A DNA stretch of 61,036 nt from positions 64,001-125,036 of the forward strand of contig CBFFWQ010000011.1 in the NCBI GenBank assembly GCA_965645705.1. Reading direction: 5' to 3'. The position numbers and the translations under genes are program-made. The stretch is from an uncultured Lachnospiraceae bacterium. Lineage in GTDB: Bacteria; Bacillota; Clostridia; Lachnospirales; Lachnospiraceae. Positions 1 through 61,036 of this stretch are shown here, piece after piece. How positions within the stretch are numbered: the first letter of the stretch is position 1; each line of letters starts with the position of its first letter. The notes below the pieces were generated by a model, which had not been told where the DNA came from, made no database searches, and worked only from the letters and a program-made list of their open reading frames with translations.

Positions 1-3000
1 AGTTTCAATTTATTAATTTTAACTTCCAAATCCATCTTTTCCTTAATTAATGGATTACCAACAGCTAAAGCTTTAATTTCTGCATACGTCAAAGTAGTTT
101 CATCAACATCATCATAGCGGCGAGAAAGTTCACGATTGGTCATAATCTGGCTAATAAACCTCTGCTTTGCTTCAATGATTTGCCAGTTATAACTATCGAA
201 AGTACCTTTTGTTAAATACCTAAAGATGAATACTTTATCACACTCATTACCTCTACGAAGAATACGACCTTCCCTTTGATCTATATCCGAAGGTCTCCAA
301 GGCACATCGAGATGATGGAGAGCCACTAAACGCTTCTGAACATTCATGCCAGCACCCATCTTCTGCGTAGAACCCATCAAAACACGAACCTTACCTGACC
401 TTACATTCTTAAACAATAAAGACTTCTCCTGATCAGTATTAAACTCATGTATAAAAGCAATCTCTTCTGCTGGAATACCTCTGTCTAGCAAAGCATCACG
501 CATAGCGTCATACACATTAAATACCATAGAACGAATGCCACGACTACCAGACTTCGGAACTGAAATATCACAAAAAATCAATTGCGTATACTTCTGCTCC
601 ATAGTAGATCTCCAAATACGATATACCTTATCTGCACAAATAGCAATCTTACAATTTTTATCTTCCCTTGCATCTGGATTAATGATACGAGGGTCTAAAG
701 CTAAAGCTCTACCCTCTGTTGTAATCTTCAACATATTATCTGTCGCTGGATCAATGCCACCACTTCTAATCAATTCAGCACGTTCTACTAATCCATCAAT
801 CATCAGTTTCTGTTGGTCGCTCGCATCTAAAGTAACGTTCTCATACTGACACTCAGGCAAATGCATATCTACATCTTCCAGCAACTCAATATCTGCAACT
901 TCCTTAAAAATACGAATAAGTTCTGGAATATTATAAAATCTGGAAAATCTATTTCGCACCATGTACTTATTACCTTCTGGTGCTAATTCGATTGCTACCG
1001 TTGTTTCACCAAAGGTGGATGCCCAGTCATCAAAATTCAAAAGCCTCAAGGACTCTAAAGTAGAATACTGAAGATACTTCATATTTGAATACATTTCCAC
1101 CATTGAATTGCTAATCGGAGTACCTGTTGCAAATACAATACCATGCTCACCAGTTAAACGATCCATAAAACGACACTTATCATACAAATTCTTTGACTTC
1201 ACAGAAGCACTTGTAGAAACACCTGCAACTCTTCCCATCTTGGTTTTCAATTCCAAATTCTTATAGTAATGACTCTCATCTATAAACAACTTGTCAATAC
1301 CCAACTGCTCAAAAAAGAGCTTTTTAACTGAACCGTTACTTTCATCTGGAGTTGCTAAAAGTTCTTGAAGTTCTTTCTTTAAATCGTCTGTCTGTTGTTC
1401 CAATTTGTCTGATTCATAAACATCGTGAGCATAATCTACTAAATAATTAATAATTTCATTATTTCTCTTAATCTGTTCCCTCAAACACTTAACTTGATAA
1501 TCACTAGACATCACTATTTTCTCGAATTGACTATGTCCGATAATAATAGCATCATAAGAACCACAAATAATCTGCGTACAAAACGCTTGTAATTGCTTTG
1601 CAGTAAAATCTTCTTTTGCAGATACCAAAATATTGGCAGCAGGATAAAGACGAATAAAATCATTACGCCACTGGTCAATCAAATGGTTTGGCACTACAAT
1701 CAAGGACTTTGTACACAAACCAAGCCTTTTTGATTCCATGGCAGCGGCAACCATCTCAAATGTCTTTCCAGCACCTACTTTCTGGGCTAACAATACATTA
1801 TTACCATACAGAATATGTGCAACTGCATTTCTTTGATGTTTCTCTAAAGTAATATTACTGGACATTCCAGGAAACCTTAAATAAGAACCATCATACTGAC
1901 AAGGAATAATAGAATTAAATAACTCATTATAAAGTTGACATAATTCTGTACACCTACCATGATCAGAGAAAATCCATTTAACAAATTCCTCCTTAATTGC
2001 ATCTTGTTTCTGAGCAGCAAGTGCTGTAGCTTCTTTATCTATTACATACTTATCATTCAAATTATCTTTTTTACGGATAGTAATCGCACGCAAATTCAGT
2101 GTAGACTCCAGAATCTGATAAGCATTCGCATCTGGAATACCGTAAGTAACTGTAGTAAATGTATTTCCAACATCCTCACGTTTACCATTAATAAACCATT
2201 CGCTTGTAGACTTTGAGAAATTCGTTTTAATTCTTTGCTGTTCACCTTCTGGTGGATTAATTAAATACTCTGGCGTTCTAAATACTTCTAGCATAAACTG
2301 ATCAATATATTTAGGATCAATCCATGTTGCACCAAGCCTTATATCTATCTCATGAGCACCTAAAGTTTTCGGTATACAAGCCTCAAGACGTTCTACATTA
2401 ATACTAAAACGTTCATCTTTTTCCATAGCCTTTTTAGCTTTTTCTAATTTTTCTCTCACATTTCCACTCAGATACTTATTTGATTGTTCCCAAACTAAAG
2501 TAACTGGATTGAGGAAAATTTTACCATGAAGCTGTTCTATCAACTGAGATACTTCTATACCTGAAAACATACTCATAAATTCAAGATCAACACCCGCCGT
2601 CTCTGACAAAGACAAAGCTAAAGCTTCCTCCGCTGTTGTCACCTCATTGTAACTAAAGCTATTTAACTTTGTAACTTCAAAGAAATCGGACTTACCAACA
2701 TACTCGCCATCATCATTAAACTTCTCTAAAGCACAAAGACGATAATAACTTGCGTCTTTACTAAATGCCTTTCGAGTTATTTCACTGTTGATATAAGCAC
2801 CATACTCTATATAATAATCATAATTATTAATCAATTCATTTTTGAGAGTCAATAAAGTTTCTTGATCTGCTTCCATCTGTACTGCATAAAGCAATTGATT
2901 TAAAGCATCTCGCACTGGTATAATATTAAATGCAGTTCCTTTTAAAGACAAATCCATACAAGACATATACATACGAGAATTATATCTGTAATACAAATCT

Positions 3001-4256
3001 ATCACACCAGTCTCATCAGTAAATCTTGTGTATGAAAAATTTGGAACATAAAAGAATGCTGGCATCCTATCTAATGCTGCAAAATAATTTATATCATCCG
3101 TATACGGCTCCTCGTACTTAAATTGTATGGAACTAAAGGCTTTATCTAAAGCACTTTCCAAATCTTCACCATCGTATCCACAAAAAACTTCTCCGCTTTC
3201 TTCATCCTTTTGCAACTTGCCGATAACTTGCTCAGGATTACTTTGAAAATACGAATTAATTAAAATACCTTCAAAATCACTTTGCATAAGAGCTTCTGTA
3301 AAATCTTCTATAAAAGCAGAAATCTTAGTCCAAAGTTCTTTACGTATATGAACTCCCAAATCTTTCTGTAAAAATATTAAATCGGAAGTATAATTTGGTC
3401 CAAGATTATCAGCAAACGTATAATCAGGCATTCTAATAGCACCCAATAGTACTGCTCTCTGATTAAGATACTCTAATACCTTACTCGCTTTCGTATCCAT
3501 TACATACGATGGAATAACTAAAGCGAGAATACCTCCTGGGCAAAGCAAATCTAAAGACCTGATAAGGAAATATTCTGGAAGTCTTGATTGCTTTACTCTG
3601 TAGCTAGGGTCAAAAATAAGTTCATCATTAAAAGGAGTTTGCCCTATTACTAAGTCAAAGAAATTATCAGGGTAATAAATATCCTTAAACTCTCCATAAC
3701 TCATCTGAATATTTGTCGTTACACGCATACAAATCTTGTATGCGATCGGATCACACTCTGCTCCATAAAACACACTGTTGCCAAATTCTTTTGGAACATT
3801 GCTAAAAGCTCCTCCAATGCCAACACAAGGATCCAATATATTACCACCATGAAATCCACATTCTACCAATTTCTTGTAAATTAAATCAAATAATTTCACT
3901 GGTGTTCTAAATGAATTGGATACGTGAGCCTTAATTATTTCATACTCTTCTGGATACAAATACTCCTGTAATTGCTTACGGTATTCTTCCCAGTCGGTGT
4001 TATCTTCATCAAAGATTTCCTCTAAACCGCTCCATCCTTCATAAGTCCGTAGGAATGCTCGCTCTTTTTGTAAAGGATCTCGCCCTTCCGTTTCGAGACA
4101 CCGTAGCAGATAAATAATCTGCAAATTATTAGTGTACTTATCAATTTTCATCTGTATCACATCTACTTGCTCAACAGATTGTTCCGCTTCTTCGCTGACT
4201 TCTTGCGTGTCGCTTAAGAAAGCATTCACTTTTTTAGCTTCTAAAATTTCATTCAA
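1..4256 (-). CDS. Partial giant DNA methyltransferase + SF2/SNF2-like helicase fusion; the N-terminal ~1419 aa lie in the window and the C-terminus runs off the window start
   Basis: The minus strand is open from ~4256 to position 1 and no stop-bounded minus ORF is listed here. Translation from 4256 gives LNEILEAKK...DPCVGIGGAF (SAM-binding motif of N6-adenine MTases) and ...GQTPFNDE. Helicase motif I LLAQKVGAGKTFEMVAAA lies near 1740-1800. Helicase motif VI VRVLMGSTQKMGAGMNVQ...LHHLDVPWRPSDIDQREGRILRRG lies near 240-390. The start is TTG at 4256 after AGGTAGGTG, or a downstream ATG. Confidence 0.7.
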   Translation of the reverse strand, partial: MNEILEAKKVNAFLSDTQEVSEEAEQSVEQVDVIQMKIDKYTNNLQIIYLLRCLETEGRDPLQKERAFLRTYEGWSGLEEIFDEDNTDWEEYRKQLQEYLYPEEYEIIKAHVSNSFRTPVKLFDLIYKKLVECGFHGGNILDPCVGIGGAFSNVPKEFGNSVFYGAECDPIAYKICMRVTTNIQMSYGEFKDIYYPDNFFDLVIGQTPFNDELIFDPSYRVKQSRLPEYFLIRSLDLLCPGGILALVIPSYVMDTKASKVLEYLNQRAVLLGAIRMPDYTFADNLGPNYTSDLIFLQKDLGVHIRKELWTKISAFIEDFTEALMQSDFEGILINSYFQSNPEQVIGKLQKDEESGEVFCGYDGEDLESALDKAFSSIQFKYEEPYTDDINYFAALDRMPAFFYVPNFSYTRFTDETGVIDLYYRYNSRMYMSCMDLSLKGTAFNIIPVRDALNQLLYAVQMEADQETLLTLKNELINNYDYYIEYGAYINSEITRKAFSKDASYYRLCALEKFNDDGEYVGKSDFFEVTKLNSFSYNEVTTAEEALALSLSETAGVDLEFMSMFSGIEVSQLIEQLHGKIFLNPVTLVWEQSNKYLSGNVREKLEKAKKAMEKDERFSINVERLEACIPKTLGAHEIDIRLGATWIDPKYIDQFMLEVFRTPEYLINPPEGEQQRIKTNFSKSTSEWFINGKREDVGNTFTTVTYGIPDANAYQILESTLNLRAITIRKKDNLNDKYVIDKEATALAAQKQDAIKEEFVKWIFSDHGRCTELCQLYNELFNSIIPCQYDGSYLRFPGMSSNITLEKHQRNAVAHILYGNNVLLAQKVGAGKTFEMVAAAMESKRLGLCTKSLIVVPNHLIDQWRNDFIRLYPAANILVSAKEDFTAKQLQAFCTQIICGSYDAIIIGHSQFEKIVMSSDYQVKCLREQIKRNNEIINYLVDYAHDVYESDKLEQQTDDLKKELQELLATPDESNGSVKKLFFEQLGIDKLFIDESHYYKNLELKTKMGRVAGVSTSASVKSKNLYDKCRFMDRLTGEHGIVFATGTPISNSMVEMYSNMKYLQYSTLESLRLLNFDDWASTFGETTVAIELAPEGNKYMVRNRFSRFYNIPELIRIFKEVADIELLEDVDMHLPECQYENVTLDASDQQKLMIDGLVERAELIRSGGIDPATDNMLKITTEGRALALDPRIINPDAREDKNCKIAICADKVYRIWRSTMEQKYTQLIFCDISVPKSGSRGIRSMVFNVYDAMRDALLDRGIPAEEIAFIHEFNTDQEKSLLFKNVRSGKVRVLMGSTQKMGAGMNVQKRLVALHHLDVPWRPSDIDQREGRILRRGNECDKVFIFRYLTKGTFDSYNWQIIEAKQRFISQIMTNRELSRRYDDVDETTLTYAEIKALAVGNPLIKEKMDLEVKINKLK

Positions 4257-4554
4257 AATACGCACCTACCTTTCAAAAACAAGGAACTATCAGGATTATA
4301 AACTAAGACACTAAACTACTTCATAAGATGTCACATAAATCACGTACCATAAAGGTGGTATTGCTGTAACAGTTTAGAATCACTAAGCTGACACTACGCA
4401 AAATAGACCTATCCGAGAATCATGATACTTTATTAGTAATTGTTGCAAGCCTTAAATCTACACAACAAAAACTAAACTCTATGACAGAATCCTTGCTTCT
4501 ATATAATGAACTGCAAAAAGCAAAATTCCCTGACAAGTCTAATGCTAATAACAC

Positions 4555-4601
4555 CCATAAAAGCAAAAGGGCATTACCTACAATTAAGTAGATAATGCCC
4601 A
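4555..4601 (-). terminator. Putative rho-independent terminator downstream of the 4641..5072 gene
   Basis: On the minus strand GGGCATTA-loop-TAATGCCC (8-bp stem) is followed by TTTTGCTTTT. It sits inside the small hydrophobic ORF 4420..4602, which argues that ORF is spurious. Confidence 0.4.
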
Positions 4602-4640
4602 ATAAAACGCACCAAATAAATCAGAAATTACACAAAATTC

Positions 4641-5072
4641 CTACATACTAATAGGTGCTTGTTTCTTTTGTCCACCTTGAATTTCTTGTGAATAAGCAGC
4701 CTGCTCTGCATCCTCCAATACTTCTCCTGCACTGTTATCCTGTGCCTCTACAACACGATCCTCTCTAGCAGGAACTGCACCTTCCTCTAACACACTCACT
4801 CTGGATAAAGCTGAGTAAGAATCATACACTTTGCACAATTCAGTCAGATAATCTAAATACTTCGTAATCTTATCAAACTCACCCTGAATTATATCTAGAG
4901 AATCAGTCATCATAGAAGAAAACTTATCATGTTCTGGTCCAGACCAAAAACCTGCTAAACCTGCAGTCATTTTTTCAATAGTTGCCTTTGTGTCAACCAT
5001 CTGACTAAAATGCTCAATCAAACCCTCTTTTGACTTATTCAATTCCGCCTCATCAACTCTTACATCTACCAT
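4641..5072 (-). CDS. Small helical protein, WXG100 (EsxA/YukE)-like candidate
   Basis: 143 aa with a W-S-G motif (LAGFWSGPEHDKF) at about residue 43, predicted helix-turn-helix, and an acidic Q-rich C-terminus. Confidence 0.45.
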   Translation of the reverse strand: MVDVRVDEAELNKSKEGLIEHFSQMVDTKATIEKMTAGLAGFWSGPEHDKFSSMMTDSLDIIQGEFDKITKYLDYLTELCKVYDSYSALSRVSVLEEGAVPAREDRVVEAQDNSAGEVLEDAEQAAYSQEIQGGQKKQAPISM

Positions 5073-5270
5073 TTTTCTTTTCCACCTTTCTTAAATTTTC
5101 TAATTTTCTACTGCTATTCCAATAAAAATTGAAGTCTGCAAATCCTGAACTAAAGGACTTATGCAACACAATGCTCAATTTCTGGAACAATACTACTACA
5201 AAATTATTCAGTACACCACTATCACAATGCACTAAATAATCTTGTGGGTATACTATAAGAAATAAAAATT

Positions 5271-5819
5271 TTAAGTTTTTGAGCCTTCCGTTTGCTCACT
5301 GTTTTTATCTGTATTTCTTGCACGCACGACACTTATCTGCTTTTTTTGCTCATCATAAGATAAGCGATACATACGGTGCGGTACAAGTCTCATTTTGCTA
5401 TCTTGCTTCAGATGTGTATTGAACAATGCATAAGCTGCGTGCGATTTCTTATTTCTTATACACCATAATTTAATTTGCTCTGTACTGTACAGTCCACCAC
5501 CAAATACATTAAAATTCTCTGGCACTTTGTATTCAGTCAACAGATAATCTTTTTTCGTATCTAAAGGAGTGCTATGACTACGCACTACTCCATCCGAAAA
5601 CTGTACTGTTACCTGCTCTAAATAAACAACTGTATTAGTCTGCTCATCTTGCAAGAATTTTTTAGTCACATACGAGGCATTCTGCACCCTATAGGTTTTC
5701 TCCCAATACGAGTCCCAATAAACTGCCCCTACCACATACTGCGTGTTAGAATCTAAAGGCTTAGCAATAAAATCGTTCTCCTTTAGAAAACTATCCAACG
5801 CATTTGAATAAATTACCAT
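5271..5819 (-). CDS. Hypothetical protein
   Basis: 182-aa ORF, co-directional, tightly packed. Confidence 0.5.
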   Translation of the reverse strand: MVIYSNALDSFLKENDFIAKPLDSNTQYVVGAVYWDSYWEKTYRVQNASYVTKKFLQDEQTNTVVYLEQVTVQFSDGVVRSHSTPLDTKKDYLLTEYKVPENFNVFGGGLYSTEQIKLWCIRNKKSHAAYALFNTHLKQDSKMRLVPHRMYRLSYDEQKKQISVVRARNTDKNSEQTEGSKT

Positions 5820-5858
5820 ACTTACCTACCACTTCTGTCCTACAAACGAGGACTGTAT

Positions 5859-6563
5859 TTAATCAATAAAACAATCTACAGTAACTGCCTGATCAATTGG
5901 ATCTGACACACTAACTACTGGAATAAAACGATACAAACGACCATTCCATTCTTCTATACAAAAAGTATCAAGATTCACTACCTTAGAACCTTTATCTATA
6001 CTGTAACCATACCAAACTGTAATTCTGAGATCTACAAAAAACTTATTCGATAACATAATCAATGAACTGACAAGCTGCTCCAACTCCTGAAAAATAAAAC
6101 GCTTACTTCCTTTATGCAAAGAATCTTCAATCCATGCAAGTAACTGGTCATTCATACCAGCTAAACTTTCATAGCCTGCAGTAATCTTTCCAGTTTCCCT
6201 AAAAACCCGAAAAGCTTCCACTGCTTTTACATCACACTTCGAAAAGGAAATAAACAGTGTCATTGGGAAATCTAAAGGACTACTAAGATTAATAAAGTCT
6301 ACTGACTTTACAACGCACCTTTTTCCAGAATCTAAAGCCACCAAGATGCTATCCAGAGCTAAAGCAATAACAACACCTTTTGATAACTCACTCAAACAAA
6401 ATACTGTATCGTAGATACGCACTTCAGGGTACACTCTGAAATTGCTGATAGTTCTACCAAAATCAGAATTACTAATATGCTCAAGCAACTCCATTACACG
6501 CAATTCATCACATACCTCTTGGTTCACTCTACCATCTTGTAAATAAGAAGCATAGTATTTCAC
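5859..6563 (-). CDS. Hypothetical protein
   Basis: 234-aa ORF. Confidence 0.5.
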   Translation of the reverse strand: MKYYASYLQDGRVNQEVCDELRVMELLEHISNSDFGRTISNFRVYPEVRIYDTVFCLSELSKGVVIALALDSILVALDSGKRCVVKSVDFINLSSPLDFPMTLFISFSKCDVKAVEAFRVFRETGKITAGYESLAGMNDQLLAWIEDSLHKGSKRFIFQELEQLVSSLIMLSNKFFVDLRITVWYGYSIDKGSKVVNLDTFCIEEWNGRLYRFIPVVSVSDPIDQAVTVDCFID

Positions 6564-6587
6564 TGTAAACCTGCCTTTCTACACTAA

Positions 6588-6935
6588 TTACTCATTAATA
6601 AAATCGGCATCTCCGTCTTCTGTAAACCAAGTTTCATCAGTTTGGTCTATCTCAAGTGTTTTTTCCTCAGCTGGCTCTAATTCCTCTGTATCTGGTGAGA
6701 TGACAAGATCCTCATCACCTTCACCAGAAGACTCACTTTTCTCAATCTGCTCCTCTGTTTTTGATTCAGTATTCTTCTCACCAGAACCACCATTACAAGC
6801 TGTTAAGCTAAGAACTAAAGCTGCCACTGACAATAAAATAAATTTTCTCAATAAATACACCTCCTCTACACAAAATAAAGACTGCCTGCTCTTGCAATAC
6901 AATACTGCAAAGACGTTGGCACAACTAAATACCAA
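6588..6935 (-). CDS. Small lipoprotein with an acidic tail
   Basis: Signal peptide plus lipobox LSLTAC, followed by a D/E-rich C-terminal half. Confidence 0.5.
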   Translation of the reverse strand: MVFSCANVFAVLYCKSRQSLFCVEEVYLLRKFILLSVAALVLSLTACNGGSGEKNTESKTEEQIEKSESSGEGDEDLVISPDTEELEPAEEKTLEIDQTDETWFTEDGDADFINE

Positions 6936-6951
6936 CGCCTACAAATAAAGA

Positions 6952-8076
6952 TTAATTAAAAGCTATTTTCAAAGAAGCAGAACCGCTATCAGATTCACGT
7001 ACAATTTTTACAAAGTACAAGCCTTCTGGCAAATACTCCGTAGAAATACCATTAGCAATTCTAGTTACTGTAGGTTTCGCATTAACTGGTTTGCTATTTG
7101 GAGGGAACACAACATACCCAAATGACCTAAAGTCCTTGTCCATAAAATAAACTGTAATAGTACTATCAGTGTTACCATCTATAGAAATAACTTTAGGCTC
7201 ACTATCTCTATTATGGAACTTAAACCACTTAGTACTAGAATCCTTGCTAGAACAGAAAAAGGCTGCTCTGCGGTAACCACCTACTTTGACTCCAACTGCA
7301 TTTTTATAAGACTTTTTTGCTTTATTCACAATACTTTTTGTACTGTACTTAATACGTATTACATCCTGACTCACACCAGTAAGACGAAAATAATAAGAAC
7401 CTTTCAGTAAATTAACTTTCTGGAACTCACTAATACTTCCCTGCTTAAGCAAATCTAAAGAACCGTCCTCTTCAATACTATACAGCAAACACTGTTCCTT
7501 TACACTCAGACCCCATGTCTGATTTCTCGCTTTAAAGGAAACCCGTTTGTTTTTCTTTAAATTAATTCGCAAAATAATTTCCCAGTCGCTATTCGATGTA
7601 CAATAAAACGTCTTAGATTCCCCATTCAACTCTACATTAGAGGGTAGTATGTAAGCTGCCCAAGAAACTGAACTATCAGAAAGGCTACTAATTCCTACCA
7701 AATAATCTTCTGCTATCAGATTAAAGGTGTACAATTGATACACACCATAATCTTCAAAAAACGGGCTTTTCTCCTCTTCGTTCTTAACACTTTTAATAGT
7801 GACAGTAGTATCAGCATCTGCACCCTGTAAATAAAAGAATACAGTACCTGTATTCTTAACTCGCACATTAATAATGGATTCTGTACTACTTTCCAAATCT
7901 AAAGGCTCATACTCTAACTCATCATAAGCAACAGATTCAGTATCAATACGAGCTTCAATTGTATGTACTGTATTGTCTTCCGCTGAAACGATAGCAGGAC
8001 AAAGTAACAATGTAATTAAAACAGCAAATACACAAAATAAATTCTTCACTATGATCACCTGCCTTAAATAATACAA
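6952..8076 (-). CDS. Secreted protein
   Basis: 374 aa with an N-terminal signal peptide (VFAVLITLLLCPAIVSAED). Confidence 0.55.
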   Translation of the reverse strand: MYYLRQVIIVKNLFCVFAVLITLLLCPAIVSAEDNTVHTIEARIDTESVAYDELEYEPLDLESSTESIINVRVKNTGTVFFYLQGADADTTVTIKSVKNEEEKSPFFEDYGVYQLYTFNLIAEDYLVGISSLSDSSVSWAAYILPSNVELNGESKTFYCTSNSDWEIILRINLKKNKRVSFKARNQTWGLSVKEQCLLYSIEEDGSLDLLKQGSISEFQKVNLLKGSYYFRLTGVSQDVIRIKYSTKSIVNKAKKSYKNAVGVKVGGYRRAAFFCSSKDSSTKWFKFHNRDSEPKVISIDGNTDSTITVYFMDKDFRSFGYVVFPPNSKPVNAKPTVTRIANGISTEYLPEGLYFVKIVRESDSGSASLKIAFN

Positions 8077-8519
8077 GGTATTAAACGTACACCATTATTC
8101 ACATAACAGTGAAATCTGTGCCAACCATCTTCGATAATACAATTAAAGTCAGGGTCTAGGAAAATAGGTAAAATTTCCTCATAATCTTTTAATTCATGTG
8201 TACTCTTGTACTCCTCATGGTACTCTGCAAACGTACTGTATTTACCGACCTTCGCAGACTGTAGTATACAATCTTCAAGCACTTCTACTGGTACATTCAA
8301 TACTACAAAGAACTCATTTGGATTATAATGCTTAGTTTCAAAGTTCTTGTAATAAAACTTAATTGCCTTTACATAAACTATTGGTAAATTCTGTGCCATA
8401 AACTTACCAATAGAATACTTTTCAATTAAGTTTAAAATAATAGAATCCATTTCCCCGCTCCTTCCGATGATTGCATAATCCCACAATAAATTAATAATTC
8501 TCTGCATGATACTCTGCAA
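8064..8519 (-). CDS. Hypothetical protein
   Basis: 151-aa ORF overlapping its neighbours by a few codons, an operon-like arrangement. Confidence 0.45.
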   Translation of the reverse strand: MQSIMQRIINLLWDYAIIGRSGEMDSIILNLIEKYSIGKFMAQNLPIVYVKAIKFYYKNFETKHYNPNEFFVVLNVPVEVLEDCILQSAKVGKYSTFAEYHEEYKSTHELKDYEEILPIFLDPDFNCIIEDGWHRFHCYVNNGVRLIPCII

Positions 8520-9030
8520 GACTATAATTAGTTACATAATTTTTCTTGGTTAGAGTCGTTTTGTCGTAATAAATTTCAATTACTGCTGGAGGACGATTAC
8601 TTAAAGGAAGAAGTTCACCTTCTACAAATACCCAGTCTTCAATAGTAGCAAAAGTGATTCCATTCTGCACGGTAGTTTTTACAGTGCCATGCAATAACAA
8701 ATACCCTGTTGTATTTTCTACAGAAAACTTACATTTATAAAATCTGGTGTAATCATGATCAAATAATGATTTCAAGCAATCTCTATAAGATACTGATTTC
8801 TTCTCCTTTACTTTTATACGCAAAGTATCGTAATAATCTTCCCATTCCGTTGAGCGTACATAACCATCAAAAAACTCTTTCAGAAACCTTGAATCAAAAT
8901 CATTCTTCTGATTAACATAAATAGTTTTAAGTTCTTCAGAAGCCTGAACTAAAGGATCAGACTTAGCCCCCTTTAGCACCATTACAGCACTGAGTATCGA
9001 ATAAACAACAAATCCTACTTCAAATGCCAT
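8491..9030 (-). CDS. Hypothetical membrane-anchored protein
   Basis: 179 aa with an N-terminal hydrophobic helix. Its start lies 28 bp from the left IR of the IS. Confidence 0.5.
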   Translation of the reverse strand: MAFEVGFVVYSILSAVMVLKGAKSDPLVQASEELKTIYVNQKNDFDSRFLKEFFDGYVRSTEWEDYYDTLRIKVKEKKSVSYRDCLKSLFDHDYTRFYKCKFSVENTTGYLLLHGTVKTTVQNGITFATIEDWVFVEGELLPLSNRPPAVIEIYYDKTTLTKKNYVTNYSLAEYHAENY

Positions 9031-9057
9031 AATAATGGAGATGATACGAAAATACGG

Positions 9058-10939
9058 GGCTGTCGCACTAAGAATTAGTGTGTAGCTCCTTTTTTTTGAA
9101 AAAAAAGACTGTCAGACCTAGAAAAAATCTGACATTTTTGTAAAATATAAGTATGCAATTATTAAATATTTTACAAAAAAATTATAACCTAAATCAGAGT
9201 GGATATCAACTAAAACTTCCACTCAATCTTGAAATTTTAATTCCAGAAGATGATTCTGTGCGGTTACTAAGTCAGTTTGTGGAGGCAATGGATTTGACTG
9301 ACTTATATTCTACTTATGAAAGAATAAATTTAGTATCGCCAAGAACACTTCTTAAAATTGTCCTTTACTCTTATATGAATGGGGATTATTCTTCCCGTTC
9401 TATGGAGTTAAACGGTAAAAGAGATATTAATTTTATGTTTCTTTTAGAAGGTATGCCAGCACCTGATCACTCTACTTTTGCACGGTTTCGAAGCATTCAT
9501 TTTGCACCTTGCTCCAAACGTATTCTTGCAGAAATGTCGAATGCACTTTTTGATCTTGGCGAAATTTCTGGAGAAACTGTTTTTATTGATGGCACAAAGA
9601 TCGAAGCTTGTGCAAATAAATACACTTTTGTCTGGAAGAAAGCAGTCACAAAAAATCAAGCAAAACTTTTGATAAAACTGGCTAATTTTGTGGCAGAATG
9701 TGAACAGCTTTATGAAATAAAAATTGTGCATGGAGATACTATAAAAATGAAACACGTTAAGAAACTCCGAAAGAAACTGTATGCTTTAAAACAAAAGGAA
9801 CAGGTTGTTTTTGTTCATGGTATTGGGAAACGAAAAACTCCACTTCAAAAGAGCATAGAAACACTAGAAAACTACTTAGACAGACTCAAAAAATATAATC
9901 AGGAAATTTATATCTGTGGAAAAAGAAACAGCTATTCTAAAACAGATCACGATGCTACTTTCATGCGGATGAAAGAAGATGCTATGGGAAATGGGCAGCT
10001 AAAACCAGCATACAATCTTCAACACGGTGTAGACTCAGAATATATTTCCTGGGTTACGATTGGACCACAACCAACAGACACAACGACACTCATTCCTTTT
10101 TTAAAAGAGGCAGAAGAATATCTGAAATTTAAGTATAAAAATATCACTACGGACGCTGGGTATGAGAGTGAAGAAAACTATCACTTTTTGGAAACAAATG
10201 GACAGCTTTCCTATATCAAACCCACAAACTATGAGAGTTCCAAAACTCGTAAGTATAAAAATGATATTGGAAAAATGGAAACTATGGAGTATGATGCGGA
10301 ATCTGACAGTTATACTTGTAAAAACAACAAAAAACTGATGGTAGACCATATCCAACATTCGAAAACAAAAACAGGCTATCGCAGTGAAAAAACGATTTAC
10401 AAGTGTGAAGACTGCACTGGTTGTCCCTATAAAAAAGATTGCATCAAAGGAAACAACTGGAAAACACCTCTGGAAGAAAGAACCAAAACGCTACAAGTTG
10501 CCAAAACATTTTTGAAATACAGAGAGGAAGACTTCGAACGGATTCGTTCGGAAGAAGGAACTCTTTTTCGAACAAATCGAAGTATTCAAGTAGAAGGGTC
10601 TTTTGGCGATATCAAACAAGATATGCAGTTTCGGAGATATCTAAGCAAAGGGAACTCGAATGTGCTTGCAGAAAGCATCCTACTTGCTATGGCAAGGAAT
10701 CTAAAAAAACTCCATAACAAAATTCAAAAAGGTAACACGGGAATGCATTTATTTCCACTAAAAAGTGCCTAAATTTTGACCTTTTAAAAAATTTTTTTGA
10801 GCCATGGGAGATGGCTTATTAAAGTACGTCTTTTTTGTAAAATATTAACAGAAAATAGGAATTTTTTAAAAGTTATCCTAAAAAAGAGTAAACATAAGGC
10901 TGTTCTTTTACGATTTCTGAATCGTTAAAGCGACAGCCC
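9058..10939 (+). mobile_element. Insertion sequence of the IS1182/IS5 superfamily (~1.9 kb)
   Basis: Terminal inverted repeats GGGCTGTCGC at 9058-9067 and, reverse-complemented, at 10930-10939. It carries a single transposase ORF. It is the only plus-strand gene in the window and contains no copy of the window-wide CTAAAG motif. Confidence 0.75.
9153..10772 (+). CDS. DDE transposase, IS1182-family-like
   Basis: 539 aa. N-terminal motif PDHSTFARFRS (DUF772-type HTH of IS5/IS1182 transposases). C-terminal DDE region with Cys-rich zinc finger CKNNKK...CEDCTGCPYKKDC. Confidence 0.85.
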   Translation: MQLLNILQKNYNLNQSGYQLKLPLNLEILIPEDDSVRLLSQFVEAMDLTDLYSTYERINLVSPRTLLKIVLYSYMNGDYSSRSMELNGKRDINFMFLLEGMPAPDHSTFARFRSIHFAPCSKRILAEMSNALFDLGEISGETVFIDGTKIEACANKYTFVWKKAVTKNQAKLLIKLANFVAECEQLYEIKIVHGDTIKMKHVKKLRKKLYALKQKEQVVFVHGIGKRKTPLQKSIETLENYLDRLKKYNQEIYICGKRNSYSKTDHDATFMRMKEDAMGNGQLKPAYNLQHGVDSEYISWVTIGPQPTDTTTLIPFLKEAEEYLKFKYKNITTDAGYESEENYHFLETNGQLSYIKPTNYESSKTRKYKNDIGKMETMEYDAESDSYTCKNNKKLMVDHIQHSKTKTGYRSEKTIYKCEDCTGCPYKKDCIKGNNWKTPLEERTKTLQVAKTFLKYREEDFERIRSEEGTLFRTNRSIQVEGSFGDIKQDMQFRRYLSKGNSNVLAESILLAMARNLKKLHNKIQKGNTGMHLFPLKSA

Positions 10940-11044
10940 TTCTTACCATTCAATTTAAACCAAACTAAAGGAATGATGATTAGCACTACAAATACAAAAT
11001 CGACTTTCACAACAAACTCAAGAAAATAACGCACAAGCAATCAC

Positions 11045-12259
11045 CTACTTGCTATCACTGGATTTCTCCGAAGAATTGCTGGAATCAGAAGAGGAAGCAT
11101 CATCAGAGGAAGCGGCTTTCTCTGCTTCACCAATAAAACTCAAAACACTCTCAAATGTAACCGCAGCTAAAGCATCGGAATCAATCTCTTTATCATAATC
11201 CCAATCCTTGTCCTCTTCTTCCTGCCAAACAATCATCTGTTCCGCAAATAAATCACTCTTAATGGAATCCGTATTCTCATTCAAATACTTTGTTGTCTTT
11301 GCTTTATCATATTCACTAACTAGAACAAGAACATGATAAGCATTTTCTGCTTCAATAATCTCGCTGTAATCTCCCTCTTTCTTCAAACTATTTGCAGCTT
11401 TAATTAAATCCTCTGAAAAGGAATCTTCATTTGCTTTACAATACACAATTTCCCCTGATAGGGAAGCATCTAAAGACTTCTTTACTTTACTATAAGAAGT
11501 GCCTGACTTTAACATAACTAAAGCTTGTTCTGCCTTAGCTTTCTGACGCTTTTTCTGCTTCTTTGTCATAGTAACAGCTTCCGTCATTCCACTCTCGTTA
11601 CCACTTTTATTCTTATAAAGTTCGAATTGTATATCGTACACAACTCTTTGACGATAATTCTTTTCGTCCAACTTTTCATACAATTTCTTTGTAACTGCAT
11701 CATAAACCTTATCAGCAATTGTGTTTTCAAGCAAAACTTTCTCAATGATACCAGAATTAAGTTCTGCAGTTTCAATTTGATCTTCTGTTAAATTAGCCAT
11801 AAACTGATCTGCATTAGCTACAGACTTTTCTCTTTCTTCATCCGTTAATTCTACCCCATACTCAGCTACTTTCTCATTCATCATAGCGACCATCATAATC
11901 TGATCCATTAAGCCGCTACGTACACTGTCTGCAAAAGTATAAGTATTTCCATCACCATCTTCTCCAACTGGTGTAGACCATACATCAGTACCGTAGACTT
12001 CTTCGTACTGTGCTTGCATAGCAAATGCATACACCCATAACTCCTGCATCGTGATTTCATGATTATGATAAGTACCAATCACAAAATCTACTGGGTACTC
12101 CTTTTCTTTCTCTGTTTCATTTGATTCTGTCCTGACTACATCATCCTTACTCGCTGAACACCCTGTTACTCCAGAAGATAATACTGCTGTCGCAAGTAGC
12201 AGAACTAAAGGTTTCCTCACACTGGATAATGCTTCAAGCACTAAATACTTCTTTTTCAT
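11045..12259 (-). CDS. Lipoprotein, PrsA/SurA-N-terminal-domain-like candidate foldase, with a Ser/Asp-rich tail
   Basis: Lipobox SGVTGC after a signal peptide. The central region resembles parvulin-type PPIase/PrsA. The C-terminus is SSDDASSSDSSNSSEKSSDSK. Confidence 0.45.
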   Translation of the reverse strand: MKKKYLVLEALSSVRKPLVLLLATAVLSSGVTGCSASKDDVVRTESNETEKEKEYPVDFVIGTYHNHEITMQELWVYAFAMQAQYEEVYGTDVWSTPVGEDGDGNTYTFADSVRSGLMDQIMMVAMMNEKVAEYGVELTDEEREKSVANADQFMANLTEDQIETAELNSGIIEKVLLENTIADKVYDAVTKKLYEKLDEKNYRQRVVYDIQFELYKNKSGNESGMTEAVTMTKKQKKRQKAKAEQALVMLKSGTSYSKVKKSLDASLSGEIVYCKANEDSFSEDLIKAANSLKKEGDYSEIIEAENAYHVLVLVSEYDKAKTTKYLNENTDSIKSDLFAEQMIVWQEEEDKDWDYDKEIDSDALAAVTFESVLSFIGEAEKAASSDDASSSDSSNSSEKSSDSK

Positions 12260-12295
12260 TAATTAAATCTCCTTTCGCACCCACCATACAATACT

Positions 12296-13066
12296 CTACA
12301 ACACAAGTCCTTCTATAGTACGTTCTTTTTTAATTTCTTTCGTTGTCATGAATAAGTATTTATAATTACACCCATAGTCAGTGTCCATCCAGCAAGTATC
12401 TAAATGATACTTTACGTCTTTCAATACAACAGAATTCCATGAATGATACTCGCCCGAACTACGAATAAATCCCGTTTCCAGATGGCTCTTGATACCAGCC
12501 TTACAAAGTAATTTATAAACTAAAGAACTGTATCCCTGACACACTGCACTCTGATGAAACAACGCATCATACCCACTGTAATTTGTCAATGAATCATCAT
12601 ACGAAACTCGATACACTACAAATTCACAAATACGCCGAATTTTCTTGCGTTTACTCAATCCCTCTAAATGCAGTTGATCAATTACTCTCTGACACCCAGC
12701 ATCCAACCTCTTTACCTGCTCATAACTCATAACATACTTTGCTTCAAATTCCACTTTCATACCTTCAGCAGTTTCTATTTTTCTTGCACTAATTTCCTTT
12801 AAGTTATTAGACAAAAATTCCCCATCATTCGTTGAATTCTTAAAGTCTACTTTCATAGCTTTTTCAAAAAGTTTCTTGCATTCTATCGTTGAAGGAGAAT
12901 AATCATTCTCGCAATACAATACAAACTCCTCATTGCATAGCACAAGGTTTTTGGCAAGCTCGACAAAAAACTCGGTTTCAGTTCTAACTGCTGCTGAGAC
13001 TGGACACGGCTTCAAACACACTATGAGAAGAACTGCAAATACAAACAATAAAACCTGTTTTCTCAT
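12296..13066 (-). CDS. Secreted transglutaminase-like cysteine peptidase
   Basis: Signal peptide. Core motif AVCQGYSSLVYKLLCKAGIKSHLETG...YHSWNSV (Cys...His transglutaminase-like fold). Confidence 0.65.
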   Translation of the reverse strand: MRKQVLLFVFAVLLIVCLKPCPVSAAVRTETEFFVELAKNLVLCNEEFVLYCENDYSPSTIECKKLFEKAMKVDFKNSTNDGEFLSNNLKEISARKIETAEGMKVEFEAKYVMSYEQVKRLDAGCQRVIDQLHLEGLSKRKKIRRICEFVVYRVSYDDSLTNYSGYDALFHQSAVCQGYSSLVYKLLCKAGIKSHLETGFIRSSGEYHSWNSVVLKDVKYHLDTCWMDTDYGCNYKYLFMTTKEIKKERTIEGLVL

Positions 13067-13078
13067 ACCAATACCTTT

Positions 13079-13936
13079 CTAACCTAAAGGATTGTTCACG
13101 GAATCCTGCTCAGAATCTGAAGAATCTATTTTTAAATTAAATGCACCTACAATTGATTTCTCCTTTAAGGATTTCTGTAAGCCTTCTATTTCGACAACTA
13201 AAGAATGACTATCTAAATCAACGATACAATAATAAAATACTTTCTGCTTACTACCGTCCTGATAAGTAATTTTATAGTATACAAAATCAACATCACCATA
13301 ACTGACACTCTTCTGTACACCTACTTCGACGTTATCATACACGCTAGTGTATACTGTATACACATCATGCACACTATCCGTAGCTTCCAATAAACTCTGT
13401 CCATTCAAATAGTAAGTTACTGTATTCTCACCTTCAGCATCTGAAAATACCGCAACACTATCCAATAAAGCTTTTTGCTTCATCCCCTTAAACAACGGTA
13501 CGGTTAAGATTGCCTTATACTTATGGTCACGAATGATGCACCCTTCTGTTCCAAAAGCGAAGTCATTTGCCTTATACTTAATTTCCTTGTTGTTAACAAC
13601 AGAAATACCGTCAAAAGCACTAGTATTAGAAATGCTACTGGAAATCTCTGCAACTGCTGGATCAGCATACCCGCCAGTGTCAGGATCTACACTTTCCGTA
13701 GCAACACCAGAATTGAAACTTGCATCTATGTTCTCTACAATGCTACTTCCATCATACACAGACAAGTTCTTCATTAATTTCACCTTATCTACTTCTGGTA
13801 AATTCATCACTACTTGAGCGTTAGAATCCTGAGAGTGAAAGACATACCCATAGAAACTATACAAACTACCTACTGCCATACACAAAATAGGAACAATTAA
13901 TAAATTTTTAGCTTTCATTCGACACCTCAATTGCAC
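13079..13936 (-). CDS. Membrane-anchored/secreted hypothetical protein
   Basis: 285 aa with an N-terminal TM/signal segment. Confidence 0.5.
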   Translation of the reverse strand: MQLRCRMKAKNLLIVPILCMAVGSLYSFYGYVFHSQDSNAQVVMNLPEVDKVKLMKNLSVYDGSSIVENIDASFNSGVATESVDPDTGGYADPAVAEISSSISNTSAFDGISVVNNKEIKYKANDFAFGTEGCIIRDHKYKAILTVPLFKGMKQKALLDSVAVFSDAEGENTVTYYLNGQSLLEATDSVHDVYTVYTSVYDNVEVGVQKSVSYGDVDFVYYKITYQDGSKQKVFYYCIVDLDSHSLVVEIEGLQKSLKEKSIVGAFNLKIDSSDSEQDSVNNPLG

Positions 13937-14013
13937 AAACCAAACTCATGAGCTTTCAATATTTTAAGAAAATACTGCTGTCGCAAACGAATCTAAAGGC
14001 TCATGAATCTAAA

Positions 14014-14832
14014 TCAGTCACTGTCAAAAATCTCTTTTTTAATCAAATCCTGCAATGACTCGAAAGATTCTAAATTACCAGGATCTTCATAATCATAAAT
14101 TGCAATTACAACATTACTAAACACTTTTCTATAAGATTTTAAAATACTACCCAGTACCTTAACTATCGTACTTTCTTTATAACCACGCTGCTGAAAATTC
14201 AAGTCATTTAAAACAACAGTATCTATGGAATGCCTACAAGCTACCTTAAAAGCAAGAAGTAATTTCTCTGTCAAATTACTTCTCAAAAATAATTCATCGT
14301 ATTCAATTCCTTTTACACTAGGAGCAGCAATTGTAATCACATCTAACAAAAACCAATGCTGTAAAAATTCAGCATTGAAATCATCCGTCTTTATCTGTAT
14401 CACTTTTGGTGAGTACACTACACTACTTGTTCCATAGACAGGATCTCCTTCTCCATAAAATCGAGTCATTACTTTGGTGCAACTGAGACTTCTATACAAA
14501 TTTGTACTACGGCACAAAGACTCTTCTGTAAAAGGATAACCTAAAGTTACTCCGCCACCAGGAATACTTCTATCGCCACAATTGATAACACAAATTTTAG
14601 AATGCTCATTAGCATTCAATTTTGTAGCTGCATTAAGAATTCTATCATTAGTAAAAATTAATCTTCCGCTTCGTACAGGATCTAAAGATTCCTCGCACTT
14701 ACTATACACAATTGTTTTTTCCACCATATTTCTTGTGAACATCCTAATTTTATTAGGACGTTCTATAACAGCATTCAAGTGCATGAAATCCTGCATTAAC
14801 TTAGCCCTGACACCTTCTTTCATTTCTAACAC
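14014..14832 (-). CDS. Macrodomain protein of the bacterial PARG-like family (DUF2263/TIGR02452-like)
   Basis: Motif ICVINCGDRSIPGGGVTLGYPFTEESLCRSTNLY matches the PARG signature GGG-x6-8-(Q/T)EE of ADP-ribose glycohydrolase macrodomains. Confidence 0.55.
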   Translation of the reverse strand: MLEMKEGVRAKLMQDFMHLNAVIERPNKIRMFTRNMVEKTIVYSKCEESLDPVRSGRLIFTNDRILNAATKLNANEHSKICVINCGDRSIPGGGVTLGYPFTEESLCRSTNLYRSLSCTKVMTRFYGEGDPVYGTSSVVYSPKVIQIKTDDFNAEFLQHWFLLDVITIAAPSVKGIEYDELFLRSNLTEKLLLAFKVACRHSIDTVVLNDLNFQQRGYKESTIVKVLGSILKSYRKVFSNVVIAIYDYEDPGNLESFESLQDLIKKEIFDSD

Positions 14833-14986
14833 TTTTCATTCTCCTTTCTTTATTCTGACTTAAGTTAATTGACTTAGTTCCTTAGCGAATGCTACTTAAA
14901 GACTGTCACAAACTGACTTAATCCGCTTCAAACTAAACTGTCATAATAAAAAGGAGTATCGTAATAATTTATTTTCTAACTGATTA

Positions 14987-15610
14987 TTATTCTTTGAATA
15001 ATAATGCGGGAGATTCACCTAAAGAAATTACATAATCAGTACAACCTACTGGGATTACAAAAATAAACCTTCCTTTACACGGAGTATTACCAATAAAATA
15101 ATCCCTATCAGTTTCGATAAATCTTGTTGTACTTACCTTATAACTTTTTCTCTCAAATACAATTTCCAAGGACAAATCTAAAGAGAGGATCTCTGATGCA
15201 ATACGAGTATGATAATACGCATAAAATTTATCCACCTCTGGAACAATGGTGTATTCAGCAATTGCAAACTCCAAATCTTTATTTTTCAAATTTGCAATCG
15301 GTCGTAGCTTTGTTTCCTGATTATAAGCAGTTACAATGGCAAGTGCCTCTTTTCCACGAATTACACGATCTAAAGAGACCTTCGCCTCAAACACTTCAAC
15401 TGTCTGATCGCTATGCTTCTTAAAATCTGGATTGTAAAGTTCCGTTTTTCCAGACTCACCTACACTTAATGCAAAATCCTCCAGCAAGGCTTCTTCCTGC
15501 AAATCTTCTGTATACGACTGCCGTACTTCTCGCTGTTCCCATGGTTCTATAATAATAAACACAATAGCAATAGCCATCACAACCATGCCTATACATAACT
15601 TTTTACGCAT
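14987..15610 (-). CDS. Membrane-anchored hypothetical protein
   Basis: 207 aa with an N-terminal TM helix. Confidence 0.5.
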   Translation of the reverse strand: MRKKLCIGMVVMAIAIVFIIIEPWEQREVRQSYTEDLQEEALLEDFALSVGESGKTELYNPDFKKHSDQTVEVFEAKVSLDRVIRGKEALAIVTAYNQETKLRPIANLKNKDLEFAIAEYTIVPEVDKFYAYYHTRIASEILSLDLSLEIVFERKSYKVSTTRFIETDRDYFIGNTPCKGRFIFVIPVGCTDYVISLGESPALLFKE

Positions 15611-15618
15611 GAACTAAA

Positions 15619-15861
15619 TCACCACAGTTCCTCTTCAGCAAAATTATTCAAACGCCTTGACTCATTTTCATTATCCAATAAGCCATCAAGCTCTTTACGA
15701 ACCTGTCGCTGTTGCTCTCCTGTCAACGCACTTTCCTCTTCTTCTTTCATCATTAATTGATAGGCTAACATCTCCGTTGCCTCACTTAAAGATGAAAGAA
15801 CAGATTCATCTACAATAACTGCCATAAAGCCACCACCTCTCAATAGAACTAAAGGGAACAC
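15619..15861 (-). CDS. Small acidic hypothetical protein
   Basis: 80-aa ORF abutting the upstream gene. Confidence 0.35.
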   Translation of the reverse strand: MFPLVLLRGGGFMAVIVDESVLSSLSEATEMLAYQLMMKEEEESALTGEQQRQVRKELDGLLDNENESRRLNNFAEEELW

Positions 15862-16026
15862 AGAACAGCAAAAGCTGCACTATGATTCCCTACGTAATCA
15901 GTGCATACCTAAAGGCGTACACTGTATAATTATCACTACAACCCAAAAAGTCACTGGATGCTATTAACGCCCAGTGACTTACACAACCCACAACAAATAC
16001 TTTCAGACTACAATACAAAAATCGAA

Positions 16027-18102
16027 TTAAATGCGAGGAATATCATAATACTTCAACAAAGTGTTCAAAACACTAAGATTAGCAACATCACTCAAATCAA
16101 TACAATAAACTTCAACCAAGCCTATAATCTCTTTCTTTACATCAGCTAAAGCTTCATACATAGTTTCTGAAGTGTAAGAAGTGCTTCCCTCCAAACCAGC
16201 TACTAGATAATTATGCTCACGATTAAGTTCTTCTACCTTGTTAATAATCGCAGCAGTAGAAACAGCTTTTGCAGACATCACATACTGACCATCTACCATG
16301 CGGCACAACTTCCAGTAATTCTCACGAGCTTGAACATAATACGGATACATCTCAAAATCACTTGTTGCTAGACCACTGACACTAGCCAATGCATCTTCAA
16401 CAGCACTACGTGCTCTGCCTAACTTTGTCTGTAGAATCCTTAATCTAGCAGAATCACCACTGTACTCGGTTACATTAATTACATTCGAGTCATTCATTAA
16501 TTCTTCACGAATAACCTTATTGACATTGTCAATCTTTGCCTGCTGTTCCGCAGAATACGAAATTGCCTGTACTGCCAGAGTTACACTTGCTACTTGAGAA
16601 GCACAAACACCATAAATAACTACTTCGCCTTTCTTCTTAGCTGTTACAAGACCAGTCGTACTGTTCACTGTAGCAACACTTGTATCAGAAGAAACAAAGG
16701 AAGTATTCTTCTGGTTGGATTCGACCATGCAAGTATCTCCTTCTTTCAGAATAGTAGCAGAAGGAGTTAACTGCAATACCTCAGCAGAACCAACATAATC
16801 CACTACAATCTGCGTCTTAATGGACACTCCGTTATGGTATGCAAAAATATTACAAGTCCCAATATTGTTTGCAGTTAAAACACCAGTCTTAGCATCAATG
16901 GAAGCAATCTCTGGATTATCACTTACAAATACAGCATCTTTCTTATTCACTGTAATTGTTGCAGTAGTACCCACTTTATAAGAAGAAGCTACTTTCTCAA
17001 AACCTAAAGGCTGCGTATCATTGGATACCACTACTTGGAATACTATAGTTTCAGTACCAGAAATAGCGTAAATGGTAGTAGTACCTGGGGCAATCGCTTT
17101 CACAAGACCAGAAGCAGAATCAACGGTCGCAACTTCGGACTGCTCAGAAATCCATGTTACACCAGCTTTATTTGCTGTAAAAATCTTCTGATCACCTACA
17201 GTTAAATAAGTAACCTTATCTGTAGTAGCTTCAAGAGAACCTACCTCTTTAGCATAAACCGTAATAATTACGCTAACTGTAGCACCTTCATAAGTCGCAT
17301 AAATAGTGGTACTTCCCGTAGCTAAAGCCTCTACATTACCGTTCTTATCAATCGTAGCAACCTTTGGATCAGAGGACGAGAAAGAAACACCTGTCTTGTT
17401 TGTTTCGATTTTCTGTTTCTTCCCAACTACCATTGCCGCACTAGATTTCGTGATTTTTAAAGGTTCTGTAGACTTAGCTACAACCGTAACTACTTTAAGA
17501 ATAGATACACCCTTAAATGTAGCAGTAATTACCGTACTACCTGGAGCTACTGCTGTTAACCTACCAGTAGTAGCATCTACCGTTGCAGCTGCTACATTAG
17601 AAGACATGTACACAATTCCTTTATTCTTTACATTAGTAACATAATCAGAAGTCTTCCCAACCTCCAAACTATCGGCACCTGCTTTAAACTTCATCTCGCC
17701 CACACTCACACGATAATGAGCATAAGCAATCTGCGTACCATAAGTCCTTGTAACACGAATAATGCAAGTACCTACACTAATACCTGTAATTGCTCCTGTT
17801 GATGCATCAATAGTCGCAATCGCAGGATTAAGACTCTCATACTTATAAGAAATCGTACTTCCAGTGCTATACCGTGGTAAGCACTTAGAAACCATTCCTT
17901 TCAAAATCACATAATTTCTTTTAATCTTAACAGTTTGTCCTGCCACCTGCACTATGTCAGAAGTAGCTGAAATTGCCTCCACACCAGATGCTTCAGCTAC
18001 GCTGTTACTAACTACAGGTGTACCACTAAAGCACAAAGATGCTGCTATTACAGCAGCCAAAATTTTCTTTTTCAATTTTATACCTCCTGTTTCATGTAAC
18101 AA
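16027..18102 (-). CDS. Surface protein with six bacterial Ig-like (Big_2) repeats
   Basis: Signal peptide. Six repeats of the pattern A(T/S)(I/V)D..TG.(L/I)TA...G...I.A. Confidence 0.7.
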   Translation of the reverse strand: MLHETGGIKLKKKILAAVIAASLCFSGTPVVSNSVAEASGVEAISATSDIVQVAGQTVKIKRNYVILKGMVSKCLPRYSTGSTISYKYESLNPAIATIDASTGAITGISVGTCIIRVTRTYGTQIAYAHYRVSVGEMKFKAGADSLEVGKTSDYVTNVKNKGIVYMSSNVAAATVDATTGRLTAVAPGSTVITATFKGVSILKVVTVVAKSTEPLKITKSSAAMVVGKKQKIETNKTGVSFSSSDPKVATIDKNGNVEALATGSTTIYATYEGATVSVIITVYAKEVGSLEATTDKVTYLTVGDQKIFTANKAGVTWISEQSEVATVDSASGLVKAIAPGTTTIYAISGTETIVFQVVVSNDTQPLGFEKVASSYKVGTTATITVNKKDAVFVSDNPEIASIDAKTGVLTANNIGTCNIFAYHNGVSIKTQIVVDYVGSAEVLQLTPSATILKEGDTCMVESNQKNTSFVSSDTSVATVNSTTGLVTAKKKGEVVIYGVCASQVASVTLAVQAISYSAEQQAKIDNVNKVIREELMNDSNVINVTEYSGDSARLRILQTKLGRARSAVEDALASVSGLATSDFEMYPYYVQARENYWKLCRMVDGQYVMSAKAVSTAAIINKVEELNREHNYLVAGLEGSTSYTSETMYEALADVKKEIIGLVEVYCIDLSDVANLSVLNTLLKYYDIPRI

Positions 18103-18152
18103 TCAACTCTGCTACAAGTTAATTGTAAAATAAGTTGATGAACAATACGGAA

Positions 18153-19316
18153 TTAGGTTTCGCCTGCTACAGCACCTTCTTCCTCTATGTTATCATTGGA
18201 TTCTTCAGATTCAACAGAATCTAAAGGACTATCATCAGTGACAGTAAGTGGTAGGGATAAATAATACTTCTCATCTCGCCAATAGATTTCCTCTGTATCG
18301 CCAGGAACTACAAGCACTGCTACCAAATTCACCTTATTCGCTACGGACGGGTCAATTACTCCAGAACCTGTAAACGCTAAATCCTTAATACCATTGCTTA
18401 CAACTTTCCGATACAACTTGTCCATAGCAATAAAATTTGATTTTACACTATGCTTCTTACTATCTAACGATGATAAACTGTATTTTAAATAAACGACTTT
18501 AGCATCCTCCTGAACGCTAATGTCGCTATTCACAACATTTATGGAAGCTAAAGCTTCCAGTGCAGCATCACCAACACACAATTCTTGTACGCTCAATACG
18601 GCTTTGAAGTGTCCGCCATCATCCTCCATCCGTACAACCTTAGCATCATTCAAACCAATTTTAGAAAATAAAGAAGAGTTCTCTCCTCTATTTGACTCTT
18701 GTTTCGTAAGTAAAATTTTAATACTATTCACTGCCTGAAATACAAAAGGCTCTAACTCACTCACTAAAAAGGAATCTGACTCCAGAGAATCCCCAACTAA
18801 AGGAATCTCTACTTCTTTTGTATCTAAAGGAACTTTCCCGTTAGCAATACCTGATGCTATCGCAGAAACTAAAAAGCTATTTAACTCGTATTCGGAAACA
18901 CCTAAAGAAACGAGATTTACATACTCATCTTTTATAGAAGGATTTTCCTCTACAACCATCTCCATTGATTTTGGAAAATTAGGAAAACTGTACTCTACAA
19001 CAGCGGTCTCCTCATCGCTTAAAACAACAGAATGAATGCTGGACTTACCTAACACAGCATTTACAATAAATTTAGCACCTGTAACACTGTTTTGTTTTTC
19101 AAGCATTCCACTACCTGTATGCTCTGCAAACAGGCTCGAATTAATAAAATGATCAAAATCGGTGAACCCTACATCATAAAAAGCTACTTCTGAAACACTC
19201 TCAGAGACACTTTCGCCATCAATCACACTATCGATTTTACTACTATCATCGAAACCAGCACAACCCGAAAGGGTTAAACTAAAGGTAGTGAGAAAAACTA
19301 ATGTTCTAATCCGCAA
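18153..19316 (-). CDS. Lipoprotein
   Basis: Lipobox LTLSGC; 387 aa. Confidence 0.55.
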   Translation of the reverse strand: MRIRTLVFLTTFSLTLSGCAGFDDSSKIDSVIDGESVSESVSEVAFYDVGFTDFDHFINSSLFAEHTGSGMLEKQNSVTGAKFIVNAVLGKSSIHSVVLSDEETAVVEYSFPNFPKSMEMVVEENPSIKDEYVNLVSLGVSEYELNSFLVSAIASGIANGKVPLDTKEVEIPLVGDSLESDSFLVSELEPFVFQAVNSIKILLTKQESNRGENSSLFSKIGLNDAKVVRMEDDGGHFKAVLSVQELCVGDAALEALASINVVNSDISVQEDAKVVYLKYSLSSLDSKKHSVKSNFIAMDKLYRKVVSNGIKDLAFTGSGVIDPSVANKVNLVAVLVVPGDTEEIYWRDEKYYLSLPLTVTDDSPLDSVESEESNDNIEEEGAVAGET

Positions 19317-20556
19317 GACTGACCACCGCCTCTTCTTCTATTGGTGTCATCTCGGACAAACCAAGTTGATAAACTACATACCGACCATCAAAATCAAGCA
19401 TTTCTTCATCTGTACGGACGGCACGTTCCTCTGGAAACTCTACTACAATCCTTACATACTCACCTATACTATCCTCTAATACATTCACTAAATTGGTTCG
19501 CATTTCTAAGCTTTGCCCAACACCTAAAGGAGTAGCAGGTGTCACATAATCATACAATTGATAATCTTTCTCTATTCTTGCTGTAGAAGCTCTAGTTGTA
19601 CACTTTGTATCATTCAAACTTGATACAAGATAAAAACTAAGTTCAGGGTTCGCTTTATTTTTTGTAAAGGAATCAAATCTTGTTACACCACGATTATTAT
19701 CTGGCTTCTTCAAGTATTTAAAAACATAATTAATGTCAAATACACGAACTCTGTCATCTACATAATAAGCTTCCGTATCTGCACGAAGATTATCCTCTAC
19801 CCTAGTAAAAGAGAACTGATATTCTGCACCACAAATAGAAACCAGCTTCACTAAATCATTTGCAGTACGCAACTTCGCTCCCTGCTTTGCATACTTTAAA
19901 GGTGTAATGTCGTAATAAATAGTGTCAAAGTTTACATCAGAAGCGGTATCTACTAATTCGATTTTCAATCTATAATCACCATGAATAGAAGATGTATAAG
20001 GTTGCATACCAACTTCAACTGCTTTTATTTTATCTCCTTGATAGACTTCTAGCTGTTCATCAAACCCACTCCAACCAACACTGCACGCTGAACCAACAAC
20101 ATCACCTAAAGAATCAACTAGCGAAATCGTTGGAACTATTTTTGCAGTTAGACGATTAGATAAGTAATCACCAACATCAAAAACCAAGTTAAAAGAATAA
20201 CTATTTCTAACTCCATAACGAATTGCACTAGAATTATACCAATCCCAAATACCCAACAACTCTACTTGTCGAATACCTAAAGTACCATAGTAAACTCCAT
20301 CTGCAATCAAGGCAGCACTTTCTCCCCATGAATAAATAGGTTCTTCATACGGTGATACACTCAATTCGTCCTTTACCTCATAAGATAATTTAATAGAATT
20401 CTGTTCTGCATCTAAAGCTGAGTCAGAATCACTATTACTACTGTCGTTCTGAACAATTGGAGTATCGACCTGCTTACCCCCAGAGTTAAAAAAAGAACAG
20501 CCTTCCAAAGAAGAAAGACTGCTCAATACAATTAGAAAAAATAATTTACGCTTCAT
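19306..20556 (-). CDS. Lipoprotein
   Basis: Lipobox SLEGCS; 416 aa. Confidence 0.55.
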   Translation of the reverse strand: MKRKLFFLIVLSSLSSLEGCSFFNSGGKQVDTPIVQNDSSNSDSDSALDAEQNSIKLSYEVKDELSVSPYEEPIYSWGESAALIADGVYYGTLGIRQVELLGIWDWYNSSAIRYGVRNSYSFNLVFDVGDYLSNRLTAKIVPTISLVDSLGDVVGSACSVGWSGFDEQLEVYQGDKIKAVEVGMQPYTSSIHGDYRLKIELVDTASDVNFDTIYYDITPLKYAKQGAKLRTANDLVKLVSICGAEYQFSFTRVEDNLRADTEAYYVDDRVRVFDINYVFKYLKKPDNNRGVTRFDSFTKNKANPELSFYLVSSLNDTKCTTRASTARIEKDYQLYDYVTPATPLGVGQSLEMRTNLVNVLEDSIGEYVRIVVEFPEERAVRTDEEMLDFDGRYVVYQLGLSEMTPIEEEAVVSLAD

Positions 20557-20557
20557 C

Positions 20558-21403
20558 CTAGCTCACCACACTTACTGTATACACACCATCACTTACACTA
20601 CACGATAAAGGAGTTCCTGAATTACCTACTTGAGCAAACCATTCTAAATCTGACAAAGTAGAAAATTCCTCAATAATCTGCTGCACACCTAGCTCTAAGT
20701 GATAGTCTTGTGTCTTGAATACTAATTTCGTAATATCATTTTTTACCCAATTCAAATCTAAAGGGATGCTATAACAAGCAAATAATCCTTTTGATGCAAA
20801 AGAAAGTAAAGAATCCCCCACCGTATACACTGGCTTTAAACTATCAATAAACTGTACTGCATACTCTCCATAACTAAAGAGTGGATCAAATGAAGATGCA
20901 ACACTACTGGAAAGAATACTCTCCAAGACTCCTATACACGTCACCTGCTCAGAATCTAAAGGGAGATTTAATGGTTTCTCTTCAAAAGCGGAAACTGGAA
21001 TAGCAAGGTAACCATCAGTCAAAACACTGTCATGCGTTACTGGTACTGGTCGTTCAAAAGCAACTTCCGTTACATAAGGCTGATTATTGCTTACATCAGT
21101 AAGATAAGCGAGATACAATAAATGCATCAAATTTACACTATACTTTTCACTATTACCCTTAAAATACCTATTGCAAAACAGAATTTCATCTACGCAAAAC
21201 CAACCATTCTGTATCATAGTAGTTGCTAATGCAATTATTTGTGGATCATTACACAAGATAGATTCCATAAATTCTTGTGCTGTTTCATTTGAATACTCTG
21301 GTCTATCACAATTGACAAGACCTAATTTATTTGCAGACAAAGGAGAACGTCTTAGAATAATTCCCTCAAAATCTTTTATATTTTCACGCATACTTCTATC
21401 CAC
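20558..21403 (-). CDS. Hypothetical protein
   Basis: 281 aa; its stop abuts the start of the next gene. Confidence 0.5.
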   Translation of the reverse strand: MDRSMRENIKDFEGIILRRSPLSANKLGLVNCDRPEYSNETAQEFMESILCNDPQIIALATTMIQNGWFCVDEILFCNRYFKGNSEKYSVNLMHLLYLAYLTDVSNNQPYVTEVAFERPVPVTHDSVLTDGYLAIPVSAFEEKPLNLPLDSEQVTCIGVLESILSSSVASSFDPLFSYGEYAVQFIDSLKPVYTVGDSLLSFASKGLFACYSIPLDLNWVKNDITKLVFKTQDYHLELGVQQIIEEFSTLSDLEWFAQVGNSGTPLSCSVSDGVYTVSVVS

Positions 21404-21549
21404 CTTTCATGATGTGATTAAAAACCGGCAGAATAAGAAATTTCTGATAACAATGCACGCAATCCAACTACCAAAATAAAAAAGAATAAACCTGTTCGGA
21501 AATTTCGCTGGTGATAATACAGTGCTTAAAAATACACCAAAGCAATGAA

Positions 21550-21650
21550 TTTCTATACTCACGAACTTTTAGATTTGCCAGTAAAATACTTATTATAGTT
21601 GGTATATCTTTTTAGTTAGCGGTAAATTTTACAGCTCGTGAGTATAGCGA
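21550..21650 (-). promoter_or_regulatory. Inverted pair of conserved 12-13-mers (TATACTCACGAAC ... CTCGTGAGTATAG) upstream of 20558..21403
   Basis: Arms at ~21553-21565 and ~21637-21650; same element as at 32205-32282 and 59797-59850. Confidence 0.4.
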
Positions 21651-21651
21651 A

Positions 21652-21993
21652 TCAACTAAAGTGGTAAACAAAAAATTCCTTGATACTCTGTAAGACATTT
21701 TTACCACTATCCTCAAAACCTTTCAGTGGAGTGTCATCGTTCATGCCCTGTCCATAATCTTTTTCTACGAAAGAGTCTTCTGCCTTATCCAAACCAGAAT
21801 CAATTTTATTATTTATTTTCTCTCTAAGACCATTAATTTTCTTCTCACTATCATTAGAAAGATTTACGTCCACATTCTTTTCTGCCATTGTTTTTGTTTC
21901 TTCTGCAGAATCAAAAACACCCTGATCAGCACAACCTGTCAATAAAACTAAAAACAATACAGAACCTAAAGCTAATCTTCTCATACACTCCAC
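21652..21993 (-). CDS. Small lipoprotein
   Basis: Lipobox LLTGCADQ. Confidence 0.45.
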   Translation of the reverse strand: MECMRRLALGSVLFLVLLTGCADQGVFDSAEETKTMAEKNVDVNLSNDSEKKINGLREKINNKIDSGLDKAEDSFVEKDYGQGMNDDTPLKGFEDSGKNVLQSIKEFFVYHFS

Positions 21994-22042
21994 CTACCTT
22001 GAAACAGAATTTACAAATCTAAAGAATCATAAGTATAGCCTA

Positions 22043-22405
22043 CTACTTAATCACACCTTGCTCTATCATCTTTGCAATTTTCTCATCGGTAACAGGTTTT
22101 ATTAATTTATAGTCAACGGGATAAGTCGGACCTCCAACTACGAAAATTGCCTTCTCTTTTTCACAAATCGCAATACGCTTTGTATTAATATTTGCCTCAC
22201 TAAGAGCCATCAATATTGCTAATTGTTCATATTTAGTAGATGAAAGCTCATAATCATAAAGACAAGCTGATACTGCGTTATTAGCGACAAAATCAGCGAT
22301 CTCATGAATGTTATCTGTTACAATGCCAACCTCTATACCAGCGGCTTCTAAATTAGTCTGTAACACGAATGCGTTAAGACCTCGTTTCTGATAAACTGCT
22401 ACCAT
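22043..22405 (-). CDS. Receiver (CheY-like)-domain-like protein, possibly a pseudo-receiver
   Basis: C-terminal DYKLIKPVTDEKIAKMIEQ resembles the receiver alpha5 motif (D-YL-KP). No N-terminal acidic pair is present. Confidence 0.3.
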   Translation of the reverse strand: MVAVYQKRGLNAFVLQTNLEAAGIEVGIVTDNIHEIADFVANNAVSACLYDYELSSTKYEQLAILMALSEANINTKRIAICEKEKAIFVVGGPTYPVDYKLIKPVTDEKIAKMIEQGVIK

Positions 22406-22491
22406 AGTAACCCTTCTTTCTTTTTATTATTTGTTTACTGTTGCATTCACGAACCTTAAAATTTGCTAAACAAAAAGCTCGTACCTAAAGC

Positions 22492-23202
22492 CTATATCCT
22501 GATGCCATAAAGATCTTGAGCAAAAACTCTAAGGATAGGACTTCTTCTTAATTTAACAAGACTACGATGTACACGAAGTCTTGCTGCATCATACGTAATC
22601 CCAACTCTTTCTGCAATTACAGAAAATTCTACTCCTTCCACAAATCTTGCATACACCATAGCATAATTTTCAGGAGTTAATAATCTGCGTGCCTCTTCCC
22701 AAATCTGATTCTTGTACAATTGGCATTCTATGGCATCTAATTCTTCCATACCACACGACTTCACCACTGAATACTCTGTCTTGAAACAATCATCTATAGG
22801 TAGAATCTTTATCTTAGGTAATTCATCTCGTGCAAAAGTACTCGCTTCTCTCTCTGGTACATGAAATTGGCAAGTTGATTTCATTCTAAAATTATAAACA
22901 TAGCGTTTCATCCAGAACCTAAAGTAAGTAATAAATTTAATTCCTAAACCAAATTTAAAGCGTCTCACTGCACTAACCAATGCTAAATAAGAAACCTGCA
23001 GATAATCCTCATAATCCCTTGCATGATAATCAACTAATAGACCATACTCCTTAATACAATTTACAATAAAACCTAAATTCTGTCTATACAATAAAACAAG
23101 ATCCGTTGCTACTGCACGATTATCACTGGATTGAATTTTCCACACCAATTCAGCATTTTTATCAACGGTTTCCAAATTATTCTTTATCATTCTGACCTCC
23201 AT
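22492..23202 (-). CDS. RNA polymerase sigma-70 family factor
   Basis: Region-2-like YLQVSYLALVSAVRRFKF...FITYFRFWMKRYVYNF and region-4 HTH YAMVYARFVEGVEFSVIAERVGITYDAARLRVHRSLVKLRR. Confidence 0.6.
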   Translation of the reverse strand: MEVRMIKNNLETVDKNAELVWKIQSSDNRAVATDLVLLYRQNLGFIVNCIKEYGLLVDYHARDYEDYLQVSYLALVSAVRRFKFGLGIKFITYFRFWMKRYVYNFRMKSTCQFHVPEREASTFARDELPKIKILPIDDCFKTEYSVVKSCGMEELDAIECQLYKNQIWEEARRLLTPENYAMVYARFVEGVEFSVIAERVGITYDAARLRVHRSLVKLRRSPILRVFAQDLYGIRI

Positions 23203-23309
23203 ATTCCAGAAGGGTCACTTGGCAACTAACTAATACTGCCAAAATTTGGAAACCGTTCAATCTTTTGATAAAGTTTTTTAAAAATTATGATAGTTTGTGA
23301 AATTGGTGA

Positions 23310-23750
23310 CTATAAATACTGATTATCATAATACTGATTGTAAAACACTTGCACCTTTTCATAATCAATAAAAGAACCATCTTCTGTAAAAACAAGATTT
23401 ATATCGAAATTTTTTATGCACATCAATAAGGTTAGCTGCTTTACTCCATTTGGGGGAGCATCTGTATTAACTTCATTAATCAAATCAACTTTATGATCTA
23501 AAGCGAATACAGCGGCTTCTACACTTTCCGTACTTAAACGCTCTATCTTCAATCTTTTGTAAATTGCAGGACCAAATGATTTAATTCTATTTAATAGACT
23601 TTTACGACGCTCAAATTTATCACAATGACCAGAATCTAAAGGATTGACCACCCTGTTATTGGATTCATCAGCTTGAGCATTCTCTGCAAACAATTTACTG
23701 CCAACTTCAACAAAGGCATCACTTTCTTTTGCTTTATTCATAGTCCTCAT
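23310..23750 (-). CDS. Hypothetical protein
   Basis: 146-aa ORF. Confidence 0.45.
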   Translation of the reverse strand: MRTMNKAKESDAFVEVGSKLFAENAQADESNNRVVNPLDSGHCDKFERRKSLLNRIKSFGPAIYKRLKIERLSTESVEAAVFALDHKVDLINEVNTDAPPNGVKQLTLLMCIKNFDINLVFTEDGSFIDYEKVQVFYNQYYDNQYL

Positions 23751-23756
23751 GCCTTT

Positions 23757-26048
23757 CTATCGAATATCAATAATAAGATCCTCAGCACTCGTCTCGCATA
23801 AAAATACAAAATGCTTTTGTGATTGATTTTTATAAGCATCCAGCCTGCGGTAAAGTGCTTCAAACGCTCTCAAAAATTGTGAGAAGCTTCCATTAAAAAT
23901 AACACTACCAGCCTGCTGTACAATAATAGTAGTATCAGAAGTTTCCTTATATAAATTAAGCTGTGGTTTCTCTATACCTAAATGTTGTAAGAATTGTTTA
24001 CATACCATAATGAAAAATCTTGCATACATCTGCTTACTATTAGGCATAAATTTAAACCTAAGTAGCACACTTGCTACCTGAAAGAAACTTGTCTTTGTAA
24101 TCATCTCTTGATTAGAATCCCTAAAATAATAAAAAATACTGTCAAGTTTACTTGACAGCCCCTCACTCTTTACAAGTTGTTTTAATTTTTCTCTAAGCAT
24201 TCTTCCTGATTCTCCGTTCTTACTAATTCCAGGACCTTCCTTATCTTCAATAAGATCAGAGTCATTACCTTTCACTGGAGTCGTACTATCCAGTAAATAA
24301 TACAAATTATAAGAATCTAAATGTGACAATTCGATTGAAAATTTATGCTGACCTAAATCTTTACACCATGCCTGTAACGAACACAAAAGCTTGTCATTCT
24401 GTTGAATAGACTTAACACAATCTCTTGCATTACAAGCAATAGAATAACCATTTGAACTATCTAAAGGTTCAACGAAAAGCTCTCTACCAGAAGCTAAACA
24501 CCCTTTTAAAAACTTTTTTGAATAATCGTCTACGTTCATTATAAGCTCTAAATAATGCAAGGTTAAAAATGGCTTTTTATTCACAACAATAGAAACTATC
24601 TCCATGTCATAATTTCTGTTGCTTCTTACAGTAAATCCATTATTATTAGCTAAATAAATCAAGTAATCATGAACTAATTGTTTGATTGGAGGAAGTGTTT
24701 CATAACTTCCTACAAACGTAATTATTTGCAGATTTTTCTTCTTTGTTGTAGCTAAATCAATCTGCAAATACATGAAAATATCCTGATAAGAAATTCTATC
24801 TGCTATATAAGAATCATACACACTCTCAATAAGATTAGTATGTAAATCGTCTATATCCAAAATCAAATTCTCATGCTGAACTAAAGCATTAATCGTTGTG
24901 ACTTTATAACTATGTCTACTTAAGAACTCAAAATCGAAATCCTTGGCTAAGACAATAGTACTTAACAAATCAATACTCTTTGAATGTTCTGACAACATCC
25001 CCTGTGTTACATCGCCAAATGCGTAATCATTCTCCAATAACTTTTGCATTAATTCAGGGTATACACAAACATCCTGATCAAAACTTTCTCCATTTAATTT
25101 ACGATTTACATACGATTTAAATGTTTCAAAATTTTTGTAATAATTCAACACCTGCACTATATCAAAGCAATTGCTTGATTCTAAACTAAAGATCAGGTCA
25201 TTATAACTTGGACTAAGAGAATACTTAAAATAATGCTGCTTTTCAAAACATGGTGATTGATAATGAGATAAAAAGAAATCTATATCTTCCAAAGTAATTG
25301 GTCTTTTATCCAGCACGCAAAGTTTGATTTCATCCATACTTAAATCAAATATCTTTTCGTAAACAATATCATCTGCAACAATCTTATATTTAAGAAGTAA
25401 ATACTCTTTCAATACACGCTTTTCTACAGCTTCAAAAGTGTCCCCTTCCCAAAATGCAATCGCTCTTGAATTAGGATAAAGTTGCTGATAAACGCTAATC
25501 AAGAATTCCTCAAATTCGTAATCATTTGCCGAATCTAAAGGAACTCCCTTTGAAAATGCAAAAGCTATAAAATCATTTTCTAGGTCGGTTCTATCCCATG
25601 AATCATAATATTCTCCTGGATCTTCTTCTTCTCCTACTCTTAAATTAAAATTTAATACAAGTGGTTCTTGCATAAAATAACTAAAATTAGCTGTATTACC
25701 ATTTGCTGGAGTATGATCACCATCAAAAGTATCTATAGAAGATGCAGGTTCATCCTGCATACTGACACTTTGTAAATCATTACTTCCGTATCTTTCACTA
25801 AGATTACTTGCAAAATTTCCCCACTTTTTTGCTGCACTACTTGAACGACTGGAATTAGATTTCTTTCGCTGCAACTGTTCTGTAGAAATTCTACTCTTAC
25901 TAATACCCTTAATAGCACTATCCCAAGCCGATTCGCTACTTTTGGAGGATCCTGGAAGACTATACAATGAATCCTCTGTATCATCTTCTATTGTAGGGAC
26001 AAATGCATTAGACATATTTGCTCTTTCAATTCCACCTGGCATAATCAA
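23757..26048 (-). CDS. Large hypothetical protein (763 aa)
   Basis: Long uninterrupted ORF. Confidence 0.55.
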   Translation of the reverse strand: MIMPGGIERANMSNAFVPTIEDDTEDSLYSLPGSSKSSESAWDSAIKGISKSRISTEQLQRKKSNSSRSSSAAKKWGNFASNLSERYGSNDLQSVSMQDEPASSIDTFDGDHTPANGNTANFSYFMQEPLVLNFNLRVGEEEDPGEYYDSWDRTDLENDFIAFAFSKGVPLDSANDYEFEEFLISVYQQLYPNSRAIAFWEGDTFEAVEKRVLKEYLLLKYKIVADDIVYEKIFDLSMDEIKLCVLDKRPITLEDIDFFLSHYQSPCFEKQHYFKYSLSPSYNDLIFSLESSNCFDIVQVLNYYKNFETFKSYVNRKLNGESFDQDVCVYPELMQKLLENDYAFGDVTQGMLSEHSKSIDLLSTIVLAKDFDFEFLSRHSYKVTTINALVQHENLILDIDDLHTNLIESVYDSYIADRISYQDIFMYLQIDLATTKKKNLQIITFVGSYETLPPIKQLVHDYLIYLANNNGFTVRSNRNYDMEIVSIVVNKKPFLTLHYLELIMNVDDYSKKFLKGCLASGRELFVEPLDSSNGYSIACNARDCVKSIQQNDKLLCSLQAWCKDLGQHKFSIELSHLDSYNLYYLLDSTTPVKGNDSDLIEDKEGPGISKNGESGRMLREKLKQLVKSEGLSSKLDSIFYYFRDSNQEMITKTSFFQVASVLLRFKFMPNSKQMYARFFIMVCKQFLQHLGIEKPQLNLYKETSDTTIIVQQAGSVIFNGSFSQFLRAFEALYRRLDAYKNQSQKHFVFLCETSAEDLIIDIR

Positions 26049-26317
26049 ACCTCCTCTGCTAATCCGACAACATCAATAATTCTAAACAACTACCAGAGCA
26101 ATAAAAATGCACAACAATACAAAATAAACCGTAAATACTCTCACAATCTAAAGAACTATATAAAAATAAATTTATACTATTGATAAGTAAAATACCTAAA
26201 CAAACACTATAAATTTGTTTTGTATCAATTCCTTAGAAAAGCTTGTAAGTAGAGTACTGATAACAACAAAAAGATTCATTACGCTCTTAACGCAATGAAT
26301 CAGCAATTTAGAAGTGC

Positions 26318-27088
26318 CTAATAAACACAAATTAAGCTATAATAAACAGCACCATAATCTACATAACTATCTATTCGATTTTGTTCTATCTTCTCGCAAT
26401 GTATTATTTCGCCATAATGATTGTGCAAATACAAATACACAATAAAATCACTAGAATGCTTAATAATACCCTTAATCCTGTTAATACCCTTTTTCTTTAA
26501 GGAAACCTTTACAAACTCATTATCCAATTTGTAATCTAAGGGGTGTAATACACTAAAGTCAGCATAAACCAAAGCATCAGGTGAAATAGAATCAAAATAC
26601 ACCTCACCTAGAGCCAAATACTTTGCATCAATAGGAATTGTAAAAGAAAGTGTCTTAAGCTCCCTAGGATTATAATAATCTAAAGAAACTGTATCCGAAC
26701 ACAATAATTCCTTATTCTCACCATAAAACTCTATCTCTACACTCAAAAACTTTCCTAACAAGGAATGACTTGTATCAAAATTAATGCTTGCTCTATTACA
26801 CCTAATAGAAATGCCATAGAACCTTACAAAATCATCCTCATAAATAAGAACATTATTATCATAAACTAAAGGAATAAGGTCAGTATCAAGTCTTACATCA
26901 TACCCTGAAAATACCTCGTTCTCAAAATAATTAGCATAATTATCCATACTCAATTGCATAGAATCAGTTGCTTCCGAATACAATACCTCTTTGCTAACAT
27001 CAATTTTACGAGAATCTAAAGTACAGCCTACAAACAAACTACTTACTACTAACAGCAACGTACTCACGAACCGTAGATTCTTTCTCAT
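26318..27088 (-). CDS. Lipoprotein
   Basis: Start moved to internal Met: MRKNLRFVSTLLLVVSSLFVGC (lipobox). Confidence 0.5.
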   Translation of the reverse strand: MRKNLRFVSTLLLVVSSLFVGCTLDSRKIDVSKEVLYSEATDSMQLSMDNYANYFENEVFSGYDVRLDTDLIPLVYDNNVLIYEDDFVRFYGISIRCNRASINFDTSHSLLGKFLSVEIEFYGENKELLCSDTVSLDYYNPRELKTLSFTIPIDAKYLALGEVYFDSISPDALVYADFSVLHPLDYKLDNEFVKVSLKKKGINRIKGIIKHSSDFIVYLYLHNHYGEIIHCEKIEQNRIDSYVDYGAVYYSLICVY

Positions 27089-28754
27089 TGTCAAACACCT
27101 TATTCCCAATAACAGTTATGCAACGAACTCTCTCCATCTTCCTATTAAAGAAAGTCACTGAATGCTCTGATTCAAATTTCAGTCTATAGTCTAATAAATA
27201 CAATAACAGTCCATACTTCGGAGCAAATACATAACCGTAACCATACTTAAGCCCTTTTCTAATGTATTCACGCAAAGAAGTGTACTCTTTTGTCTTTTCA
27301 TTAGAAAGAATTGGTACATCTGGTAGTACACTTAAAGCTGCAATACACGAACGTCTTATTAACAAAAGATCAGGAAAAGCGTCCAAATCTGTTCTTGTTT
27401 TATCATTAAGTCTAAGTTCTATCTCATCAGCATGACTAATGCCATGCCTGATAAACATCTCTATGAAAGGAGTACTTTGATTAGAATGCTTGCAACCACC
27501 CAACAAAACATTATGAAGAGACTGTTTATTCCGTAGCCACTCTGTACGAAATCCATGTGACCTCATAGACCGAAAGAAAGACAATGGAGATACACCATTT
27601 ACCTCATTCTCAGAATAACCTAAAGAACGGAGACGATTAATCTCTTCCTCATCTTGAGAATACTTATAAGCATACAAATCCTGTATCGCTGAAAAAGATA
27701 AATTACGCAATAAACTGTTTACATTATACCTCTGCAATGCCAGATCTGTAAGAAATTTACTTGCTTCGTCATCAATATCCTGAAATAGAAAATCGTAAGG
27801 TACAAAACCATTGATACACTTAATAAGGCACTTCAACTTAACTTCACTCAAATCATTCTCCATTACTATGGAGAAATCCATCTTATTACGAATCATAGTA
27901 TTTATAGCAGAAACCTTAGATGAAGCAAGGCTACCCAACTCGTAAATAAATGCATTCATGTTTATCATAGTATCTGGATCCCATATCCAAATATTAACCA
28001 TCTCATTTGATGCATAGGAGAACTTAAAAAAGCCATTCTCCCTAAAACTCTTATAACTCTTATAAGGCATCTTATAACTCTCTTGATGGAGTTCCGCTAC
28101 TTGATAACCCATAGTCATCTGGTCATAAACTAAAGTAGTCTCCTGTAAAAATACTGGCTGCATATCTTTATCAATACCATCATCTAAAGAGCTGTCTGGT
28201 AGTCGAACAAAGAAAGTTTGTCCAGTCAAATACTGTCGTTTCAGCTTTTCACAATACACAGGATCGTTAAAAGTTTTCGTCCATCCTATAAAATTCTCCA
28301 TACCACCTTCTATTGGATACAAAACCAAAGCAGGTCTATCTGATACAGGACCAAATGTTGGTCTTATGTTTGCTGCAGCTGCAACATCAGGATAATCTGA
28401 TAACAAAGTAACTGTTGTTAGAAATTTATTAACCGAATTTATTTTTTGCTTAGAAGCAGTCATTTCATCATAGTTTTGCAAGTTCTTTACGAAATTGCCA
28501 AAACCAATTAAAATACCATAATACTCAGCACTCCACATACTATCAGTATCTTCTAAGCTAACCTGCTGATAATAATTAGTCTCATAAATCTCCGAAGAAC
28601 CTTTGACACGCTCCGCTATGTCTTTATCTTCAAGAAACAAATAACAATCTTTTCTCCGAAAATTACCAGAACCCTTATAATTTAATTCTACCCAGCCTCT
28701 ATCTAATAAAAGTTTTGTTATAGTAGGTAGATACTTATTCAAATCCGCTCGCAT
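27039..28754 (-). CDS. Hypothetical protein (571 aa)
   Basis: Long ORF. Confidence 0.55.
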   Translation of the reverse strand: MRADLNKYLPTITKLLLDRGWVELNYKGSGNFRRKDCYLFLEDKDIAERVKGSSEIYETNYYQQVSLEDTDSMWSAEYYGILIGFGNFVKNLQNYDEMTASKQKINSVNKFLTTVTLLSDYPDVAAAANIRPTFGPVSDRPALVLYPIEGGMENFIGWTKTFNDPVYCEKLKRQYLTGQTFFVRLPDSSLDDGIDKDMQPVFLQETTLVYDQMTMGYQVAELHQESYKMPYKSYKSFRENGFFKFSYASNEMVNIWIWDPDTMINMNAFIYELGSLASSKVSAINTMIRNKMDFSIVMENDLSEVKLKCLIKCINGFVPYDFLFQDIDDEASKFLTDLALQRYNVNSLLRNLSFSAIQDLYAYKYSQDEEEINRLRSLGYSENEVNGVSPLSFFRSMRSHGFRTEWLRNKQSLHNVLLGGCKHSNQSTPFIEMFIRHGISHADEIELRLNDKTRTDLDAFPDLLLIRRSCIAALSVLPDVPILSNEKTKEYTSLREYIRKGLKYGYGYVFAPKYGLLLYLLDYRLKFESEHSVTFFNRKMERVRCITVIGNKVFDNEKESTVREYVAVSSK

Positions 28755-29123
28755 TAAATCCCTGCCTTTCCCAAATATTAAAAATTTAAAACCAGACTCA
28801 CTAGCTGTAAAATTTACTACTAACTGAAAAGATATACCAACTATAACAAATATTTATTGGCAAATCTAAAACTCGTGAGTATATGCTAAACTTTCTTAAT
28901 GCATTTATTGCAAAAAAATAAAAGAGGTCAGTTAAGACTTCTTCTAATAACTTTCAAACTATTGTTTCAATCCACTCAGCAGTTAGGAGCAAGACAATTA
29001 CGTGGATTGCTTCATGACAAAGGATACCGCTTTCGCTCCGCCAGCTACTACCGTTACACTTGTTCCTAGCAATTCCTCCACCTACCTCAGAGGAAGAGGA
29101 ATCCTTACTGTTAATTGTTGAAT

Positions 29124-29668
29124 TTATTTTCTCCGATTATTTCCTAAAAAAGCATTTACTGGTTTTGCATCTAAAGAACTTGCATCAGTGTCACTTGTCT
29201 TTTTCTTCTTAGAAAAAATCTTATCATAATATTTTCTACTTGCTTCTGAATAATTATACTCTTGTTCTGCAATCTCATGTGCAGTAGTCACAGAATAATC
29301 GGGATTTTGCAACAGTATGGTAATCTCATACAACTCATGTTGGAGCATAAGTACATCATGAGGTTCTATATGTGCAAAATTTTTTCTGTCAATCGTCCCC
29401 ATGACTCAGCCATAGCATAATCAGGATCAAACGTTCTAAACCTACCGTTCCTACGCCAATGACAATTTTCAAAAATATAATCCCTTACAATCATAATCTG
29501 TTCAATAGAAAAATCGGTACGATCTGCAATTTTCGCACAATCAATAAATTTATTCCTGTTTCTAAACTGTTCGTATATTTTTTTGCAATATCTAGTGACT
29601 CAGGATCTCTATCAGGATCGTGAGCACCACTTTGCAAAAAATTCCTTTCATTCTCTTGCATAATCTAC
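29124..29668 (-). pseudogene. Possible frameshifted gene (three frame segments)
   Basis: The minus strand reads MQENERNFLQSGAHDPDRDPES...LNRL*, then in another frame IDCAKIADRTDFSIEQIMIVRDYIFENCHWRRNGRFRTFDPDYAMAESW, then the annotated ORF MGTIDRKNFAHIEPHD.... The junctions are in A/T runs. Confidence 0.3.
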
Positions 29669-29901
29669 CCCCACATTACTGAATAAATTTCTGGCAAAAA
29701 ACCGTCTTCTTCCATCGCAAGTAATAAATTTCCAGTAGCTTTAAAAACCTCCCAATCACGGTCATCTGGTGAAATCTCCCATCTTCTTTCCTTTCTAAAA
29801 ATTTTTACATCAAAATACCTGTTTGTTTTTGGATGATACGCCTTTGCCCAAATAAAATCATCATCATACCTAATTTCCATAAAATCAACCATTTTACACA
29901 C
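29665..29901 (-). CDS. Small hypothetical protein (78 aa)
   Basis: ORF MCKMVDFMEIRYDDDFIWAKAYHPK...; a degenerate internally deleted second copy follows at ~29960-30150. Confidence 0.4.
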   Translation of the reverse strand: MCKMVDFMEIRYDDDFIWAKAYHPKTNRYFDVKIFRKERRWEISPDDRDWEVFKATGNLLLAMEEDGFLPEIYSVMWG

Positions 29902-29959
29902 TCCTTTACTGTTCTAATTTTTAAACTATTCTTATGAAATCTTTTACAATACGTAAGGA

Positions 29960-30150
29960 TTCAGGATTTTCCCCAGAATTTCAAACACCACTTTGCAACA
30001 AATTACCCCCACATTACTGAATACTCTTCTGGCAAAAAATCATCTTCTTTCCTTTCTAAAAATTTTTACATCAAAATACCTATTTATTCTTGAATGATAC
30101 GCCTTTGCTCAAATAAAATCATCATACCTAATTTCTGTAAAATTAACCAT
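29960..30150 (-). repeat. Degenerate, internally deleted tandem duplicate of the 29600-29905 unit
   Basis: Near-identical strings (caccactttgcaa...cccccacattactgaata...ctttctaaaaatttttacatcaaaatacct...gatgatacgcctttgc...aaataaaatcatcat...cctaatttc) with a ~70-bp deletion and point changes. Confidence 0.6.
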
Positions 30151-30384
30151 AGTAAAAACTCATTTACTATTTTAATGGATCTCTCATATAATGAAGACGT
30201 AATTTACCTCTTGTTCTTGCATCATACTGCATACCACCTATTAGTATCTCTACATCAGCAGAATCATTATTAGGTTCAATTTATTTTAATACTTTTTTAC
30301 ATTAAAATAAATACTTTGCTTAATAATTTTTCTTTACAAAATAATCTATAATCTAAAGTGTGGAGTTCTGTTATAAAAACCACA

Positions 30385-31269
30385 CTAATTATCTACCGAA
30401 TCTGTCGGTGAAACTGAAACACTGGAAGAATCGTCAGAAGGAACAGAATCACCTGAATCAGCAATAGAAGAATTACCTGAACTGGAAGTACCAGAAGATG
30501 GATTCAAAACACTCTCTACCAAAGAAGCATCCTGTAATTCACGATCTATGAAAAAATCAATACCTCGTGTAATAATAAGAGGACGCATGAATACATCTAT
30601 TAAAATACAAACAAAAGCTTGCATAATACACAAAGAATAAAGTAAACCTAAACGACCCTGACCTAAAGTAAGAGTATAAGTGAAATTACCACGAAACAGA
30701 AATACGCCTAAAATCTGACAAATACTATAAACCCCAAAATCTTTCCAATCATAAGTAAGACACTCATTTAGATTTTCTTTGAATAATGCTAAAGCTTTCG
30801 CATACACACTCACATACTTATCCTCGGGTTGACCATATTTATAATAATACTTCATTACGCATACATTAATAGAGTCATAATACAATAAATTTAATAAAAC
30901 ACGTGGCTGGATAATTTTCCAAGCAATCCCTTCCTTACTCGGAATACCCTCTGCAAACTGCTTGCTAACGAAATTACTGCTAATGGTCACTAACCTAAAG
31001 GTTTTTAATGGAGATAAATCAGGCATAGCAGAACCTTGTTTCCCTTTTAAAGAAATTGACCATAACCAATACAAGACAGAATACCGTATTAAATAAAATA
31101 CTGCTACGCCAAATACAAAGAAAATAACTTCCCCGAAGAACCCAATCAAACTCGTATTAACACCGATAGCACGAATCATAAATGACGCACCGAAGTACGT
31201 ACACGCATACACCAGCAAGAAACTCACTAGTTCAATAAATGCACACAAAATACTATTCAATACACCCAT
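30385..31269 (-). CDS. Polytopic membrane protein with a Ser-rich C-terminal tail
   Basis: Multiple hydrophobic helices. The C-terminus is SSGTSSSGNSSIADSGDSVPSDDSSSVSVSPTDS. Confidence 0.55.
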   Translation of the reverse strand: MGVLNSILCAFIELVSFLLVYACTYFGASFMIRAIGVNTSLIGFFGEVIFFVFGVAVFYLIRYSVLYWLWSISLKGKQGSAMPDLSPLKTFRLVTISSNFVSKQFAEGIPSKEGIAWKIIQPRVLLNLLYYDSINVCVMKYYYKYGQPEDKYVSVYAKALALFKENLNECLTYDWKDFGVYSICQILGVFLFRGNFTYTLTLGQGRLGLLYSLCIMQAFVCILIDVFMRPLIITRGIDFFIDRELQDASLVESVLNPSSGTSSSGNSSIADSGDSVPSDDSSSVSVSPTDSVDN

Positions 31270-31280
31270 AATATACTTTC

Positions 31281-31799
31281 CTATTTTACACGTTTAAACT
31301 TTGGATAAAAGGTAATAAATGCTTTACCCAGCACATACGACTTATAAATATAAGGTTGTTCCCAATACCTTGCATCAGATGAATTAGATCTGTTATCACC
31401 TAAAAACAAATAACAATCGTCTGGCACAGTAAACGTCCCTGTATAATCAAAATTATTCTTCACATAATCTTCGACTAGCAGCTCACCGTCCACATACACA
31501 GTACCATTACGTATTGCTATTGTTTCTCCAGGGAGACCTACCACACGTTTTATTAAATTAATACGCTTTTCAGCAGAATAAAACGCTATTACATCGCCAC
31601 GTTCAATGGTGTCCTCCCCAACACGTAACAAAATAACTTTGTACCCTGCACCTATTGTTGGTGACATACTACCTGTTGGAACATTGATAACAGAAAATAA
31701 AAAAATCCTACCAATAATTAAAACTATACTTACTACAATTAAAAACGAAACTAAAAATACTTTAGCACTTCTCTTAAGTTTTGTTATGATACTAGTCAC
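31281..31799 (-). CDS. Signal peptidase I (S26 family, SipW/LepB-like)
   Basis: N-terminal TM. Box B PTGSMSPT (catalytic Ser), box D KRVVGLPGE (catalytic Lys), box E GDNRSNSSDAR. Confidence 0.8.
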   Translation of the reverse strand: MTSIITKLKRSAKVFLVSFLIVVSIVLIIGRIFLFSVINVPTGSMSPTIGAGYKVILLRVGEDTIERGDVIAFYSAEKRINLIKRVVGLPGETIAIRNGTVYVDGELLVEDYVKNNFDYTGTFTVPDDCYLFLGDNRSNSSDARYWEQPYIYKSYVLGKAFITFYPKFKRVK

Positions 31800-32176
31800 C
31801 TACTTCCTGCCATCTGTACTTCAAAACTTGCACTCAGTATACTGAACATAAATTGACAAAAATTAAATTCTGCAAACTTATTTTCGCAAACAAGATTAAG
31901 AAATTCAAAATGCCTTGAAAATTCTTTTAGTATAAAAAAAGCTGTTGTATTCTGTAACAAAAATTCTTTATAACTCTTTTCAAAAATTTCCACCAAATAA
32001 GTGGAACTATTCTTGTTTTCTGCAATCATAGCCTTTAAAAAAATAGGTGGTTCTAACTCAGGAATTTGAATTAAATTATCTTTATAATTGCCACAAATTT
32101 CTGTAGATACAGCAAAACCTAAAGAATTTTGCTGAGTTGTCGAGAAATAATTTTCCGAATTAAAAATAACAATCAA
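31796..32176 (-). CDS. Hypothetical protein
   Basis: 126-aa ORF. Confidence 0.4.
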   Translation of the reverse strand: MIVIFNSENYFSTTQQNSLGFAVSTEICGNYKDNLIQIPELEPPIFLKAMIAENKNSSTYLVEIFEKSYKEFLLQNTTAFFILKEFSRHFEFLNLVCENKFAEFNFCQFMFSILSASFEVQMAGSR

Positions 32177-32204
32177 CTTCGTCTCCCCCCTTCAAACAGA
32201 ACTA

Positions 32205-32282
32205 AAGAACTGTACTCACGAACCACAAAACTAAAGAGCAAACAACTTACTTGATAGAACTAAAGGCTCGTGAGTACGACTG
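32205..32282 (-). promoter_or_regulatory. Inverted pair GTACTCACGAACC ... GGCTCGTGAGTAC upstream of 31796..32176
   Basis: 13-bp arms about 45 bp apart; three CTAAAG copies between and around the arms. Confidence 0.4.
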
Positions 32283-32342
32283 CTTTGATGGCTTTTGAAA
32301 CACATTAAAAAGATAACTAGAAACTCTATACCATCAAAGTAA

Positions 32343-34322
32343 TTAAACAACGGAAAGCGTATTTATTACTGGGAATAAATTGCACGCTATACACGAAAAT
32401 AAATAATCTTTTGTTCTGCAAAGCTCAAGAGAATCACAAGACTCAGTGGTAGTAGCAGCATACTCCCTTAGTGATTTATAATAATCATAAGTTTCTGGAA
32501 TTTTATAGGACATCCAATATACATGTGCTTCCAAAACTGTTACAGTTCCTAAGTCTATAACATGAATTTCTTCCTCTTTATCTACGCTTCCTATTACTGG
32601 AATTCTTTCATCCACATAATCAACAAAGTGATCATCAAAAGAATTGCCTGCATTATCAACAAAAGCGTTAATGTACTGTGCTCTGTCGTTGCTTGAAAAA
32701 TGGAAATCATCTGCTGGTTGTAACTCTGCTGCCATAAGAAATGCAGCATCCCCATCGTCCCCACCGTTAACACAATCCCTGTTATTACTACTCTTATCAA
32801 TGCACTCCTTATAAATATAAGATAGCATACAAGAAATAGCCACTGACATGGAATCTAAAGGAATGTTATTTTCGACACTATTGTTATCTTTGAATGTATA
32901 CTTCACTGTTTCAGAATAACTACTTTCTTCCCTGTAATCATTTATCAGAAAGCAAAAACTTTCGGGTTCAAAAATAGATTCTGTACTTTTCTTGTTCTCT
33001 GTAATTAGTACTGGAAACTCCCTGTAATCCGCACAAAGATCGGTAGTAATCTTTTCACCAATTTTAAGTCGAAGATTACGTAACTCTTTCTTTACACTGT
33101 CTAATTTTTCTTGCACACCCTTAGACGCTTCCTTAGAAAGTTTGGCTTTCCTTTGTTGCAGTTCCAATAAATCACCAGAATACGAAAAACTAAACATCCC
33201 ACGAGAAACTGTATCAAACTGTAAATACCTGCCACCCGATACAATGCCTCCTTGATTCTCATTGTAACTTTGCAAATCCCCGCAAATCACCTGAAAATCT
33301 ATAGTATTGATAGCCAAGTATTCGCACTCCTCAACTAAAGGAGGCTTCACAAAAGTGAATTGACTCCAACTGGTATCAGAACTATACAAAACATTCGGCT
33401 CTTCCGTAATGCCATTGAAATGCTCTGGAGTAAAGTCTATATAAATAGCAGCATTATTATTACACAAGAAAATATTCTCAGCCATGAATAAAGAACAAAC
33501 TAAAGCTCTCCTATTATAAATCTTTCTGTTACTACAAAGAAACGCTCTAATTTGTGAAAATAAATACTTCACTTCATTTTGATTAAGTAATAATGCAACG
33601 CCAGAAGCATCTTTATACTTATCACCTAAAGAAACTAAAGAGTCAATACTACAACAAGATTCTTCTCGCATTTCCAAAATACAATTCACTGTTTCCGTAA
33701 TGACTTCTTTTAAATTCAAAACATTAGGTGTACCATGCTTAACTCCTTTCACAAGGTCTATACCATAGTCACCATTCTTAATTAGGCAAAGATCGTTATT
33801 TAACCACATCTCTGTAGTGTCTTCTTCTATGGAATCAGACACAAGTACATAAAAGGAAGTCAAATAATCAATTAATTCGCCAACAGTCTTTACAACGCCA
33901 TTGGAATGCAACTCCATCATAATAGATAAAATTTTCATACAGGACTTAAAATTTCCTATAAACTCATAACTACAGAACTTTCGAAATACTGTAGAATAAG
34001 ATTCTTTCCAGTATCGTATAGCTTCTCTAAAATCATCATCGGTTTCGAAACCATCTCCAGATTGCGTATACACGATATCATCATAATTCGACAACAAATA
34101 AATTCCGCCATGCACACTTCTTCTTACATTAATCTGAAAATCGTTCATAACTTCAGAGAAACTAAAGGACTGATTTGAATCAGCCGACTTCTCCAGTCCC
34201 ATAAATTTAACATAACAGGAATAATAATCTGGATCCATTAAAGCGATAATACTATGCAAACACTCGTAATATACAGCATTACTATTTCTCGAATTAGCGG
34301 TTTTATACCTAAATAAGGTCAT
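32343..34322 (-). CDS. Large hypothetical protein (659 aa)
   Basis: Long ORF. Confidence 0.55.
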   Translation of the reverse strand: MTLFRYKTANSRNSNAVYYECLHSIIALMDPDYYSCYVKFMGLEKSADSNQSFSFSEVMNDFQINVRRSVHGGIYLLSNYDDIVYTQSGDGFETDDDFREAIRYWKESYSTVFRKFCSYEFIGNFKSCMKILSIMMELHSNGVVKTVGELIDYLTSFYVLVSDSIEEDTTEMWLNNDLCLIKNGDYGIDLVKGVKHGTPNVLNLKEVITETVNCILEMREESCCSIDSLVSLGDKYKDASGVALLLNQNEVKYLFSQIRAFLCSNRKIYNRRALVCSLFMAENIFLCNNNAAIYIDFTPEHFNGITEEPNVLYSSDTSWSQFTFVKPPLVEECEYLAINTIDFQVICGDLQSYNENQGGIVSGGRYLQFDTVSRGMFSFSYSGDLLELQQRKAKLSKEASKGVQEKLDSVKKELRNLRLKIGEKITTDLCADYREFPVLITENKKSTESIFEPESFCFLINDYREESSYSETVKYTFKDNNSVENNIPLDSMSVAISCMLSYIYKECIDKSSNNRDCVNGGDDGDAAFLMAAELQPADDFHFSSNDRAQYINAFVDNAGNSFDDHFVDYVDERIPVIGSVDKEEEIHVIDLGTVTVLEAHVYWMSYKIPETYDYYKSLREYAATTTESCDSLELCRTKDYLFSCIACNLFPVINTLSVV

Positions 34323-34344
34323 CTAATCACTCCTCTCTTACAAA

Positions 34345-35355
34345 TTACTTTAATTCTTCATGCCATGGAACATCCATAAGCACTACATCCAAAAAAGCTT
34401 TTTGATAATGCTTCTTGTGTATCATGAACATTAACATGATTTTATTTGGATCAAGTTCAAAACCAAACTGCCATTGTAATTCCACTAAATACTTCTCTGG
34501 TAGTACCGTAACAGAACTTGACCAATTACTTGTTGCCATCCGAATATTGTCATACTTATTATACTCATCGTTAAAGACTAAATATACCTGCTCAAAAAGA
34601 TGATAATTACGACCCAAATGCTTATACATTGCTTCTATAGTCCCATCTAAAGACGACTTTTCCACATACGCATAAAACACAAGAGAAACATGACGAGACT
34701 CCTTTATACCATGAATCTTCATAAAACCATCTGGTGTACGAGAATACAGTAAGTAACCGCAGATAATACCTAAAGCATCGAAAGAATCATAATCCTTACT
34801 AAAATGAGTATCTCTATACTCGGACGTTCCTGGAAACAATTGTGCTACGTCATAAGAAACACAGGATTTACTATTACAACGTTTCCTAAATTGCTGATCG
34901 TTATCTTCTGCTAACTCTTTATTCACTACATACTTCTTCCAAGTCTGCGGAAACATCTTTTCATACAGTGCATCTTTCAACTCAGGTAAGATTTTAACCC
35001 AAGCATCCATACGTCCAGCCAATTCCTCAAGTACACGATTTGCATACTGATGAGATGGAACAGGACACTCTCTTACAACAATACAAATCTTCTGATTACG
35101 TATAGTATCACTTAAAACCTGCAACAGGATACCGTAAAAGGCATCCTTGTTATGTGCATCTCTACGTACATCTAATAACACAACTACACTGTAATCAGTA
35201 CTTACAATTGCAAAACCAGTACAAGAGGAAGACTGGTCGATCCCAATCATATATTCTTTTTTATCTGATAATTGTAATTTGAAATTATTATGCATTTGCG
35301 GTCTGATAAAATTAATTTTACCACCTACAACTACACACCCAGCTATTGTAGCCAT
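34345..35355 (-). CDS. RNase H-fold (RuvC/YqgF-like) protein candidate
   Basis: Near the N-terminus MIGIDQSSSCTGFAIVSTDYSVVVLLDV resembles the RuvC-like beta1-beta2 motif (IGIDxG...GxAv). Confidence 0.3.
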   Translation of the reverse strand: MATIAGCVVVGGKINFIRPQMHNNFKLQLSDKKEYMIGIDQSSSCTGFAIVSTDYSVVVLLDVRRDAHNKDAFYGILLQVLSDTIRNQKICIVVRECPVPSHQYANRVLEELAGRMDAWVKILPELKDALYEKMFPQTWKKYVVNKELAEDNDQQFRKRCNSKSCVSYDVAQLFPGTSEYRDTHFSKDYDSFDALGIICGYLLYSRTPDGFMKIHGIKESRHVSLVFYAYVEKSSLDGTIEAMYKHLGRNYHLFEQVYLVFNDEYNKYDNIRMATSNWSSSVTVLPEKYLVELQWQFGFELDPNKIMLMFMIHKKHYQKAFLDVVLMDVPWHEELK

Positions 35356-35428
35356 TTCTCACCAACTTTCTAAATTTTTAAATACCAGTAACCTAATCTA
35401 AAGGAATCATGCAAGCCTATAATAAACT

Positions 35429-36094
35429 CTAATCATCCGACAAAAGTTCATCCAAATCTAAAGCGGACTTTTTCGGACTCTCAGCAAAACTAAAGGCGGA
35501 TGATGCCTCCGCCTTAATAGGCACACTCTTCTTGAACACTTCCTTATAAATCTCTTGTACTGACACATCATGCTGCATAAGCGAAATCATCTTCTTTATC
35601 TCCTGCAACGAACACTTTTTAGCAATCATCAATTTGCTTAATCCTACAAAACTGTCTGGTACATACAAATCGTAAGCATCTGTTTTAGCGACATCAAGAT
35701 GTGGCAACTTTTCATAAGAATCAATTTCAGGTTCTTTCTGATAAATCGTGTTGTTCCCTACGAATGCCTGCATACTAGGGTCACTCTTTAGAAGCTTCTC
35801 AGCTTCTGCATAAAAATTTGTAGTATTGCCGAGCTTCTCCGATTTATACATAGAAACAAACTTGATATAATTACCAGATCTTCCACAAGAAAAACAATGG
35901 AATCCATGAGTGGTGTCATTAAAAGAACACGAAGCATTCTCATCTAAATGAAAGGGACAACGTACCCAAAAATCGCTTCCTCTTTCATTGTAGCCAGACA
36001 ATAAATTATTCTCTCCGAGAAACTTCTTAAAACTATAGTCTGGGGAGTTATTTACAAATCGAATTACATTGTCAAGCACTTCTTTATTTATCAT
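35429..36094 (-). CDS. CHC2 zinc-finger protein (DnaG-primase-type zinc-binding domain)
   Basis: CPFHLDENASCSFNDTTHGFHCFSCGRSGNY matches the CPFHxExTPSF...CFGCGxxG primase zinc finger. No TOPRIM is evident in the 221 aa. Confidence 0.55.
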   Translation of the reverse strand: MINKEVLDNVIRFVNNSPDYSFKKFLGENNLLSGYNERGSDFWVRCPFHLDENASCSFNDTTHGFHCFSCGRSGNYIKFVSMYKSEKLGNTTNFYAEAEKLLKSDPSMQAFVGNNTIYQKEPEIDSYEKLPHLDVAKTDAYDLYVPDSFVGLSKLMIAKKCSLQEIKKMISLMQHDVSVQEIYKEVFKKSVPIKAEASSAFSFAESPKKSALDLDELLSDD

Positions 36095-36266
36095 AGAAAC
36101 ACCTGCCTATACTATCAACTAAAAGATTAGTAGTTTCCACTCTACGAAAACTAAAGCTTGTAGATAAAAACAAAAAAGTTATTGTAATTTCGAAGTGCAA
36201 AATACAATAACCTTAAAAATCGTTATACCTACTAAGTATAACGATCTATTACTACAATTCTAAACC

Positions 36267-38114
36267 CTATCTCGTTATTTTGGTGCGGTGTTCATTTGCA
36301 AACCGCTTCGCATCATCTAAAGTGAAGAGACTACCGATGTTATCCAAAATATATAAAAACTCTTCCCTATTTTTAGGACTCATGTTCTCTGCTGATTTAC
36401 GAAACATATAAATCCTCTTCTCATCTTTTGTCATGTTTTTAATTAATTCTTTCTCTTGTGCTTCACGTATCTTATCCTCGGAAGCTGATGCATTAAGATT
36501 AATAAGCAAACTTCTTCTAATTGGTTCAAGTGTTGGATTAATCAATTTACCTGTTTCAAAATCTTTTTTACTTCGTATCAGCACTTCACAATGCATCACA
36601 CAATCTGCATCAATAGTAAACTCTGCAGAAATATCTATAGAACCTTTTGGCACAGCAGGAACTTTATCAATCACTAACTGACCGACACGATTATAACCAC
36701 CGATACCACACGAAGACTGCTGATACAGATCCAGAATAATTAAATCTTGATCATCATAAGAATTTGTAAACGATTCCATAACGGAAGCTGGAATAGTGGA
36801 ATTCTTACTAAAGATAGGCTGCACTTTACCATCAACGTAAATACCGATTGTCAAAGGTAATACATCATGTATTATTATATCAGTATCACCATACAAAATA
36901 CCCTTAGACATAATACCAGCACCACGAGCGACTGGTTCATACTCAACAGAACTGTCATCTACAATAATTTCATACTTCTTTAAATCTCTGGCAAGCCACT
37001 CTTTCAAAGCATAATAACGACACGAATTGCCAACGAGAATCAGGGAATAAATTGGGACACGACTATCCATAATAACATTCTCTGTAATTTTTAACAGACG
37101 CTTATACAATGGAACAAATGCTTTCTCTACATCGTCTGTAGTTATTTTAACTTCAAACTCTGTCGCATCTTCCCTTAATTGACCTTCATACCAGATTGGT
37201 ATTTTACTAAGTATAACCTGTCCTTTACTACAATGCTTATAAGACTCTGCTTTAGAAATAAGGCTTGCTCTACAAGCTTGATCTAAATCCTCTACATCGA
37301 CACCTAAAGTCTGCAATTTCTCATACAAAATCTCCACAATACTTTTATCAAAGTCATCACCACCTAAAGCAGTATCACCATCAACGTTGATAGGCTCTAC
37401 TAACTTTGAGCCTTCTTTTAAATCTTCACACTCAATACCATACAAATCGTACAGTTCACGCAATAATCCAGTATCGGTTGCATGAACTAAAGATACATCA
37501 AAAGTACCACCACCAAAATCAAACACCAAATTATAAGAACTTCTCATTTGTGTTTCATCCAGATTATAGCACATGGCAGCAGAAGTAGGTTCTCGCAGAA
37601 TATACAAACAATTCATCCCAGCTAAAGCACAAGCTTTCTTGGTATTTTCAACACCTACGTTATCAAATTTAGCTGGGACTGTTACTACTACATCCCTAAC
37701 TTTTCCTTCATAACCTTTCGTTTGATCTGCAATTCCCTTTAAAATCATTGCAGAAACTTCTGTTGGTGTTTTTACAACACGCTCGCCATTATACTCGAAT
37801 ACTACCATTGCCGTAGGATCTTGCATCTTGCTCTTTACTGAAGTACATACATTTGGATTACCTTGATGGGCGTACTTATAAGCTTCATCACCAACTACCC
37901 AATTGTCACCGCCAAGCCACATAACTACTGACGGCATTGTTAATTTACCGCTCTTCAGCACTATGTTTTCAGCAGCATGATTCTTTAAACCGCAACTGAT
38001 AGAACTATTTGTAGTTCCTAAATCAATCCCAAATGGAATCGATTCCACTACATCTGACTTTTTACTTGATGCGGAAGATGTAAAAGCATCCACTTCTCTA
38101 GCATACTCTGACAT
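36267..38114 (-). CDS. Hsp70/DnaK-family ATPase, divergent
   Basis: GIDLGTTNSS; VVVTVPAKFDN...ILREPTSAAMCYNLD; FDFGGGTFDVSLV; ALGGDDFDKSIV; LILVGNSCRY. Start moved to MSEYAREV at 38114, preceded by AAAGGAGAA. Confidence 0.8.
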   Translation of the reverse strand: MSEYAREVDAFTSSASSKKSDVVESIPFGIDLGTTNSSISCGLKNHAAENIVLKSGKLTMPSVVMWLGGDNWVVGDEAYKYAHQGNPNVCTSVKSKMQDPTAMVVFEYNGERVVKTPTEVSAMILKGIADQTKGYEGKVRDVVVTVPAKFDNVGVENTKKACALAGMNCLYILREPTSAAMCYNLDETQMRSSYNLVFDFGGGTFDVSLVHATDTGLLRELYDLYGIECEDLKEGSKLVEPINVDGDTALGGDDFDKSIVEILYEKLQTLGVDVEDLDQACRASLISKAESYKHCSKGQVILSKIPIWYEGQLREDATEFEVKITTDDVEKAFVPLYKRLLKITENVIMDSRVPIYSLILVGNSCRYYALKEWLARDLKKYEIIVDDSSVEYEPVARGAGIMSKGILYGDTDIIIHDVLPLTIGIYVDGKVQPIFSKNSTIPASVMESFTNSYDDQDLIILDLYQQSSCGIGGYNRVGQLVIDKVPAVPKGSIDISAEFTIDADCVMHCEVLIRSKKDFETGKLINPTLEPIRRSLLINLNASASEDKIREAQEKELIKNMTKDEKRIYMFRKSAENMSPKNREEFLYILDNIGSLFTLDDAKRFANEHRTKITR

Positions 38115-38252
38115 AAACAAATTCTCCTTTCTTGAATGCAATAGAAACTGTACAAAAAATAAATTTATAAATGTAACAAAAATGAACCTTGTTACACCCA
38201 TACAATTAAAATAACCTAAAGCTTGAAAGTACATCAATGCCTACTTCAACTT

Positions 38253-38292
38253 AAAAACTGCTATGCTTTACGCACAGCAGTCCATAATTTAT
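38253..38292 (-). terminator. Putative terminator after the Fic gene
   Basis: On the minus strand CTGCTGTGC-loop-GCATAGCAG is followed by TTTTTAAG. Confidence 0.4.
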
Positions 38293-38346
38293 TGTCTTAT
38301 TAAAAAATTCTTTGTAAGTACACATAACTGTTAAATAAACAAACAT

Positions 38347-39141
38347 CTATTCTAAGAATGAAAATATAGGAAGTGCCTTTGAATTCGTATTTTCATTATT
38401 AGCTTTTGTACTATCTATTAATCCTTCAACAGTTTTTTTATACCAATCCTGTTCAACTTTAAAATATAAAATTAAATCTTCAAAAATTCCCATTTTCTGT
38501 GCTTTATTTATTGCAGTAATATACTGTAATTTATTAGAATCCCTTACAATAAAAGGAATCAAATTATTATTAAGGCACTCACGAAATAAGAGCATCCGTC
38601 CTGTTCTACCATTACCATCTTGAAAAGGATGTATGGCTTCATATAAAGCATGAAACTCAGCTAAGTCATCTAAGGTTTTATTAGAATTTCCATAACGTTC
38701 TAATAATTTTCTCATTGCTGCAGGAACATCTTTTGGTAGTATAGTTTGAATATCATTTACGACATTTGCACGTGTCTTATAATCCCCAATAGCATATCCA
38801 TTAGCTATATCCTCAAAAACCCCTTGTTTCAATATTTTATGAAAGTTCTTAATTAATTCCTCAGATAAGTTATCTTCCAATGTTTTAAGCATAAAATTAA
38901 ATAATGCAAAATGTCCAGATGTTTCTTCAATATCTTTAGCTCGGTAAATGCCATCTGCATAAATAGTTCCTGTACTAAATAAAGAAGCAGTTTGATCCTT
39001 ACTCAACTTGCTACCTTCTATTTTGTTTGAATTATAAGCAAACTCTCTTTGAGTAAAACCGTAAACTCCGCTACGAATTTCATGTTCTTTTTCTTGAATT
39101 AAAGCAGTTAATAACAATTGATTAAAATCATTCATATGCAA
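38347..39141 (-). CDS. fic: Fic-domain AMPylase with an N-terminal inhibitory helix
   Basis: Fic motif HPFQDGNGRTGR. Inhibitory motif S-x-x-x-E-G (SNKIEGS) upstream of the Fic core (class II arrangement). Confidence 0.85.
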   Translation of the reverse strand: MHMNDFNQLLLTALIQEKEHEIRSGVYGFTQREFAYNSNKIEGSKLSKDQTASLFSTGTIYADGIYRAKDIEETSGHFALFNFMLKTLEDNLSEELIKNFHKILKQGVFEDIANGYAIGDYKTRANVVNDIQTILPKDVPAAMRKLLERYGNSNKTLDDLAEFHALYEAIHPFQDGNGRTGRMLLFRECLNNNLIPFIVRDSNKLQYITAINKAQKMGIFEDLILYFKVEQDWYKKTVEGLIDSTKANNENTNSKALPIFSFLE

Positions 39142-39587
39142 TTTTCTCCATTCCTATTGAAATATACTATTGATTTAACGATACCTACACAATAATCATT
39201 CTCTTTTAAATAATCAACCACTTTCAACCGACAGGAATATAAACAACACATCATACTAAAAGTAAATTTTTCATCTGATGTTTCCTACAAACATCATTAA
39301 CTTGCTGCATCTGGTTGTTCTAAATAAACAATTTCTATATCATAATCCCTATCATTCCTTTCTTTTGAAAATTTATGAAAACCTCAATATTTTACTATTT
39401 TATCATTACAGCAATACAATGTCAAACAAATAAAGATTTCCAATAAAATAAATTCTACTATTCTTTACAAAACCTAAAGGAACAGTATAAAACAGCACCC
39501 CCAATAAAGGAAATGCTGTTAATACTATCTAATAAAAACCAGCAATTGCCTTATGTTACTGAAAGATCTTGAGTCATATAACCCTAC

Positions 39588-41192
39588 CTAAAGTGTATAC
39601 AGAGAATCATCACCTTCGCCATACTGTGCTTCCAAAGAAGCAATTGCTTGATCAGCATCCAGTACCTCTTGAAAATCACCGCCCTGCAACGACTCATCAT
39701 AAACAAAACCACAAACATCAAAGAACTTTTTCATTGTGATTCTATACGTAATAGGTCTTGCTCTACGCTTATGAACTTCTATCTGTATTAAGTTCTGCAA
39801 ACGCAAAGTTTCATTCTCACGCAAAATGATACACATATCAGACTCTGCTTCCAAAGTCTGACTTTCTCTCGTTGTTGGTACATCTTTTGGTACATCTTGG
39901 TCACGCTGTAAATAGTACCTTGCTTCGGAGCTAGGGTGTGATGTAACCAAAACACACACTGGATAATTCCTCTTAAAGTTACGCAGACATACTGACAGCT
40001 TATCTATATTTTCTTTCTTTGTACTTCTCGGACCTTCTAATAAAGCAAGTGAATGGTCAACTACCAGTACATCAAACTTTATCCGATTATAATCAGCCAC
40101 CAATTCCTCACCCAAATTGTCATAATGATAAGCTTCTCTCAAATTGATATTTCCACTTTCCATTGTACTCATAATAGACATTCGTATTACCTTACTTACT
40201 TCATCACCATAATCATCTGGATTCTTAACCATATCTGGAGTAATGAATTTTCCATACTCCTGCCATACATAATTCACAATGATTAAAGCCCATACTTGGG
40301 CTTCTGTATTTTCAGAATACATAAACAGTACACGATACCCTGCACGCAACACTCTGACCACTGTATGTATACAAAGCATGGTTTTACCAACACCTGCGGA
40401 TGCTACAATACTATACAGTTTATTTCGCAATAAAGGAGTTTCATCGTCTAGATCTGGAATACCCCATAAACAAACGGGAATAAACGTCATTCTCAAATCC
40501 TCTTGAATCTTCTGAACGTCTGATAAACTTTTAATAGATACTACATTGTTTGCATTATCTATGTCGTCAATACGATTACGAATCTCTATCGAAGCTAAAG
40601 AAGTGTAACGTAGCCAATCTTCGCTACCTCCATAAGTCTCTCTGCCAATTCTTATCTGTCCGACAAGAATCTTGCCTTGCAACTTAACAGTATCTTCTCC
40701 TGCCTTACGAAGAAATGCGGATTTATACAAGGGCATAGAGTTAATGATAGAATCTGATTCCTGAGCTAAAACGAAACAATTATCATACAACTCGATAGTA
40801 CGAGAATAAATAATCTCTGCCGCTTTCTCTCTGACAACACCATTCGATAAATCGGAATCCATAGCCTCGCTATCAAGAAACTCCTTCATACGCACAAAGG
40901 AATTAATTGTCAAATCAAACGCATTATCTTCGACAATCTGTTTTACAATTTCTTTTGTTGCATAAGGCTTGTAATCAACCAAACCTAAGGCAATCTGATT
41001 CATTTGATTTAGTACACTAAGAAGTGTATAGTATTCCATATTAAACTCTTCCAATTTAATATAGCTGAAAACACAATCCATTACTGTTGAAAACATTCCT
41101 GGATTATAATTCTTATGTGGAAGTGCTGCACTAATAAATGTATTTACAACACCCATCAAATACTCGTCCTGTAAAACATTCAAATAGATCAA
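39588..41192 (-). CDS. DnaB-like/RecA-fold ATPase (replicative-helicase C-terminal-domain-like)
   Basis: Walker A SAGVGKTMLCIHTVV...VLFMYSENT; Walker B VLVVDHSLAL; CVLVTSHPS. Confidence 0.5.
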   Translation of the reverse strand: MIYLNVLQDEYLMGVVNTFISAALPHKNYNPGMFSTVMDCVFSYIKLEEFNMEYYTLLSVLNQMNQIALGLVDYKPYATKEIVKQIVEDNAFDLTINSFVRMKEFLDSEAMDSDLSNGVVREKAAEIIYSRTIELYDNCFVLAQESDSIINSMPLYKSAFLRKAGEDTVKLQGKILVGQIRIGRETYGGSEDWLRYTSLASIEIRNRIDDIDNANNVVSIKSLSDVQKIQEDLRMTFIPVCLWGIPDLDDETPLLRNKLYSIVASAGVGKTMLCIHTVVRVLRAGYRVLFMYSENTEAQVWALIIVNYVWQEYGKFITPDMVKNPDDYGDEVSKVIRMSIMSTMESGNINLREAYHYDNLGEELVADYNRIKFDVLVVDHSLALLEGPRSTKKENIDKLSVCLRNFKRNYPVCVLVTSHPSSEARYYLQRDQDVPKDVPTTRESQTLEAESDMCIILRENETLRLQNLIQIEVHKRRARPITYRITMKKFFDVCGFVYDESLQGGDFQEVLDADQAIASLEAQYGEGDDSLYTL

Positions 41193-42538
41193 TCACGACC
41201 ACCACCTATCAATTCATTGGCAACATCTGTAACAGCTGTATACTCCACATTTACAATATCTTTGACTAACTGAGTAAGTGGCAGAATGCTATCTCTAAAA
41301 TACTCTACTTCCTCTGACTCGGCTACCATCATGAAATACACATCTAAAGTTTTCGTATACAGACCACGATAAGCACGACCTACTACCTGATCTACATTAA
41401 TAGTCAATTCGTAAAACAATACATACTCGCAGTCCAAATTTAATGCCTCTTCTACAGAGGTGATTACTACGTCATACTTACCATGTTTATTAAATTCCTT
41501 CATCACGCAATTACGTTCTTTTAAAGACGTATAACCATTAATACAAGCATACTCAATACCTGCCTGCTTCAAAAACGGCAATACAAATTCTCGTACTTCA
41601 TGCATCCTTACATACACAATTCCACGTCTATGCTGATTCTTTTGACTAACAATAAGATTAACCAAGGCTACTACAGAATTAATCGCACCTTGACCTTTAC
41701 AAATTAAAGAACGGTCAACACGTTTTGCACGCTTCTGATGATCTAAAGCTGGCACAATTACAGGAATTCCTCGCACACAGGAATCAAAACCTAAATCTTT
41801 CCTTGTTCTTTGAATAAAAAAACAAGGGTCACAATCGAAACTAATCTCATGACGAGTTAATTGTCTGTTAAGTCTCTCTGGATTAGGATACTTATCAGGA
41901 TCAAGCATACAAGCCAATCGTACAAATTGATCTAAAGAGGATACGATTGGTGTCGCTGTAAGTGCCCACTTATACTCAAAATGATTACACACTCCACGCA
42001 ACATACCTGCTGTACTTGCTTTATGAACATTATTAAGATTGTGGGCTTCGTCAATAATAAGAGCATTAAAATCATTTTTATACTTGAAAATAAGTCCCAT
42101 TAAATCACGATTGCCCAAACACTGATGAGTTAGCATCAATACACTACAACGTAAAAAGTCACCGCTTTCAAACAGAGTTTGTAAACTCTTTTGAGTGGCA
42201 TTACTCGACTCTACCCTCAATCCAGTTAATTTTTCTACATCAGCAGGGGTTTGTGATAACTGGTTATTCTTTACAAACATCAGCACCCTGCTTTCTGGAT
42301 TCAATAAGTAAAGCCATCTTATCAATGCTGACGCAATATAAGTTTTGCCTGTACCAGTTCCATACATACACAATGCAGTTTTGCGTGCCATCATCTTAAC
42401 CACATCTAAAGCCTGCAAAGGGTGAAGTGTTTCTTCATTAACAAAAAGTCCAATAACTTCCTCTAAGTTAACAGCATCTAATAACTCTTTCTCAAACGAA
42501 GTTAATGACCACTGGCTTACAATTTCCTCATTACTCAC
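41189..42538 (-). CDS. SF2 DEAH-box helicase
   Basis: Motif I YGTGTGKTYIA; motif II LIIDEAHNL; motif VI QVVGRAYRG. Confidence 0.7.
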   Translation of the reverse strand: MSNEEIVSQWSLTSFEKELLDAVNLEEVIGLFVNEETLHPLQALDVVKMMARKTALCMYGTGTGKTYIASALIRWLYLLNPESRVLMFVKNNQLSQTPADVEKLTGLRVESSNATQKSLQTLFESGDFLRCSVLMLTHQCLGNRDLMGLIFKYKNDFNALIIDEAHNLNNVHKASTAGMLRGVCNHFEYKWALTATPIVSSLDQFVRLACMLDPDKYPNPERLNRQLTRHEISFDCDPCFFIQRTRKDLGFDSCVRGIPVIVPALDHQKRAKRVDRSLICKGQGAINSVVALVNLIVSQKNQHRRGIVYVRMHEVREFVLPFLKQAGIEYACINGYTSLKERNCVMKEFNKHGKYDVVITSVEEALNLDCEYVLFYELTINVDQVVGRAYRGLYTKTLDVYFMMVAESEEVEYFRDSILPLTQLVKDIVNVEYTAVTDVANELIGGGRD

Positions 42539-42577
42539 AATACCTCTCCTTTCAGATTATCATACGCTCTAACTAGG

Positions 42578-42606
42578 ATCATAAAAAAGTACCCCGATAG
42601 TTGCAA
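42578..42606 (-). promoter_or_regulatory. Sigma-A-like promoter candidate for the helicase gene
   Basis: On the minus strand TTGCAA-17 bp-TATGAT, about 40 bp upstream of the start codon at 42538. Confidence 0.3.
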
Positions 42607-42712
42607 ATTGAACCACACAAACTACGCAGAATCAATTGCATTCGCCAGCCACAAATCTGTAACTCACGAACCTTACTATCAGAGTACTGCCAAAGAGAAC
42701 TACAATTCAGGA

Positions 42713-43051
42713 TTACAAAAAACCTGCCAGTTCACCTACATCACTTTCCGTTTTACACTTTAACCCTGGAAACACTTCCATAACACTGGCACGAATCATC
42801 GGATTTCTTAAAGTAGAATATTCCAAAATTCCACCCAATGTATCATCAGTCTTAGCAAAATTAGCGGACTTAAATACATCATTAGTACCGCAAAAATGCA
42901 TAGAATCTAAAGTAAGAACTCTCAAAAGAGCAAGCTGCTCTTTATCATTCAATGCATTGACCTCATCTAAGGAAAACTGTACCTCCAATGGATTAATGCC
43001 ATTGATTAGCTGTTTCTTCTTTTCCTTTAAAATTTCAGCTAACTGCTCCAT
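42713..43051 (-). CDS. Hypothetical protein
   Basis: 112-aa ORF. Confidence 0.4.
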   Translation of the reverse strand: MEQLAEILKEKKKQLINGINPLEVQFSLDEVNALNDKEQLALLRVLTLDSMHFCGTNDVFKSANFAKTDDTLGGILEYSTLRNPMIRASVMEVFPGLKCKTESDVGELAGFL

Positions 43052-43566
43052 TACTTGCTCCCTCCATACGTCACTAATTGACTCAATAATAAATCTGCAA
43101 TTATGGACGCATCACAATAATTCTCGCACAAAACAAGAACTATAAAAATTCTCAAATACATGTACGACAATGTCTGCATCACTGCAGCGTCCTTTTCGTC
43201 AAACTCACTCAGTATTAAACATAATTCGCCAATCGCAAGCTTATTTTGCATACTTATGCGACTAGCGTTACAGAAGGGCAGTAGGATTCTTACTATCTCA
43301 TTTATCCTCTTGTACCTTGTAAAGTTTAAACGAGTTATCCCATAAAACTTTAATCTAAAGTCCATGTAGGAAATAATCGCAAATTGTGTAGAAGCAGATT
43401 GATTCCGCTGTTTTAAATCCTCTGTTGATAACTCGTCCAAAAGCTGTTCGAACTTAGGTTTAAATTGTGCCATCTTCAACGTATGCAATCTACTATCGCC
43501 ACGCAATCCATAGCACTCTTCTAGCCTCTTTATACTTGATGAAAATGCACTAATATAGGAATCCAT
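43051..43566 (-). CDS. Hypothetical protein
   Basis: 171-aa ORF. Confidence 0.45.
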   Translation of the reverse strand: MDSYISAFSSSIKRLEECYGLRGDSRLHTLKMAQFKPKFEQLLDELSTEDLKQRNQSASTQFAIISYMDFRLKFYGITRLNFTRYKRINEIVRILLPFCNASRISMQNKLAIGELCLILSEFDEKDAAVMQTLSYMYLRIFIVLVLCENYCDASIIADLLLSQLVTYGGSK

Positions 43567-43619
43567 TTCCTCACCTGCCTTTCTTAATTAGCAACACTGC
43601 ACCGTAAACTAAAGTCTTA

Positions 43620-44552
43620 CTAAACAAGTTCGTATTTCTGTATAAACAACTTAAGTTCCTTTTCAAAATCTTTCGTAGCATCTTTAGTAATGGCTTTGTC
43701 ATTAGAGGCAAAAAGTTCTAGAATATCTTCTACGCACTCTTGACTATTTGGCAACATACCTTCTACTGAATCAATTAAATCTTTATAACCTGCTTCACTT
43801 AATAGAGTAAAAAATGGATCTGCTAACGATGGATACTTCTCAAAAATAGTAAGTTTTGGTTCATAGCGTTCTACAATACTATGAACGTTCTCAATGACAA
43901 TCTCAACACTATCTTCTAAATAAGATAAAGCTTCATTGACGCACTCATCTAGAACTAGTTCACCTTGCTTAGGACTATCAATAAATGCATTCGATGGTTT
44001 TGCTACACCATCTATGCCATCTTCCGCCTCAGAACTATTCAGAGTGGCGTATGATTTATCAATCTGAAAATCTTTCCACAAGAAACAACCAAGAGTACTA
44101 ATTAACTCTAGCACTTCCTCCTTAAGAATTTCAAAATCTTCCTCACTGATACTGTATGTGGATACTACTATTTCCGCATTATCACAAAATTTCTGTAATA
44201 GAGCCGTATCTGTCATAACCTCTTCACTTTCCTGTACTTCACCATCACTACTGTATAAATTAGAACTTCTATCAATAAAAGCTCTATACATCAATCGAAA
44301 TCTATAAGGTGCAGTAGGACACAACTTATTAATATAAGTAATCACATTAGACGATAATGCAAACTGGCACCCTGCTAAAGAATCCAATAAATCACAATCA
44401 TAAGAATCATCCTGCTCGTATTCTTCCATTAAATTAATAACTTCCATCAGCTTTATCATAATGGTATACGCTTCACAAAAGGTTTGTGAGGAAACTGCCC
44501 TATCACAACCACCTAACGACATATCAACTACATGATTAATCAACTTTGCCAT
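43620..44552 (-). CDS. Hypothetical protein
   Basis: Start moved to MAKLINHV, preceded by GGAGG. Confidence 0.5.
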   Translation of the reverse strand: MAKLINHVVDMSLGGCDRAVSSQTFCEAYTIMIKLMEVINLMEEYEQDDSYDCDLLDSLAGCQFALSSNVITYINKLCPTAPYRFRLMYRAFIDRSSNLYSSDGEVQESEEVMTDTALLQKFCDNAEIVVSTYSISEEDFEILKEEVLELISTLGCFLWKDFQIDKSYATLNSSEAEDGIDGVAKPSNAFIDSPKQGELVLDECVNEALSYLEDSVEIVIENVHSIVERYEPKLTIFEKYPSLADPFFTLLSEAGYKDLIDSVEGMLPNSQECVEDILELFASNDKAITKDATKDFEKELKLFIQKYELV

Positions 44553-44628
44553 CTTTAAAACCCTCCTTAGAATTTTACATACACGATAAATAGCACACAA
44601 TAAATTTACAGTTTACAGACCTAAAGGA

Positions 44629-45624
44629 TCATAATGCCAAGCACTCGAATCCACCAAAGGAGTCCACTGAGAAACTACTAAAAGTATCTTCAACTTCCAT
44701 TACACTCTTTTTAAAACGCTTTTTTGTAGCCTCACTAAAACTTAGCATTTCTTTTTGTTCATCACTCAATTCAGCTAAGAAATCCTTATAATTTTTAACT
44801 TCTTCTTCTGGAACTTCTTCTACCATTTTTTCCGCTTTCATCTGAGTTTCAGTAATCTGCTCAATAATCTGCAATGGATCATCTAAAGGAGCATTAAGCT
44901 TAAAGCCATCTGGTAATGAAACGGATGAAGCGGGAGTTTCAGAAACAACGGGAGCTGGAGAAACAACGGGAGCTGGAGGCGGTGAAACAGGAGCTTCAGA
45001 GACTGGAGCAACGAGACCATGCACCATATCACTATCTGAATCATCTAACTCATCTGAATCTTCTTCAACACCTTTCAAATTATTTAATACAGCTTTCTTG
45101 GAAGAATTTATTATTTTGGGTGGTGCTGGTGGTGCTGGGACAGGCTCACTATCCTCTAACTTTTTCTTTTCCTCTACAATGGGAGGAGTAGGAGGCAACG
45201 GAACTTTCTCTGCCTCTGCCTCTGATTCAAACTTCGATTTAGGCTTCTCAGACTCCTCCTCTGGCTTTGGTAACAAATTCTCAGCAGTCTTATAAATACT
45301 GAGATCGCTTATTTCATACCATGCATAAACACCGAGTAACCCAATAAAAGCTACAATCTGCAAAATAATAGGATTCTTTCCTGTAAACAAATTAAACCGA
45401 CCTAAAGAAATCAACCGCACTGCATTCAACACAATATCCAATAAATTGAACACCATTGCTGCTATCAAAATTGATTCTATATTTTTCTTAGAAAAGAAAG
45501 GTAATTTAGTTGCAACCTCTCCGACTAACCTAGATGGTGCTCTGATCACCTTCACGATAATAGTCTTAATGGCATTCGTGCCATCAAACGAACCATCATC
45601 ATACTCTTTTTCTGTATACCTCAT
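44629..45624 (-). CDS. Membrane protein with a Pro/Val/Ser-rich repetitive segment
   Basis: TM helices plus PVSEAPVSPPPAPVVSPAPVVSETP, encoded by 18-bp tandem repeats at 44940-45010. Confidence 0.5.
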   Translation of the reverse strand: MRYTEKEYDDGSFDGTNAIKTIIVKVIRAPSRLVGEVATKLPFFSKKNIESILIAAMVFNLLDIVLNAVRLISLGRFNLFTGKNPIILQIVAFIGLLGVYAWYEISDLSIYKTAENLLPKPEEESEKPKSKFESEAEAEKVPLPPTPPIVEEKKKLEDSEPVPAPPAPPKIINSSKKAVLNNLKGVEEDSDELDDSDSDMVHGLVAPVSEAPVSPPPAPVVSPAPVVSETPASSVSLPDGFKLNAPLDDPLQIIEQITETQMKAEKMVEEVPEEEVKNYKDFLAELSDEQKEMLSFSEATKKRFKKSVMEVEDTFSSFSVDSFGGFECLAL

Positions 45625-45750
45625 AGTAGGACTATCACCATCCTTAGTAAGACCGCCGTAATAATAAAGTCTAACAGAATACCTGATCGGTTATGCCCTG
45701 CCAGCAATACATACCCACACAAGATAAAGAACAACATTGAGGTAAGTACC

Positions 45751-46281
45751 TTAATACAAATAATCAACATCTTCAATAAAATCAAGGCATTCACACTCCT
45801 TTATTTTACTAATACGACCATGACTTACTTCAAAAATCATAATAAACAGACGGTCAGGTTCTACACAATTGGACTCAATACGATACAATACGTACTTATC
45901 TGTAGCCTCTACTACATTAATTATACTCTTGTTTCCATAATACCGTACATACGTATACAACTGTCTATTCTCGTTATCAATCGTAAGACCAGCATAGGTA
46001 TCTTCATCCATAATCTGAGCAAGACGTTTTTGATTTTCTTGTACCTCATCTAAAGAATCGAAGTCATACATCAGCATAACCGCTTCTACACCTAAAGTTC
46101 TCTTCAAGGAAACACTTGCTGAACTCAAAAAAAATACCACAATAGAAATTAATGCAGCAACAAAAACAAGTACACGCAATCCAATCCACACCACGGACAC
46201 AACGGATACTTTAGAATCCGCAGAGAAATCATCATACTCTTCTTCACTCTTTGCCATGCTATCAATCCTTTGCAAAAGCAT
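45751..46281 (-). CDS. Membrane-anchored hypothetical protein
   Basis: TM helix plus a C-terminal domain. Confidence 0.45.
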   Translation of the reverse strand: MLLQRIDSMAKSEEEYDDFSADSKVSVVSVVWIGLRVLVFVAALISIVVFFLSSASVSLKRTLGVEAVMLMYDFDSLDEVQENQKRLAQIMDEDTYAGLTIDNENRQLYTYVRYYGNKSIINVVEATDKYVLYRIESNCVEPDRLFIMIFEVSHGRISKIKECECLDFIEDVDYLY

Positions 46282-46855
46282 TCACTGTTTCTGCTTGTTC
46301 TACAAAATCATCCTCAGATGCAGTCAACCGCTCATCCTTTGGGTTTGTGATACCCATCTTTAACATTTTCAGTGCTAAAGATTGTGGTAATTTCTGTACA
46401 CTGTACTTCAATTCACCTATTTTCTCATGAATAGTGTATTCACCTGAAACGCTATTAATAAGTGCCCGACCTAAAGTAGAGTCTGTAGAAAGAACCCTCT
46501 TCCGTGGATCAGGATCTCTAGTATCACCCTCATAGTCCACACGAAGAATACGTGGGACAAACTTAGGATCAACAGGGGACAACAAATTAATAAGTACAAA
46601 AGAGCCAACTCCTATTCTCGGACCATCATCAGGCGGAATAACTGTTAATGAAGGAGACGAAATTTTATTTCGTAATTCCTTAATACGAAATGACGTTTTA
46701 TCACACGCCATACGAGCTGCCTCATATTCAGCATTCTCAGATAAATCACCTAAAGCACGAGCTTCTTCCTTCTCAACATTCTGTTTTTCTAAAAGTTTCT
46801 CTAATTCGAATAATTCCGCCTTATACTCTTCCAACTGGAAAGATGAAATTTCCAT
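46262..46855 (-). CDS. greA: GreA/GreB-family transcript cleavage factor homolog
   Basis: ARALGDLSENAEYEAAR (E. coli GreA: AREHGDLKENAEYHAAR). C-terminal FKBP-like LSTDSTLGRALINSVSGEYTIH (GreA: VNSPIARGLIGKEEDDVV). Confidence 0.8.
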   Translation of the reverse strand: MEISSFQLEEYKAELFELEKLLEKQNVEKEEARALGDLSENAEYEAARMACDKTSFRIKELRNKISSPSLTVIPPDDGPRIGVGSFVLINLLSPVDPKFVPRILRVDYEGDTRDPDPRKRVLSTDSTLGRALINSVSGEYTIHEKIGELKYSVQKLPQSLALKMLKMGITNPKDERLTASEDDFVEQAETVNAFAKD

Positions 46856-46856
46856 G

Positions 46857-47645
46857 CTATTCTCCTTTCATTTTCTCCCGATAATCAGTAAACCTAATTA
46901 CTACAGGATACTTCAACGGATTGTCAACTTCATTCACATCTAAAGCAGATGATTTGATGGCATCAAAAGAACGCCCCCAATCTCTTTTACTCATCGTTTC
47001 AAGCGAATAACGTGACATGAAAAAAGTCGGTAGTCCTTTACGACTCCGCTTATCCAATAAATCTTCTATGATCATATATGCCTCTTCACGGTACACAGTT
47101 TTTATTACTGTTACAAATACAACATCAGCCGATACATACTCATCATAAGTTACGCCTAATAATTCCTTCATCTGCTTATCTGCTGATGGACGGTCAGCTG
47201 CCAGTGTACACAATCGCTTGACTTCTTGTGTGTCAAGCAATGGTGCAACTGTAAAACCTTTTAAAGAAGCATACTGCATACAACTATACGCAAAGGTTAT
47301 TTTACCAAACTTAGGTGGTGCGATAATTATCGCAGACTTTGTAGGTATTCGACCATTAGCAAACAACGTATGAATCTTTTCCAACTGATCAACTACAAAT
47401 AAAAAATACTGATTAGAAAGTAGCTCAGCGTGCGTAGTTATTAAAAATTCTTTATTCCATGAAACACCTACATACTGATCTGGAATACGCTTCAGCTTTG
47501 AAGTAATTAACAAGTTTTTCTTTGTTTCTGGATCTTGAATCAAATTAAAACTTGTCCCTGTCTTTTTCTTACCACAGGTCGGACAATCCTTATCTGGAAA
47601 ACCATGCCCACCGCAATCAAAGCATACTCTTGTTTCTTTACTCAA
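46857..47645 (-). CDS. Zinc-ribbon + P-loop-like protein (possible DnaC/IstB-like loader)
   Basis: N-terminal CFDCGG...CPTCG. IIAPPKFGKITFAYSCMQYASLKGFTV resembles an IstB/DnaC Walker A region but deviates from it. Confidence 0.3.
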   Translation of the reverse strand: MSKETRVCFDCGGHGFPDKDCPTCGKKKTGTSFNLIQDPETKKNLLITSKLKRIPDQYVGVSWNKEFLITTHAELLSNQYFLFVVDQLEKIHTLFANGRIPTKSAIIIAPPKFGKITFAYSCMQYASLKGFTVAPLLDTQEVKRLCTLAADRPSADKQMKELLGVTYDEYVSADVVFVTVIKTVYREEAYMIIEDLLDKRSRKGLPTFFMSRYSLETMSKRDWGRSFDAIKSSALDVNEVDNPLKYPVVIRFTDYREKMKGE

Positions 47646-48035
47646 CCTCTTTACCCCTTTCTAAAGGAATTGCATAAAATAAATTCACACTTATTTCTAT
47701 ACTTACAAAATGTAAAATCTTACGAATAAAATAGCAACCCCATCACAATACCTGCAAAGAATTACAGGCTTGTTCGTATTACCATTAACAATTCTCTGCA
47801 GTACCTATTATTACACCATATAACGATAGTAACACGATACATTTTGTATTGTTTTCTTATGCTTGTAAATACTGGAATACAACAAGGAGAGACAACAATT
47901 TACTACAGAACCCAGTCATAAAACAGTAAAACTCACCAGCACACCAAGTATTATGACTGCCTTCATACCAAACAACAGTACTTTAAAGTCACAATACACA
48001 AAATCGTGCAGCAGTATTAATACTACACGACTAAA

Positions 48036-48614
48036 CTAAAGTAAACCTTGCCTGAATCTTTCCATCAAGTATTCGTACTCTTTCGGAATACCGTAATACA
48101 ATTCTCGATAAATAATATCTCTATCTATTGCTGAACTCTCAGATTCTACCTGACGTATACGAGTATACAGCTCTGAGGCATGGACGACTTCTTTGCAAGA
48201 ACTTCTGATTCTACAAGAGTCAGGAACAACTACAAAATTATGAACCATTACCCAGACACCAAATCTATCAAAAATAAACTTTTTAATAAACCTGATATGA
48301 GCAAGATTCTGATGTATCGGATTATGAATTGTAAGAATACGAGGATTCCTTGCCCGACCGAGCCATTCGTAATCTCGAAACTCCCCTTTAATAAAGGAAG
48401 GAAAATCTTTAGATTCTATGGAATAAATAGCGTGATTTGTAATGGCAATAATATCCACTTCTGTTTCATGTGCTGGTAAATACCAACAAAAAAATTTCTG
48501 TCCTGCCAAAATTAAAGCAGATGGTTCTGCATTAGAAATACACTGAGCAATTGCCATCTCACACGTAGTTCCTACGAATTTTACATTTTCTCTATCCATG
48601 GAGAAATCCTCCAT
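48036..48614 (-). CDS. NERD-domain protein
   Basis: VDIIAITNHAIYSIESKDFPSFIKGEFRDYEWLG...HNPIHQNLAHIRFIKK fits the NERD pattern. Confidence 0.5.
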   Translation of the reverse strand: MEDFSMDRENVKFVGTTCEMAIAQCISNAEPSALILAGQKFFCWYLPAHETEVDIIAITNHAIYSIESKDFPSFIKGEFRDYEWLGRARNPRILTIHNPIHQNLAHIRFIKKFIFDRFGVWVMVHNFVVVPDSCRIRSSCKEVVHASELYTRIRQVESESSAIDRDIIYRELYYGIPKEYEYLMERFRQGLL

Positions 48615-48637
48615 ACACTGACCTAAAGGTTACTAGA

Positions 48638-49624
48638 CTAATAATCTTTACTAAAATAATGGTCTTTGTATTTAAACAAAGGCTTGCAATCACTATGATA
48701 GCCATACATTTTAAAATAGATGGCATTCTGTGCCTCATTAATACCATCTTCTAATGCTTCAATTACTTTTTCAATATCTTCTTTTTCATCCCTAGAAAGT
48801 TTTCCATAAGCCGTCTCGTAAGTACCATTAGATACGGGAGAAAACTGATGAGGTGAAAATACTACTTCTTCTACACTCTTTTTATAACGTACACACCTAT
48901 TGCGAATAACTTCTCCTACATACTGCATACCAGTGAATCCTTGATCACCAGCTTCTGCAGCAATAATTTTCCTTAAAATAGACTTATCATCTTCAGAATA
49001 AGTCACCTTCAAATCTTTACTATAAGAAGAAGTTTCATCTAAAGGACTCTTATTGGAAACTGCTTTAGCTTTCTCTGCTGCTATAGTAGCTTCTTTAGCC
49101 TCTTTTTCTGCTTCCTTAGCAGCTTTTTTAGCCTCTTCAGCTTCTCGTTGTGCTTTCAATTTTTTAGCTTCTGCTTCCTTAATCTTCTCCTCCAGCTTAC
49201 TCCTTGCTTTCTCAGAAGAACGCAATTGTTCTTCCATCTCCGATAACTTCTGTTCAGCTAAAGAAAGTTCCAGCTTCTTCGCAAGCTTCTCATCTTGCAA
49301 AGCTTCTTCTTCTACCTGATTATAAAAATCATCATCAATGACAGGACTTGCCTGCCTTCCATCCGAAATCTCTGTAACAAGACGAGTTGATTGAACTGCA
49401 GAACCGGTAACCAAATCTAAAGGACTCTGTTGCTCTGCAATCAAGCTATCAAGTGAATTCATGTAATCCACTTTGACAATACGAACGCTTGCATACCGTT
49501 CTCTCTCGCTCATGTTTTCGTCAGCGTAAATATCTGTAACACTGAACAAACAAAAAGAGGTCGCAACAATACAGGGTACTGCTGCCACCAAAAGCATCTT
49601 ACTAAGTTCCCTCATAAAGCACAC
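48638..49624 (-). CDS. Secreted SleB/CwlJ-like (Hydrolase_2) cell-wall hydrolase with a coiled-coil linker
   Basis: Signal peptide; K/E/A-rich coiled coil; C-terminal IIAAEAGDQGFTGMQYVGEVIRNRCV...VVFSPHQFSPVSNG. Confidence 0.6.
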   Translation of the reverse strand: MCFMRELSKMLLVAAVPCIVATSFCLFSVTDIYADENMSERERYASVRIVKVDYMNSLDSLIAEQQSPLDLVTGSAVQSTRLVTEISDGRQASPVIDDDFYNQVEEEALQDEKLAKKLELSLAEQKLSEMEEQLRSSEKARSKLEEKIKEAEAKKLKAQREAEEAKKAAKEAEKEAKEATIAAEKAKAVSNKSPLDETSSYSKDLKVTYSEDDKSILRKIIAAEAGDQGFTGMQYVGEVIRNRCVRYKKSVEEVVFSPHQFSPVSNGTYETAYGKLSRDEKEDIEKVIEALEDGINEAQNAIYFKMYGYHSDCKPLFKYKDHYFSKDY

Positions 49625-49841
49625 TAGCAGTCAATACTACTAAACCACTAATGCTTATACACCTACCTTTCACAATACTACCATACTACGAATACAGTAC
49701 GATAGACTAAATAATACTCCACTGCACCAAACCTAAAGGCTTTGAATGCAATAAGAATACAGCACTACCTCAAAACAGCAGTTTAAGAATGCTACCTACC
49801 CACTGACACTGAAGTAACAATACTGCACTACAAAAGAATAC

Positions 49842-50156
49842 CTAAAGGAAAGCATACACTTTCCTTGCGACTGTTTTAATTACAGGTTCAGGTCTGCTTA
49901 CATCTACCTCAAACGTTGAAATAGAATCTGGATCTGTAAACACCTTTAAAATGCTCTCACCGTAATTCTTGTGTCGAACACCATCGAAAGGAAACCCTTT
50001 TATCTTTCCTAAATCCTCTAGTGTCCTTGGTTGTGCTTTTAAAAGAGCCTCAATATCCTTATCACGATAAATTGTATAAGGAAGCGTCTTATTCGCTCCG
50101 ACTAGCTTAGATCTTAAATCCTTCAGTAACTTTCGTTGCTTAACTAAATCTGCCAT
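49842..50156 (-). CDS. HRDC-domain-like small protein
   Basis: DKDIEALLKAQPRTLEDLGKIKGFPFDGVRHKNYGESILKVF. Start moved to MADLVKQ after AAAAAGGAGAG. Confidence 0.45.
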   Translation of the reverse strand: MADLVKQRKLLKDLRSKLVGANKTLPYTIYRDKDIEALLKAQPRTLEDLGKIKGFPFDGVRHKNYGESILKVFTDPDSISTFEVDVSRPEPVIKTVARKVYAFL

Positions 50157-50275
50157 AATTCTCTCCTTTTTCAAAAATTGCAATGCCATAAAACATTGCA
50201 TACGTAATTTACAGTTTTTATTCCACGTGAAAAATACTATTTTCTTTTAAAAAAAAAAGAAAAAACATAATTTTT

Positions 50276-50316
50276 TACGCAAAAAAGCACCGAAATCTTT
50301 TAAAATTTCGATGCTA
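50276..50316 (-). terminator. Rho-independent terminator after the 50406..53936 gene
   Basis: On the minus strand GCATCGAAAT-loop-ATTTCGGTGC is followed by TTTTTTGCG. Confidence 0.55.
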
Positions 50317-50405
50317 CAAAATACTGCTATCAGACGAACAAAATCCAAAATTCTTAGGTCATGAAGCATTATAATAAGGAAATAATCTAAAGGTGCAAGC
50401 AAGAG

Positions 50406-53400
50406 CTATCCCTTATACTTAATTAGCCAATAATACTTACAAGCACCACGTATCTCACTTTCTGAAAATGCCCGTGTACGGTTTACAGTCGAATACATAC
50501 CAGAATCACCGACACGAAACTTACCTTTTGAATAATCAAAAATCACAACGTAGTGACCACCTAAAGTAAACAGATTATTTTTAGAGCCACTCGCTGTACC
50601 AGACATAGAACAAATCAAAACACCTCCACTCCTGATATGCTTCTCAGCAGTCTTGATAAATTCATTGTCATCGAAATAAGGACTGCATTCATGCCGAGTA
50701 CAACTAAACTTACCAGGTGCCATTCCATCTAAAGTTCTTTTTATTGCTCCACCATCTTTATTGGTGAAATAAGATGTTGTACCTGATGCTAAATACTTAC
50801 TTCTCTGCCATGCTCCAATTTCACCAGGATTCAGTCTGCGGTCAACAAAGGTTGACAGAATCATGGAAAGAGAACAAGCACCACAAGCTTGAGCACTCAT
50901 TGTTTTATCGTAATACTTTTGATTCCACCAGGAACCTCCACCTATTTCCTTAGAACCTTGTCCTTGTTTATAATGTATGAACCATCCATCCAGTACATCT
51001 TTATTCCCAATTAATTCTGTAGTAATTTTACCTGTCACACTAAATTTATGCGAAGGATCTAACTCCCAATTCAGCATTTCTTTTGTAATACCATTTGTAG
51101 TATTAGAACCATAATTAATCGAACTGCCTTGTTTACCAGAATGAGTAACTCCCTGCTTCTTTTCTTTCTTAGCAGTCTGTTCACTCTCCTTTACAATAGC
51201 TTTTTCTTCCTCAGATACAGCACTCTGTGGAACTCCTAGCAAATGAACCCCATCTAAAGTAGTGTTAGAGGCTGAAGAAACACTATAAATAAACTGATTA
51301 TCCAACGACCTCGAAATACTAGAATCTTCCGATACTGCATAAGAATCTTGATACTCTAAAATCTTTGCAACATTTGACCTAAAGGAGACTCCCGACGCTT
51401 CCTGATTCTGTAATGATTGTGTAAGATTCTCATTCCCACCTGTATAGAAGCCGCCTTGATTCTCTAAACTTGCTGTTAAATTCGACACGTAATACGAAGC
51501 AATCGTATAATCATCTAAAGTAGTAGATACACTGGACTGCTGAATACTTGCACCAGATACAATGTCCTGCTCGTGAACATAGTTGTTATAATTCCTATTA
51601 GTAACACTTGAACCATTACTTGACACGCTACCACTACTGCTGCTTTCGCCTTTAGAATCAACCTCTTCACCCTTTGGTGAAGAATACTCAATCTTCCCAG
51701 AACTCGTAATAAATACAGTATTAAATTTTCCTGACTTATCCAATACTGTATTGCTAGAAGAATCTTGTAACTTCAACACTGTAAAATCAGCAGCATCGTT
51801 ACGAGTATACAAGCTAGTGCCGCTATCCGTACTATGGGCACCTATAGTCCAAAATCCACTTTTGTTTTTAGCTACAAAAATTTCTACATGACCTGATTTC
51901 CATAATACATCTCCTGGCTTCGCCTTACTATAATCTCCTTTGTCACTTGCTTTCAAATGACTGCTGCCACCAATGGTACTTGTAGTACCTAAAGGGAATC
52001 GGGAAAAATCGGGAGTGCCTCTTCCTACTAAACCGTAAGTCCAACTTACAAAACTAGAACAGTCAAAACCACTTACTACATACCTATTCACATCTTCTAT
52101 AGTCACTTTACTGAAATCCGTAGGATAGCTATGCCCACCACCCCATACATACTTAGGACGTAATTGTGTAAGCTCATAAGCCTGTATTAAAATAGCAACC
52201 CTGCGTGGTGTTAAATCTTCTTCCTTAATTCCGCATTTTGCATAAGCATTCGGTAAATACTCTGATAGCTTTACATTACTATCTATCGCTATAGATTCAG
52301 TACCTTTTGCATTCATTAAACTAAAGGAATACAACGAACTTTCTAACTCAACCGCCTCAAGTGCATGAGCCTTCGCAAGTTCATTTTGATAAGTAGAAGG
52401 ATCTGTTACCTTAACAGAATCAAGTCCACCTTTTTTCAATAGCCTTGCATAAACACCAGGACCTAAAAGAGAAGCCAAAGTGGACTCACCACAACACACA
52501 ATATCAATTCCCCATACATGAAAAGGAGTAGAACCATCAGAATAATTATGTGTGTATGCTTTTAACTGTGAATCGCTTACATAATACAAATAACCATAAA
52601 CTCTTCCGTTGGATACAAAATAAGGACAATCATCATAATCACTTGCAGTTCTATAAACCCGCTTTGTATCATCGGTACTTACCTTGATACCGTTTACTTT
52701 CTCTAAAGCTTCGTTAAGATACATACATCTTTTTTCCGCCAACTTTACAATCTCATCGTAAGAAGATACAAGATCTTCTGGGAACAAGGTATTCCATAAA
52801 TCCAAGCACTTAGACTGACCGCCGCTCGGATCTTTTAAAGTTTTCAAAGCACCTCTGCTAAGAAACCAATTATCTTCGTGAATTGCAAGCATCATGGCAA
52901 TAATGCGACCGTACTGAGGATCGGAAAACTTCGCAATCTCTCCTAACTGTTTCCCATGCGTCTCAATATACGCATCCAATAAATTTGACAGCTGTGATCC
53001 AGTACCTAACTTTTTCTCCTCAGAAATAGAACTGTATTTCACATAACTGCTTGTACCACCATTTGGATCATACGCAATCCCTGTACTAGCCATACTTACA
53101 CCGCCAAGACCTCTATTATGTGAAATTGCTACAAGTACAGAAGAAAGGGCAGGATTAACATCCTTTACATCTTTCAAATCTAAAGTACCTAAAGCCTCTG
53201 CATACTTCTCATCTAAAGCTGCAAGGTTATCCGCATAATTATAAACATCAGCGGAATCAGATTTATTGTATACGGACTTCCTGCCATATGTACCCCAATC
53301 TTCCATACAAAACGGACCATAATCTATTCCTGTCGTTAATCCGTTGCTTCCAAGAACATTCACACCTTTTTTTCCATAATTCTTTAATGTCATGTAATCT

Positions 53401-53936
53401 GCACTTAAATCTCCATACACTTTACCCCATTGATTAAAAGGAAGATAAGCTTTTAATACTCCATCACTGCTATAACCTGTTTCTGCACACTGAATACCCA
53501 ATATAGTTGAAACCGAAATATGCGTGGCAGCACTGCTTTTATACAAAGTGCCTTCTTGCGTTTCTCTGCACAAAGTAAGCATCTCTTTCACATAACTATC
53601 ACCCAGCTTATCAATCAATGATAAATTAAGATCTCCCGTTGATGTTTGACTATAGCTGGTATCAACACTCAAATTCTTTAACTTTGTTTCTGGAGTTACA
53701 TCTGTTAAACCAAAATCACTTACAGACTGATCAGAGCTATTTCCGAATACACTAACAACAGAATAATTCTGCGTGCCTCCACGAATGCTGTTTCTAAACA
53801 GAACTAAAGGGTCACTATCTGCCAACATAAAACACATTGGCACGCACGTAAGTAAAATGATGAAAGCTCCTGCTATGGTAAATGGATTCACCGTGGACTT
53901 ATGCCTAATCTTACGAATAAAAGCATTTCTTGTCAC
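50406..53936 (-). CDS. Large secreted multidomain peptidoglycan hydrolase (NlpC/P60 endopeptidase plus additional domains)
   Basis: N-terminal TM. NlpC/P60 motif YVWGGGHSYP...SGFDCSSFVSWTYG. C-terminal Cys-peptidase-like QACGACSLSMILS. Ser-rich linker. Confidence 0.65.
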   Translation of the reverse strand: MTRNAFIRKIRHKSTVNPFTIAGAFIILLTCVPMCFMLADSDPLVLFRNSIRGGTQNYSVVSVFGNSSDQSVSDFGLTDVTPETKLKNLSVDTSYSQTSTGDLNLSLIDKLGDSYVKEMLTLCRETQEGTLYKSSAATHISVSTILGIQCAETGYSSDGVLKAYLPFNQWGKVYGDLSADYMTLKNYGKKGVNVLGSNGLTTGIDYGPFCMEDWGTYGRKSVYNKSDSADVYNYADNLAALDEKYAEALGTLDLKDVKDVNPALSSVLVAISHNRGLGGVSMASTGIAYDPNGGTSSYVKYSSISEEKKLGTGSQLSNLLDAYIETHGKQLGEIAKFSDPQYGRIIAMMLAIHEDNWFLSRGALKTLKDPSGGQSKCLDLWNTLFPEDLVSSYDEIVKLAEKRCMYLNEALEKVNGIKVSTDDTKRVYRTASDYDDCPYFVSNGRVYGYLYYVSDSQLKAYTHNYSDGSTPFHVWGIDIVCCGESTLASLLGPGVYARLLKKGGLDSVKVTDPSTYQNELAKAHALEAVELESSLYSFSLMNAKGTESIAIDSNVKLSEYLPNAYAKCGIKEEDLTPRRVAILIQAYELTQLRPKYVWGGGHSYPTDFSKVTIEDVNRYVVSGFDCSSFVSWTYGLVGRGTPDFSRFPLGTTSTIGGSSHLKASDKGDYSKAKPGDVLWKSGHVEIFVAKNKSGFWTIGAHSTDSGTSLYTRNDAADFTVLKLQDSSSNTVLDKSGKFNTVFITSSGKIEYSSPKGEEVDSKGESSSSGSVSSNGSSVTNRNYNNYVHEQDIVSGASIQQSSVSTTLDDYTIASYYVSNLTASLENQGGFYTGGNENLTQSLQNQEASGVSFRSNVAKILEYQDSYAVSEDSSISRSLDNQFIYSVSSASNTTLDGVHLLGVPQSAVSEEEKAIVKESEQTAKKEKKQGVTHSGKQGSSINYGSNTTNGITKEMLNWELDPSHKFSVTGKITTELIGNKDVLDGWFIHYKQGQGSKEIGGGSWWNQKYYDKTMSAQACGACSLSMILSTFVDRRLNPGEIGAWQRSKYLASGTTSYFTNKDGGAIKRTLDGMAPGKFSCTRHECSPYFDDNEFIKTAEKHIRSGGVLICSMSGTASGSKNNLFTLGGHYVVIFDYSKGKFRVGDSGMYSTVNRTRAFSESEIRGACKYYWLIKYKG

Positions 53937-54070
53937 GTAACCACCTGCCTTTCAAGAAAGCAATAAACTCTACACTCATACAAGACAATACCCTGATGCC
54001 TGTCTAAAGATGTAACAGGGCATAAATAGAAAACTCCGATACCTATCTAAAGGCATCGGAGTACACAAAT

Positions 54071-56071
54071 TTACAAATTCATGCGATCTCTTGTATTGAA
54101 ATTCTCTTCTATTTCTAACGGGAGGAAAGTTTTAAAAATAGCTTTATCCGAATGCAATCCAGTATCGTACTGAATTGCAAAGCAATTATTATACTTCGTA
54201 GATTCTGGATCAGCAATTGCTTTCAACATACCTTCTATCGGTTTACAGCCAAAATCAGCAGATAAAATCTTAATATCTTCCTCATTCATTTTTCCAATAA
54301 TACGTGTAGTTATATTGGATTTTATCTGAGCCAGTTCCCCATTTCTAAAAATACTAATGGCATTAAATAAAAGAAATACTGATACATTAGAACTACGAGA
54401 ACCTGTTACACGTGAACTGATATAACTAATTAATTTCTCTGATTGCTGACAACGCTGTAATTCCTCATAAAAAGCAAAGGTATGCAATTTCTTACGCTTA
54501 CGAAGTTCCTGCTTTTTACTATCAAGGAACTGCACCATAAATACTTTAAGCGTATCCAAGTTATCCAATTCACCACCAGCATTCTTATTAAAAGAATAAA
54601 TAACTAAAGGAGAATTAAGTATCTCTCCTACTGTAATTTCATTACGAAATAAATATGAATACAAACCCTCTGGTGCAAAATAATTAGCACACCTACTCTT
54701 AATTAAATTACACATCTTATGCTGCTCTTCATTGAAGGAGTTGGAACTCATTAATTCGTCAATAATCTCTAACAAAGCACCATACTTCATTGACCTTGTT
54801 TTATAAAAAGTAGCTGGATTTTCTGCAATCACTCCATTCTTGGAATACAATTTATTAATTGCCAAACGTAATACTGCTTCCAAATCAGTAGGATTACCCT
54901 CTATTTCCATTAAATTAACTATGATACTCATAAGCATAATTGTCCCATTAACAGCTGTATTAAACATATCTAAGCAATTACTCTCATCACAATCTAAGTC
55001 ATCTAAACGAAGAGTATTAACAAAACGAGAGTCTGCCTCATCCATACTGATAACCAATGTATCAACAAATGGTGACAACTTACACCATTCATTTCCTTTC
55101 AAATCTAAAGCGGAAGCATGAACTCCAATACCAATAGCATTAACACATACATTAAATGCGGTATACGTTTTACCACAACCTGTCTTACCGCAAAGCATAA
55201 TGACTTGTGCTGCTGAACTCTCAAAAAAATTAATCATCAAAGGGAGCTTATTTGTCCATTCAATACCGAGCATTAAACCATTACCACCAACTAATCCTTG
55301 TGTTTTATTTGGCATAAATAAACTCAAATTTTGTTCACTCATTAACATTGGATAAGTTTTCTTCATCTCCTGTTGCTTATAAACTGCTGGACAATAATTG
55401 TTAAGATAAGGAGTAAGTTCACCTGTAATATCTCCATAAGCAACTTTGAACTTATCCAGTAAACCATACAGCTCGCCTTCGTACAAATTTAATTCTTCAA
55501 TATCAGGAGCACTTGCTTGCACAAACATATAAGTAAGGAAAAATGCTTGATTGCCAGTAACGCTCTCAAAAATATAATCATAGCTATCCTTATTATCCCT
55601 GATGGCTAGCAAATGTTCTTTGTTAATACTTACTTTACTTCCATTACCGACATTAAACTCTGCACCGAGCATACGTTGGTCGTCTGACAATTGCGTGTAA
55701 ATTTGGGCATAACGATCAAACTGTCTTGTTGCCGAAGTAAGTTGTGTTGTAAATTTTCTACTTCGCACATCAATTCGTACTGGCTTATTATAAGTATGCA
55801 CTATTGTTTTGACTTTGGGGTGCAATTTAAACATTTGGGTACGAATGTGATAAGGGAGATTATTTTCAAAATGTACGGGTACTGCTAGAATAGTCCATAC
55901 TCTTGTAACCCTTTTTCTTGTAAGGAATCTATCAAAAACTGGTTTCAGACCTAAAGAAGTAATCTTCTCTTTTACAATCAAATTACCTTTTGTCAACCAG
56001 TTAGCTATGTACTCTGCATACACGGTTGCTAATAAATTCTTTTCTTTCTTTGCCATGCAACGATGCACCAC
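54071..56071 (-). CDS. P-loop ATPase, VirB4/TrsE-like conjugation ATPase candidate
   Basis: Walker A LCGKTGCGKTY at about residue 300 of 666. It lies immediately upstream of the wall hydrolase, as in conE-cwlT-type arrangements. Confidence 0.4.
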   Translation of the reverse strand: MVHRCMAKKEKNLLATVYAEYIANWLTKGNLIVKEKITSLGLKPVFDRFLTRKRVTRVWTILAVPVHFENNLPYHIRTQMFKLHPKVKTIVHTYNKPVRIDVRSRKFTTQLTSATRQFDRYAQIYTQLSDDQRMLGAEFNVGNGSKVSINKEHLLAIRDNKDSYDYIFESVTGNQAFFLTYMFVQASAPDIEELNLYEGELYGLLDKFKVAYGDITGELTPYLNNYCPAVYKQQEMKKTYPMLMSEQNLSLFMPNKTQGLVGGNGLMLGIEWTNKLPLMINFFESSAAQVIMLCGKTGCGKTYTAFNVCVNAIGIGVHASALDLKGNEWCKLSPFVDTLVISMDEADSRFVNTLRLDDLDCDESNCLDMFNTAVNGTIMLMSIIVNLMEIEGNPTDLEAVLRLAINKLYSKNGVIAENPATFYKTRSMKYGALLEIIDELMSSNSFNEEQHKMCNLIKSRCANYFAPEGLYSYLFRNEITVGEILNSPLVIYSFNKNAGGELDNLDTLKVFMVQFLDSKKQELRKRKKLHTFAFYEELQRCQQSEKLISYISSRVTGSRSSNVSVFLLFNAISIFRNGELAQIKSNITTRIIGKMNEEDIKILSADFGCKPIEGMLKAIADPESTKYNNCFAIQYDTGLHSDKAIFKTFLPLEIEENFNTRDRMNL

Positions 56072-56136
56072 CTTTATTCAAATACTAAAATAAAAAAATA
56101 GTGTACGGTTAAATACACTATTCTAAAGAAAAATGC

Positions 56137-57012
56137 TTAGGATACTGCCCTGCTAATTTGCGTGATGCTTACTGTATCAGCTAAAAATAGATGACCTAAA
56201 GGATCCGTCACAATAATTGTGTAAGAACCATTTTCTGTACACCTAAAGTATGGGGATTCGTCACCATAAATACGATTGAAATCATACTTGTCTTTAACGA
56301 AACAAAGAGACTTCTCGTAAGTCTTACCCTTCTTAGAAAACCAAGAAAGCCATTCTTTCTTTGGATCATACGCACCATCTACAATACAAACAAGACAACC
56401 TGTTAATGATGGTGAACAATTCAATTCAAATTCAACCGCCTTACCACCGTTTACCAATTTAGCATTCTTAATACTGAATAAATTTTTATTCTGTAATAAA
56501 ACTGCGTGAAGCGTAGTACCTAACTCTGCCTGTACTTTAAATTTATAAATTCCTGAAACTAAAGGGACAGAGTACAATAGTATTTCCTTACCATCTTTAT
56601 ACTGAAACATTCTGCAATGGTTATACACGTTATTACTATCTGTCGAAGAAGAATCTAAAGTAGAGCCATTGGAATGCTTTAGTACCTTTTCTACTTTATC
56701 TTTTCCATTAGCACATTGTAATACAAAATCATACTTGCTACTGGAACCGTTCTTAGACAGAAACTCAAATACAAAATAACTTTTCTTTGTTACACTGAAT
56801 TGTAATTCATGCATCTTGGTATCTTCAAAAGAATACGTTTTATTTAGCTTAGCTAAATAACCAGCGTAATCAAAAACAGAATTAATACCAGTTACTTCTG
56901 GAGAAATTAATTCTATTGTACTAGTAGCACAAGCTGTTCTAAAAAATGGCGATAGTAAGAAAGACAAAACGATAATAAATGGCACTATTCTATAATTACA
57001 AAATTTGCACAT
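56137..57012 (-). CDS. Secreted protein
   Basis: Signal peptide FIIVLSFLLSPFFRTACA. Confidence 0.5.
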   Translation of the reverse strand: MCKFCNYRIVPFIIVLSFLLSPFFRTACATSTIELISPEVTGINSVFDYAGYLAKLNKTYSFEDTKMHELQFSVTKKSYFVFEFLSKNGSSSKYDFVLQCANGKDKVEKVLKHSNGSTLDSSSTDSNNVYNHCRMFQYKDGKEILLYSVPLVSGIYKFKVQAELGTTLHAVLLQNKNLFSIKNAKLVNGGKAVEFELNCSPSLTGCLVCIVDGAYDPKKEWLSWFSKKGKTYEKSLCFVKDKYDFNRIYGDESPYFRCTENGSYTIIVTDPLGHLFLADTVSITQISRAVS

Positions 57013-57127
57013 AATGATAATCCTTTCTATTATAAAACAGAGATATTCTATGATAACCTACCTACAAAAACTAAAGGGAGTATAAGCTATCAGAATGAGT
57101 GGCAGCAATAGCAGCAGGAATAAAGAA

Positions 57128-58387
57128 CTAGATTGCTATATCTGAAGAGTCTATTAGTTTATAAATTTTTTGGCAAACGGGGCGAGAAGATAAAAATAAA
57201 AACTTATCTTCATCGTGCTCTATTTTATCTAATTCCTTAAAATCTCCCCAATACAATTCTGACTCTGGGTCGCCTGAAATAGTCATACTTGGCAATAAAC
57301 TAAAGGTTTCAAAATACTTTGGATTCCTACAAATTGGTAGCTGAATCATAGAGCCTGACAAAACAATATCTTGTACAGACTTACAATCTATTACCAAAAG
57401 CAAATCTAAAGAAGATTTATTAGAAAGCAATAAATCAAAAATTTCCAAATAATTACCTGACTTTGCAATGAAATCATTGGCAACTACATCACTATTGGTA
57501 AATGAATTATGAATGATTTTATAATAGGAAGGAAGCATTTGTAATCGCCTTGAAGTTTTACTATCATACAAAATAACTACTTTGACACTCATCTTACATT
57601 GTAATTTAACCACATCAAATAATACAGAAATAAGAGTAAAGAAGTTATCTACTAACTCGAACTCCTTTAAATAAACAATCTTTGGGCGATTCGGATAATT
57701 TGATAAAATAACTTTATCGTAGATATCCTTTGTAATGATACTCTCATACTGCAATAAAGTTTTATTTAATTTACGTGCATCCTCTAGTATACTCGCATAA
57801 CCACGCAGATACTTTTGATTTTCTCTTTCAAATAAGGCACATTGTTTTTCCAATTCACTATTCTTTTGCTCTAATTCTGTAATCTTATTCTTGTACTCTT
57901 CTACTATACTATAAAGAAAAGAATACGTATCTGCCAACTCTACTACTTCTTTCGTATAAAGCTCACTATGCTTCTTAATAAGATTTACATCATCTAAAGC
58001 AGAACGAAAATGCTTATTTGAGACTGGATCTGTCTTGTAAGCATTATCGTTATACAATGCGGCTGTAATAATTTTTATATCTAAATACTCAATACTGCAC
58101 TCATAAATCCGCACTAAATCTTTAACACTGTTATACCAGAATGAATCATCTCCGATGTAAATAAACTCTAATCCCAATAAATTTTTGTACAATTTTAACT
58201 GGGATACTACATTAGGCAAACGCATAATTCCTTCCAAAACAATGCAGATCTTAGTCTGTTTTACAATCTCCTCTGTTATTTCTGTTAAGGAATTAATAAA
58301 AATGGCTCCCTGCTGCGTGAGATCCATAATGTTATTCTTCACTATCTTTTTACTCACGTGGTCGTAAAGAATAATAAAACTATTCAT
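57128..58387 (-). CDS. Coiled-coil hypothetical protein
   Basis: Start moved to MNSFIILYD after AAAGGCGGTG. Confidence 0.5.
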   Translation of the reverse strand: MNSFIILYDHVSKKIVKNNIMDLTQQGAIFINSLTEITEEIVKQTKICIVLEGIMRLPNVVSQLKLYKNLLGLEFIYIGDDSFWYNSVKDLVRIYECSIEYLDIKIITAALYNDNAYKTDPVSNKHFRSALDDVNLIKKHSELYTKEVVELADTYSFLYSIVEEYKNKITELEQKNSELEKQCALFERENQKYLRGYASILEDARKLNKTLLQYESIITKDIYDKVILSNYPNRPKIVYLKEFELVDNFFTLISVLFDVVKLQCKMSVKVVILYDSKTSRRLQMLPSYYKIIHNSFTNSDVVANDFIAKSGNYLEIFDLLLSNKSSLDLLLVIDCKSVQDIVLSGSMIQLPICRNPKYFETFSLLPSMTISGDPESELYWGDFKELDKIEHDEDKFLFLSSRPVCQKIYKLIDSSDIAI

Positions 58388-58400
58388 TTTAACACCGCCT

Positions 58401-59744
58401 TTATGCAGAGGATACTGCAAAAATACTATCATACAAATCTCTGTCTACATTCAAATCATCAAAATGGATACTATCCACGATTCGTGTTTTGAAATTCAAG
58501 AATGATTTTACTTCTTTATAATTGTAATACGCTATATTTCCAAATAGCTGTACTTCTTTATTGAGGAAGATTGTTAATGGAAAAGAATAAAAAATCTCAA
58601 TTAATTTTGTGCGTGCCGCCTCCAAATTACTTTTTAAAGGTGTAATGAAATAAAATACATTTGTAATTTTATTCTTATGCGTCCTACATAAATACTGAAT
58701 TATTTCTTTTTCAGCAACAATGAACACCTCATCTAAATTACTATAATCAAGCTTTTCCAAAAAGCTAAAGAGAAAGTCTTTGATAACTTCAAATTCTTTA
58801 TCACTGTTTGGGGTACAAACATTTATCACGCCTTGCTTTAACTCACTTTCTGAAAGTAAATTAAACATAGAGACTTCTTTAAAGTTACTACCACCTATTT
58901 CCAATAAAGACACAATATCTCTATTTTTAGCAAAATTAAGTACAAGAGTACACTTATCTGCATCTATCGCTGAAGAAGCTAAAGCAGAAGCCCAAATACT
59001 CTTTCCTGATTTTGCGTCACCCATAAACAAAGTAATATGTGTCTTAAGCAATACACCAGAATCCTGCAAAGTTCCGATAACGGGATTATCATAACTTGCT
59101 ATATCTTTATCATCTAAAGATTCGAATTTCTGCCCTGACTCTATCTTTAGAGCATTTGCCTTTGCTTTATCGTACTTATAAACACTCTCATGCTGAAAAG
59201 GTTCAATAATATAAGAACCTGCTTTTTCTGGCACATAAGCTTTGTTAGCTGGATTCCCCTTCTCATACCTATAAAATTTACTTTTAGTATTATGGAAATC
59301 CTCTACTTGGGTTGTGCCAAGTAGATAACTATTAATTTCCTGAAAGGAAAGTTTACCTTTTACTGTATTGACGCTGTACACGATATTAAATCGTTTGCCA
59401 GTTTCTTTAGCTTCTAACTTACATTCACTCATTACAGCCTGAAAATACTTACTTGCTTCAATAGCATCTTCACTTTCCTTTTGTATAAAAACAATTTCCT
59501 TTGTTTTAAAAAAGCCATCATTTACAATCAAATTTTGTAAAATAGACATATCTAATCGACTTTTCATTTGAGCAGACTGATAAACATAAAGAAATTTATC
59601 TACCGTAATAATAGAATTACGAATTTCTTCTTCATACTCATACAGATTTTTATAAGCGAAGTCTACCTTGAACACGCCAGAACTTCCTAAATGCCTCGCT
59701 AATTCGTTGGTCTGTTCACCAGCTACTATCATTAACTTAATCAT
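58401..59744 (-). CDS. P-loop NTPase
   Basis: Walker-A-like FMGDAKSGKSIWASALA. Confidence 0.45.
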   Translation of the reverse strand: MIKLMIVAGEQTNELARHLGSSGVFKVDFAYKNLYEYEEEIRNSIITVDKFLYVYQSAQMKSRLDMSILQNLIVNDGFFKTKEIVFIQKESEDAIEASKYFQAVMSECKLEAKETGKRFNIVYSVNTVKGKLSFQEINSYLLGTTQVEDFHNTKSKFYRYEKGNPANKAYVPEKAGSYIIEPFQHESVYKYDKAKANALKIESGQKFESLDDKDIASYDNPVIGTLQDSGVLLKTHITLFMGDAKSGKSIWASALASSAIDADKCTLVLNFAKNRDIVSLLEIGGSNFKEVSMFNLLSESELKQGVINVCTPNSDKEFEVIKDFLFSFLEKLDYSNLDEVFIVAEKEIIQYLCRTHKNKITNVFYFITPLKSNLEAARTKLIEIFYSFPLTIFLNKEVQLFGNIAYYNYKEVKSFLNFKTRIVDSIHFDDLNVDRDLYDSIFAVSSA

Positions 59745-59796
59745 ACAAGCTACCTGCTTTCTACTAATGCAAAAATTACTGAATGCAAACTATACT

Positions 59797-59850
59797 TACG
59801 AACTATAAAATTTACCACTATCTGAAGGTTCGTGAGTATAAATAATCACT
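59797..59850 (-). promoter_or_regulatory. Inverted pair ATACTTACGAAC ... GTTCGTGAGTAT upstream of 58401..59744
   Basis: Two arms about 25 bp apart. Confidence 0.4.
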
Positions 59851-59897
59851 ATCGCATAAAAAGTAGCCTAAACTTTCGTCATGGCTACCTAAAAGAA

Positions 59898-60875
59898 CTA
59901 ATTAATAACTTTTACTCCCGTATCTGGCTGATAACCTTTATTAGCTGTAAGAGTACGGTTATCTTCTGTAGTGAATTGGTACAAGCCAACAATGTTTGCA
60001 AAAATTGGAGTATCTTCCTCTCCTGCTAATGCCATTACTCGCATAGTAGATAAGTCAATTGCTTCAAGAGAATAAAATTCTCGATAAAACTCCATTAGTT
60101 TTGCCCAATTCAAAAATTCTATAGTACGTAAAGCATTACGTGAAGATTGCGTATCTGCAATCATTGACCTAATGCAAGACTCCAATTGAGGTAATTGATA
60201 ATTTCGCTGCGTTTGAATAACTAAATACAATGTACTTGTATTATTCATACTTTCTACTGTTGTATTAATTAGTCGTAATACTTTCATTAAATAAACGGCA
60301 AGTGTTTTATCTTGAATTTTATTTAGCCGTTTTGAATAACGGTCAATCTCAACAGAGTTAGCAAAATTCTCCGTAGCTTCTATTGTACGGAATTCTAAAT
60401 CATGAGCAGCGATTGTATGAAAATACTGTTCCATTAAATACTGAGTATTGCGTGATTTCACTTTATCATTACTACCATAACGAAGTTGAACTACACAAAA
60501 ATTATTACCATTAATAAATTCAAAAATACTTATTTTGTACCCATTAACATCTAAAGTGAATGTAGCATCTTTACGAATTTGTACATACTTAGCAAAGTTA
60601 TCAGAACTTTGTGATTTATACTCATAAATTTTAGCTTGTTCATCAAAGACAACGAATCTAAAGAAGGATACTCCAATGCATAAAACTATAGCTAAACCTC
60701 CTAAAAAAGCAAACCATACTGAAATACGAAGATACTTATAACAAATCCAGCATCCACCTAAAAGAAGTATAGCACCGAAAAATACTATTATTTGACCGTA
60801 AAATTTATTCTTATCTGATTCAGACATTCCACCGCTTCCAGATACGGAACGGTATACATTATGCGGAAAAACCAT
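59898..60875 (-). CDS. Membrane protein (2 TM helices)
   Basis: 325-aa ORF with hydrophobic helices near the N-terminus. Confidence 0.5.
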   Translation of the reverse strand: MVFPHNVYRSVSGSGGMSESDKNKFYGQIIVFFGAILLLGGCWICYKYLRISVWFAFLGGLAIVLCIGVSFFRFVVFDEQAKIYEYKSQSSDNFAKYVQIRKDATFTLDVNGYKISIFEFINGNNFCVVQLRYGSNDKVKSRNTQYLMEQYFHTIAAHDLEFRTIEATENFANSVEIDRYSKRLNKIQDKTLAVYLMKVLRLINTTVESMNNTSTLYLVIQTQRNYQLPQLESCIRSMIADTQSSRNALRTIEFLNWAKLMEFYREFYSLEAIDLSTMRVMALAGEEDTPIFANIVGLYQFTTEDNRTLTANKGYQPDTGVKVIN

Positions 60876-61036
60876 CTCTAAACAACACCTACTTTCATCT
60901 AAAGGACTACATGCACAAGTCAGGAACTAAAGGAATGCCCAATCTCATACGCTGAACTATACTAAAGAACGATAAATATTTCCTAAAATTTTATAAAAGA
61001 TATGGAATATCTGAGTTATTTATGGTAAACTATAGG

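What the first reader, a model, noticed from the sequence alone, without database searches (positions are those of the whole stretch)
1..61036. Strand-specific, strongly over-represented heptamer CTAAAG(G) (CCTTTAG on the coding strand) throughout genes and spacers
By eye I count roughly 140 copies of CTAAAG on the plus strand, about one per 450 bp; about 50 of them have the extended form A(A/C/T)CTAAAGG. Base composition predicts only about 20-25 copies. The reverse complement CTTTAG occurs fewer than about 10 times on the plus strand. The motif sits in almost every intergenic spacer, for example 13998, 15852/15911, 32215/32240/32265, 35395, 39475/39587, 44620, 48622, 49731/49845, 50389, 54046, 57070 and 60899/60935. 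It also occurs inside genes, where it is nearly always read in frame as xCT-TTA-Gxx, which makes Pro-Leu-Asp about fivefold enriched in the proteins. It is absent from the 1.9-kb IS at 9058-10939. On the G-rich coding strand the motif is pyrimidine-rich, the opposite of the local composition bias. This is a polar, dispersed signal of the kind seen for Chi sites, FtsK/SpoIIIE orienting sequences (KOPS/SRS), uptake sequences or an element-specific recognition sequence. Its sequence matches none of the known Firmicute examples.
Basis: seen in the sequence. Interest (0 to 1): 0.85.

Follow-up and report, generated by a model that had tools for sequence, protein, structure and literature searches.

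The report
One-strand 8-mer saturating a giant plasmid
A roughly 280-kb plasmid-like element from a gut spore-forming bacterium carries the word CTTTAG(A/G/T)T about every 400 bases on one DNA strand only. The word is written into nearly every codon context that allows it, and it is not enriched in the probable host chromosome. It therefore looks like a private, strand-specific DNA signal whose reader is still unknown.

Summary
CTAAAG occurs 170 times on the + strand against 18 for its complement, where 21-27 are expected.

- **The word.** It is an 8-mer, CTTTAG[A/G/T]T, on the G-rich coding (minus) strand: 155 copies against 4.
- **Not codon usage.** Synonymous shuffling predicts 32±5 copies in genes; 145 are seen. 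78% of compatible [PSTA]-L-[DGV] tripeptides are spelled with it, and 49% of contexts in a second reading frame.
- **Under selection.** A sister lineage at 87% identity keeps it under purifying selection.
- **DNA strand, not transcript.** In five reverse-oriented genes the word stays on the element's strand.
- **Private to the element.** It is not enriched or polar in 130 kb of the probable host chromosome, and it is absent from a recently inserted IS. Host Chi, KOPS/SRS and uptake sequences are therefore rejected.
- **The family.** The element belongs to an undescribed family of 150-340 kb elements in Clostridia. A distant complete 216-kb Bacillus relative is polarised around its whole circle. 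One relative carries a different polar word, CGCC[AG]TG.

My favoured mechanism, at low confidence, is a dispersed priming or recognition site for the element's own DnaB/primase machinery. A private Chi-like signal is the main rival.

The parts
1..61036 (-). Dispersed array of the word CTTTAG[A/G/T]T: 155 copies on the minus (coding, G-rich) strand against 4 on the plus strand, mean spacing 383 bp
32202..32267 (-). Three copies of CTTTAGTT spaced 29 bp apart in the spacer upstream of gene 31796-32176. The first two lie between the arms of a 10-12 bp inverted repeat.
   Evidence: sequence read directly.
54004..54054 (-). Two spacer copies. The upstream one (54047-54054) sits in the loop of a hairpin (ACTCCGAT...ATCGGAGT) that is followed by a T-run.
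   Evidence: sequence read directly.
9056..10939 (+). IS element (DDE transposase 9153-10772) with no copy of the word. It is a recent insertion, absent from otherwise identical variants. It serves as the internal negative control and as the link to the probable host.
35429..36094 (-). Stand-alone CHC2 zinc-finger protein (the DnaG-type primase template-recognition domain). Candidate reader under the priming hypothesis.
   Evidence: PF01807, E=2.8e-12. The role of this domain is described in PMC2978363.
39588..41192 (-). DnaB-like replicative helicase of the element.
   Evidence: PF03796, E=2.7e-9.
41189..42538 (-). SNF2/ResIII-type helicase next to the DnaB-like gene. It belongs to the conserved core of the family.
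3..4265 (-). C-terminal 1421 residues of a 1609-aa adenine-methylase-like + SNF2 helicase protein typical of conjugative elements. It was considered as a reader and found not to correlate with the word.
54071..56056 (-). HerA/VirB4-like ATPase (661 aa) used as the family marker.
22492..23202 (-). Element-encoded sigma-70-family factor. It is relevant to the transcription-level rival explanation.
46262..46855 (-). GreA/GreB-N-domain protein (conserved core gene).

Best explanation
**What is shown.** CTTTAG[A/G/T]T is a private, strand-specific DNA word of a roughly 280-kb plasmid-like element. Selection keeps it at near-saturating density on the G/T-rich strand. In a replicon whose genes and skew all point one way, that strand is the lagging-strand template. 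In a rolling-circle or conjugative mode it is the displaced or transferred single strand.

**What is inferred.** I propose that the word is read as single-stranded DNA by the element's own replication machinery. That machinery includes a DnaB-like helicase and a split DnaG-type primase whose CHC2 zinc-finger subunit lies at 35429-36094. On this view the word is a preferred priming site.
- T3-T4-A5 matches the d(TTA) initiation trinucleotide of Firmicute primases.
- Synthesis would start opposite T4 and copy CTTT, giving a primer that begins pppAAAG.
- G-D-T would be extra contacts on the cryptic side.
- Dense sites would let 280 kb of exposed single strand be converted quickly to duplex, during vegetative replication and after transfer.

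For: **The word is selected at the nucleotide level.**
- 145 genic copies against 32±5 after synonymous shuffling.
- 100 of 128 compatible tripeptides in one reading frame and 17 of 35 contexts in a second are spelled with the word. The tripeptide class itself is enriched: 158 against 92±9.
- Copies outside genes are denser than copies in genes.
- In a sister lineage at 87% identity, motif columns diverge 6.8% against 12.8% for their flanks (P=6e-4). 68-83% of sites are kept, where neutral decay would keep 38%.

**It is DNA-strand-specific, not transcript-specific.** Five reverse-oriented genes carry 5 copies on the element strand (null 1.19, P=0.004) and 1 on their own coding strand.

130 kb of probable host DNA holds 5 and 5 copies of the 8-mer in the two orientations, with no excess. 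The IS holds none.

**The replicon type is uniformly polarised.**
- Across 108 kb sampled the count is 244 against 9.
- A complete 215,687-bp distant relative has GC skew of +0.26 to +0.40 in every 10-kb bin and nearly all annotated genes on one strand.

**A candidate reader exists.**
- The window encodes a CHC2 primase zinc finger and a DnaB-like helicase. dnaX lies just outside it.
- The Bacillus relative has DnaB-like, CHC2 and Toprim genes.
- Firmicute DnaG starts at d(CTA)/d(TTA). The zinc-binding domain sets the specificity and can act in trans (PMC2978363).

**The inverse word is not counter-selected** (4 against 5.2). This fits a site that is simply used when present.
Against: - No known DnaG-type primase needs more than three to five template bases. 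There is no precedent for an 8-mer requirement or for genome-wide enrichment of primase sites.
- Relatives with the same core genes show no comparable word. One lineage has a different word. The trait is sporadic, which suits an accessory system better than a core replisome function.
- One site per 400 bp, with 78% saturation, exceeds what Okazaki priming would seem to need.
- The direction of replication is inferred from skew only.
- The catalytic Toprim/RNA-polymerase partner of the zinc finger was not found in the window.
- Spacing is only marginally more even than random (CV 0.85 against 0.99±0.08).
Confidence: 0.3

Rival explanations
1. **Private Chi-like signal.** The word is recognised on the 3'-ending strand by an element-encoded helicase-nuclease, or by a host one modified by the element. 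The enzyme stops degrading DNA at the word. The element's DNA would be spared or repaired, while DNA without the word would be destroyed.
For: - The word sits on the G-rich strand, in the orientation that Chi takes on leading strands.
- It occurs in genes and spacers alike.
- The inverse orientation is neutral, as it is for Chi.
- Words are lineage-specific: CTTTAGDT here and CGCC[AG]TG in L027 (z=14). Chi likewise differs between taxa.
- It is absent from the IS and not enriched in the host, which would allow self/non-self discrimination.
- The element carries helicases, a NERD nuclease-domain protein, an HRDC protein, a RuvC-like resolvase and RecD2.
Against: - No AddAB/RecBCD-type gene was seen in about 108 kb of the element, or among the annotated products of the complete Bacillus relative.
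- The host enzyme is excluded as reader, because the host chromosome lacks the word.
- The enrichment (about 19-fold for the 8-mer) and the polarity (96-98%) are far beyond those of known Chi sites (from general knowledge: about 4-fold and about 75% in E. coli).
Confidence: 0.2
2. **Target of a strand-specific DNA modification.** For example, N6-adenine methylation of CTTT-A-G by a Type IIG/III/ISP/BREX-like enzyme would give a one-strand epigenetic 'self' mark. Uniform orientation would also make the element immune to enzymes that cut only between head-to-head sites.
For: - The core is an asymmetric hexamer with its only adenine at position 5 followed by G. By my recollection, this is the format of Eco57I (CTGAAG), MmeI-family and BREX PglX sites.
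- The element encodes a 1609-aa protein with a weak Eco57I-like/DUF6094 methylase region and an SNF2 helicase.
- The sporadic, lineage-specific distribution resembles how restriction-modification specificities vary.
Against: - Modification or avoidance explains one-sidedness but not a 19-fold excess. The inverse word is not depleted.
- The methylase-SNF2 family is generic to ICEs and conjugative plasmids. Another element carrying a homologue has no hyper-abundant word (L042).
- The L027 word CGCC[AG]TG has no fixed adenine on its top strand.
Confidence: 0.12
3. **Orienting sequence for a DNA pump.** The pump would be an FtsK/SpoIIIE-like protein or a conjugative coupling ATPase of the element, and the word would tell it which way to move along 280 kb. 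This would be a KOPS/SRS/TRS-like signal.
For: - Near-complete polarity (244 against 9).
- A HerA/VirB4-like ATPase lies in the window. An FtsK/SpoIIIE-domain protein lies near the homologous gene in the Bacillus relative.
- The host is a spore-former (SpoIVA and SASP).
Against: - Inverse copies are not counter-selected (4 against 5.2), although power is low.
- Density is 10-30 times that of KOPS/SRS (general knowledge).
- Host FtsK/SpoIIIE is excluded, because the host lacks the word.
- No FtsK gamma-like domain was identified in the sampled part of the element.
Confidence: 0.1
4. **Signal at the transcription or RNA level.** The word would act on the non-template strand or in the mRNA. Examples are sigma- or NusG-type pausing or antitermination, stoperator-like repressor sites, or a protein-binding site that marks the element's transcripts.
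For: - More than 95% of genes have the word in the sense orientation.
- Many spacer copies lie in likely 5' untranslated regions.
- The element encodes its own sigma factor and a GreA-like protein.
- Selection gene by gene would explain the near-saturation.
Against: - In five reverse-oriented genes (4.1 kb) the word is enriched on the element's strand (5 against 1.19, P=0.004). At the usual density about 10 copies would be expected on the genes' own coding strands; only 1 is seen.
- There is no fixed distance to promoter-like hexamers, and promoter-like sites are not above chance.
- Two reading frames are both heavily used.
Confidence: 0.06
5. **Product of a biased mutation, repair or conversion process** (molecular drive) rather than a functional signal.
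For: Very high saturation is reached more easily by a drive than by weak selection on each site.
Against: - One-mismatch neighbours are near expectation (0.4-1.2 of expected) and none is strikingly depleted.
- A drive acting on duplex DNA would enrich both orientations.
- Sites are conserved between lineages beyond neutral expectation, with gains balancing losses.
Confidence: 0.05

Closest known systems
Chi sites (RecBCD/AddAB crossover hotspot instigators; e.g. GCTGGTGG in E. coli, AGCGG in B. subtilis, GCGCGTG in L. lactis)
   Same: - Short asymmetric word that is over-represented and lies on the G-rich/leading strand.
- Found inside genes and between them.
- Differs between lineages.
- The inverse orientation is neutral.
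   Different: - Not shared with the probable host chromosome, so it is not read by the host enzyme.
- The sequence is unrelated and pyrimidine-rich.
- Enrichment (about 19-fold), polarity (96-98%) and codon-level saturation (78%) are far higher.
- No RecBCD/AddAB-like gene was found in the sampled part.
KOPS / SRS / Streptomyces TraB TRS (guide words for FtsK-family DNA pumps)
   Same: Polar 7-8-mers that give a replicon a direction. TRS shows that a plasmid-encoded pump can have its own private word.
   Different: - The density is much higher.
- There is no counter-selection of the inverse word.
- It is not G-rich.
- The host chromosome lacks it.
- TRS are clustered in a clt locus, whereas this word is spread evenly.
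Primase recognition sites (DnaG d(CTA)/d(TTA) in Firmicutes, d(CTG) in E. coli; T7 gp4 5'-GGGTC/TGGTC/GTGTC)
   Same: - Read on single-stranded lagging-strand template.
- Specificity is set by a CHC2 zinc-binding domain, which the element encodes as a separate protein.
- The word contains TTA preceded by a four-base stretch that could template a short primer, as in T7.
   Different: - Known sites are 3-5 bases long and are not enriched genome-wide.
- An 8-base requirement and 19-fold enrichment would be unprecedented.
DNA uptake sequences (USS of Pasteurellaceae, DUS of Neisseria)
   Same: Very dense short words (about 1 per kb) that are also written into coding sequence and distort peptide content.
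   Different: - USS and DUS occur in both orientations and throughout the host chromosome.
- This word is one-stranded and private to an extrachromosomal element.
One-orientation Type III sites in phage T7 (all EcoP15I CAGCAG sites co-oriented)
   Same: An asymmetric hexamer found in one orientation only on a mobile genome whose genes are all co-directional.
   Different: In T7 the effect comes from avoidance of one orientation, at ordinary frequency. Here one orientation is hugely enriched and the other sits at expectation.
Stoperators of cluster A mycobacteriophages
   Same: Dozens of asymmetric protein-binding sites spread over a mobile genome in one orientation.
   Different: - Stoperators are 13-14 bp long, lie in spacers and are oriented relative to transcription.
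- This word is 8 bp long, lies mostly inside genes and follows the DNA strand even in reverse-oriented genes.

Membership tests
Chi (host RecBCD/AddAB) | Over-represented, with a bias towards the leading strand | tested here: met
   The 8-mer count is 155 against 4 in the window and 244 against 9 over 108 kb, all on the G-rich strand.
Chi (host RecBCD/AddAB) | The same word is enriched in the host chromosome, because the host enzyme reads it | tested here: not met
   130 kb of probable host DNA holds 5 and 5 copies of the 8-mer. The hexamer count is 42, against 53-86 expected.
Chi (host RecBCD/AddAB) | Attenuates the nuclease in one orientation | not testable with these tools
   This needs biochemistry.
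KOPS/SRS (FtsK/SpoIIIE guides) | Polar on each replichore, pointing towards dif, and shared with the chromosome that the pump serves | tested here: not met
   The word is polar in the element but absent from the probable host chromosome. No flip was seen in 108 kb. A complete distant relative has no flip in skew at all.
KOPS/SRS (FtsK/SpoIIIE guides) | The inverse (non-permissive) orientation is counter-selected | tested here: inconclusive
   4 inverse 8-mers were seen in genes against 5.2±2.2 expected. There is no sign of depletion, but power is low.
Uptake sequences (USS/DUS) | Both orientations occur about equally, spread over the host genome | tested here: not met
   The word is 96-98% on one strand and is not in the host.
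Primase recognition site | Lies on the lagging-strand template | tested here: inconclusive
   The word is on the G/T-rich strand that is co-oriented with nearly all genes, which by the usual skew rule is the lagging-strand template. The direction of replication was not measured.
Primase recognition site | Contains an initiation trinucleotide of the known kind, with a pyrimidine at the start position | tested here: met
   T3-T4-A5 equals d(TTA), one of the two Firmicute DnaG trinucleotides (PMC2978363). This is a weak test, because trinucleotides are common.
Primase recognition site | A cognate primase with a template-reading zinc finger is encoded | tested here: met
   A CHC2 zinc-finger protein lies at 35429-36094 (E=2.8e-12) and a DnaB-like helicase at 39588-41192. 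The catalytic domain was not located.
Primase recognition site | Primers start at the word | not testable with these tools
   This needs primer mapping or in vitro priming.
Hemimethylating R-M/BREX-type site | Asymmetric 5-7 bp word with a target adenine | tested here: met
   In CTTTAG the only adenine is at position 5 (read directly from the sequence). The resemblance to Eco57I and BREX sites comes from memory.
Hemimethylating R-M/BREX-type site | A cognate methyltransferase whose presence tracks the word | tested here: not met
   The methylase-like SNF2 protein belongs to a family common in ICEs. L042 carries a homologue but no hyper-abundant word.
Hemimethylating R-M/BREX-type site | The base is modified in vivo | not testable with these tools
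   This needs long-read kinetics or current signals.
Stoperator-like operators | Oriented relative to transcription and located mainly in spacers | tested here: not met
   145 of 170 copies are inside genes. In reverse-oriented genes the word stays on the element's strand.
Inocle (giant oral extrachromosomal elements, PMC12340149) | InoC marker gene; skew and gene orientation switch at an origin and a terminus; Streptococcus host | tested here: inconclusive
   - InoC could not be searched for, because no sequence was available.
- Relatives come from human gut samples and from Clostridia/Lachnospiraceae genomes.
- No orientation switch was seen in 108 kb of this element. A distant relative has none.
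- The two share size, IS load and a signal peptidase.

The most novel reading that the evidence does not exclude
Giant, uniformly polarised plasmids of Firmicutes may carry private 'replicon identity' words. These would be lineage-specific 7-8-mers (CTTTAGDT here, CGCC[AG]TG in a relative), written on one strand at near-saturating density. An element-encoded single-strand-tracking machine would read them: a primase with an unprecedented long recognition site, or a private Chi-like nuclease switch. That machine would then act on the element's own DNA and not on the host's. This would be a new class of self-recognition signal for extrachromosomal DNA.
Probability: 0.3. Interest if true: 0.9.

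Novelty: new variant of a known kind. Interest (0 to 1): 0.8.

Why it matters
Polar over-represented words (Chi, KOPS, SRS) are among the few sequence signals that organise whole bacterial chromosomes. All known examples are read by host machinery and shared by the host genome.

This case differs in four ways:
- The word belongs to a mobile element only.
- It reaches a density and codon-level saturation that visibly reshape the element's proteins (Pro-Leu-Asp is sixfold enriched).
- It is maintained by selection in diverged lineages.
- A different word takes its place in another lineage of the same, so far undescribed, family of 150-340 kb elements, which occurs in human-gut metagenomes and in Clostridia genomes.

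The word is also a simple computational marker for assigning metagenomic contigs to this element. Culturable entry points exist: relatives occur in a Clostridium paraputrificum isolate, in a Lachnospiraceae isolate and in Bacillus velezensis.

Tried and rejected
- **Codon-usage or peptide artefact.** Rejected by synonymous and codon-order shuffles and by use of two reading frames.
- **Copies of a longer dispersed repeat.** Rejected because the flanks show no conservation beyond the 8-mer.
- **Host Chi, KOPS or SRS.** Rejected by counts in 130 kb of probable host DNA. That DNA was reached through the exact IS transposase.
- **Host depletion of the word.** It looked twofold at order 1, but it is not significant at higher order (42 against 53, rank 619 of 4036). 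I dropped it.
- **Promoter element.** Sigma-70-like sites are not above chance, and the distance to -10-like boxes is not fixed.
- **AGAAAGAGA in relative L011.** It looked like a second polar word, but it is a tandem repeat inside one gene.
- **CTTTAG at 3-fold in several relatives.** There it has no T8 and, in L016, no polarity. Only L011 shows a modest polar excess (20 against 7).
- **The methylase-SNF2 protein as reader.** Its family is generic, and a homologue-bearing element (L042) lacks any such word.
- **Known RNA families and tRNAs.** None in the window.
- **Near matches in databases.** No near match in PLSDB or the phage records, and no close relative of the DnaB-like protein in IMG/VR.
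- **Literature.** Searches for the word as a methylation or over-represented motif found nothing relevant.
- **Wasted search.** One of the three homology searches went on a truncated 118-aa gene and gave nothing useful.

Full report
**1. The observation**

- The + strand has 170 CTAAAG and 18 CTTTAG. Expectations are 21 from base composition and 26-27 from low-order Markov models.
- CTAAAG is the most over-represented hexamer in the window by a wide margin (z=27.5 at order 1, z=10 even at maximal order).
155 of the 170 copies have A two bases before CTAAAG. On the minus strand the word is CTTTAG-N-T, with N = A 61, G 41, T 40 and C 13.
- The 8-mer occurs 155 times on the minus strand and 4 times on the plus strand.
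- All six core positions are needed. Every single-base variant is at or somewhat below expectation.

**2. Setting in the window**

- Apart from one IS, every gene is on the minus strand. That strand is G- and T-rich (GC skew of the + strand about -0.27 in nearly every 2-kb bin).
- 145 copies of the hexamer lie in genes and 25 outside them.
- In genes, 120 copies are read xCT-TTA-Gxx and 22 are read xxC-TTT-AGx. The third frame would be a stop codon.
- 19 of 32 spacers longer than 30 nt hold at least one copy. This is less than 'almost every spacer'.
- The largest gap, 8949 to 10965, is the IS.
- Spacing is close to random and slightly more even (CV 0.85 against 0.99±0.08, longest native gap 1599 bp).
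- Spacer copies sit in varied contexts: just after stop codons, in hairpin loops, before ribosome-binding sites. They keep no fixed distance to promoter-like hexamers.

**3. It is not codon usage or a peptide motif**

- Shuffling synonymous codons while keeping every protein sequence gives 32.4±5.1 copies against 145 observed (z=22). Shuffling codon order gives 21.0±4.4. The reverse complement sits at its expectation in both tests.
- Of 128 [PSTA]-L-[DGV] tripeptides, 100 (78%) are spelled with the word. Codon usage alone would give under 10%. Examples are PLD 16 of 17, TLD 11 of 12 and PLG 6 of 6.
- In the second possible frame, 17 of 35 compatible contexts (49%) are spelled with it.
- The compatible tripeptides are themselves enriched (158 against 92±9). 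Pro-Leu-Asp occurs 17 times against 2.8 expected.
- Selection therefore acts on the nucleotide word. It has used almost every synonymous opportunity and has also pushed the protein sequences.
- The inverse word is neither enriched nor depleted (4 against 5.2).

**4. What the element is**

- Exact-protein look-ups place the window on metagenomic and NCBI contigs of 172-285 kb.
- Variants at 98-100% identity lack the IS and carry the same word.
- Pfam and PHROG scans identify these products:
  - a DnaB-like helicase and a stand-alone CHC2 primase zinc finger;
  - two SNF2 helicases, one fused to a weak adenine-methylase-like region;
  - a RuvC-like resolvase, a sigma factor and a GreA-like protein;
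  - NERD and HRDC proteins, an Hsp70-like protein and Fic;
  - a PARG-like protein (pre-computed Pfam hit), a signal peptidase and an NlpC/P60 giant protein;
  - a HerA/VirB4-like ATPase, with dnaX just outside the window.
- No phage structural gene was found among the ten proteins scanned against PHROGs.
- The ATPase defines 53 protein clusters (31-98% identity) on contigs of up to 342 kb. These come from human-gut metagenomes and from genomes or MAGs of Lachnospiraceae, Oscillospiraceae, Wujia and Clostridium paraputrificum. A core gene order is conserved.
- Near-identity DNA searches found nothing in PLSDB or the phage records, and a DnaB-like protein scan found no close relative in IMG/VR.
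- PLSDB holds two very distant Bacillus relatives (23% identity). I read the complete 215,687-bp B. velezensis plasmid. Nearly all annotated genes are on one strand, and GC skew is +0.26 to +0.40 in every 10-kb bin with no change of sign.
- In this distant relative the whole circle is polarised one way. The same may hold for the family, and it fits the absence of any flip in the 108 kb I sampled from the present element (244 copies against 9).

**5. The host does not have the word**

- The exact transposase of the window's IS occurs in at least eight contigs of one NCBI assembly. Those contigs carry housekeeping and sporulation genes, and the assembly is AT-rich and strongly skewed.
- The same transposase also occurs on the 280-kb element contig of a second NCBI assembly with a neighbouring accession. 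I take the first genome to be the probable host.
- In 130 kb of its DNA the 8-mer occurs 5 and 5 times in the two orientations. The hexamer is not above expectation (42 against 53-86).
- A word read by host AddAB, FtsK or SpoIIIE would have to be enriched and polar there. It is not.

**6. DNA strand or transcript?**

- The same look-ups opened an accessory island of the element that contains five genes on the opposite strand: RecD2, a ferredoxin-like gene, a BlaI-like regulator, an HTH gene and a small ORF.
- In these 4.1 kb the word occurs 5 times on the element's usual strand, antisense to the genes. The null is 1.19 (P=0.004).
- It occurs once on the genes' own coding strand. About ten copies would be expected there if the signal acted in the mRNA.
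- The sample is small, but it favours a signal tied to the DNA strand.

**7. Evolution**

- A sister lineage at 87% nucleotide identity has the same word at the same density (52 against 1 in 24.8 kb).
- Over 17 kb of alignment, 30 sites are shared and 14 and 6 are lineage-specific.
- Motif columns have diverged 6.8%, against 12.8% for the ten bases on either side (P=6e-4).
- 68-83% of sites are retained, where neutral decay would keep 38%.
- The word is therefore under purifying selection, with turnover that keeps the density constant.
- The next relative (55% identical ATPase) has only a modest polar excess of the bare hexamer (20 against 7, z=5.6).
- Most other relatives have nothing comparable.
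- One relative, an Oscillospiraceae MAG, has a different dispersed polar word, CGCC[AG]TG (27 against 3.5 after synonymous shuffling, z=14; 4 in the inverse orientation).
- The trait is thus lineage-specific within one family of elements.

**8. Mechanism**

What is shown: a private, one-strand, nucleotide-level word under selection, on the strand that is G/T-rich and co-oriented with nearly all genes. Everything beyond that is inference.

A one-strand signal implies either a reader that tracks along DNA in one direction or a reader that sees one strand as single-stranded DNA.

- **Priming site (favoured, about 0.3).**
  - The strand is the expected lagging-strand template or displaced strand.
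  - The window encodes the primase zinc finger next to the replication genes.
  - In DnaG primases this domain sets template specificity and can work in trans. Firmicute enzymes start at d(CTA)/d(TTA), and the word contains TTA (PMC2978363).
  - Against it: no primase is known to need eight bases, the density exceeds what priming seems to require, and relatives with the same core genes lack such a word.
- **Private Chi-like switch (about 0.2).** It fits the orientation, the neutrality of the inverse word and the lineage specificity. It lacks a candidate helicase-nuclease.
- **One-strand modification target (about 0.12).** It fits the format of the hexamer. It does not explain the excess, and the obvious methylase-helicase does not track the word.
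- **Pump-orienting word (about 0.1).** It fits the polarity but not the density or the neutral inverse word.
- **RNA or transcription-level models (about 0.06).** They are disfavoured by the reverse-oriented genes.
- **Mutational drive (about 0.05).** It is disfavoured by the normal frequency of near-cognate words and by conservation between lineages.

**9. Comparison with known systems and verdict**

The word behaves like the polar 'architecture' words of chromosomes. It fails the defining test for host-read Chi and KOPS/SRS, which is sharing with the host, and the defining test for uptake sequences, which is occurrence in both orientations. It matches no Firmicute example I know of: AGCGG, GAAGCGG, GCGCGTG, GAGAAGGG, GAAGAAG.

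I file it as a new variant of a known kind: an element-private polar word of extreme density, in a so far undescribed family of giant, polarised plasmids. The reader protein is unknown, and finding it is the decisive next step.

Noticed in passing
window 9056-10939; loci L017-L025: The IS (539-aa DDE transposase, DUF772/DDE_Tnp_1) is a recent insertion that is absent from otherwise identical variants. Exactly the same transposase sits in at least eight contigs of assembly GCA_964018415.1 that carry housekeeping or sporulation genes, and once more elsewhere on the element. This links the element to an unnamed spore-forming host.
   Followed up: yes
L027 (CANRDC010000001.1, Oscillospiraceae MAG, 229-kb contig): A relative at 36% ATPase identity carries a different dispersed polar heptamer, CGCC[AG]TG. 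There are 28 copies against 4 in 22 kb, and 27 against 3.5 after synonymous shuffling (z=14). Most copies share one reading frame.
   Followed up: partly
L034-L038 (NZ_CP076292.1, Bacillus velezensis US1 plasmid, 215,687 bp): - A complete distant relative has nearly all annotated genes on one strand and GC skew of about +0.34 that never changes sign around the circle.
- It encodes its own DNA polymerase, ligase, topoisomerases, ribonucleotide reductase, sigma factor, DnaB-like + CHC2 + Toprim genes, Tad/T4SS-type ATPases and an FtsK/SpoIIIE-domain protein.
- It shows only a modest polar word, GCTGC[AG]G (73 against 14).
   Followed up: partly
window 54071-56056: The HerA/VirB4-like ATPase marks a large family of 150-340 kb elements. 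One cluster is listed in 558 blocks of the collection. The ATPase has no match in the phage records and only two distant Bacillus matches in PLSDB. An IMG/VR scan with the DnaB-like protein found no close relative.
   Followed up: partly
window 38347-39141 and 43620-44600: The Fic gene (GC 0.29) and a 326-aa gene have no copy of the word, even though each contains compatible tripeptides. They may be more recent acquisitions than their neighbours.
   Followed up: no
L043 1-19500 (accessory island of CAXHPK010000005.1): This is a mixed-orientation island with weak skew. It holds RecD2, two IS elements, Rrf2, BlaI-like and HTH regulators, a second PARG-like gene, a DprA fragment, Uma2, TerD, NAPRTase and a ferredoxin-like gene. 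The word keeps its usual strand across the whole island.
   Followed up: partly
window 22492-23202, 46262-46855, 36267-38237, 31281-31799: The element encodes its own sigma-70-family factor, a GreA-N-domain protein, an Hsp70-like protein and a type I signal peptidase. Size, IS load and the signal peptidase recall the oral 'Inocle' elements (PMC12340149), but membership could not be tested.
   Followed up: no
L011 14400-14700: A tandem purine repeat (AGAAAGAGA...) lies inside a cell-wall hydrolase gene of a relative. It encodes a Lys/Glu/Arg-rich low-complexity stretch and mimicked a polar word in the k-mer statistics.
   Followed up: yes
window 32192-32342: This spacer holds three copies of the word at 29-bp spacing and a 10-12 bp inverted repeat (GTACTCACGAGC / GTTCGTGAGTAC) around the first two. 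It could be an iteron-like or regulatory site.
   Followed up: no

Follow-up and report, generated by a model that had tools for sequence, protein, structure and literature searches.

A gene in the 61,036-nucleotide stretch of DNA analysed here (the window) encodes a protein that is a member of the microbial PARG family (PF10021/TIGR02452/DUF2263) by sequence score, fold and catalytic loop, but that fails in one defining active-site feature, the diphosphate loop, and is a divergent variant rather than a standard member. Judged from its sequence, the protein keeps an intact catalytic Glu-Glu loop, whereas the half of the ligand cleft formed by the diphosphate loop has been replaced. The gene is under strong purifying selection and is maintained. 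Table 1 lists it together with its active-site motifs, its neighbours and other features of the window.

Table 1. Positions in the window of the PARG-like gene, its active-site motifs, neighbouring genes and other features
Feature	Position	Strand	Remarks
N6-type DNA methyltransferase + SNF2/DEAD helicase fusion	3-4265	-	N-terminal 1421 aa of 1609 aa; runs past the left end
Insertion sequence (IS)	9056-10939		1884 bp
IS transposase ORF	9153-10772	+	DDE_Tnp_1_6/DUF772
Lipoprotein	11045-12259	-	Weak PPIase match
Secreted transglutaminase-core protein	12296-13066	-	
279-aa exported or N-terminally membrane-anchored protein	about 13079-13918	-	No family match; conserved downstream neighbour
PARG-like macrodomain gene	14014-14832	-	272 aa, single domain, cytoplasmic
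Remodelled diphosphate-binding loop, residues 209-218	14179-14208	-	N-D-L-N-F-Q-Q-R-G-Y; family G-A-F-G-C-G-[AV]-F-x-N
Catalytic-loop codons P91-G92-G93-G94...T102-E103-E104 (GGG-x7-TEE)	14521-14562	-	Read from the sequence
Strand-end motif N84-C85-G86-D87	14572-14583	-	Family N-F-A-S; from the alignment
207-aa protein with N-terminal membrane anchor	14987-15610	-	No family match; between the 68-aa protein and the PARG-like gene
68-aa very acidic protein	15619-15825	-	C-terminal EELW; conserved upstream neighbour
Protein with six Big_2 repeats	16027-18102	-	
Further lipoproteins	starts 18153, 19306, 21652, 26318	-	
Stretch with only short ORFs (<=92 aa)	28755-30384		1.6 kb
Fic-domain protein	38347-39141	-	
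Walker-A protein, 666 aa	54071-56071	-	Walker-A at residue 295
Walker-A protein, 447 aa	58401-59744	-	Walker-A at residue 242

The initial annotation had named the gene product a PARG-like macrodomain of the DUF2263 type, and family models, PDB matches and the predicted structure all agree. The reading frame opens with a GTG located 8 nt after a GGAG, and neither a transmembrane segment nor a signal peptide was predicted for the protein. It matched Pfam PF10021 (PARG_cat_microb) with E=1.4e-17 and 64.9 bits (cut-off 23.5), and NCBIfam TIGR02452 with E=4.5e-18 and 65.7 bits (cut-off 50), the latter model being covered over nearly its full length. A phmmer search of PDB sequences returned two solved bacterial PARGs as the sole matches (T. 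curvata, 1.8e-7; D. radiodurans, 5e-5). An AlphaFold2 model, calculated from a 99-sequence alignment, reached pLDDT 95.7 and pTM 0.93, although its loop geometry may follow the canonical sequences, which make up most of the input alignment. Foldseek ranked TcPARG (3sih) at the top with this model (E=1.3e-14, TM 0.77); the DarG macrodomains scored 13.9 and 12.4 in the structural comparison. The suggested comparison of a predicted structure with PARG and DarG macrodomains thus recovered a macrodomain fold and placed it on the PARG side: the protein possesses the PARG-specific catalytic loop and the N-terminal helical extension, its nearest structures are the solved bacterial PARGs, and the ALC1/TARG1-like macrodomains were not its best structural class. 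The protein is PARG-type, not DarG/TARG1-type.

To compare the active site with that of the family, 113 sequences were aligned with MAFFT, and columns were counted over 110 relatives taken from the best 150 of 1352 phmmer matches. The catalytic-loop block of the family reads LNFASA..PGGGV..G..AQEE.LCR.S.LY., and the corresponding segment of the protein is P91-GGG-VTLGYPF-TEE-S105. The PARG signature GGG-X6-8-QEE is therefore present as G92-G93-G94, a spacer of 7 and E103-E104, with Q replaced by T at position 102; in the relatives these columns are G 109/110, G 109/110, G 90/110, Q 109/110, E 110/110 and E 109/110. Both catalytic glutamates, E103 and E104, the loss of which would have spoken against the annotation, are retained on the alignment, and the entire loop is identical in all seven (7/7) full-length 272-aa variants. 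In contrast, the second block, L-G-A-F-G-C-G-[AV]-F-x-N-x-P in the family, reads L-N-D-L-N-F-Q-Q-R-G-Y-K-E. The glycine-rich motif G-A-[FW]-G-C-G-[AV]-[FY], whose columns are conserved in 107 (G), 102 (A), 88 (F), 107 (G), 103 (C), 107 (G), 101 (A/V) and 100 (F) of the relatives (n=110), is absent, and N209-D210-L211-N212-F213-Q214-Q215-R216 stands in its place. Altogether, 31 positions are conserved in ≥90% of the 110 relatives, and the protein keeps 19 of these and changes 12. Three of the changes are conservative (L83I, I139V, R190K); the other nine all fall (9/9) within three ligand-contacting segments.

Structural work on related enzymes indicates what these segments do. In DrPARG, the pyrophosphate is held by the main-chain amides of Gln110, Gly224, Gly226, Val227 and Phe228, S95 lies near the distal ribose, and the E112A mutant is inactive (PMC6445106). 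The G[A,V][F,Y] patch of PARGs imposes a strained ribose conformation that is required for catalysis (PMC7050489, PMC4030884), and the PARG Phe places the ADP moiety to stabilise the oxocarbenium intermediate, both Glu residues being needed (PMC4030884). A literature search for a PARG F875A mutant found no report. By motif-based equivalence, G224/C225/G226/V227/F228 of the D. radiodurans enzyme correspond to N212/F213/Q214/Q215/R216 here. Since the residues of the canonical loop are now N212, Q214, Q215 and R/H216, canonical binding and catalysis may be lost. Accordingly, the GGG-x7-TEE motif, which the initial annotation took as a signature of ADP-ribose removal, is real, but the motif by itself is not proof of removal when the diphosphate loop has been replaced.

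The remodelled loop is extremely rare. Only three clusters (90% identity) among 5.8 billion proteins share it, and a profile search for further members of the clade returned the same three clusters only. The window's own cluster includes P0001, the identical protein on 49 contigs, as well as P0007-P0011 and P0017, which are >90% identical; variants occur on dozens more contigs. P0002 is 53% identical to the window's protein, and keeps the GGG and both Glu residues. P0003, 44-48% identical and known from a single 1.3-kb contig, carries G93A (GAG for GGG) and E104A (A-E-A for Q-E-E); its E-to-A change is the substitution that inactivates TcPARG (E115A, entry 3sij) and DrPARG (E112A). Across the clade, NFAS has become NCGD, QEE has become TEE or AEE, and the loop reads N-D-L-N-F-Q-Q-R/H. 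N209, L211, G217 and Y218 are invariant in the clade alignment, and each lineage has one basic residue, at 214, 215 or 216; position 216, a Phe in the family, is R, H, F or Y within the clade (H in five variants).

A phmmer search of 1.84 billion 50%-identity representatives yielded 1352 family members at E up to 0.001. The best non-self match (P0019) scored 1.4e-33 and the remainder 1e-21 or weaker, which makes the PARG-like protein an outlier of its family. P0019, its nearest relative outside the clade, has 547 aa and consists of a tandem pair of PARG-type domains, in each of which the QEE and GAFGCG loops are canonical. GTDB representative genomes and IMG/VR, scanned with the PARG-like protein, gave no relative, and in PLSDB plasmids the only TIGR02452 proteins, carried by megaplasmids of Treponema and Butyrivibrio, were 24-32% identical. 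Selection was assessed against the variant on a 285-kb contig (L006; 90.4% DNA identity): dN/dS was 0.085 (dS 0.44), compared with 0.081, 0.129 and 0.179 for three nearby genes. The remodelled loop is itself conserved across 44-53% identity, which argues for a re-specified pocket rather than decay.

The description of the gene as lying within a cluster of surface-protein genes was borne out: its neighbours are exported or membrane-anchored and all are encoded on the minus strand. Gene order is the same in all recovered contigs that carry the PARG-like protein, except that the window alone has an inserted IS. Parts of this arrangement are preserved in two distant relatives, for each of which a contig of about 1.2 kb is the sole source. 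In one (L009), a homologue of the 68-aa acidic protein (60% identical; tblastn 7e-21) lies 24 nt upstream of the PARG-like gene and directly adjacent to it, the 207-aa protein being absent from between the two. In the other (L010), a homologue of the 279-aa protein (29% identical over 107 aa) overlaps the PARG-like stop codon by 4 nt. The trio of small acidic, PARG-like and exported protein therefore predates the present element. The 68-aa protein itself gave only sub-threshold matches, to Phd/YefM (E 0.009) and KwaB (E 0.002). Only four homologues of the 279-aa protein were found, all near-identical, and its AlphaFold2 model (pLDDT 30.5) was too poor to be used for fold comparison. A tentative R / S-T-S / E-x-E pattern in this protein is not conserved in the homologues, where R is replaced by C or Y and YTS by YSS or YSG. 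A scan for promoters and terminators around the PARG-like gene gave counts not above those of shuffled sequence.

We also searched for a partner of the PARG-like protein. None of the 51 ORFs scanned with Pfam belonged to an ART, PARP, Sir2 or DarT family, no match to any of these families was returned by PADLOC on 10 ORFs that included both flanking sides, and a PARP gene was lacking in about 80 kb. Neither program detected DarT (DUF4433) next to the PARG-like gene, on either side, and no known defence or anti-defence partner was found near it.

The element that carries the gene has about 35% G+C, a strong negative GC skew and almost all genes on one strand, and its contigs reach at least 285 kb. 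Of its ORFs, 29/51 were without a Pfam match. Those that can be recognised include a DnaB-like helicase, a CHC2 primase finger, a RuvC-like resolvase, a sigma-70-like factor, a GreA-N-like and an Hsp70-like protein, NERD and HRDC proteins, a signal peptidase S26, a SleB-type hydrolase, and a 1176-aa NlpC/P60 plus C39-like protein. The methylase-helicase fusion at the left end gave PADLOC matches to DrmD/BrxH-like proteins and MTase_II, and Pfam matches to WH_1, DUF8437 and Helicase_dom; the Fic-domain protein matched the PADLOC candidate single-gene defence family PDC-S04 (E=2.5e-88) and SoFic (1.9e-22). Just outside the window, where 10 kb was walked past each end (L091/L092 to the right, L093 to the left), a DnaX-like clamp loader and a 2202-aa protein without Pfam match are encoded. 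No relaxase, coupling protein or VirB4-type ATPase was recognised in the 61 kb and about 15 kb of flanks, the smaller part of an element with contigs of up to 285 kb, and neither capsid, portal nor terminase was recognised in the window and flanks. PHROGs gave only generic replication, lysis and Ig-domain matches and no structural families on the carrier, and megablast of 24 kb of the window against PLSDB plasmids gave nothing.

The genes of two Walker-A proteins lie upstream of that for the 1176-aa NlpC/P60 plus C39-like wall hydrolase. Neither protein had a Pfam, PHROGs or PDB sequence match, and both could be very divergent transfer or packaging ATPases. Amid the tightly packed one-strand array, the stretch of short ORFs listed in Table 1 had no Rfam or tRNA match, and the same was true of the carrier window as a whole. 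The IS has terminal inverted repeats GGGGCTGTCGC... and ...GCGACAGCCC, and splits a 225-aa gene, of which L001 and L093 have an intact copy. The empty site contains an 18-bp palindrome, TGACGATCATGATCGTCA, exactly where the IS sits, and there is no obvious target duplication. The nearest transposases (85-89% identity) are in Lachnospiraceae genomes, from which we infer that the host of the carrier is probably a gut Lachnospiraceae. The carrier itself is a large extrachromosomal or mobile element, for the most part uncharacterised, from gut Clostridia, probably Lachnospiraceae; it may represent a megaplasmid or a conjugative element, or else a very large phage.

What does the protein do? Our preferred reading, held tentatively, is that of a divergent PARG-fold protein with altered ligand recognition that is still a Glu-Glu glycohydrolase for an ADP-ribose-type O-glycosidic adduct, and likely protective. 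The Glu-Glu pair would cleave the O-glycosidic ribose linkage of an adduct of the type cleaved by bacterial PARGs, i.e. PAR or 2'-OH-ADP-ribosylated RNA. Side chains of Asn/Gln/Arg/Tyr, in place of the main-chain amides of glycine, would hold the phosphate part of the ligand, and with this altered grip the substrate range would change as well. In its protective role, the enzyme would strip a toxic ADP-ribose-type modification, set by toxins of competitors or by host defences, to the benefit of the element or its host. There is precedent for such protection: SCO0909 and DRB0099 remove the 2'-OH RNA ADP-ribose made by RhsP2 and protect E. coli from RhsP2, and the bacterial PARG family has a patchy distribution via horizontal transfer (PMC11833690). 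Poly(ADP-ribose) turnover is a less likely role. The least probable of all readings is that of an ordinary bacterial PARG that turns over endogenous poly(ADP-ribose), the role put forward for D. radiodurans; family membership and the intact Glu-Glu pair would fit it, but no PARP gene was found in about 80 kb, the diphosphate loop is non-canonical, and the gene resides on an accessory element and encodes a family outlier.

Against any hydrolase stands the reading that the protein is a pseudo-enzyme or reader, i.e. a PARG fold that does not hydrolyse ADP-ribose and instead serves as a binding or scaffolding module or takes another ligand (nucleic acid or another nucleotide). Binding without hydrolysis, or of other ligands, is seen in some macro-like domains whose loops have degenerated. 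The loss of the mechanistic Phe and Gly residues and the E104A change of P0003 suggest this reading, and the function shared by the clade may not need catalysis; however, P0003 comes from a lone 1.3-kb contig, and neither the window's lineage nor P0002 has lost any residue of the GGG or either Glu, at the low dN/dS given above, which is unexpected for a catalytic loop that has no role. Doubtful when taken by itself, this non-catalytic reading is nearly as likely as the hydrolase reading. In a bolder proposal, the clade would have swapped the universal glycine-rich phosphate loop of macrodomains for a polar Asn/Gln/Arg/Tyr loop while keeping Glu-Glu, and would act as a glycohydrolase for, or a sensor of, a nucleotide-sugar or ADP-ribose-like adduct that is yet to be described. 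Its task on the giant extrachromosomal element, itself unclassified and at home in gut Lachnospiraceae, would be that of a module for conflict or immunity. We consider this rather unlikely.

Two further readings depend on a specific adversary. The 279-aa exported protein, or another secreted protein of the block, might be an ADP-ribosylating effector whose modification the PARG-like enzyme reverses in the producer, in the manner of Tri1 and Tre1. Among exported proteins a cytoplasmic hydrolase stands out, the order of PARG-like gene and exported protein is kept in L010 at 44-48% and 29% identity, the 4-nt overlap there suggests translational coupling, and bacterial PARGs can act as immunity against an ART toxin (PMC11833690). 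Yet no neighbour matches any ART family, the R / S-T-S / E-x-E pattern is not conserved, and synteny in related elements may reflect mere common descent. We regard this arrangement as improbable. Very improbable is the proposal that the hydrolase strips DarT-type ADP-ribose from the incoming single-stranded DNA of a conjugative element, or is the antitoxin half of a DarTG-like pair. It would accord with a macrodomain on a mobile-looking element, with the orphan DarG-like or NADAR antitoxin mimics of phages (PMC11481870, PMC11825919, PMC13309987), and with the methylase-SNF2 helicase and cell-wall hydrolases of the carrier, which are of types found on conjugative elements. The DarG/DarT reading was rejected on fold class, the PADLOC result and the absence of DarT; on the whole, the interpretation in the initial annotation is supported in part only, the protein being PARG-type rather than DarG-type, neither DarT nor another ART being recognised nearby, and entry of the element as single-stranded DNA being no more than presumed.

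Comparison with characterised systems sets the protein apart in several ways. Bacterial-type PARGs (T. curvata 3sig/3sih, DrPARG 5zda-5zdg, S. coelicolor SCO0909) are about 20% identical to it and have GA[FW]GCG[AV]F, NFAS and Q where it has NDLNFQQR, NCGD and T. Canonical eukaryotic PARGs (Tetrahymena 4epp, human) possess an accessory domain and a tyrosine clasp, both of which are missing here, and retain the GCGAFGG loop, which it lacks. DarG (M. tuberculosis 5m3i, T. africanus DarTG 7omu) and TARG1 belong to the ALC1/TARG1-like class with Lys-based catalysis and have no GGG...EE loop; moreover, DarG is paired with DarT, whereas the PARG-like gene is without DarT or a PADLOC match. The Tri1/Tre1 pair and bacterial PARG/RhsP2 share with our preferred hydrolase reading the idea of a cytoplasmic ADP-ribosylhydrolase that detoxifies by reversal (PMC11833690), but Tri1 is of the ARH fold and has a cognate toxin, Tre1, whereas no toxin was recognised beside the PARG-like gene. 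Very large viruses (Bacillus phage G gp114, Lak megaphages, Pandoravirus, Mimivirus-like) likewise carry TIGR02452/DUF2263-type proteins. These are only distantly related to the present one (TM 0.73-0.77), with 22-25% identity for phage G gp114 and the Lak phage proteins (tblastn), and the carrier differs from such viruses in having no IMG/VR match with the PARG-like protein and no PHROGs structural families. That TIGR02452 proteins occur on large mobile genomes is thus already known; the novelty lies in the rebuilt loop, which marks an extremely rare clade under selection.

Bacterial PARGs are widespread, and their physiological roles are largely undefined. Only protection against a toxin that ADP-ribosylates RNA has been demonstrated (PMC11833690). 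For annotation, the present case indicates that a GGG-x-EE signature alone is insufficient to establish ADP-ribose removal. The carrier may deserve more interest than the protein: its contigs reach at least 285 kb, most of its genes have no family match, and it encodes replication and transcription functions of its own. As for the family, the PARG-like protein offers a natural test of what each part of the PARG active site is needed for: activity would extend the range of substrates known for the PARG family, and inactivity would make it the first pseudo-enzyme or reader of the PARG type.

What the first reader, a model, noticed from the sequence alone, without database searches (positions are those of the whole stretch)
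21550..59850. Conserved 12-13-mer TATACTCACGAAC recurring as inverted pairs in intergenic regions
Near-identical arms occur as inverted pairs at 21553/21637, 32212/32268 and 59803/59838 (spacers of about 25-70 bp). Single copies occur at 22443, 27060, 28865 and 42659. All are in spacers upstream of minus-strand genes, except 27060, which lies in a gene overlap. The sequence is far more GC-rich than its surroundings. It looks like a shared operator or promoter element, possibly for the element-encoded sigma factor at 22492-23202 or a repressor. It could also be hairpin-forming single-strand promoters of a transferred strand, or a miniature repeat.
Basis: seen in the sequence. Interest (0 to 1): 0.65.

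Follow-up and report, generated by a model that had tools for sequence, protein, structure and literature searches.

The report
Small mobile inverted-repeat element (MITE) copies
The recurring 13-mer is the inverted end of a roughly 90-bp non-coding jumping element that duplicates a TA where it lands and is scattered between the genes of a large, uncultivated gut-bacterial plasmid-like element; it is an ordinary kind of selfish DNA, not a shared promoter or operator.

Summary
TATACTCACGAAC-like 13-mers occur 8 times at up to 2 mismatches, against 1.6 expected, and form inverted pairs in intergenic spacers.

The pairs are the terminal inverted repeats of a miniature inverted-repeat transposable element (MITE). 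The structure is TA, then TACTCAYGARC, then about 67 bp, then GYTCGTGAGTA, then TA. The evidence:
- The copies at 21554-21646 and 28793-28883 are one 90-bp element, 89% identical, in opposite orientations.
- Three clean filled/empty site pairs between near-identical relatives each show an exact TA target-site duplication.
- Internally deleted copies (35-46 bp), decayed copies and solo arms also exist.
- The copies evolve at or above the background rate, with no compensatory base-pair changes.
- No Rfam family matches.

The element resembles Correia and RUP elements, which are IS630/Tc1-mariner-style and TA-duplicating. The autonomous parent insertion sequence was not found.

Verdict: a new member of a known kind, of low to moderate interest.

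A more surprising thing was noticed in passing. The octamer CTTTAGNT occurs 155 times on the coding strand and 4 times on the other. It is about eight times over-represented relative to synonymous-codon shuffles and is under nucleotide-level purifying selection. Its function is unknown.

The parts
21554..21646 (.). Full-length MITE copy. TA (21554-21555), then the 89-bp element (21556-21644: TACTCACGAAC...GCTCGTGAGTA), then TA (21645-21646). The left arm (LE, containing TTTAGATTTGCCA) is on the + strand, so it is anti-oriented to the genes.
   Evidence: nhmmer E = 1.8e-25. The 98%-identical relative L006 carries an internally deleted 35-bp version at the same site.
28793..28883 (.). Full-length MITE copy, inverted relative to the 21.6-kb copy. 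The element is 28795-28881. An intact TA lies at 28882-28883. The right arm is degenerate (GCTAGTGAGTC) and its flank is TG.
   Evidence: 89% identity over 90 bp to 21554-21643 on the opposite strand; the site is empty in L006 and L014 (AGCATAGTTTT) and filled in the window and L012, with TA on both sides.
59791..59840 (.). Internally deleted copy. TA, then a 46-bp element (TACTCACGAAC..GTTCGTAAGTA), then TA.
   Evidence: right-arm match 59792-59827, E = 0.003.
32211..32278 (.). Divergent 64-bp family member (TACTCACGAAC...GCTCGTGAGTA). Its flanks are TG and CG, not TA. Its interior differs from the other copies and carries three coding-strand CTTTAGTT octamers.
   Evidence: left-arm match, E = 0.05; hairpin of -27 kcal/mol.
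13943..14009 (.).
   Evidence: (weak left-arm hit 13988-14010). The L006 orthologue keeps GCTCGTGAGTT.
22442..22470 (+). Solo left-arm remnant (TGCATTCACGAACCTTAAAATTTGCTAA).
   Evidence: It is present at the same place in L006 and L014, with 3 of 13 core positions differing between the window and L014.
22014..22038 (-). Solo left-arm remnant (TATACTTATGATTCTTTAGATTTGT).
27059..27085 (+). Left-arm-like sequence embedded in the overlap of two genes. On the coding strand it reads GAATCTACGGTTCGTGAGTACG, encoding ..STVREY..
   Evidence: It is conserved in L006, L012 and L014 as coding sequence.
42659..42671 (+). Core-only match with 3 mismatches. Membership of the family is uncertain.
47697..47725 (+). 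Decayed right-arm-like remnant (coding-strand reading: GATTTTACATTTTGTAAGTATAG).

Best explanation
The 13-mer is the outer part of the terminal inverted repeat of a non-coding MITE. The repeat has 11 perfect bases plus about 13 imperfect ones.

The full-length form is about 89 bp: TACTCAYGARC-CTTTAGATTTGCCA...GGTAAATTTTACA-GYTCGTGAGTA. It inserts at a TA dinucleotide and duplicates it.

The most likely mechanism is cut-and-paste mobilisation in trans by a TA-specific DDE transposase of the IS630/Tc1-mariner type, encoded elsewhere in the host or in the element. The arms would be the transposase binding sites.

What is shown:
- The inverted repeats.
- The TA duplication at three filled/empty site pairs.
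- Dispersal to at least 8 loci, in both orientations.
- Internal-deletion derivatives, solo arms and decay.

What is inferred:
- The identity of the transposase.
- Any effect on neighbouring genes. The hairpin of -25 to -31 kcal/mol that would form in read-through mRNA, and the outward T(T/G)G(C/T)AA-N17/18-TATAnn promoter-like geometry formed by each end plus the duplicated TA, are possible side effects, not demonstrated functions.
For: 1; 21554-21643(+) and 28883-28796(-) are 89% identical over 90 bp. An nhmmer profile of six copies finds full copies at E = 1e-18 to 1e-25.
2. There are three independent filled/empty comparisons.
   - L014 reads CTTTAA(T)TA[element]TAGCATTC; the window and L006 read CTTTAAGTAGCATTC.
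   - the window and L012 read AGCATA[element]TAGTTTT; L006 and L014 read AGCATAGTTTT.
   - L019 reads CTTTCTTA[element]TAATTA; the window at 43.59 kb reads CTTTCTTAATTA.
3; the only three metagenome hits to the arm pattern are further copies, all flanked by TA. Contigs L016 and L020 break at copies, as expected of a repeat.
4. L006 carries a 55-bp internal deletion of the 21.6-kb copy. This resembles the 107-bp and 155-bp Correia size classes (PMC2229807).
5; no compensatory pairs among 30 predicted pairs except one, and the covariation term is +2.45. Substitutions break the pairing. This fits protein-bound ends rather than a selected RNA or DNA structure.
6; no Rfam family matches.
7; none of the 40 window ORFs scanned against Pfam is a transposase with these ends, so the copies in the window are non-autonomous.
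Against: - No autonomous insertion sequence with matching ends was found. Genome contigs gave 0 hits and viral contigs gave 0 hits. No inverted arm pair spaced 300-3000 bp encloses a transposase-like ORF in any held DNA.
- The copy number seen is modest, about 11 loci in 61 kb plus a few more in relatives.
- One filled site has a G-to-T difference next to the TA.
- The 32.2-kb member lacks TA flanks.
- TA duplication is typical of IS630/Tc1-mariner elements but not exclusive to them.
Confidence: 0.85

Rival explanations
1. The arms are a shared promoter or operator. They would be recognised by the element-encoded sigma-70-family protein (22492-23202) or by a dimeric repressor, and would co-regulate the downstream minus-strand genes.
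For: - All copies but one are intergenic.
- Each intergenic site has one arm pointing at the downstream gene, 35-150 bp from its start.
- The arm plus the TA gives T(T/G)G(C/T)AA-N17/18-TATAnn, a -35/-10-like geometry.
- A sigma gene sits among the copies.
Against: - The element is absent upstream of the same intact genes in close relatives.
- The two full copies are in opposite orientations.
- In 4 of the 5 distinct full-length insertions whose gene direction is known, the better promoter-like arm (left arm) points antisense, away from the downstream gene.
- The solo arm at 22442 differs at 3 of 13 core positions between the window and L014, against about 12% background divergence.
- A new insertion exists in the L014-L017 lineage, whose sigma gene is called as two ORFs.
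- The consensus promoter scan does not flag the arms.
Confidence: 0.06
2. The pairs are REPIN or BIME-type elements, that is, doublets of REP sequences moved by a RAYT (Y1) transposase. Alternatively they are hairpin single-strand promoters or priming sites of a transferred DNA strand.
For: - The pattern of inverted doublets plus singlets is how REPINs and REP singlets look.
- Long hairpins form, at -25 to -31 kcal/mol with z-scores of -5 to -6.
- The replicon carries conjugation-type genes.
Against: - An exact TA duplication is seen at three sites. It is not expected for Y1/RAYT or IS200/IS605-type single-strand transposition.
- The individual arms are not themselves palindromic.
- No RAYT was seen in the window.
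- A single-strand promoter should have one fixed orientation and be clustered near oriT. These copies are in both orientations and spread over 46 kb.
Confidence: 0.05
3. The hairpins are selected RNA-level elements in the long co-directional transcripts, such as terminators, stabilisers or RNase III sites.
For: All the genes are co-directional, so the copies are probably transcribed. The predicted stems are stable.
Against: - No T-tract follows the stems, and the scan found 0 terminator-like sites.
- There is no covariation, and substitutions break the pairs.
- The copies show presence/absence polymorphism.
- No Rfam family matches.
Confidence: 0.03

Closest known systems
Correia / NEMIS elements of Neisseria (MITEs; Buisine 2002, Mazzone 2001, reviewed in PMC2229807)
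   Same: - About 100-150 bp and non-coding, with roughly 24-bp terminal inverted repeats.
- TA at both termini and a target-site duplication.
- Size classes that differ by an internal segment of about 50 bp.
- Intergenic, in either orientation, and forming long stem-loops if transcribed.
- Ends that can create outward promoter-like sequences.
   Different: - No sequence similarity.
- A different host: a low-GC, Clostridia-like extrachromosomal element.
- Far fewer copies have been seen.
- No IHF site, promoter activity or RNase III processing has been shown here.
RUP (repeat unit of pneumococcus), thought to be mobilised by IS630-Spn1 (Oggioni and Claverys 1999; PMC2229807)
   Same: A Firmicutes MITE of about 107 bp that inserts at TA and is intergenic. 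For RUP, the inference that an IS630-family transposase acts in trans is the same model proposed here.
   Different: The RUP inverted repeats match a known insertion sequence. Here no parent insertion sequence was found, and the sequences are unrelated.
REPIN / REP-RAYT systems
   Same: Inverted doublets plus decayed singlets in intergenic DNA, forming hairpins.
   Different: REPINs have no TA target duplication and are built of REPs that are themselves palindromic and associated with a RAYT gene. None of these features is met here.

Membership tests
MITE (non-autonomous DDE transposon derivative) | Small size (under about 300 bp) and no coding capacity | tested here: met
   The element is 35-89 bp.
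MITE (non-autonomous DDE transposon derivative) | Terminal inverted repeats | tested here: met
   The ends have 11 perfect bases (TACTCAYGARC) plus about 13 imperfect ones.
MITE (non-autonomous DDE transposon derivative) | Target-site duplication shown by filled versus empty sites | tested here: met
   A TA is duplicated at three independent sites.
MITE (non-autonomous DDE transposon derivative) | Multiple dispersed copies and insertion polymorphism | tested here: met
   There are at least 8 distinct insertion loci, 6 of them with full-length copies, across the window and L012, L014, L019 and L020, in both orientations, plus remnants.
IS630/Tc1-mariner-derived MITE specifically | A cognate autonomous insertion sequence with matching inverted repeats that encodes a DDE transposase of this family | tested here: inconclusive
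   None was found in the window, in 23 loci, or in the GTDB representative genomes, IMG/VR and JGI metagenomes by arm pattern. The Logan and ENA assemblies that hold this replicon cannot be pattern-searched.
Sigma-factor promoter or repressor operator regulon | Fixed position and orientation relative to the regulated genes, with conservation in orthologous spacers | tested here: not met
   Copies are present or absent and lie in opposite orientations among close relatives. Solo arms drift at or above the background rate.
REPIN / RAYT | No target duplication, arms that are palindromic REPs, and an associated RAYT gene | tested here: not met
   A TA duplication is present, the arms are not self-palindromic, and no Y1 transposase was found in the window.
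Known structured RNA (Rfam) | A match to a curated covariance model, or covariation that supports a structure | tested here: not met
   There were 0 gathering-level hits in the window and only chance-level hits at 21450-21750. There is no compensatory change.

The most novel reading that the evidence does not exclude
The MITE may be more than a passenger. Its conserved subterminal octamer (GAGC-CTTTAGAT-TTGCC) is a copy of the replicon-wide polar signal CTTTAGNT, which occurs 155 times on the coding strand and 4 times on the other and is under nucleotide-level purifying selection.

The motif is kept in 8 of 10 left arms that are co-oriented with the genes. It is kept in 0 of 4 that are anti-oriented. 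This was counted by eye; not all arms are independent, and the Fisher p is about 0.015.

If CTTTAGNT is the recognition site of a replicon-encoded DNA machine, it would be a new and unusually dense and polar architecture-imparting sequence. Candidate machines are a primase-helicase acting on the lagging-strand template, a KOPS/SRS-like translocase guide, or a Chi-like protective signal. The MITE family would then be shaped by it, or born from it.
Probability: 0.2. Interest if true: 0.75.

Novelty: new member of a known kind. Interest (0 to 1): 0.3.

Why it matters
For the finding itself, the result removes a false regulon. The repeated 13-mer should not be used to infer a sigma-factor or repressor network.

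It also documents an active MITE family in a poorly known group of very large, low-GC gut extrachromosomal elements. Related contigs are 150-340 kb, and distant relatives are binned to Lachnospiraceae.

Practical consequences:
- The copies break short-read assemblies.
- They mark recent insertion polymorphism that is useful for strain tracking.
- They predict an as yet unseen TA-specific transposase in the host.

The by-product, the CTTTAGNT polar octamer, may matter more than the finding. It shows that synonymous codon choice across the replicon is bent to maintain one strand-specific DNA or RNA word roughly every 390 bp.

Tried and rejected
1. Near-identical DNA in annotated collections. There was no megablast match for 21000-33000 in the phage or plasmid collections. 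Blastn with the 111-bp element gave no plasmid match and only chance 21-27-nt phage matches.
2. Exact-protein look-up of the window's sigma factor: not on record. A viral contigs relative of the sigma factor: none.
3. Paired-arm and single-arm pattern scans. Viral contigs gave 0 hits and genome contigs gave 0 hits twice.
4. The IS1182/IS5-like insertion sequence at 9153-10772 as the parent. Its ends (TTTTTGTAAAATAT) are unrelated to the MITE ends.
5. The 571-aa ORF bracketed by the arms at 27059 and 28881 as a transposase. It has no Pfam hit, and it is syntenic in relatives that lack the 28.8-kb copy, so the bracketing is coincidental.
6. Terminator and consensus-promoter scans gave nothing specific at the arms.
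7. The Hodor megaplasmids (PMC12934698) as the identity of the replicon. Rejected, because Hodors are 44-47% GC and this family is 28-38% GC.
8. Clade-specific polar words in the distant relatives L004, L021 and L023. Their top skewed k-mers are mostly explained by amino-acid and codon composition.
Full report
**Context**

The window is about 35% GC. It has a strong, uniform GC skew, and almost every ORF is on the minus strand.

Pfam hits and precomputed Pfam calls on relatives:
- A sigma-70-family protein (22492-23202).
- A CHC2 zinc-ribbon primase-like protein.
- A DnaB-like helicase and an SNF2-type helicase.
- An Hsp70-like protein.
- GreA-like, NERD, signal peptidase, NlpC/P60 and SleB-like hydrolases.
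- Big_2, transglutaminase-like and PARG-like proteins.

The 666-aa ATPase at 54071-56071 has no Pfam hit itself. A few of its homologues carry DUF87 or TraG P-loop domains.

Its homologues come from metagenome contigs of 150-340 kb with conserved gene order. One distant homologue is labelled Lachnospiraceae MAG.

The replicon is therefore a large, uncultivated, low-GC, Clostridia-type extrachromosomal element with conjugation-like genes. It is not a Hodor megaplasmid, because Hodors are 44-47% GC.

**The observation**

TATACTCACGAAC with up to 2 mismatches occurs 8 times, against 1.63 expected. None of 100 shuffles reaches 8.

Inverted pairs sit at three places:
- 21554-21566 / 21634-21646
- 32211-32223 / 32266-32278
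- 59791-59803 / 59828-59840

Weaker single matches are at 22442, 27059, 28871 and 42659.

**What it is**

Conservation extends far beyond the 13-mer. The stretches 21554-21643(+) and 28883-28796(-) are one 90-bp sequence, 89% identical, in opposite orientations.

I fetched relatives through the ATPase and the sigma factor. This gave 17 loci at 84-99% protein identity.

Comparing orthologous spacers gave clean presence/absence polymorphisms:
- Upstream of the PARG-like gene, L014, L015, L016 and L018 carry the element. The window and L006 do not. The filled site reads CTTTAA(T)TA[TACTCATGAGC...GCTCGTAAGTA]TAGCATTC, and the empty site reads CTTTAAGTAGCATTC.
- At the 28.8-kb site, the window and L012 are filled and L006 and L014 are empty. 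The filled site reads AGCATA[..]TAGTTTT, and the empty site reads AGCATAGTTTT.
- A metagenome contig, L019, carries a copy in the spacer that is empty in the window at 43.59 kb. The filled site reads CTTTCTTA[..]TAATTA, and the empty site reads CTTTCTTAATTA.

Each time, the difference is the element plus one extra TA. This is a 2-bp TA target-site duplication. Every full copy found is flanked by TA on both sides.

Other forms of the element:
- L006 has a 35-bp version of the 21.6-kb copy, produced by a 55-bp internal deletion.
- The 59.8-kb copy is a 46-bp deletion derivative.
- The 32.2-kb copy is a divergent 64-bp member without TA flanks.
- Decayed pairs or solo arms lie at 13943-14009, 22014-22038, 22442-22470, 27059-27085 (inside coding sequence) and 47697-47725.

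This anatomy is that of a MITE: small, non-coding, with terminal inverted repeats and a TA duplication, dispersed, polymorphic and decaying.

**Tests of the rivals**

Promoter or operator:
- The arms plus the TA do give a T(T/G)G(C/T)AA-N17/18-TATAnn geometry.
- However, the element is dispensable upstream of the same intact genes in close relatives, and it occurs in both orientations.
- In 4 of the 5 distinct full-length insertions whose gene direction is known, its better promoter-like arm (left arm) points antisense.
- The solo arm at 22442 differs at 3 of 13 core positions between the window and L014, against about 12% background divergence.
- The orthologous window and L012 copies differ by many substitutions and by indels.
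- The L014-L017 lineage, whose sigma gene is called as two ORFs, still gained a new copy.

Structured RNA or single-stranded DNA:
- The copies fold into long hairpins of -25 to -31 kcal/mol, with z-scores of about -5 to -6.
- An alignment of six copies shows essentially no compensatory change, and the covariation term is positive.
- No terminator-like tail follows the stems.
- Rfam has no match.

REPIN/RAYT or IS200/IS605-type mobilisation does not produce a TA duplication, and the arms are not themselves palindromes.

**Mechanism**

The best-supported mechanism is trans-mobilisation by a TA-specific DDE transposase, as inferred for RUP with IS630-Spn1 and as generally assumed for Correia elements (PMC2229807). 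The TA duplication and the inverted repeats are shown. The transposase is inferred.

I could not find the transposase:
- None of the 40 window ORFs scanned against Pfam qualifies.
- The only insertion sequence in the window, IS1182/IS5-like at 9153-10772, has unrelated ends.
- Arm-pattern scans of the GTDB representative genomes and IMG/VR gave nothing.
- The JGI metagenome scan gave only more MITE copies.

Possible side effects remain untested. These are hairpins in read-through mRNA, outward promoters, and contribution to a protein C-terminus at 27059.

**Comparison and novelty**

The element works like Correia/NEMIS and RUP elements. It shares no sequence with them and sits on a different kind of replicon. 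It is a new family of a well-known kind. Interest in the finding as posed is low to moderate.

**Noticed in passing: the polar octamer CTTTAGNT**

Counting k-mers in the spacers exposed a much stranger feature.

- Counts and distribution. CTTTAG occurs 170 times on the coding (minus) strand and 18 times on the plus strand, against about 20 expected on each. Of the 170, 155 have T at position 8. CTTTAGNT is therefore 155 against 4, about one per 390 bp, spread evenly along the window.
- Frames. In ORFs it sits in two reading frames: 101 as NCT-TTA-GNT and 16 as NNC-TTT-AGN-T.
- Intergenic density. It is denser still in intergenic DNA, with 26 copies in 6.1 kb.
- Codon-shuffle test. Synonymous-codon shuffles give 14.1 +/- 3.5 in coding sequence, against 117 observed.
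- Tripeptide encoding. Of the [SPTA]-L-[DVGA] tripeptides, 70% are encoded by exactly this word, against about 7% expected.
- Conservation against relatives. At 88-90% nucleotide identity, the seven specified positions mismatch at 2.4-4.1%, against a 10.5-12.1% background. The N position mismatches at 7-14%, close to the background.
- Foreign DNA. The largest motif-free gap is the foreign insertion sequence.
- Distribution among relatives. Close relatives share the polarity; L006 has 55 against 0. Relatives at 46-55% identity have little or none of it.

The MITE's left arm carries one copy of the octamer. Its function is unknown. Candidates are a primase-helicase recognition word on the lagging-strand template, a KOPS/SRS-like translocase guide, a Chi-like signal, or an RNA-level signal.

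Noticed in passing
Whole window (for example 22483-22490, 32200-32207 and 60897-60904 on the minus strand); also L001-L003 and L006-L020: An extremely polar, dense octamer, CTTTAGNT. It occurs 155 times on the coding strand and 4 times on the other, against about 7 expected, or roughly one per 390 bp.
- In coding sequence there are 117 copies, against 14.1 +/- 3.5 in synonymous-codon shuffles.
- 70% of [SPTA]-L-[DVGA] tripeptides are encoded as NCT-TTA-GNT.
- It is denser still in spacers, with 26 copies in 6.1 kb.
- The specified positions evolve 3-5 times more slowly than the background, and the N position evolves at close to the background rate.
- It is absent from the foreign insertion sequence and nearly absent from relatives at 46-55% identity.

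Function unknown. Candidates are a primase site, a KOPS/SRS-like guide, a Chi-like signal or an RNA signal.
   Followed up: partly
L020:14-1923: A solo MITE left arm (14-58) is followed by about 1.8 kb of higher-GC DNA and then a complete MITE copy (1830-1923). The higher-GC DNA carries an ATPase-like gene on the other strand that appears disrupted (ORFs 340-1446 and 1415-1573). This is either a copy broken by an insertion or a MITE-flanked passenger segment.
   Followed up: no
L014:9726-10420 (also L015, L016, L017): The sigma-70-family gene, intact at 232-236 aa in the window and in L006-L013, is called as two overlapping ORFs (92-93 aa and 139 aa) in four contigs from three samples. This could be a frameshift, a pseudogene or programmed recoding.
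   Followed up: no
window:9031-10970: An IS1182/IS5-like insertion sequence (DDE_Tnp_1_6 transposase, 9153-10772) is the only substantial plus-strand gene. It coincides with the longest stretch that lacks CTTTAGNT.
   Followed up: partly
window:29403-30384: A spacer of about 1 kb has no ORF over 80 aa. It contains an internal direct duplication: GGTTGATTTTATGGAAATTAGGTATGATGATGATTTTATTTGGGCAAAGGCGTATCAT.. is repeated about 260 bp apart. Relatives carry two or three genes of 75-80 aa here, so this is a variable region with possibly degraded small genes.
   Followed up: no
window:1-4640: No complete ORF of 80 aa or more lies on the minus strand, yet the GC skew and the CTTTAGNT polarity are normal (12 copies). 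This is presumably the 3' part of a very large minus-strand gene that runs off the left end of the window.
   Followed up: no
L001:255-2338: The 98%-identical relative carries an IS605-type TnpB element (Cas12f1-like_TNB) just beyond the point that corresponds to the right end of the window.
   Followed up: no

What the first reader, a model, noticed from the sequence alone, without database searches (positions are those of the whole stretch)
22043..23202. Element-encoded sigma factor followed by a receiver-like protein
A sigma-70 family protein (regions 2 and 4) is followed by a 120-aa protein resembling a receiver domain that lacks the N-terminal acidic pair. Together with the recurring intergenic 12-mer and the GreA homolog at 46262, this suggests the element carries its own transcription programme.
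Basis: partly seen in the sequence, partly recalled or inferred. Interest (0 to 1): 0.55.

Follow-up and report, generated by a model that had tools for sequence, protein, structure and literature searches.

The report
Orphan sigma factor with pseudo-receiver neighbour
A very large uncultivated extrachromosomal element encodes its own, highly divergent RNA-polymerase sigma factor, whose ribosome-binding site is predicted to be buried in an RNA fold, followed by a small, strongly conserved protein that weakly resembles a phosphorylation-dead receiver domain; this is a new member of a known kind, and the repeated 12-mer cited in support is a tiny transposon end, not a promoter.

Summary
Both genes are real, lie on the minus strand and are under purifying selection. 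The first (22492..23190/23202) is a sigma-70-family protein. Region 2 passes Pfam's threshold. Region 4, TIGR02937 and two PHROG sigma families agree below threshold, and the DNA-melting aromatic residues are kept. It fits no named subgroup and has only 5 relatives (clusters) among 5.8 billion proteins.

The 120-aa neighbour (22043..22405) matches the receiver profile weakly (E 6e-4, below threshold; profile-profile score above 150 shuffles). Its family conserves neither the acidic pair, the phospho-Asp, the Thr nor the Lys, so it is at best a pseudo-receiver. No kinase is encoded in the window. Functional coupling to sigma is inferred from proximity only.

The GreA homologue is real and keeps its catalytic acidic tip. 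The 12-mer TATACTCACGAG is the TA duplication plus inverted repeat of a ~91-bp MITE, not a promoter. No promoter consensus was found.

New observations:
- The sigma leader is predicted to fold into a conserved structure that buries the ribosome-binding site.
- One lineage carries a frameshifted sigma.
- The element carries an unexplained polar 8-mer, CTTTAGNT (155 copies on one strand, about 1 on the other).

Verdict: an ordinary kind of feature in an unusual element. The claim that the element runs its own transcription programme is only partly supported.

The parts
22492..23202 (-). Sigma-70-family gene. The ORF from the first ATG is 236 aa. The likely true start is the second ATG at 23190 (232 aa), which lies 5 nt after GGAGG. 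The layout is an N-terminal helix like region 1.2/2.1, region 2 at residues 38-107, a poorly conserved 67-aa linker with no region 3 hit, region 4 at residues 175-219, and a conserved C-terminal tail ending FAxDLYGI.
   Evidence: Metagenome gene callers use the 232-aa start. dN/dS is 0.24.
22043..22405 (-). 120-aa alpha/beta protein that weakly resembles a receiver (CheY-like) domain. The residues needed for phosphorylation are missing or not conserved in its family, so it is a candidate pseudo-receiver.
   Evidence: dN/dS is 0.07-0.08. Family-invariant residues include C48, C81, E82, E84, G91, P93, P96, D98 and P104.
22406..22491 (-). 86-nt spacer between the two genes. It has no terminator-like site and no significant RNA structure. 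An RBS-like GAAAGAAGGG precedes the ATG of the 120-aa gene.
   Evidence: One search found no terminator in 21300-24000. One search gave z = +0.26. Alignment A2 shows the distal 60 nt conserved and a 43-nt indel in other lineages.
23243..23257 (-). 5' arm (AACGGUUUCCAAAUU) of a 15-bp long-range helix in the sigma leader.
   Evidence: I9, 100% complementary; all cells paired across lineages, with one compensatory G-C to U-A change and two changes to G-U.
23164..23178 (-). 3' arm of the same helix. It lies in codons 5-9 of the 232-aa sigma reading frame (codons 9-13 of the 236-aa ORF).
23193..23217 (-). Local hairpin inside the 64-nt loop. An anti-SD (UGACC-C-UUC, 23209-23217) pairs with the Shine-Dalgarno region (GGAGGUCA, 23193-23200). 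The start codon follows at 23188-23190.
   Evidence: 8 pairs, invariant in all lineages. The distant relative L012 buries its GGAGG in a different 14-bp hairpin.
46262..46855 (-). GreA/GreB-family homologue (197 aa). The coiled-coil tip motif GDLSENAEY is intact and the C-terminal domain is divergent and extended.
21554..21646 (.). ~91-bp MITE copy with terminal inverted repeats TACTCACGAG, flanked by TA. This is the source of the 'recurring 12-mer'.
   Evidence: I1. L001-L006 carry a 54-nt internal deletion at this site. L009 lacks the element here.
28793..28883 (.). Second copy of the same MITE, in the opposite orientation relative to the genes.
   Evidence: L009 has the empty site GCA-TA-GTTTT, while L007 and the window are filled.

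Best explanation
The window is part of a very large (contigs of 226-285 kb), uncultivated, low-GC extrachromosomal element. All its genes follow the G-rich strand. It also encodes replication proteins (DnaB-like, CHC2 zinc finger, DnaX), an Hsp70 and a Gre factor.

Gene 22492..23190 encodes an orphan sigma-70-family protein. It has a working-looking region 2 (core-binding and melting residues kept) and a region 4 helix-turn-helix.

Inferred mechanism, sigma: it binds the host core RNA polymerase and directs it to element promoters. Those promoters are not yet identified.

Inferred mechanism, expression: a 15-bp helix between the leader and the first codons of the gene (5-9 from the 23190 start) closes a loop. 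Inside that loop the Shine-Dalgarno sequence pairs with an anti-SD. Translation should therefore need an opening event such as temperature, an RNA, a protein, or a ribosome arriving from the upstream gene. The fold is predicted from sequence and supported by conservation; its effect on translation is untested.

Inferred mechanism, neighbour: the 120-aa protein downstream is probably co-transcribed. It is a strongly constrained alpha/beta protein with a degenerate receiver signature and cannot be phosphorylated in the canonical way. The most likely role is a protein-protein partner that modulates sigma or the polymerase, as anti-sigma, adaptor or co-factor. This last step is the weakest.
For: Sigma identity:
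- (detailed in the observation check).
- Against SigA (8x6f), the stretch DYLQVSYLALVSAVRRFKFGLGIKFITYFRFWMKRYV aligns to [37 protein letters not shown].
- This keeps D..Q, KF.TY and the aromatic residues F and W.

Purifying selection: sigma dN/dS is 0.17-0.24 and the neighbour 0.07-0.18.

Orphan status:
- 4-5 clusters in 5.8 billion proteins.
- No relatives in GTDB genomes or IMG/VR.
- At best 25-29% identity to sigma factors of Bacillus jumbo phages and a Tsukamurella plasmid.

Leader structure:
- MFE -37 kcal/mol, z = -3.04.
- RNAalifold finds the same fold.
- Helix 1 is 100% paired, with one compensatory and two wobble changes.
- L012 also sequesters its SD.

Co-transcription: same strand, 86-nt spacer, no terminator.

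Receiver resemblance: (RpfC receiver in the same register).

Loss of phospho-chemistry in the family.

No HisKA, HATPase_c or Hpt domain in any window ORF of 90 aa or more.

Gene order 146 aa, sigma, 120 aa, lipoprotein, 281 aa is kept in a relative whose sigma is only 38% identical. A sigma C-terminus also precedes the 39%-identical homologue in L013.
Against: - No target promoters were found.
- Sigma is frameshifted by a 1-nt deletion in a T-run in L009, L010 and L011. The neighbour stays intact and constrained there. This argues that the neighbour does not depend strictly on sigma and that sigma is dispensable for carriage.
- Adjacency in L012 is part of whole-block synteny, so it is not independent evidence of coupling.
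- The receiver assignment is below Pfam's threshold. It is weaker or absent for the two divergent family members. hhalign probability is only 4-8%. Both AlphaFold models were unusable.
- Covariation support for the leader rests on three lineages. 49 of 500 shuffles do as well.
Confidence: 0.55

Rival explanations
1. Sigma is functional, but the 120-aa protein is an unrelated neighbour. The two are adjacent only because gene order in this element family is conserved as a whole.
For: - In L012 the entire five-gene block is syntenic.
- The neighbour is kept intact under strong constraint in the lineage whose sigma is frameshifted.
- The two proteins evolve at very different rates: 38% against 55% identity to L012.
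Against: - The genes share a strand, with a short spacer and no terminator.
- In bacteria, small partner genes immediately downstream of sigma genes are the usual arrangement for sigma regulators (established knowledge).
Confidence: 0.3
2. The element is a jumbo phage. This is a middle- or late-gene sigma of a temporal cascade, with the small protein as a second subunit or co-activator, as in SPO1 gp34/gp33 or T4 gp55/gp33.
For: - The best annotated relatives of sigma are in 230-kb Bacillus phages.
- There are PHROG sigma hits.
- The Hsp70 matches a phage family, phrog_22485, at 2.6e-59.
- Cell-wall hydrolases and a >2200-aa protein lie upstream.
Against: - Eight of the ten proteins scanned against PHROGs had no hit, including five of 570 aa or more.
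- The Pfam scans named no capsid, portal, terminase or T4SS protein in the window; the flanks (about 15 kb) carry only precomputed annotations, which show none either.
- No relative of sigma is present in IMG/VR.
- The single-strand gene layout with strong GC skew fits a plasmid-like replichore.
Confidence: 0.2
3. The 120-aa protein is a true phospho-accepting receiver fed by a host histidine kinase, and it couples a host signal to sigma.
For: The window protein has Asp51 and Lys102-Pro at the positions of CheY Asp57 and Lys109-Pro110.
Against: - The Mg-binding acidic pair is missing (Q6 K7).
- The Thr/Ser87 position is Cys/Glu.
- Asp51 is Asn in P0022.
- Lys102 is Ser or Gln in P0022 and P0023.
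- No kinase is encoded in the window.
Confidence: 0.05
4. The sigma gene is a decaying remnant with no present function.
For: A frameshifted allele is seen in three samples. The family is tiny.
Against: - dN/dS is 0.17-0.24.
- The functional residues are kept.
- The regulatory leader is conserved.
- The intact gene is seen on contigs listed in 46 blocks of the collection.
Confidence: 0.05

Closest known systems
Alternative sigma factors encoded by phages, plasmids and giant extrachromosomal elements. Examples: Bacillus jumbo-phage sigma factors, SPO1 gp28/gp34, and the 'RpoS' annotated in Inocles (PMC12340149).
   Same: A mobile element supplies a sigma-70-family subunit for the host polymerase. 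The best annotated hits are such proteins. Inocles are low-GC giant circular elements with replichore-oriented genes, an S26 signal peptidase and a sigma annotated as RpoS.
   Different: - Identity to any annotated sigma is only 25-29%.
- No subgroup HMM comes near its cut-off.
- The Inocle marker InoC was not seen in the window.
- The resident IS is closest to Lachnospiraceae, not Streptococcus.
- Membership in Inocles is untested.
Two-protein sigma systems: T4 gp55 + gp33, SPO1 gp34 + gp33, B. subtilis SigO + RsoA (from my own knowledge).
   Same: A divergent sigma gene sits next to a small gene whose product acts with it on the polymerase.
   Different: Those partners are not receiver-like. 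No interaction has been shown here.
Receiver-domain regulators of sigma factors: RssB (adaptor for sigma-S degradation) and PhyR (receiver plus sigma-like domain in the NepR/EcfG switch) (from my own knowledge).
   Same: A CheY-like domain controls a sigma factor through protein-protein contacts.
   Different: Those receivers are phosphorylatable and have output domains. Here there is a stand-alone 120-aa domain without conserved phospho-chemistry.
Translational control of sigma mRNAs by structure: the rpoH thermosensor and the rpoS leader opened by small RNAs (from my own knowledge).
   Same: The sigma start region is buried by pairing between the leader and the early coding sequence.
   Different: There is no sequence or Rfam relationship. 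The trigger is unknown.
Tc1/mariner-IS630-type MITEs, such as pneumococcal RUP (from my own knowledge).
   Same: An element of about 91 bp with terminal inverted repeats, TA target duplication, both orientations, and filled and empty sites.
   Different: The sequence is unrelated to any repeat I could name. No matching transposase was seen in the window.

Membership tests
Sigma-70 family (PF04542/PF04545, TIGR02937) | Region 2 (core binding, -10 recognition and melting) | tested here: met
   PF04542 scores 27.5 bits against a cut-off of 24, residues 38-107. The alignment to SigA keeps D..Q, KF.TY, F and W.
Sigma-70 family (PF04542/PF04545, TIGR02937) | Region 4 helix-turn-helix (-35 recognition) | tested here: inconclusive
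   PF04545 scores 18.7 and PF08281 17.6 bits, both below their cut-offs, at residues 175-219. TIGR02937 spans residues 38-220 at 39.3 bits against 42.9. phrog_1740 spans 62-219. This was the only part AlphaFold modelled with pLDDT 63-84.
Sigma-70 family (PF04542/PF04545, TIGR02937) | Binds core RNA polymerase and confers promoter-specific initiation | not testable with these tools
   Needs biochemistry or transcript mapping.
ECF (group 4) sigma factors | Only sigma-2 and sigma-4 joined by a short linker, with no region 1.2 | tested here: not met
   The linker is 67 aa (residues 108-174). Residues 9-37 align to region 1.2/2.1 of SigA, RpoH and SigB models. TIGR02937 is below its cut-off.
Group 3 sigma factors (SigB/F/G, RpoH, FliA) | Region 3 present and a subgroup HMM score above its cut-off | tested here: not met
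   No Sigma70_r3 hit. SigBFG scores 24 against 234, RpoH 25 against 323, SigF 20 against 372.
Response-regulator receiver domain (PF00072) | Profile score above the curated cut-off | tested here: not met
   20.3 bits against 30.2 (E 6.3e-4). P0023 gives E 0.095 and P0022 no hit.
Response-regulator receiver domain (PF00072) | (beta-alpha)5 flavodoxin-like fold | tested here: inconclusive
   The AlphaFold model has pLDDT 41.6. hhalign is collinear over 101 columns and above a shuffle null (0 of 150), but probability is only 4-8%. PDB profile hits are all Rossmann-like or receiver chains at E 0.1-0.5.
Response-regulator receiver domain (PF00072) | Acidic pair after beta-1, phospho-Asp, Thr/Ser after beta-4, Lys after beta-5 | tested here: not met
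   The pair is Q6 K7. Asp51 is present here but is Asn in P0022. The Thr position is Cys81/Glu82. Lys102 is Ser or Gln in relatives.
STAS anti-sigma antagonists (SpoIIAA/RsbV) | Sequence-profile similarity to the STAS domain | tested here: not met
   hhalign aligns 18 columns, score 15.5, probability 0.6%. No Pfam STAS hit at E up to 1.
GreA/GreB transcript-cleavage factors (for 46262..46855) | N-terminal coiled coil with an acidic tip; C-terminal polymerase-binding domain | tested here: met
   PF03449 scores 44.1 bits against 24.5. The motif GDLSENAEY is present. The full-length GreA model spans residues 6-154 but scores 62 bits against 139, so the protein is divergent.
Inocle giant extrachromosomal elements (PMC12340149) | InoC marker gene (about 454 aa, PF13814 domain); circular genome of 245-395 kb | not tested
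   No PF13814 hit among window proteins, but the window covers at most a quarter of the element. No Inocle sequences were available to compare. Shared style only: GC 32-36%, co-oriented genes, an S26 peptidase and a sigma.
MITE of the Tc1/mariner-IS630 type (for the 12-mer) | Short non-coding unit, terminal inverted repeats, TA duplication, insertion polymorphism | tested here: met
   Filled and empty sites at three loci, each with TA on both sides of TACTCAYGAG...CTCGTRAGTA. Both orientations occur.

The most novel reading that the evidence does not exclude
The sigma factor and the 120-aa pseudo-receiver form a new type of two-protein initiation switch. A phosphorylation-dead CheY-like domain would act as a dedicated anti-sigma or obligate co-sigma of an element-specific sigma, and synthesis of that sigma would be gated by an RNA structure. 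Together with the Gre factor, this would give a giant extrachromosomal element partial autonomy over host transcription.
Probability: 0.2. Interest if true: 0.6.

Novelty: new member of a known kind. Interest (0 to 1): 0.4.

Why it matters
Giant extrachromosomal elements of gut and oral bacteria are newly recognised and almost entirely unannotated. It is not known how they control their own genes.

This work gives three concrete handles for studying that control:
- a sigma factor that is clearly real, yet unrelated to any named subgroup;
- a predicted translational gate on its mRNA;
- a tightly conserved small partner candidate.

If the pseudo-receiver does bind sigma, it would add a new structural class of sigma regulator.

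The negative results also matter. The '12-mer' should not be used as a promoter model, and 'own transcription programme' is so far only a parts list.

Tried and rejected
- Nucleotide similarity. Megablast of 20000-26000 against plasmids and phages found nothing.
- Relatives of sigma. None in GTDB genomes or IMG/VR. One short extra contig came from JGI/ENA metagenomes. A profile search with alignment A5 added only the L012 protein.
- Relatives of the 120-aa protein. An exhaustive HMMER search of 1.84 billion representatives found only two more distant relatives and no canonical receivers at significant E.
- Structure prediction. AlphaFold on single sequences gave pLDDT 41 for both proteins. The models were not used and no fold search was run.
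- CTTTAG. I first dismissed it as codon usage (xCT TTA Gxx). Codon and synonymous shuffles overturned that.
- The 12-mer as an inverton. I considered an invertible promoter because one copy is reverse-complemented. I rejected this because the same locus is never seen in both orientations, whereas filled and empty sites with TA duplications are seen.
- Promoter discovery. Exact 5+5 bipartite enumeration with 13-19 nt spacers and k-mer enrichment gave only A/T-rich noise. There was a loose CTTTAG...GTATT association with variable spacing of 8-17 nt.
- RNA and defence libraries. Rfam gave no family for the leader. PADLOC gave no defence-system match beyond a sigma-like stretch of MzaA.
- STAS alternative for the 120-aa protein: rejected.
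- Hodor megaplasmids: rejected on GC content, 45-47% against 35%.
Full report
WHAT IS AT THE COORDINATES

Both ORFs of the finding lie on the minus strand, like every other gene of the window except one insertion sequence. The upstream ORF is 22492..23202 (236 aa). The downstream ORF is 22043..22405 (120 aa), 86 nt further on. The sequence GGAGG sits 5 nt before the second ATG (23190), and metagenome gene callers start there (232 aa). I take 23190 as the real start.

THE SIGMA FACTOR IS REAL

Four kinds of evidence agree.
- Pfam: Sigma70_r2 passes its curated cut-off (27.5 against 24 bits, residues 38-107). Two region 4 models match residues 175-219 just below cut-off.
- NCBIfam: the general sigma-70 model TIGR02937 covers residues 38-220 (E 5e-10, 39.3 against 42.9 bits).
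- PHROGs: two 'RNA polymerase sigma factor' families match (3e-13 and 3e-7).
- Solved structures: the best sequence matches are SigA and the ECF sigma SigH.

In the SigA alignment the core-binding and melting stretch is recognisable. DYLQ...AV..F....G.KF.TY.RFW aligns to DLIQ...AV..F....G.KF.TY.TWW.

The protein cannot be placed in a subgroup.
- Every subgroup model (SigB/F/G, RpoH, SigH, RpoD) scores 15-25 bits against cut-offs of 130-1000.
- There is no region 3 hit.
- The 67-aa linker and the N-terminal helix that aligns to region 1.2/2.1 do not fit the ECF pattern.

The family is tiny.
- There are four clusters of at least 84% identity in 5.8 billion proteins, and a fifth at 38%.
- Nothing was found in one genome per GTDB species or in IMG/VR.
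- Annotated records reach only 25-29% identity, to sigma factors of 230-kb Bacillus phages and of a Tsukamurella plasmid.

The gene is under purifying selection (dN/dS 0.17-0.24).

THE 120-AA PROTEIN

Evidence for a receiver-like fold:
- Its only family match is the receiver domain PF00072 at E 6.3e-4 (20.3 bits, cut-off 30.2). The alignment runs collinearly over profile positions 10-111 of 111.
- A profile of the family against PDB sequences gives only weak hits. All are doubly wound alpha/beta domains, including the RpfC receiver in the same register.
Asp51 falls on CheY Asp57 and Lys102-Pro on Lys109-Pro110.
- The hhalign score of 21.8 exceeds all 150 column-shuffled controls (12.2 +/- 2.4).
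- A STAS (SpoIIAA/RsbV) control finds nothing.

Evidence that limits the claim:
- hhalign probability is only 4-8%.
- The AlphaFold model made without an alignment is unusable (pLDDT 41.6).

I rate a receiver-like fold as likely, at roughly two in three, but not shown.

Whatever the fold, this is not a working phospho-receiver. An exhaustive search of 1.84 billion representatives found two more distant relatives, at 55% and 39% identity. The family alignment shows:
- no acidic pair (Q6 K7 here);
- Asp51 replaced by Asn in one relative;
- Cys81-Glu82 at the Thr/Ser position;
- Lys102 replaced by Ser or Gln.

The residues that are conserved are family-specific: C48, C81, E82, E84, G91, P93, P96, D98 and P104. 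No histidine kinase or Hpt domain occurs in any window ORF of 90 aa or more. The gene is among the most constrained of the neighbourhood (dN/dS 0.07-0.08).

ARE THE TWO LINKED?

For a link:
- They share a strand, with an 86-nt spacer. It has no terminator-like site and no significant structure, so co-transcription is likely.
- In L012 (JGI 3300010163) a sigma homologue of 38% identity directly precedes the 55%-identical homologue of the 120-aa protein.
- In L013 a sigma-like C-terminus (…FLKSVANDFYGI) precedes the 39% homologue.

Against treating that as independent evidence:
- L012 turned out to be a syntenic fragment of a divergent relative of the whole element. Both flanking genes on each side are also conserved in order, at 43-62% identity. 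Conserved adjacency here is general synteny.
- In one lineage (L009, L010, L011; three samples) sigma carries a 1-nt deletion in a T-run that splits it into ORFs of 92-93 aa and 139 aa. The 120-aa gene remains intact and constrained there.

The functional link is therefore an inference from arrangement, and I give it about one in three to one in two.

A STRUCTURED LEADER ON THE SIGMA mRNA

This is a new observation. A perfect 15-nt inverted repeat joins the leader (23243-23257) to the first codons of the sigma gene (23164-23178; codons 5-9 from the 23190 start, 9-13 of the 236-aa ORF). The 64 nt between the arms contain two features:
- a small hairpin;
- an 8-bp helix that pairs the Shine-Dalgarno GGAGG with an upstream CCUUC.

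The start codon follows directly after. The fold is the minimum-free-energy structure (-37 kcal/mol, z = -3.0 against shuffles). RNAalifold recovers it independently.

Across three lineages every substitution in the long helix keeps pairing. One is a compensatory G-C to U-A change and two are changes to G-U. G-U pairs favour an RNA helix over a DNA operator. Support is limited by the few lineages: 49 of 500 shuffles do as well. The distant relative L012 has a different leader, but it too buries GGAGG, in a 14-bp hairpin. No Rfam family matches.

The natural reading is that sigma translation is held off until the structure is opened. This resembles the rpoH and rpoS mRNAs in principle, not in sequence.

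THE 'RECURRING INTERGENIC 12-MER'

TATACTCACGAG always occurs as converging pairs. Examples are 21554/21646, 28793/28883, 32211/32278 and 59791/59840. Comparison with related contigs shows what it is.
- The ~91-bp unit is present at 21554-21646 in the window and absent from that site in L009.
- It is present in L009 at a site that is empty in the window (14893|14894).
- At 28793-28883 it is present in the window and L007 and absent in L009.
- Each time, TA lies on both sides of TACTCAYGAG…CTCGTRAGTA.
- Copies occur in both orientations relative to the genes.
- L001-L006 carry a 54-nt internal deletion at the first site.

This is a MITE with TA target duplication, not a promoter. An enumeration of bipartite motifs and k-mers in 30 intergenic regions (6.4 kb) gave no promoter consensus.

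AN UNEXPLAINED POLAR MOTIF

This was seen in passing and is more surprising than the finding itself. The 8-mer CTTTAGNT occurs 155 times on the coding, G-rich strand and about once on the other.
- Between genes, the CTTTAG core occurs 26 times against 3.4 +/- 1.9 expected, and never on the opposite strand.
- Inside genes, it occurs 142 times against 20.9 +/- 4.9 after codon shuffling and 34 +/- 4.5 after synonymous shuffling. Both codon choice and protein sequence have therefore been bent towards it.
- It is evenly spread at about one copy per 395 bp, with spacing CV 0.88.
- It is absent from the foreign IS.
- It is equally dense in the flanks beyond the window and in related lineages, and is still present in the distant L012.
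- It is not enriched in 234 kb of Clostridia DNA fetched around IS copies.

It is too dense, and too frequent inside genes, to be a promoter. Candidate explanations are a translocase-orienting or Chi-like signal, a primase start site on the lagging-strand template, or an RNA-level signal. I could not discriminate between them, because no gene of the element lies on the other strand in the DNA available.

THE ELEMENT

- Near-identical contigs reach 226-285 kb in many metagenomes.
- GC content is 32-39% (about 35% on average) with a constant skew of about -0.25 on the plus strand.
- The window encodes Hsp70, a DnaB-like helicase, two SNF2 helicases (one fused to a methylase), a CHC2 zinc-finger protein, Fic, NERD, PARG, a transglutaminase, an S26 signal peptidase, a PrsA-like rotamase, Big_2 surface proteins and cell-wall hydrolases. 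DnaX lies just outside the window.
- Pfam and the ten-protein PHROG scan named no capsid, terminase, relaxase or T4SS ATPase among the window proteins. About 15 kb of flank outside the window carries only precomputed Pfam annotations, and these show none either.
- In style it resembles the Inocles of oral streptococci: 32% GC, replichore-oriented genes, an S26 peptidase and a sigma annotated RpoS (PMC12340149). I could not test their marker gene.
- The resident IS1182-like transposase is closest (86-89% aa identity) to copies in gut Lachnospiraceae.
- It is not a 'Hodor' megaplasmid, which has 45-47% GC.

VERDICT

The parts of a transcription module exist and are maintained by selection. The promoter evidence was mistaken, no targets are known, and sigma is dispensable in one lineage.
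- An element-encoded alternative sigma is a known kind of thing. This one is an orphan member, with an interesting leader and a possible new type of partner.

Noticed in passing
Whole window, minus strand (e.g. 60904, 54052, 49738, 35403, 22490, 22024, 13998); also L001, L007, L009, L012, L094-L097: The polar 8-mer CTTTAGNT occurs 155 times on the coding, G-rich strand and about once on the other. Its CTTTAG core is about 7-fold enriched both between genes (26 against 3.4 expected) and inside genes (142 against 21-34 after codon or synonymous shuffles). It is evenly spaced at about one copy per 395 bp, absent from the IS, and shared by relatives. It is not a promoter. Its function is unknown; candidates are a KOPS/Chi-like signal, a primase site or an RNA signal.
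   Followed up: partly
window 23164-23257 (minus strand): The sigma leader is predicted to fold into a 15-bp helix between the 5' leader and the first codons of the gene (5-9 from the 23190 start). The helix encloses an anti-SD/SD hairpin. One compensatory change and two G-U changes across lineages keep it paired. A distant relative buries its SD in a different hairpin.
   Followed up: yes
L009 9726-10420, L010 7591-8288, L011 6089-6786 (equivalent to window ~22920): In one lineage, seen in three samples, the sigma gene has a 1-nt deletion in a T-run and is split into ORFs of 92-93 aa and 139 aa. The downstream 120-aa gene stays intact.
   Followed up: partly
window 21554-21646, 28793-28883; related units at 32211-32278, 59791-59840, 13941-14011; L009 18100-18194; L007 436-520: A MITE of about 91 bp with TACTCAYGAG terminal inverted repeats and TA target duplication. 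It occurs in both orientations, with filled and empty sites between lineages and an internal-deletion derivative in L001-L006.
   Followed up: yes
window 9031-11044 (transposase 9153..10772, plus strand): An IS1182-like insertion sequence (DUF772 + DDE_Tnp_1_6) is the only plus-strand gene. It truncates a gene that is 225 aa in L096 to 179 aa. Its closest copies (86-89% aa identity) are in gut Lachnospiraceae genomes, which hints at the host.
   Followed up: partly
window 22492-22540 (sigma C-terminus); L012 1150-1196; L013 2-82: A tail conserved beyond region 4.2 (…S..L..FA.DLYGI) is kept even at 38% overall identity. It could be a docking site for a partner.
   Followed up: no
window 46262-46855: The Gre-factor homologue keeps the catalytic tip motif GDLSENAEY but has a divergent, extended C-terminal domain (62 bits against a cut-off of 139 for GreA).
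   Followed up: partly
window-wide (50 minus-strand genes with their stop inside the window): TAG is the commonest stop codon (26 TAG, 18 TAA, 6 TGA). This is unusual for DNA of 35% GC. Three genes end in CTT TAG, inside the polar motif.
   Followed up: no
window 29403-30384; L001 3181-4005: A stretch with internal DNA repeats that encodes several small paralogous ORFs of 75-80 aa. Their number varies between lineages.
   Followed up: no
window 35429-41192 and L096 19148-20432: The element carries its own replication and chaperone set: a CHC2 zinc-finger protein, a divergent Hsp70 (PF00012, 7e-65), a DnaB-like helicase, a Fic protein, and DnaX just beyond the window.
   Followed up: no
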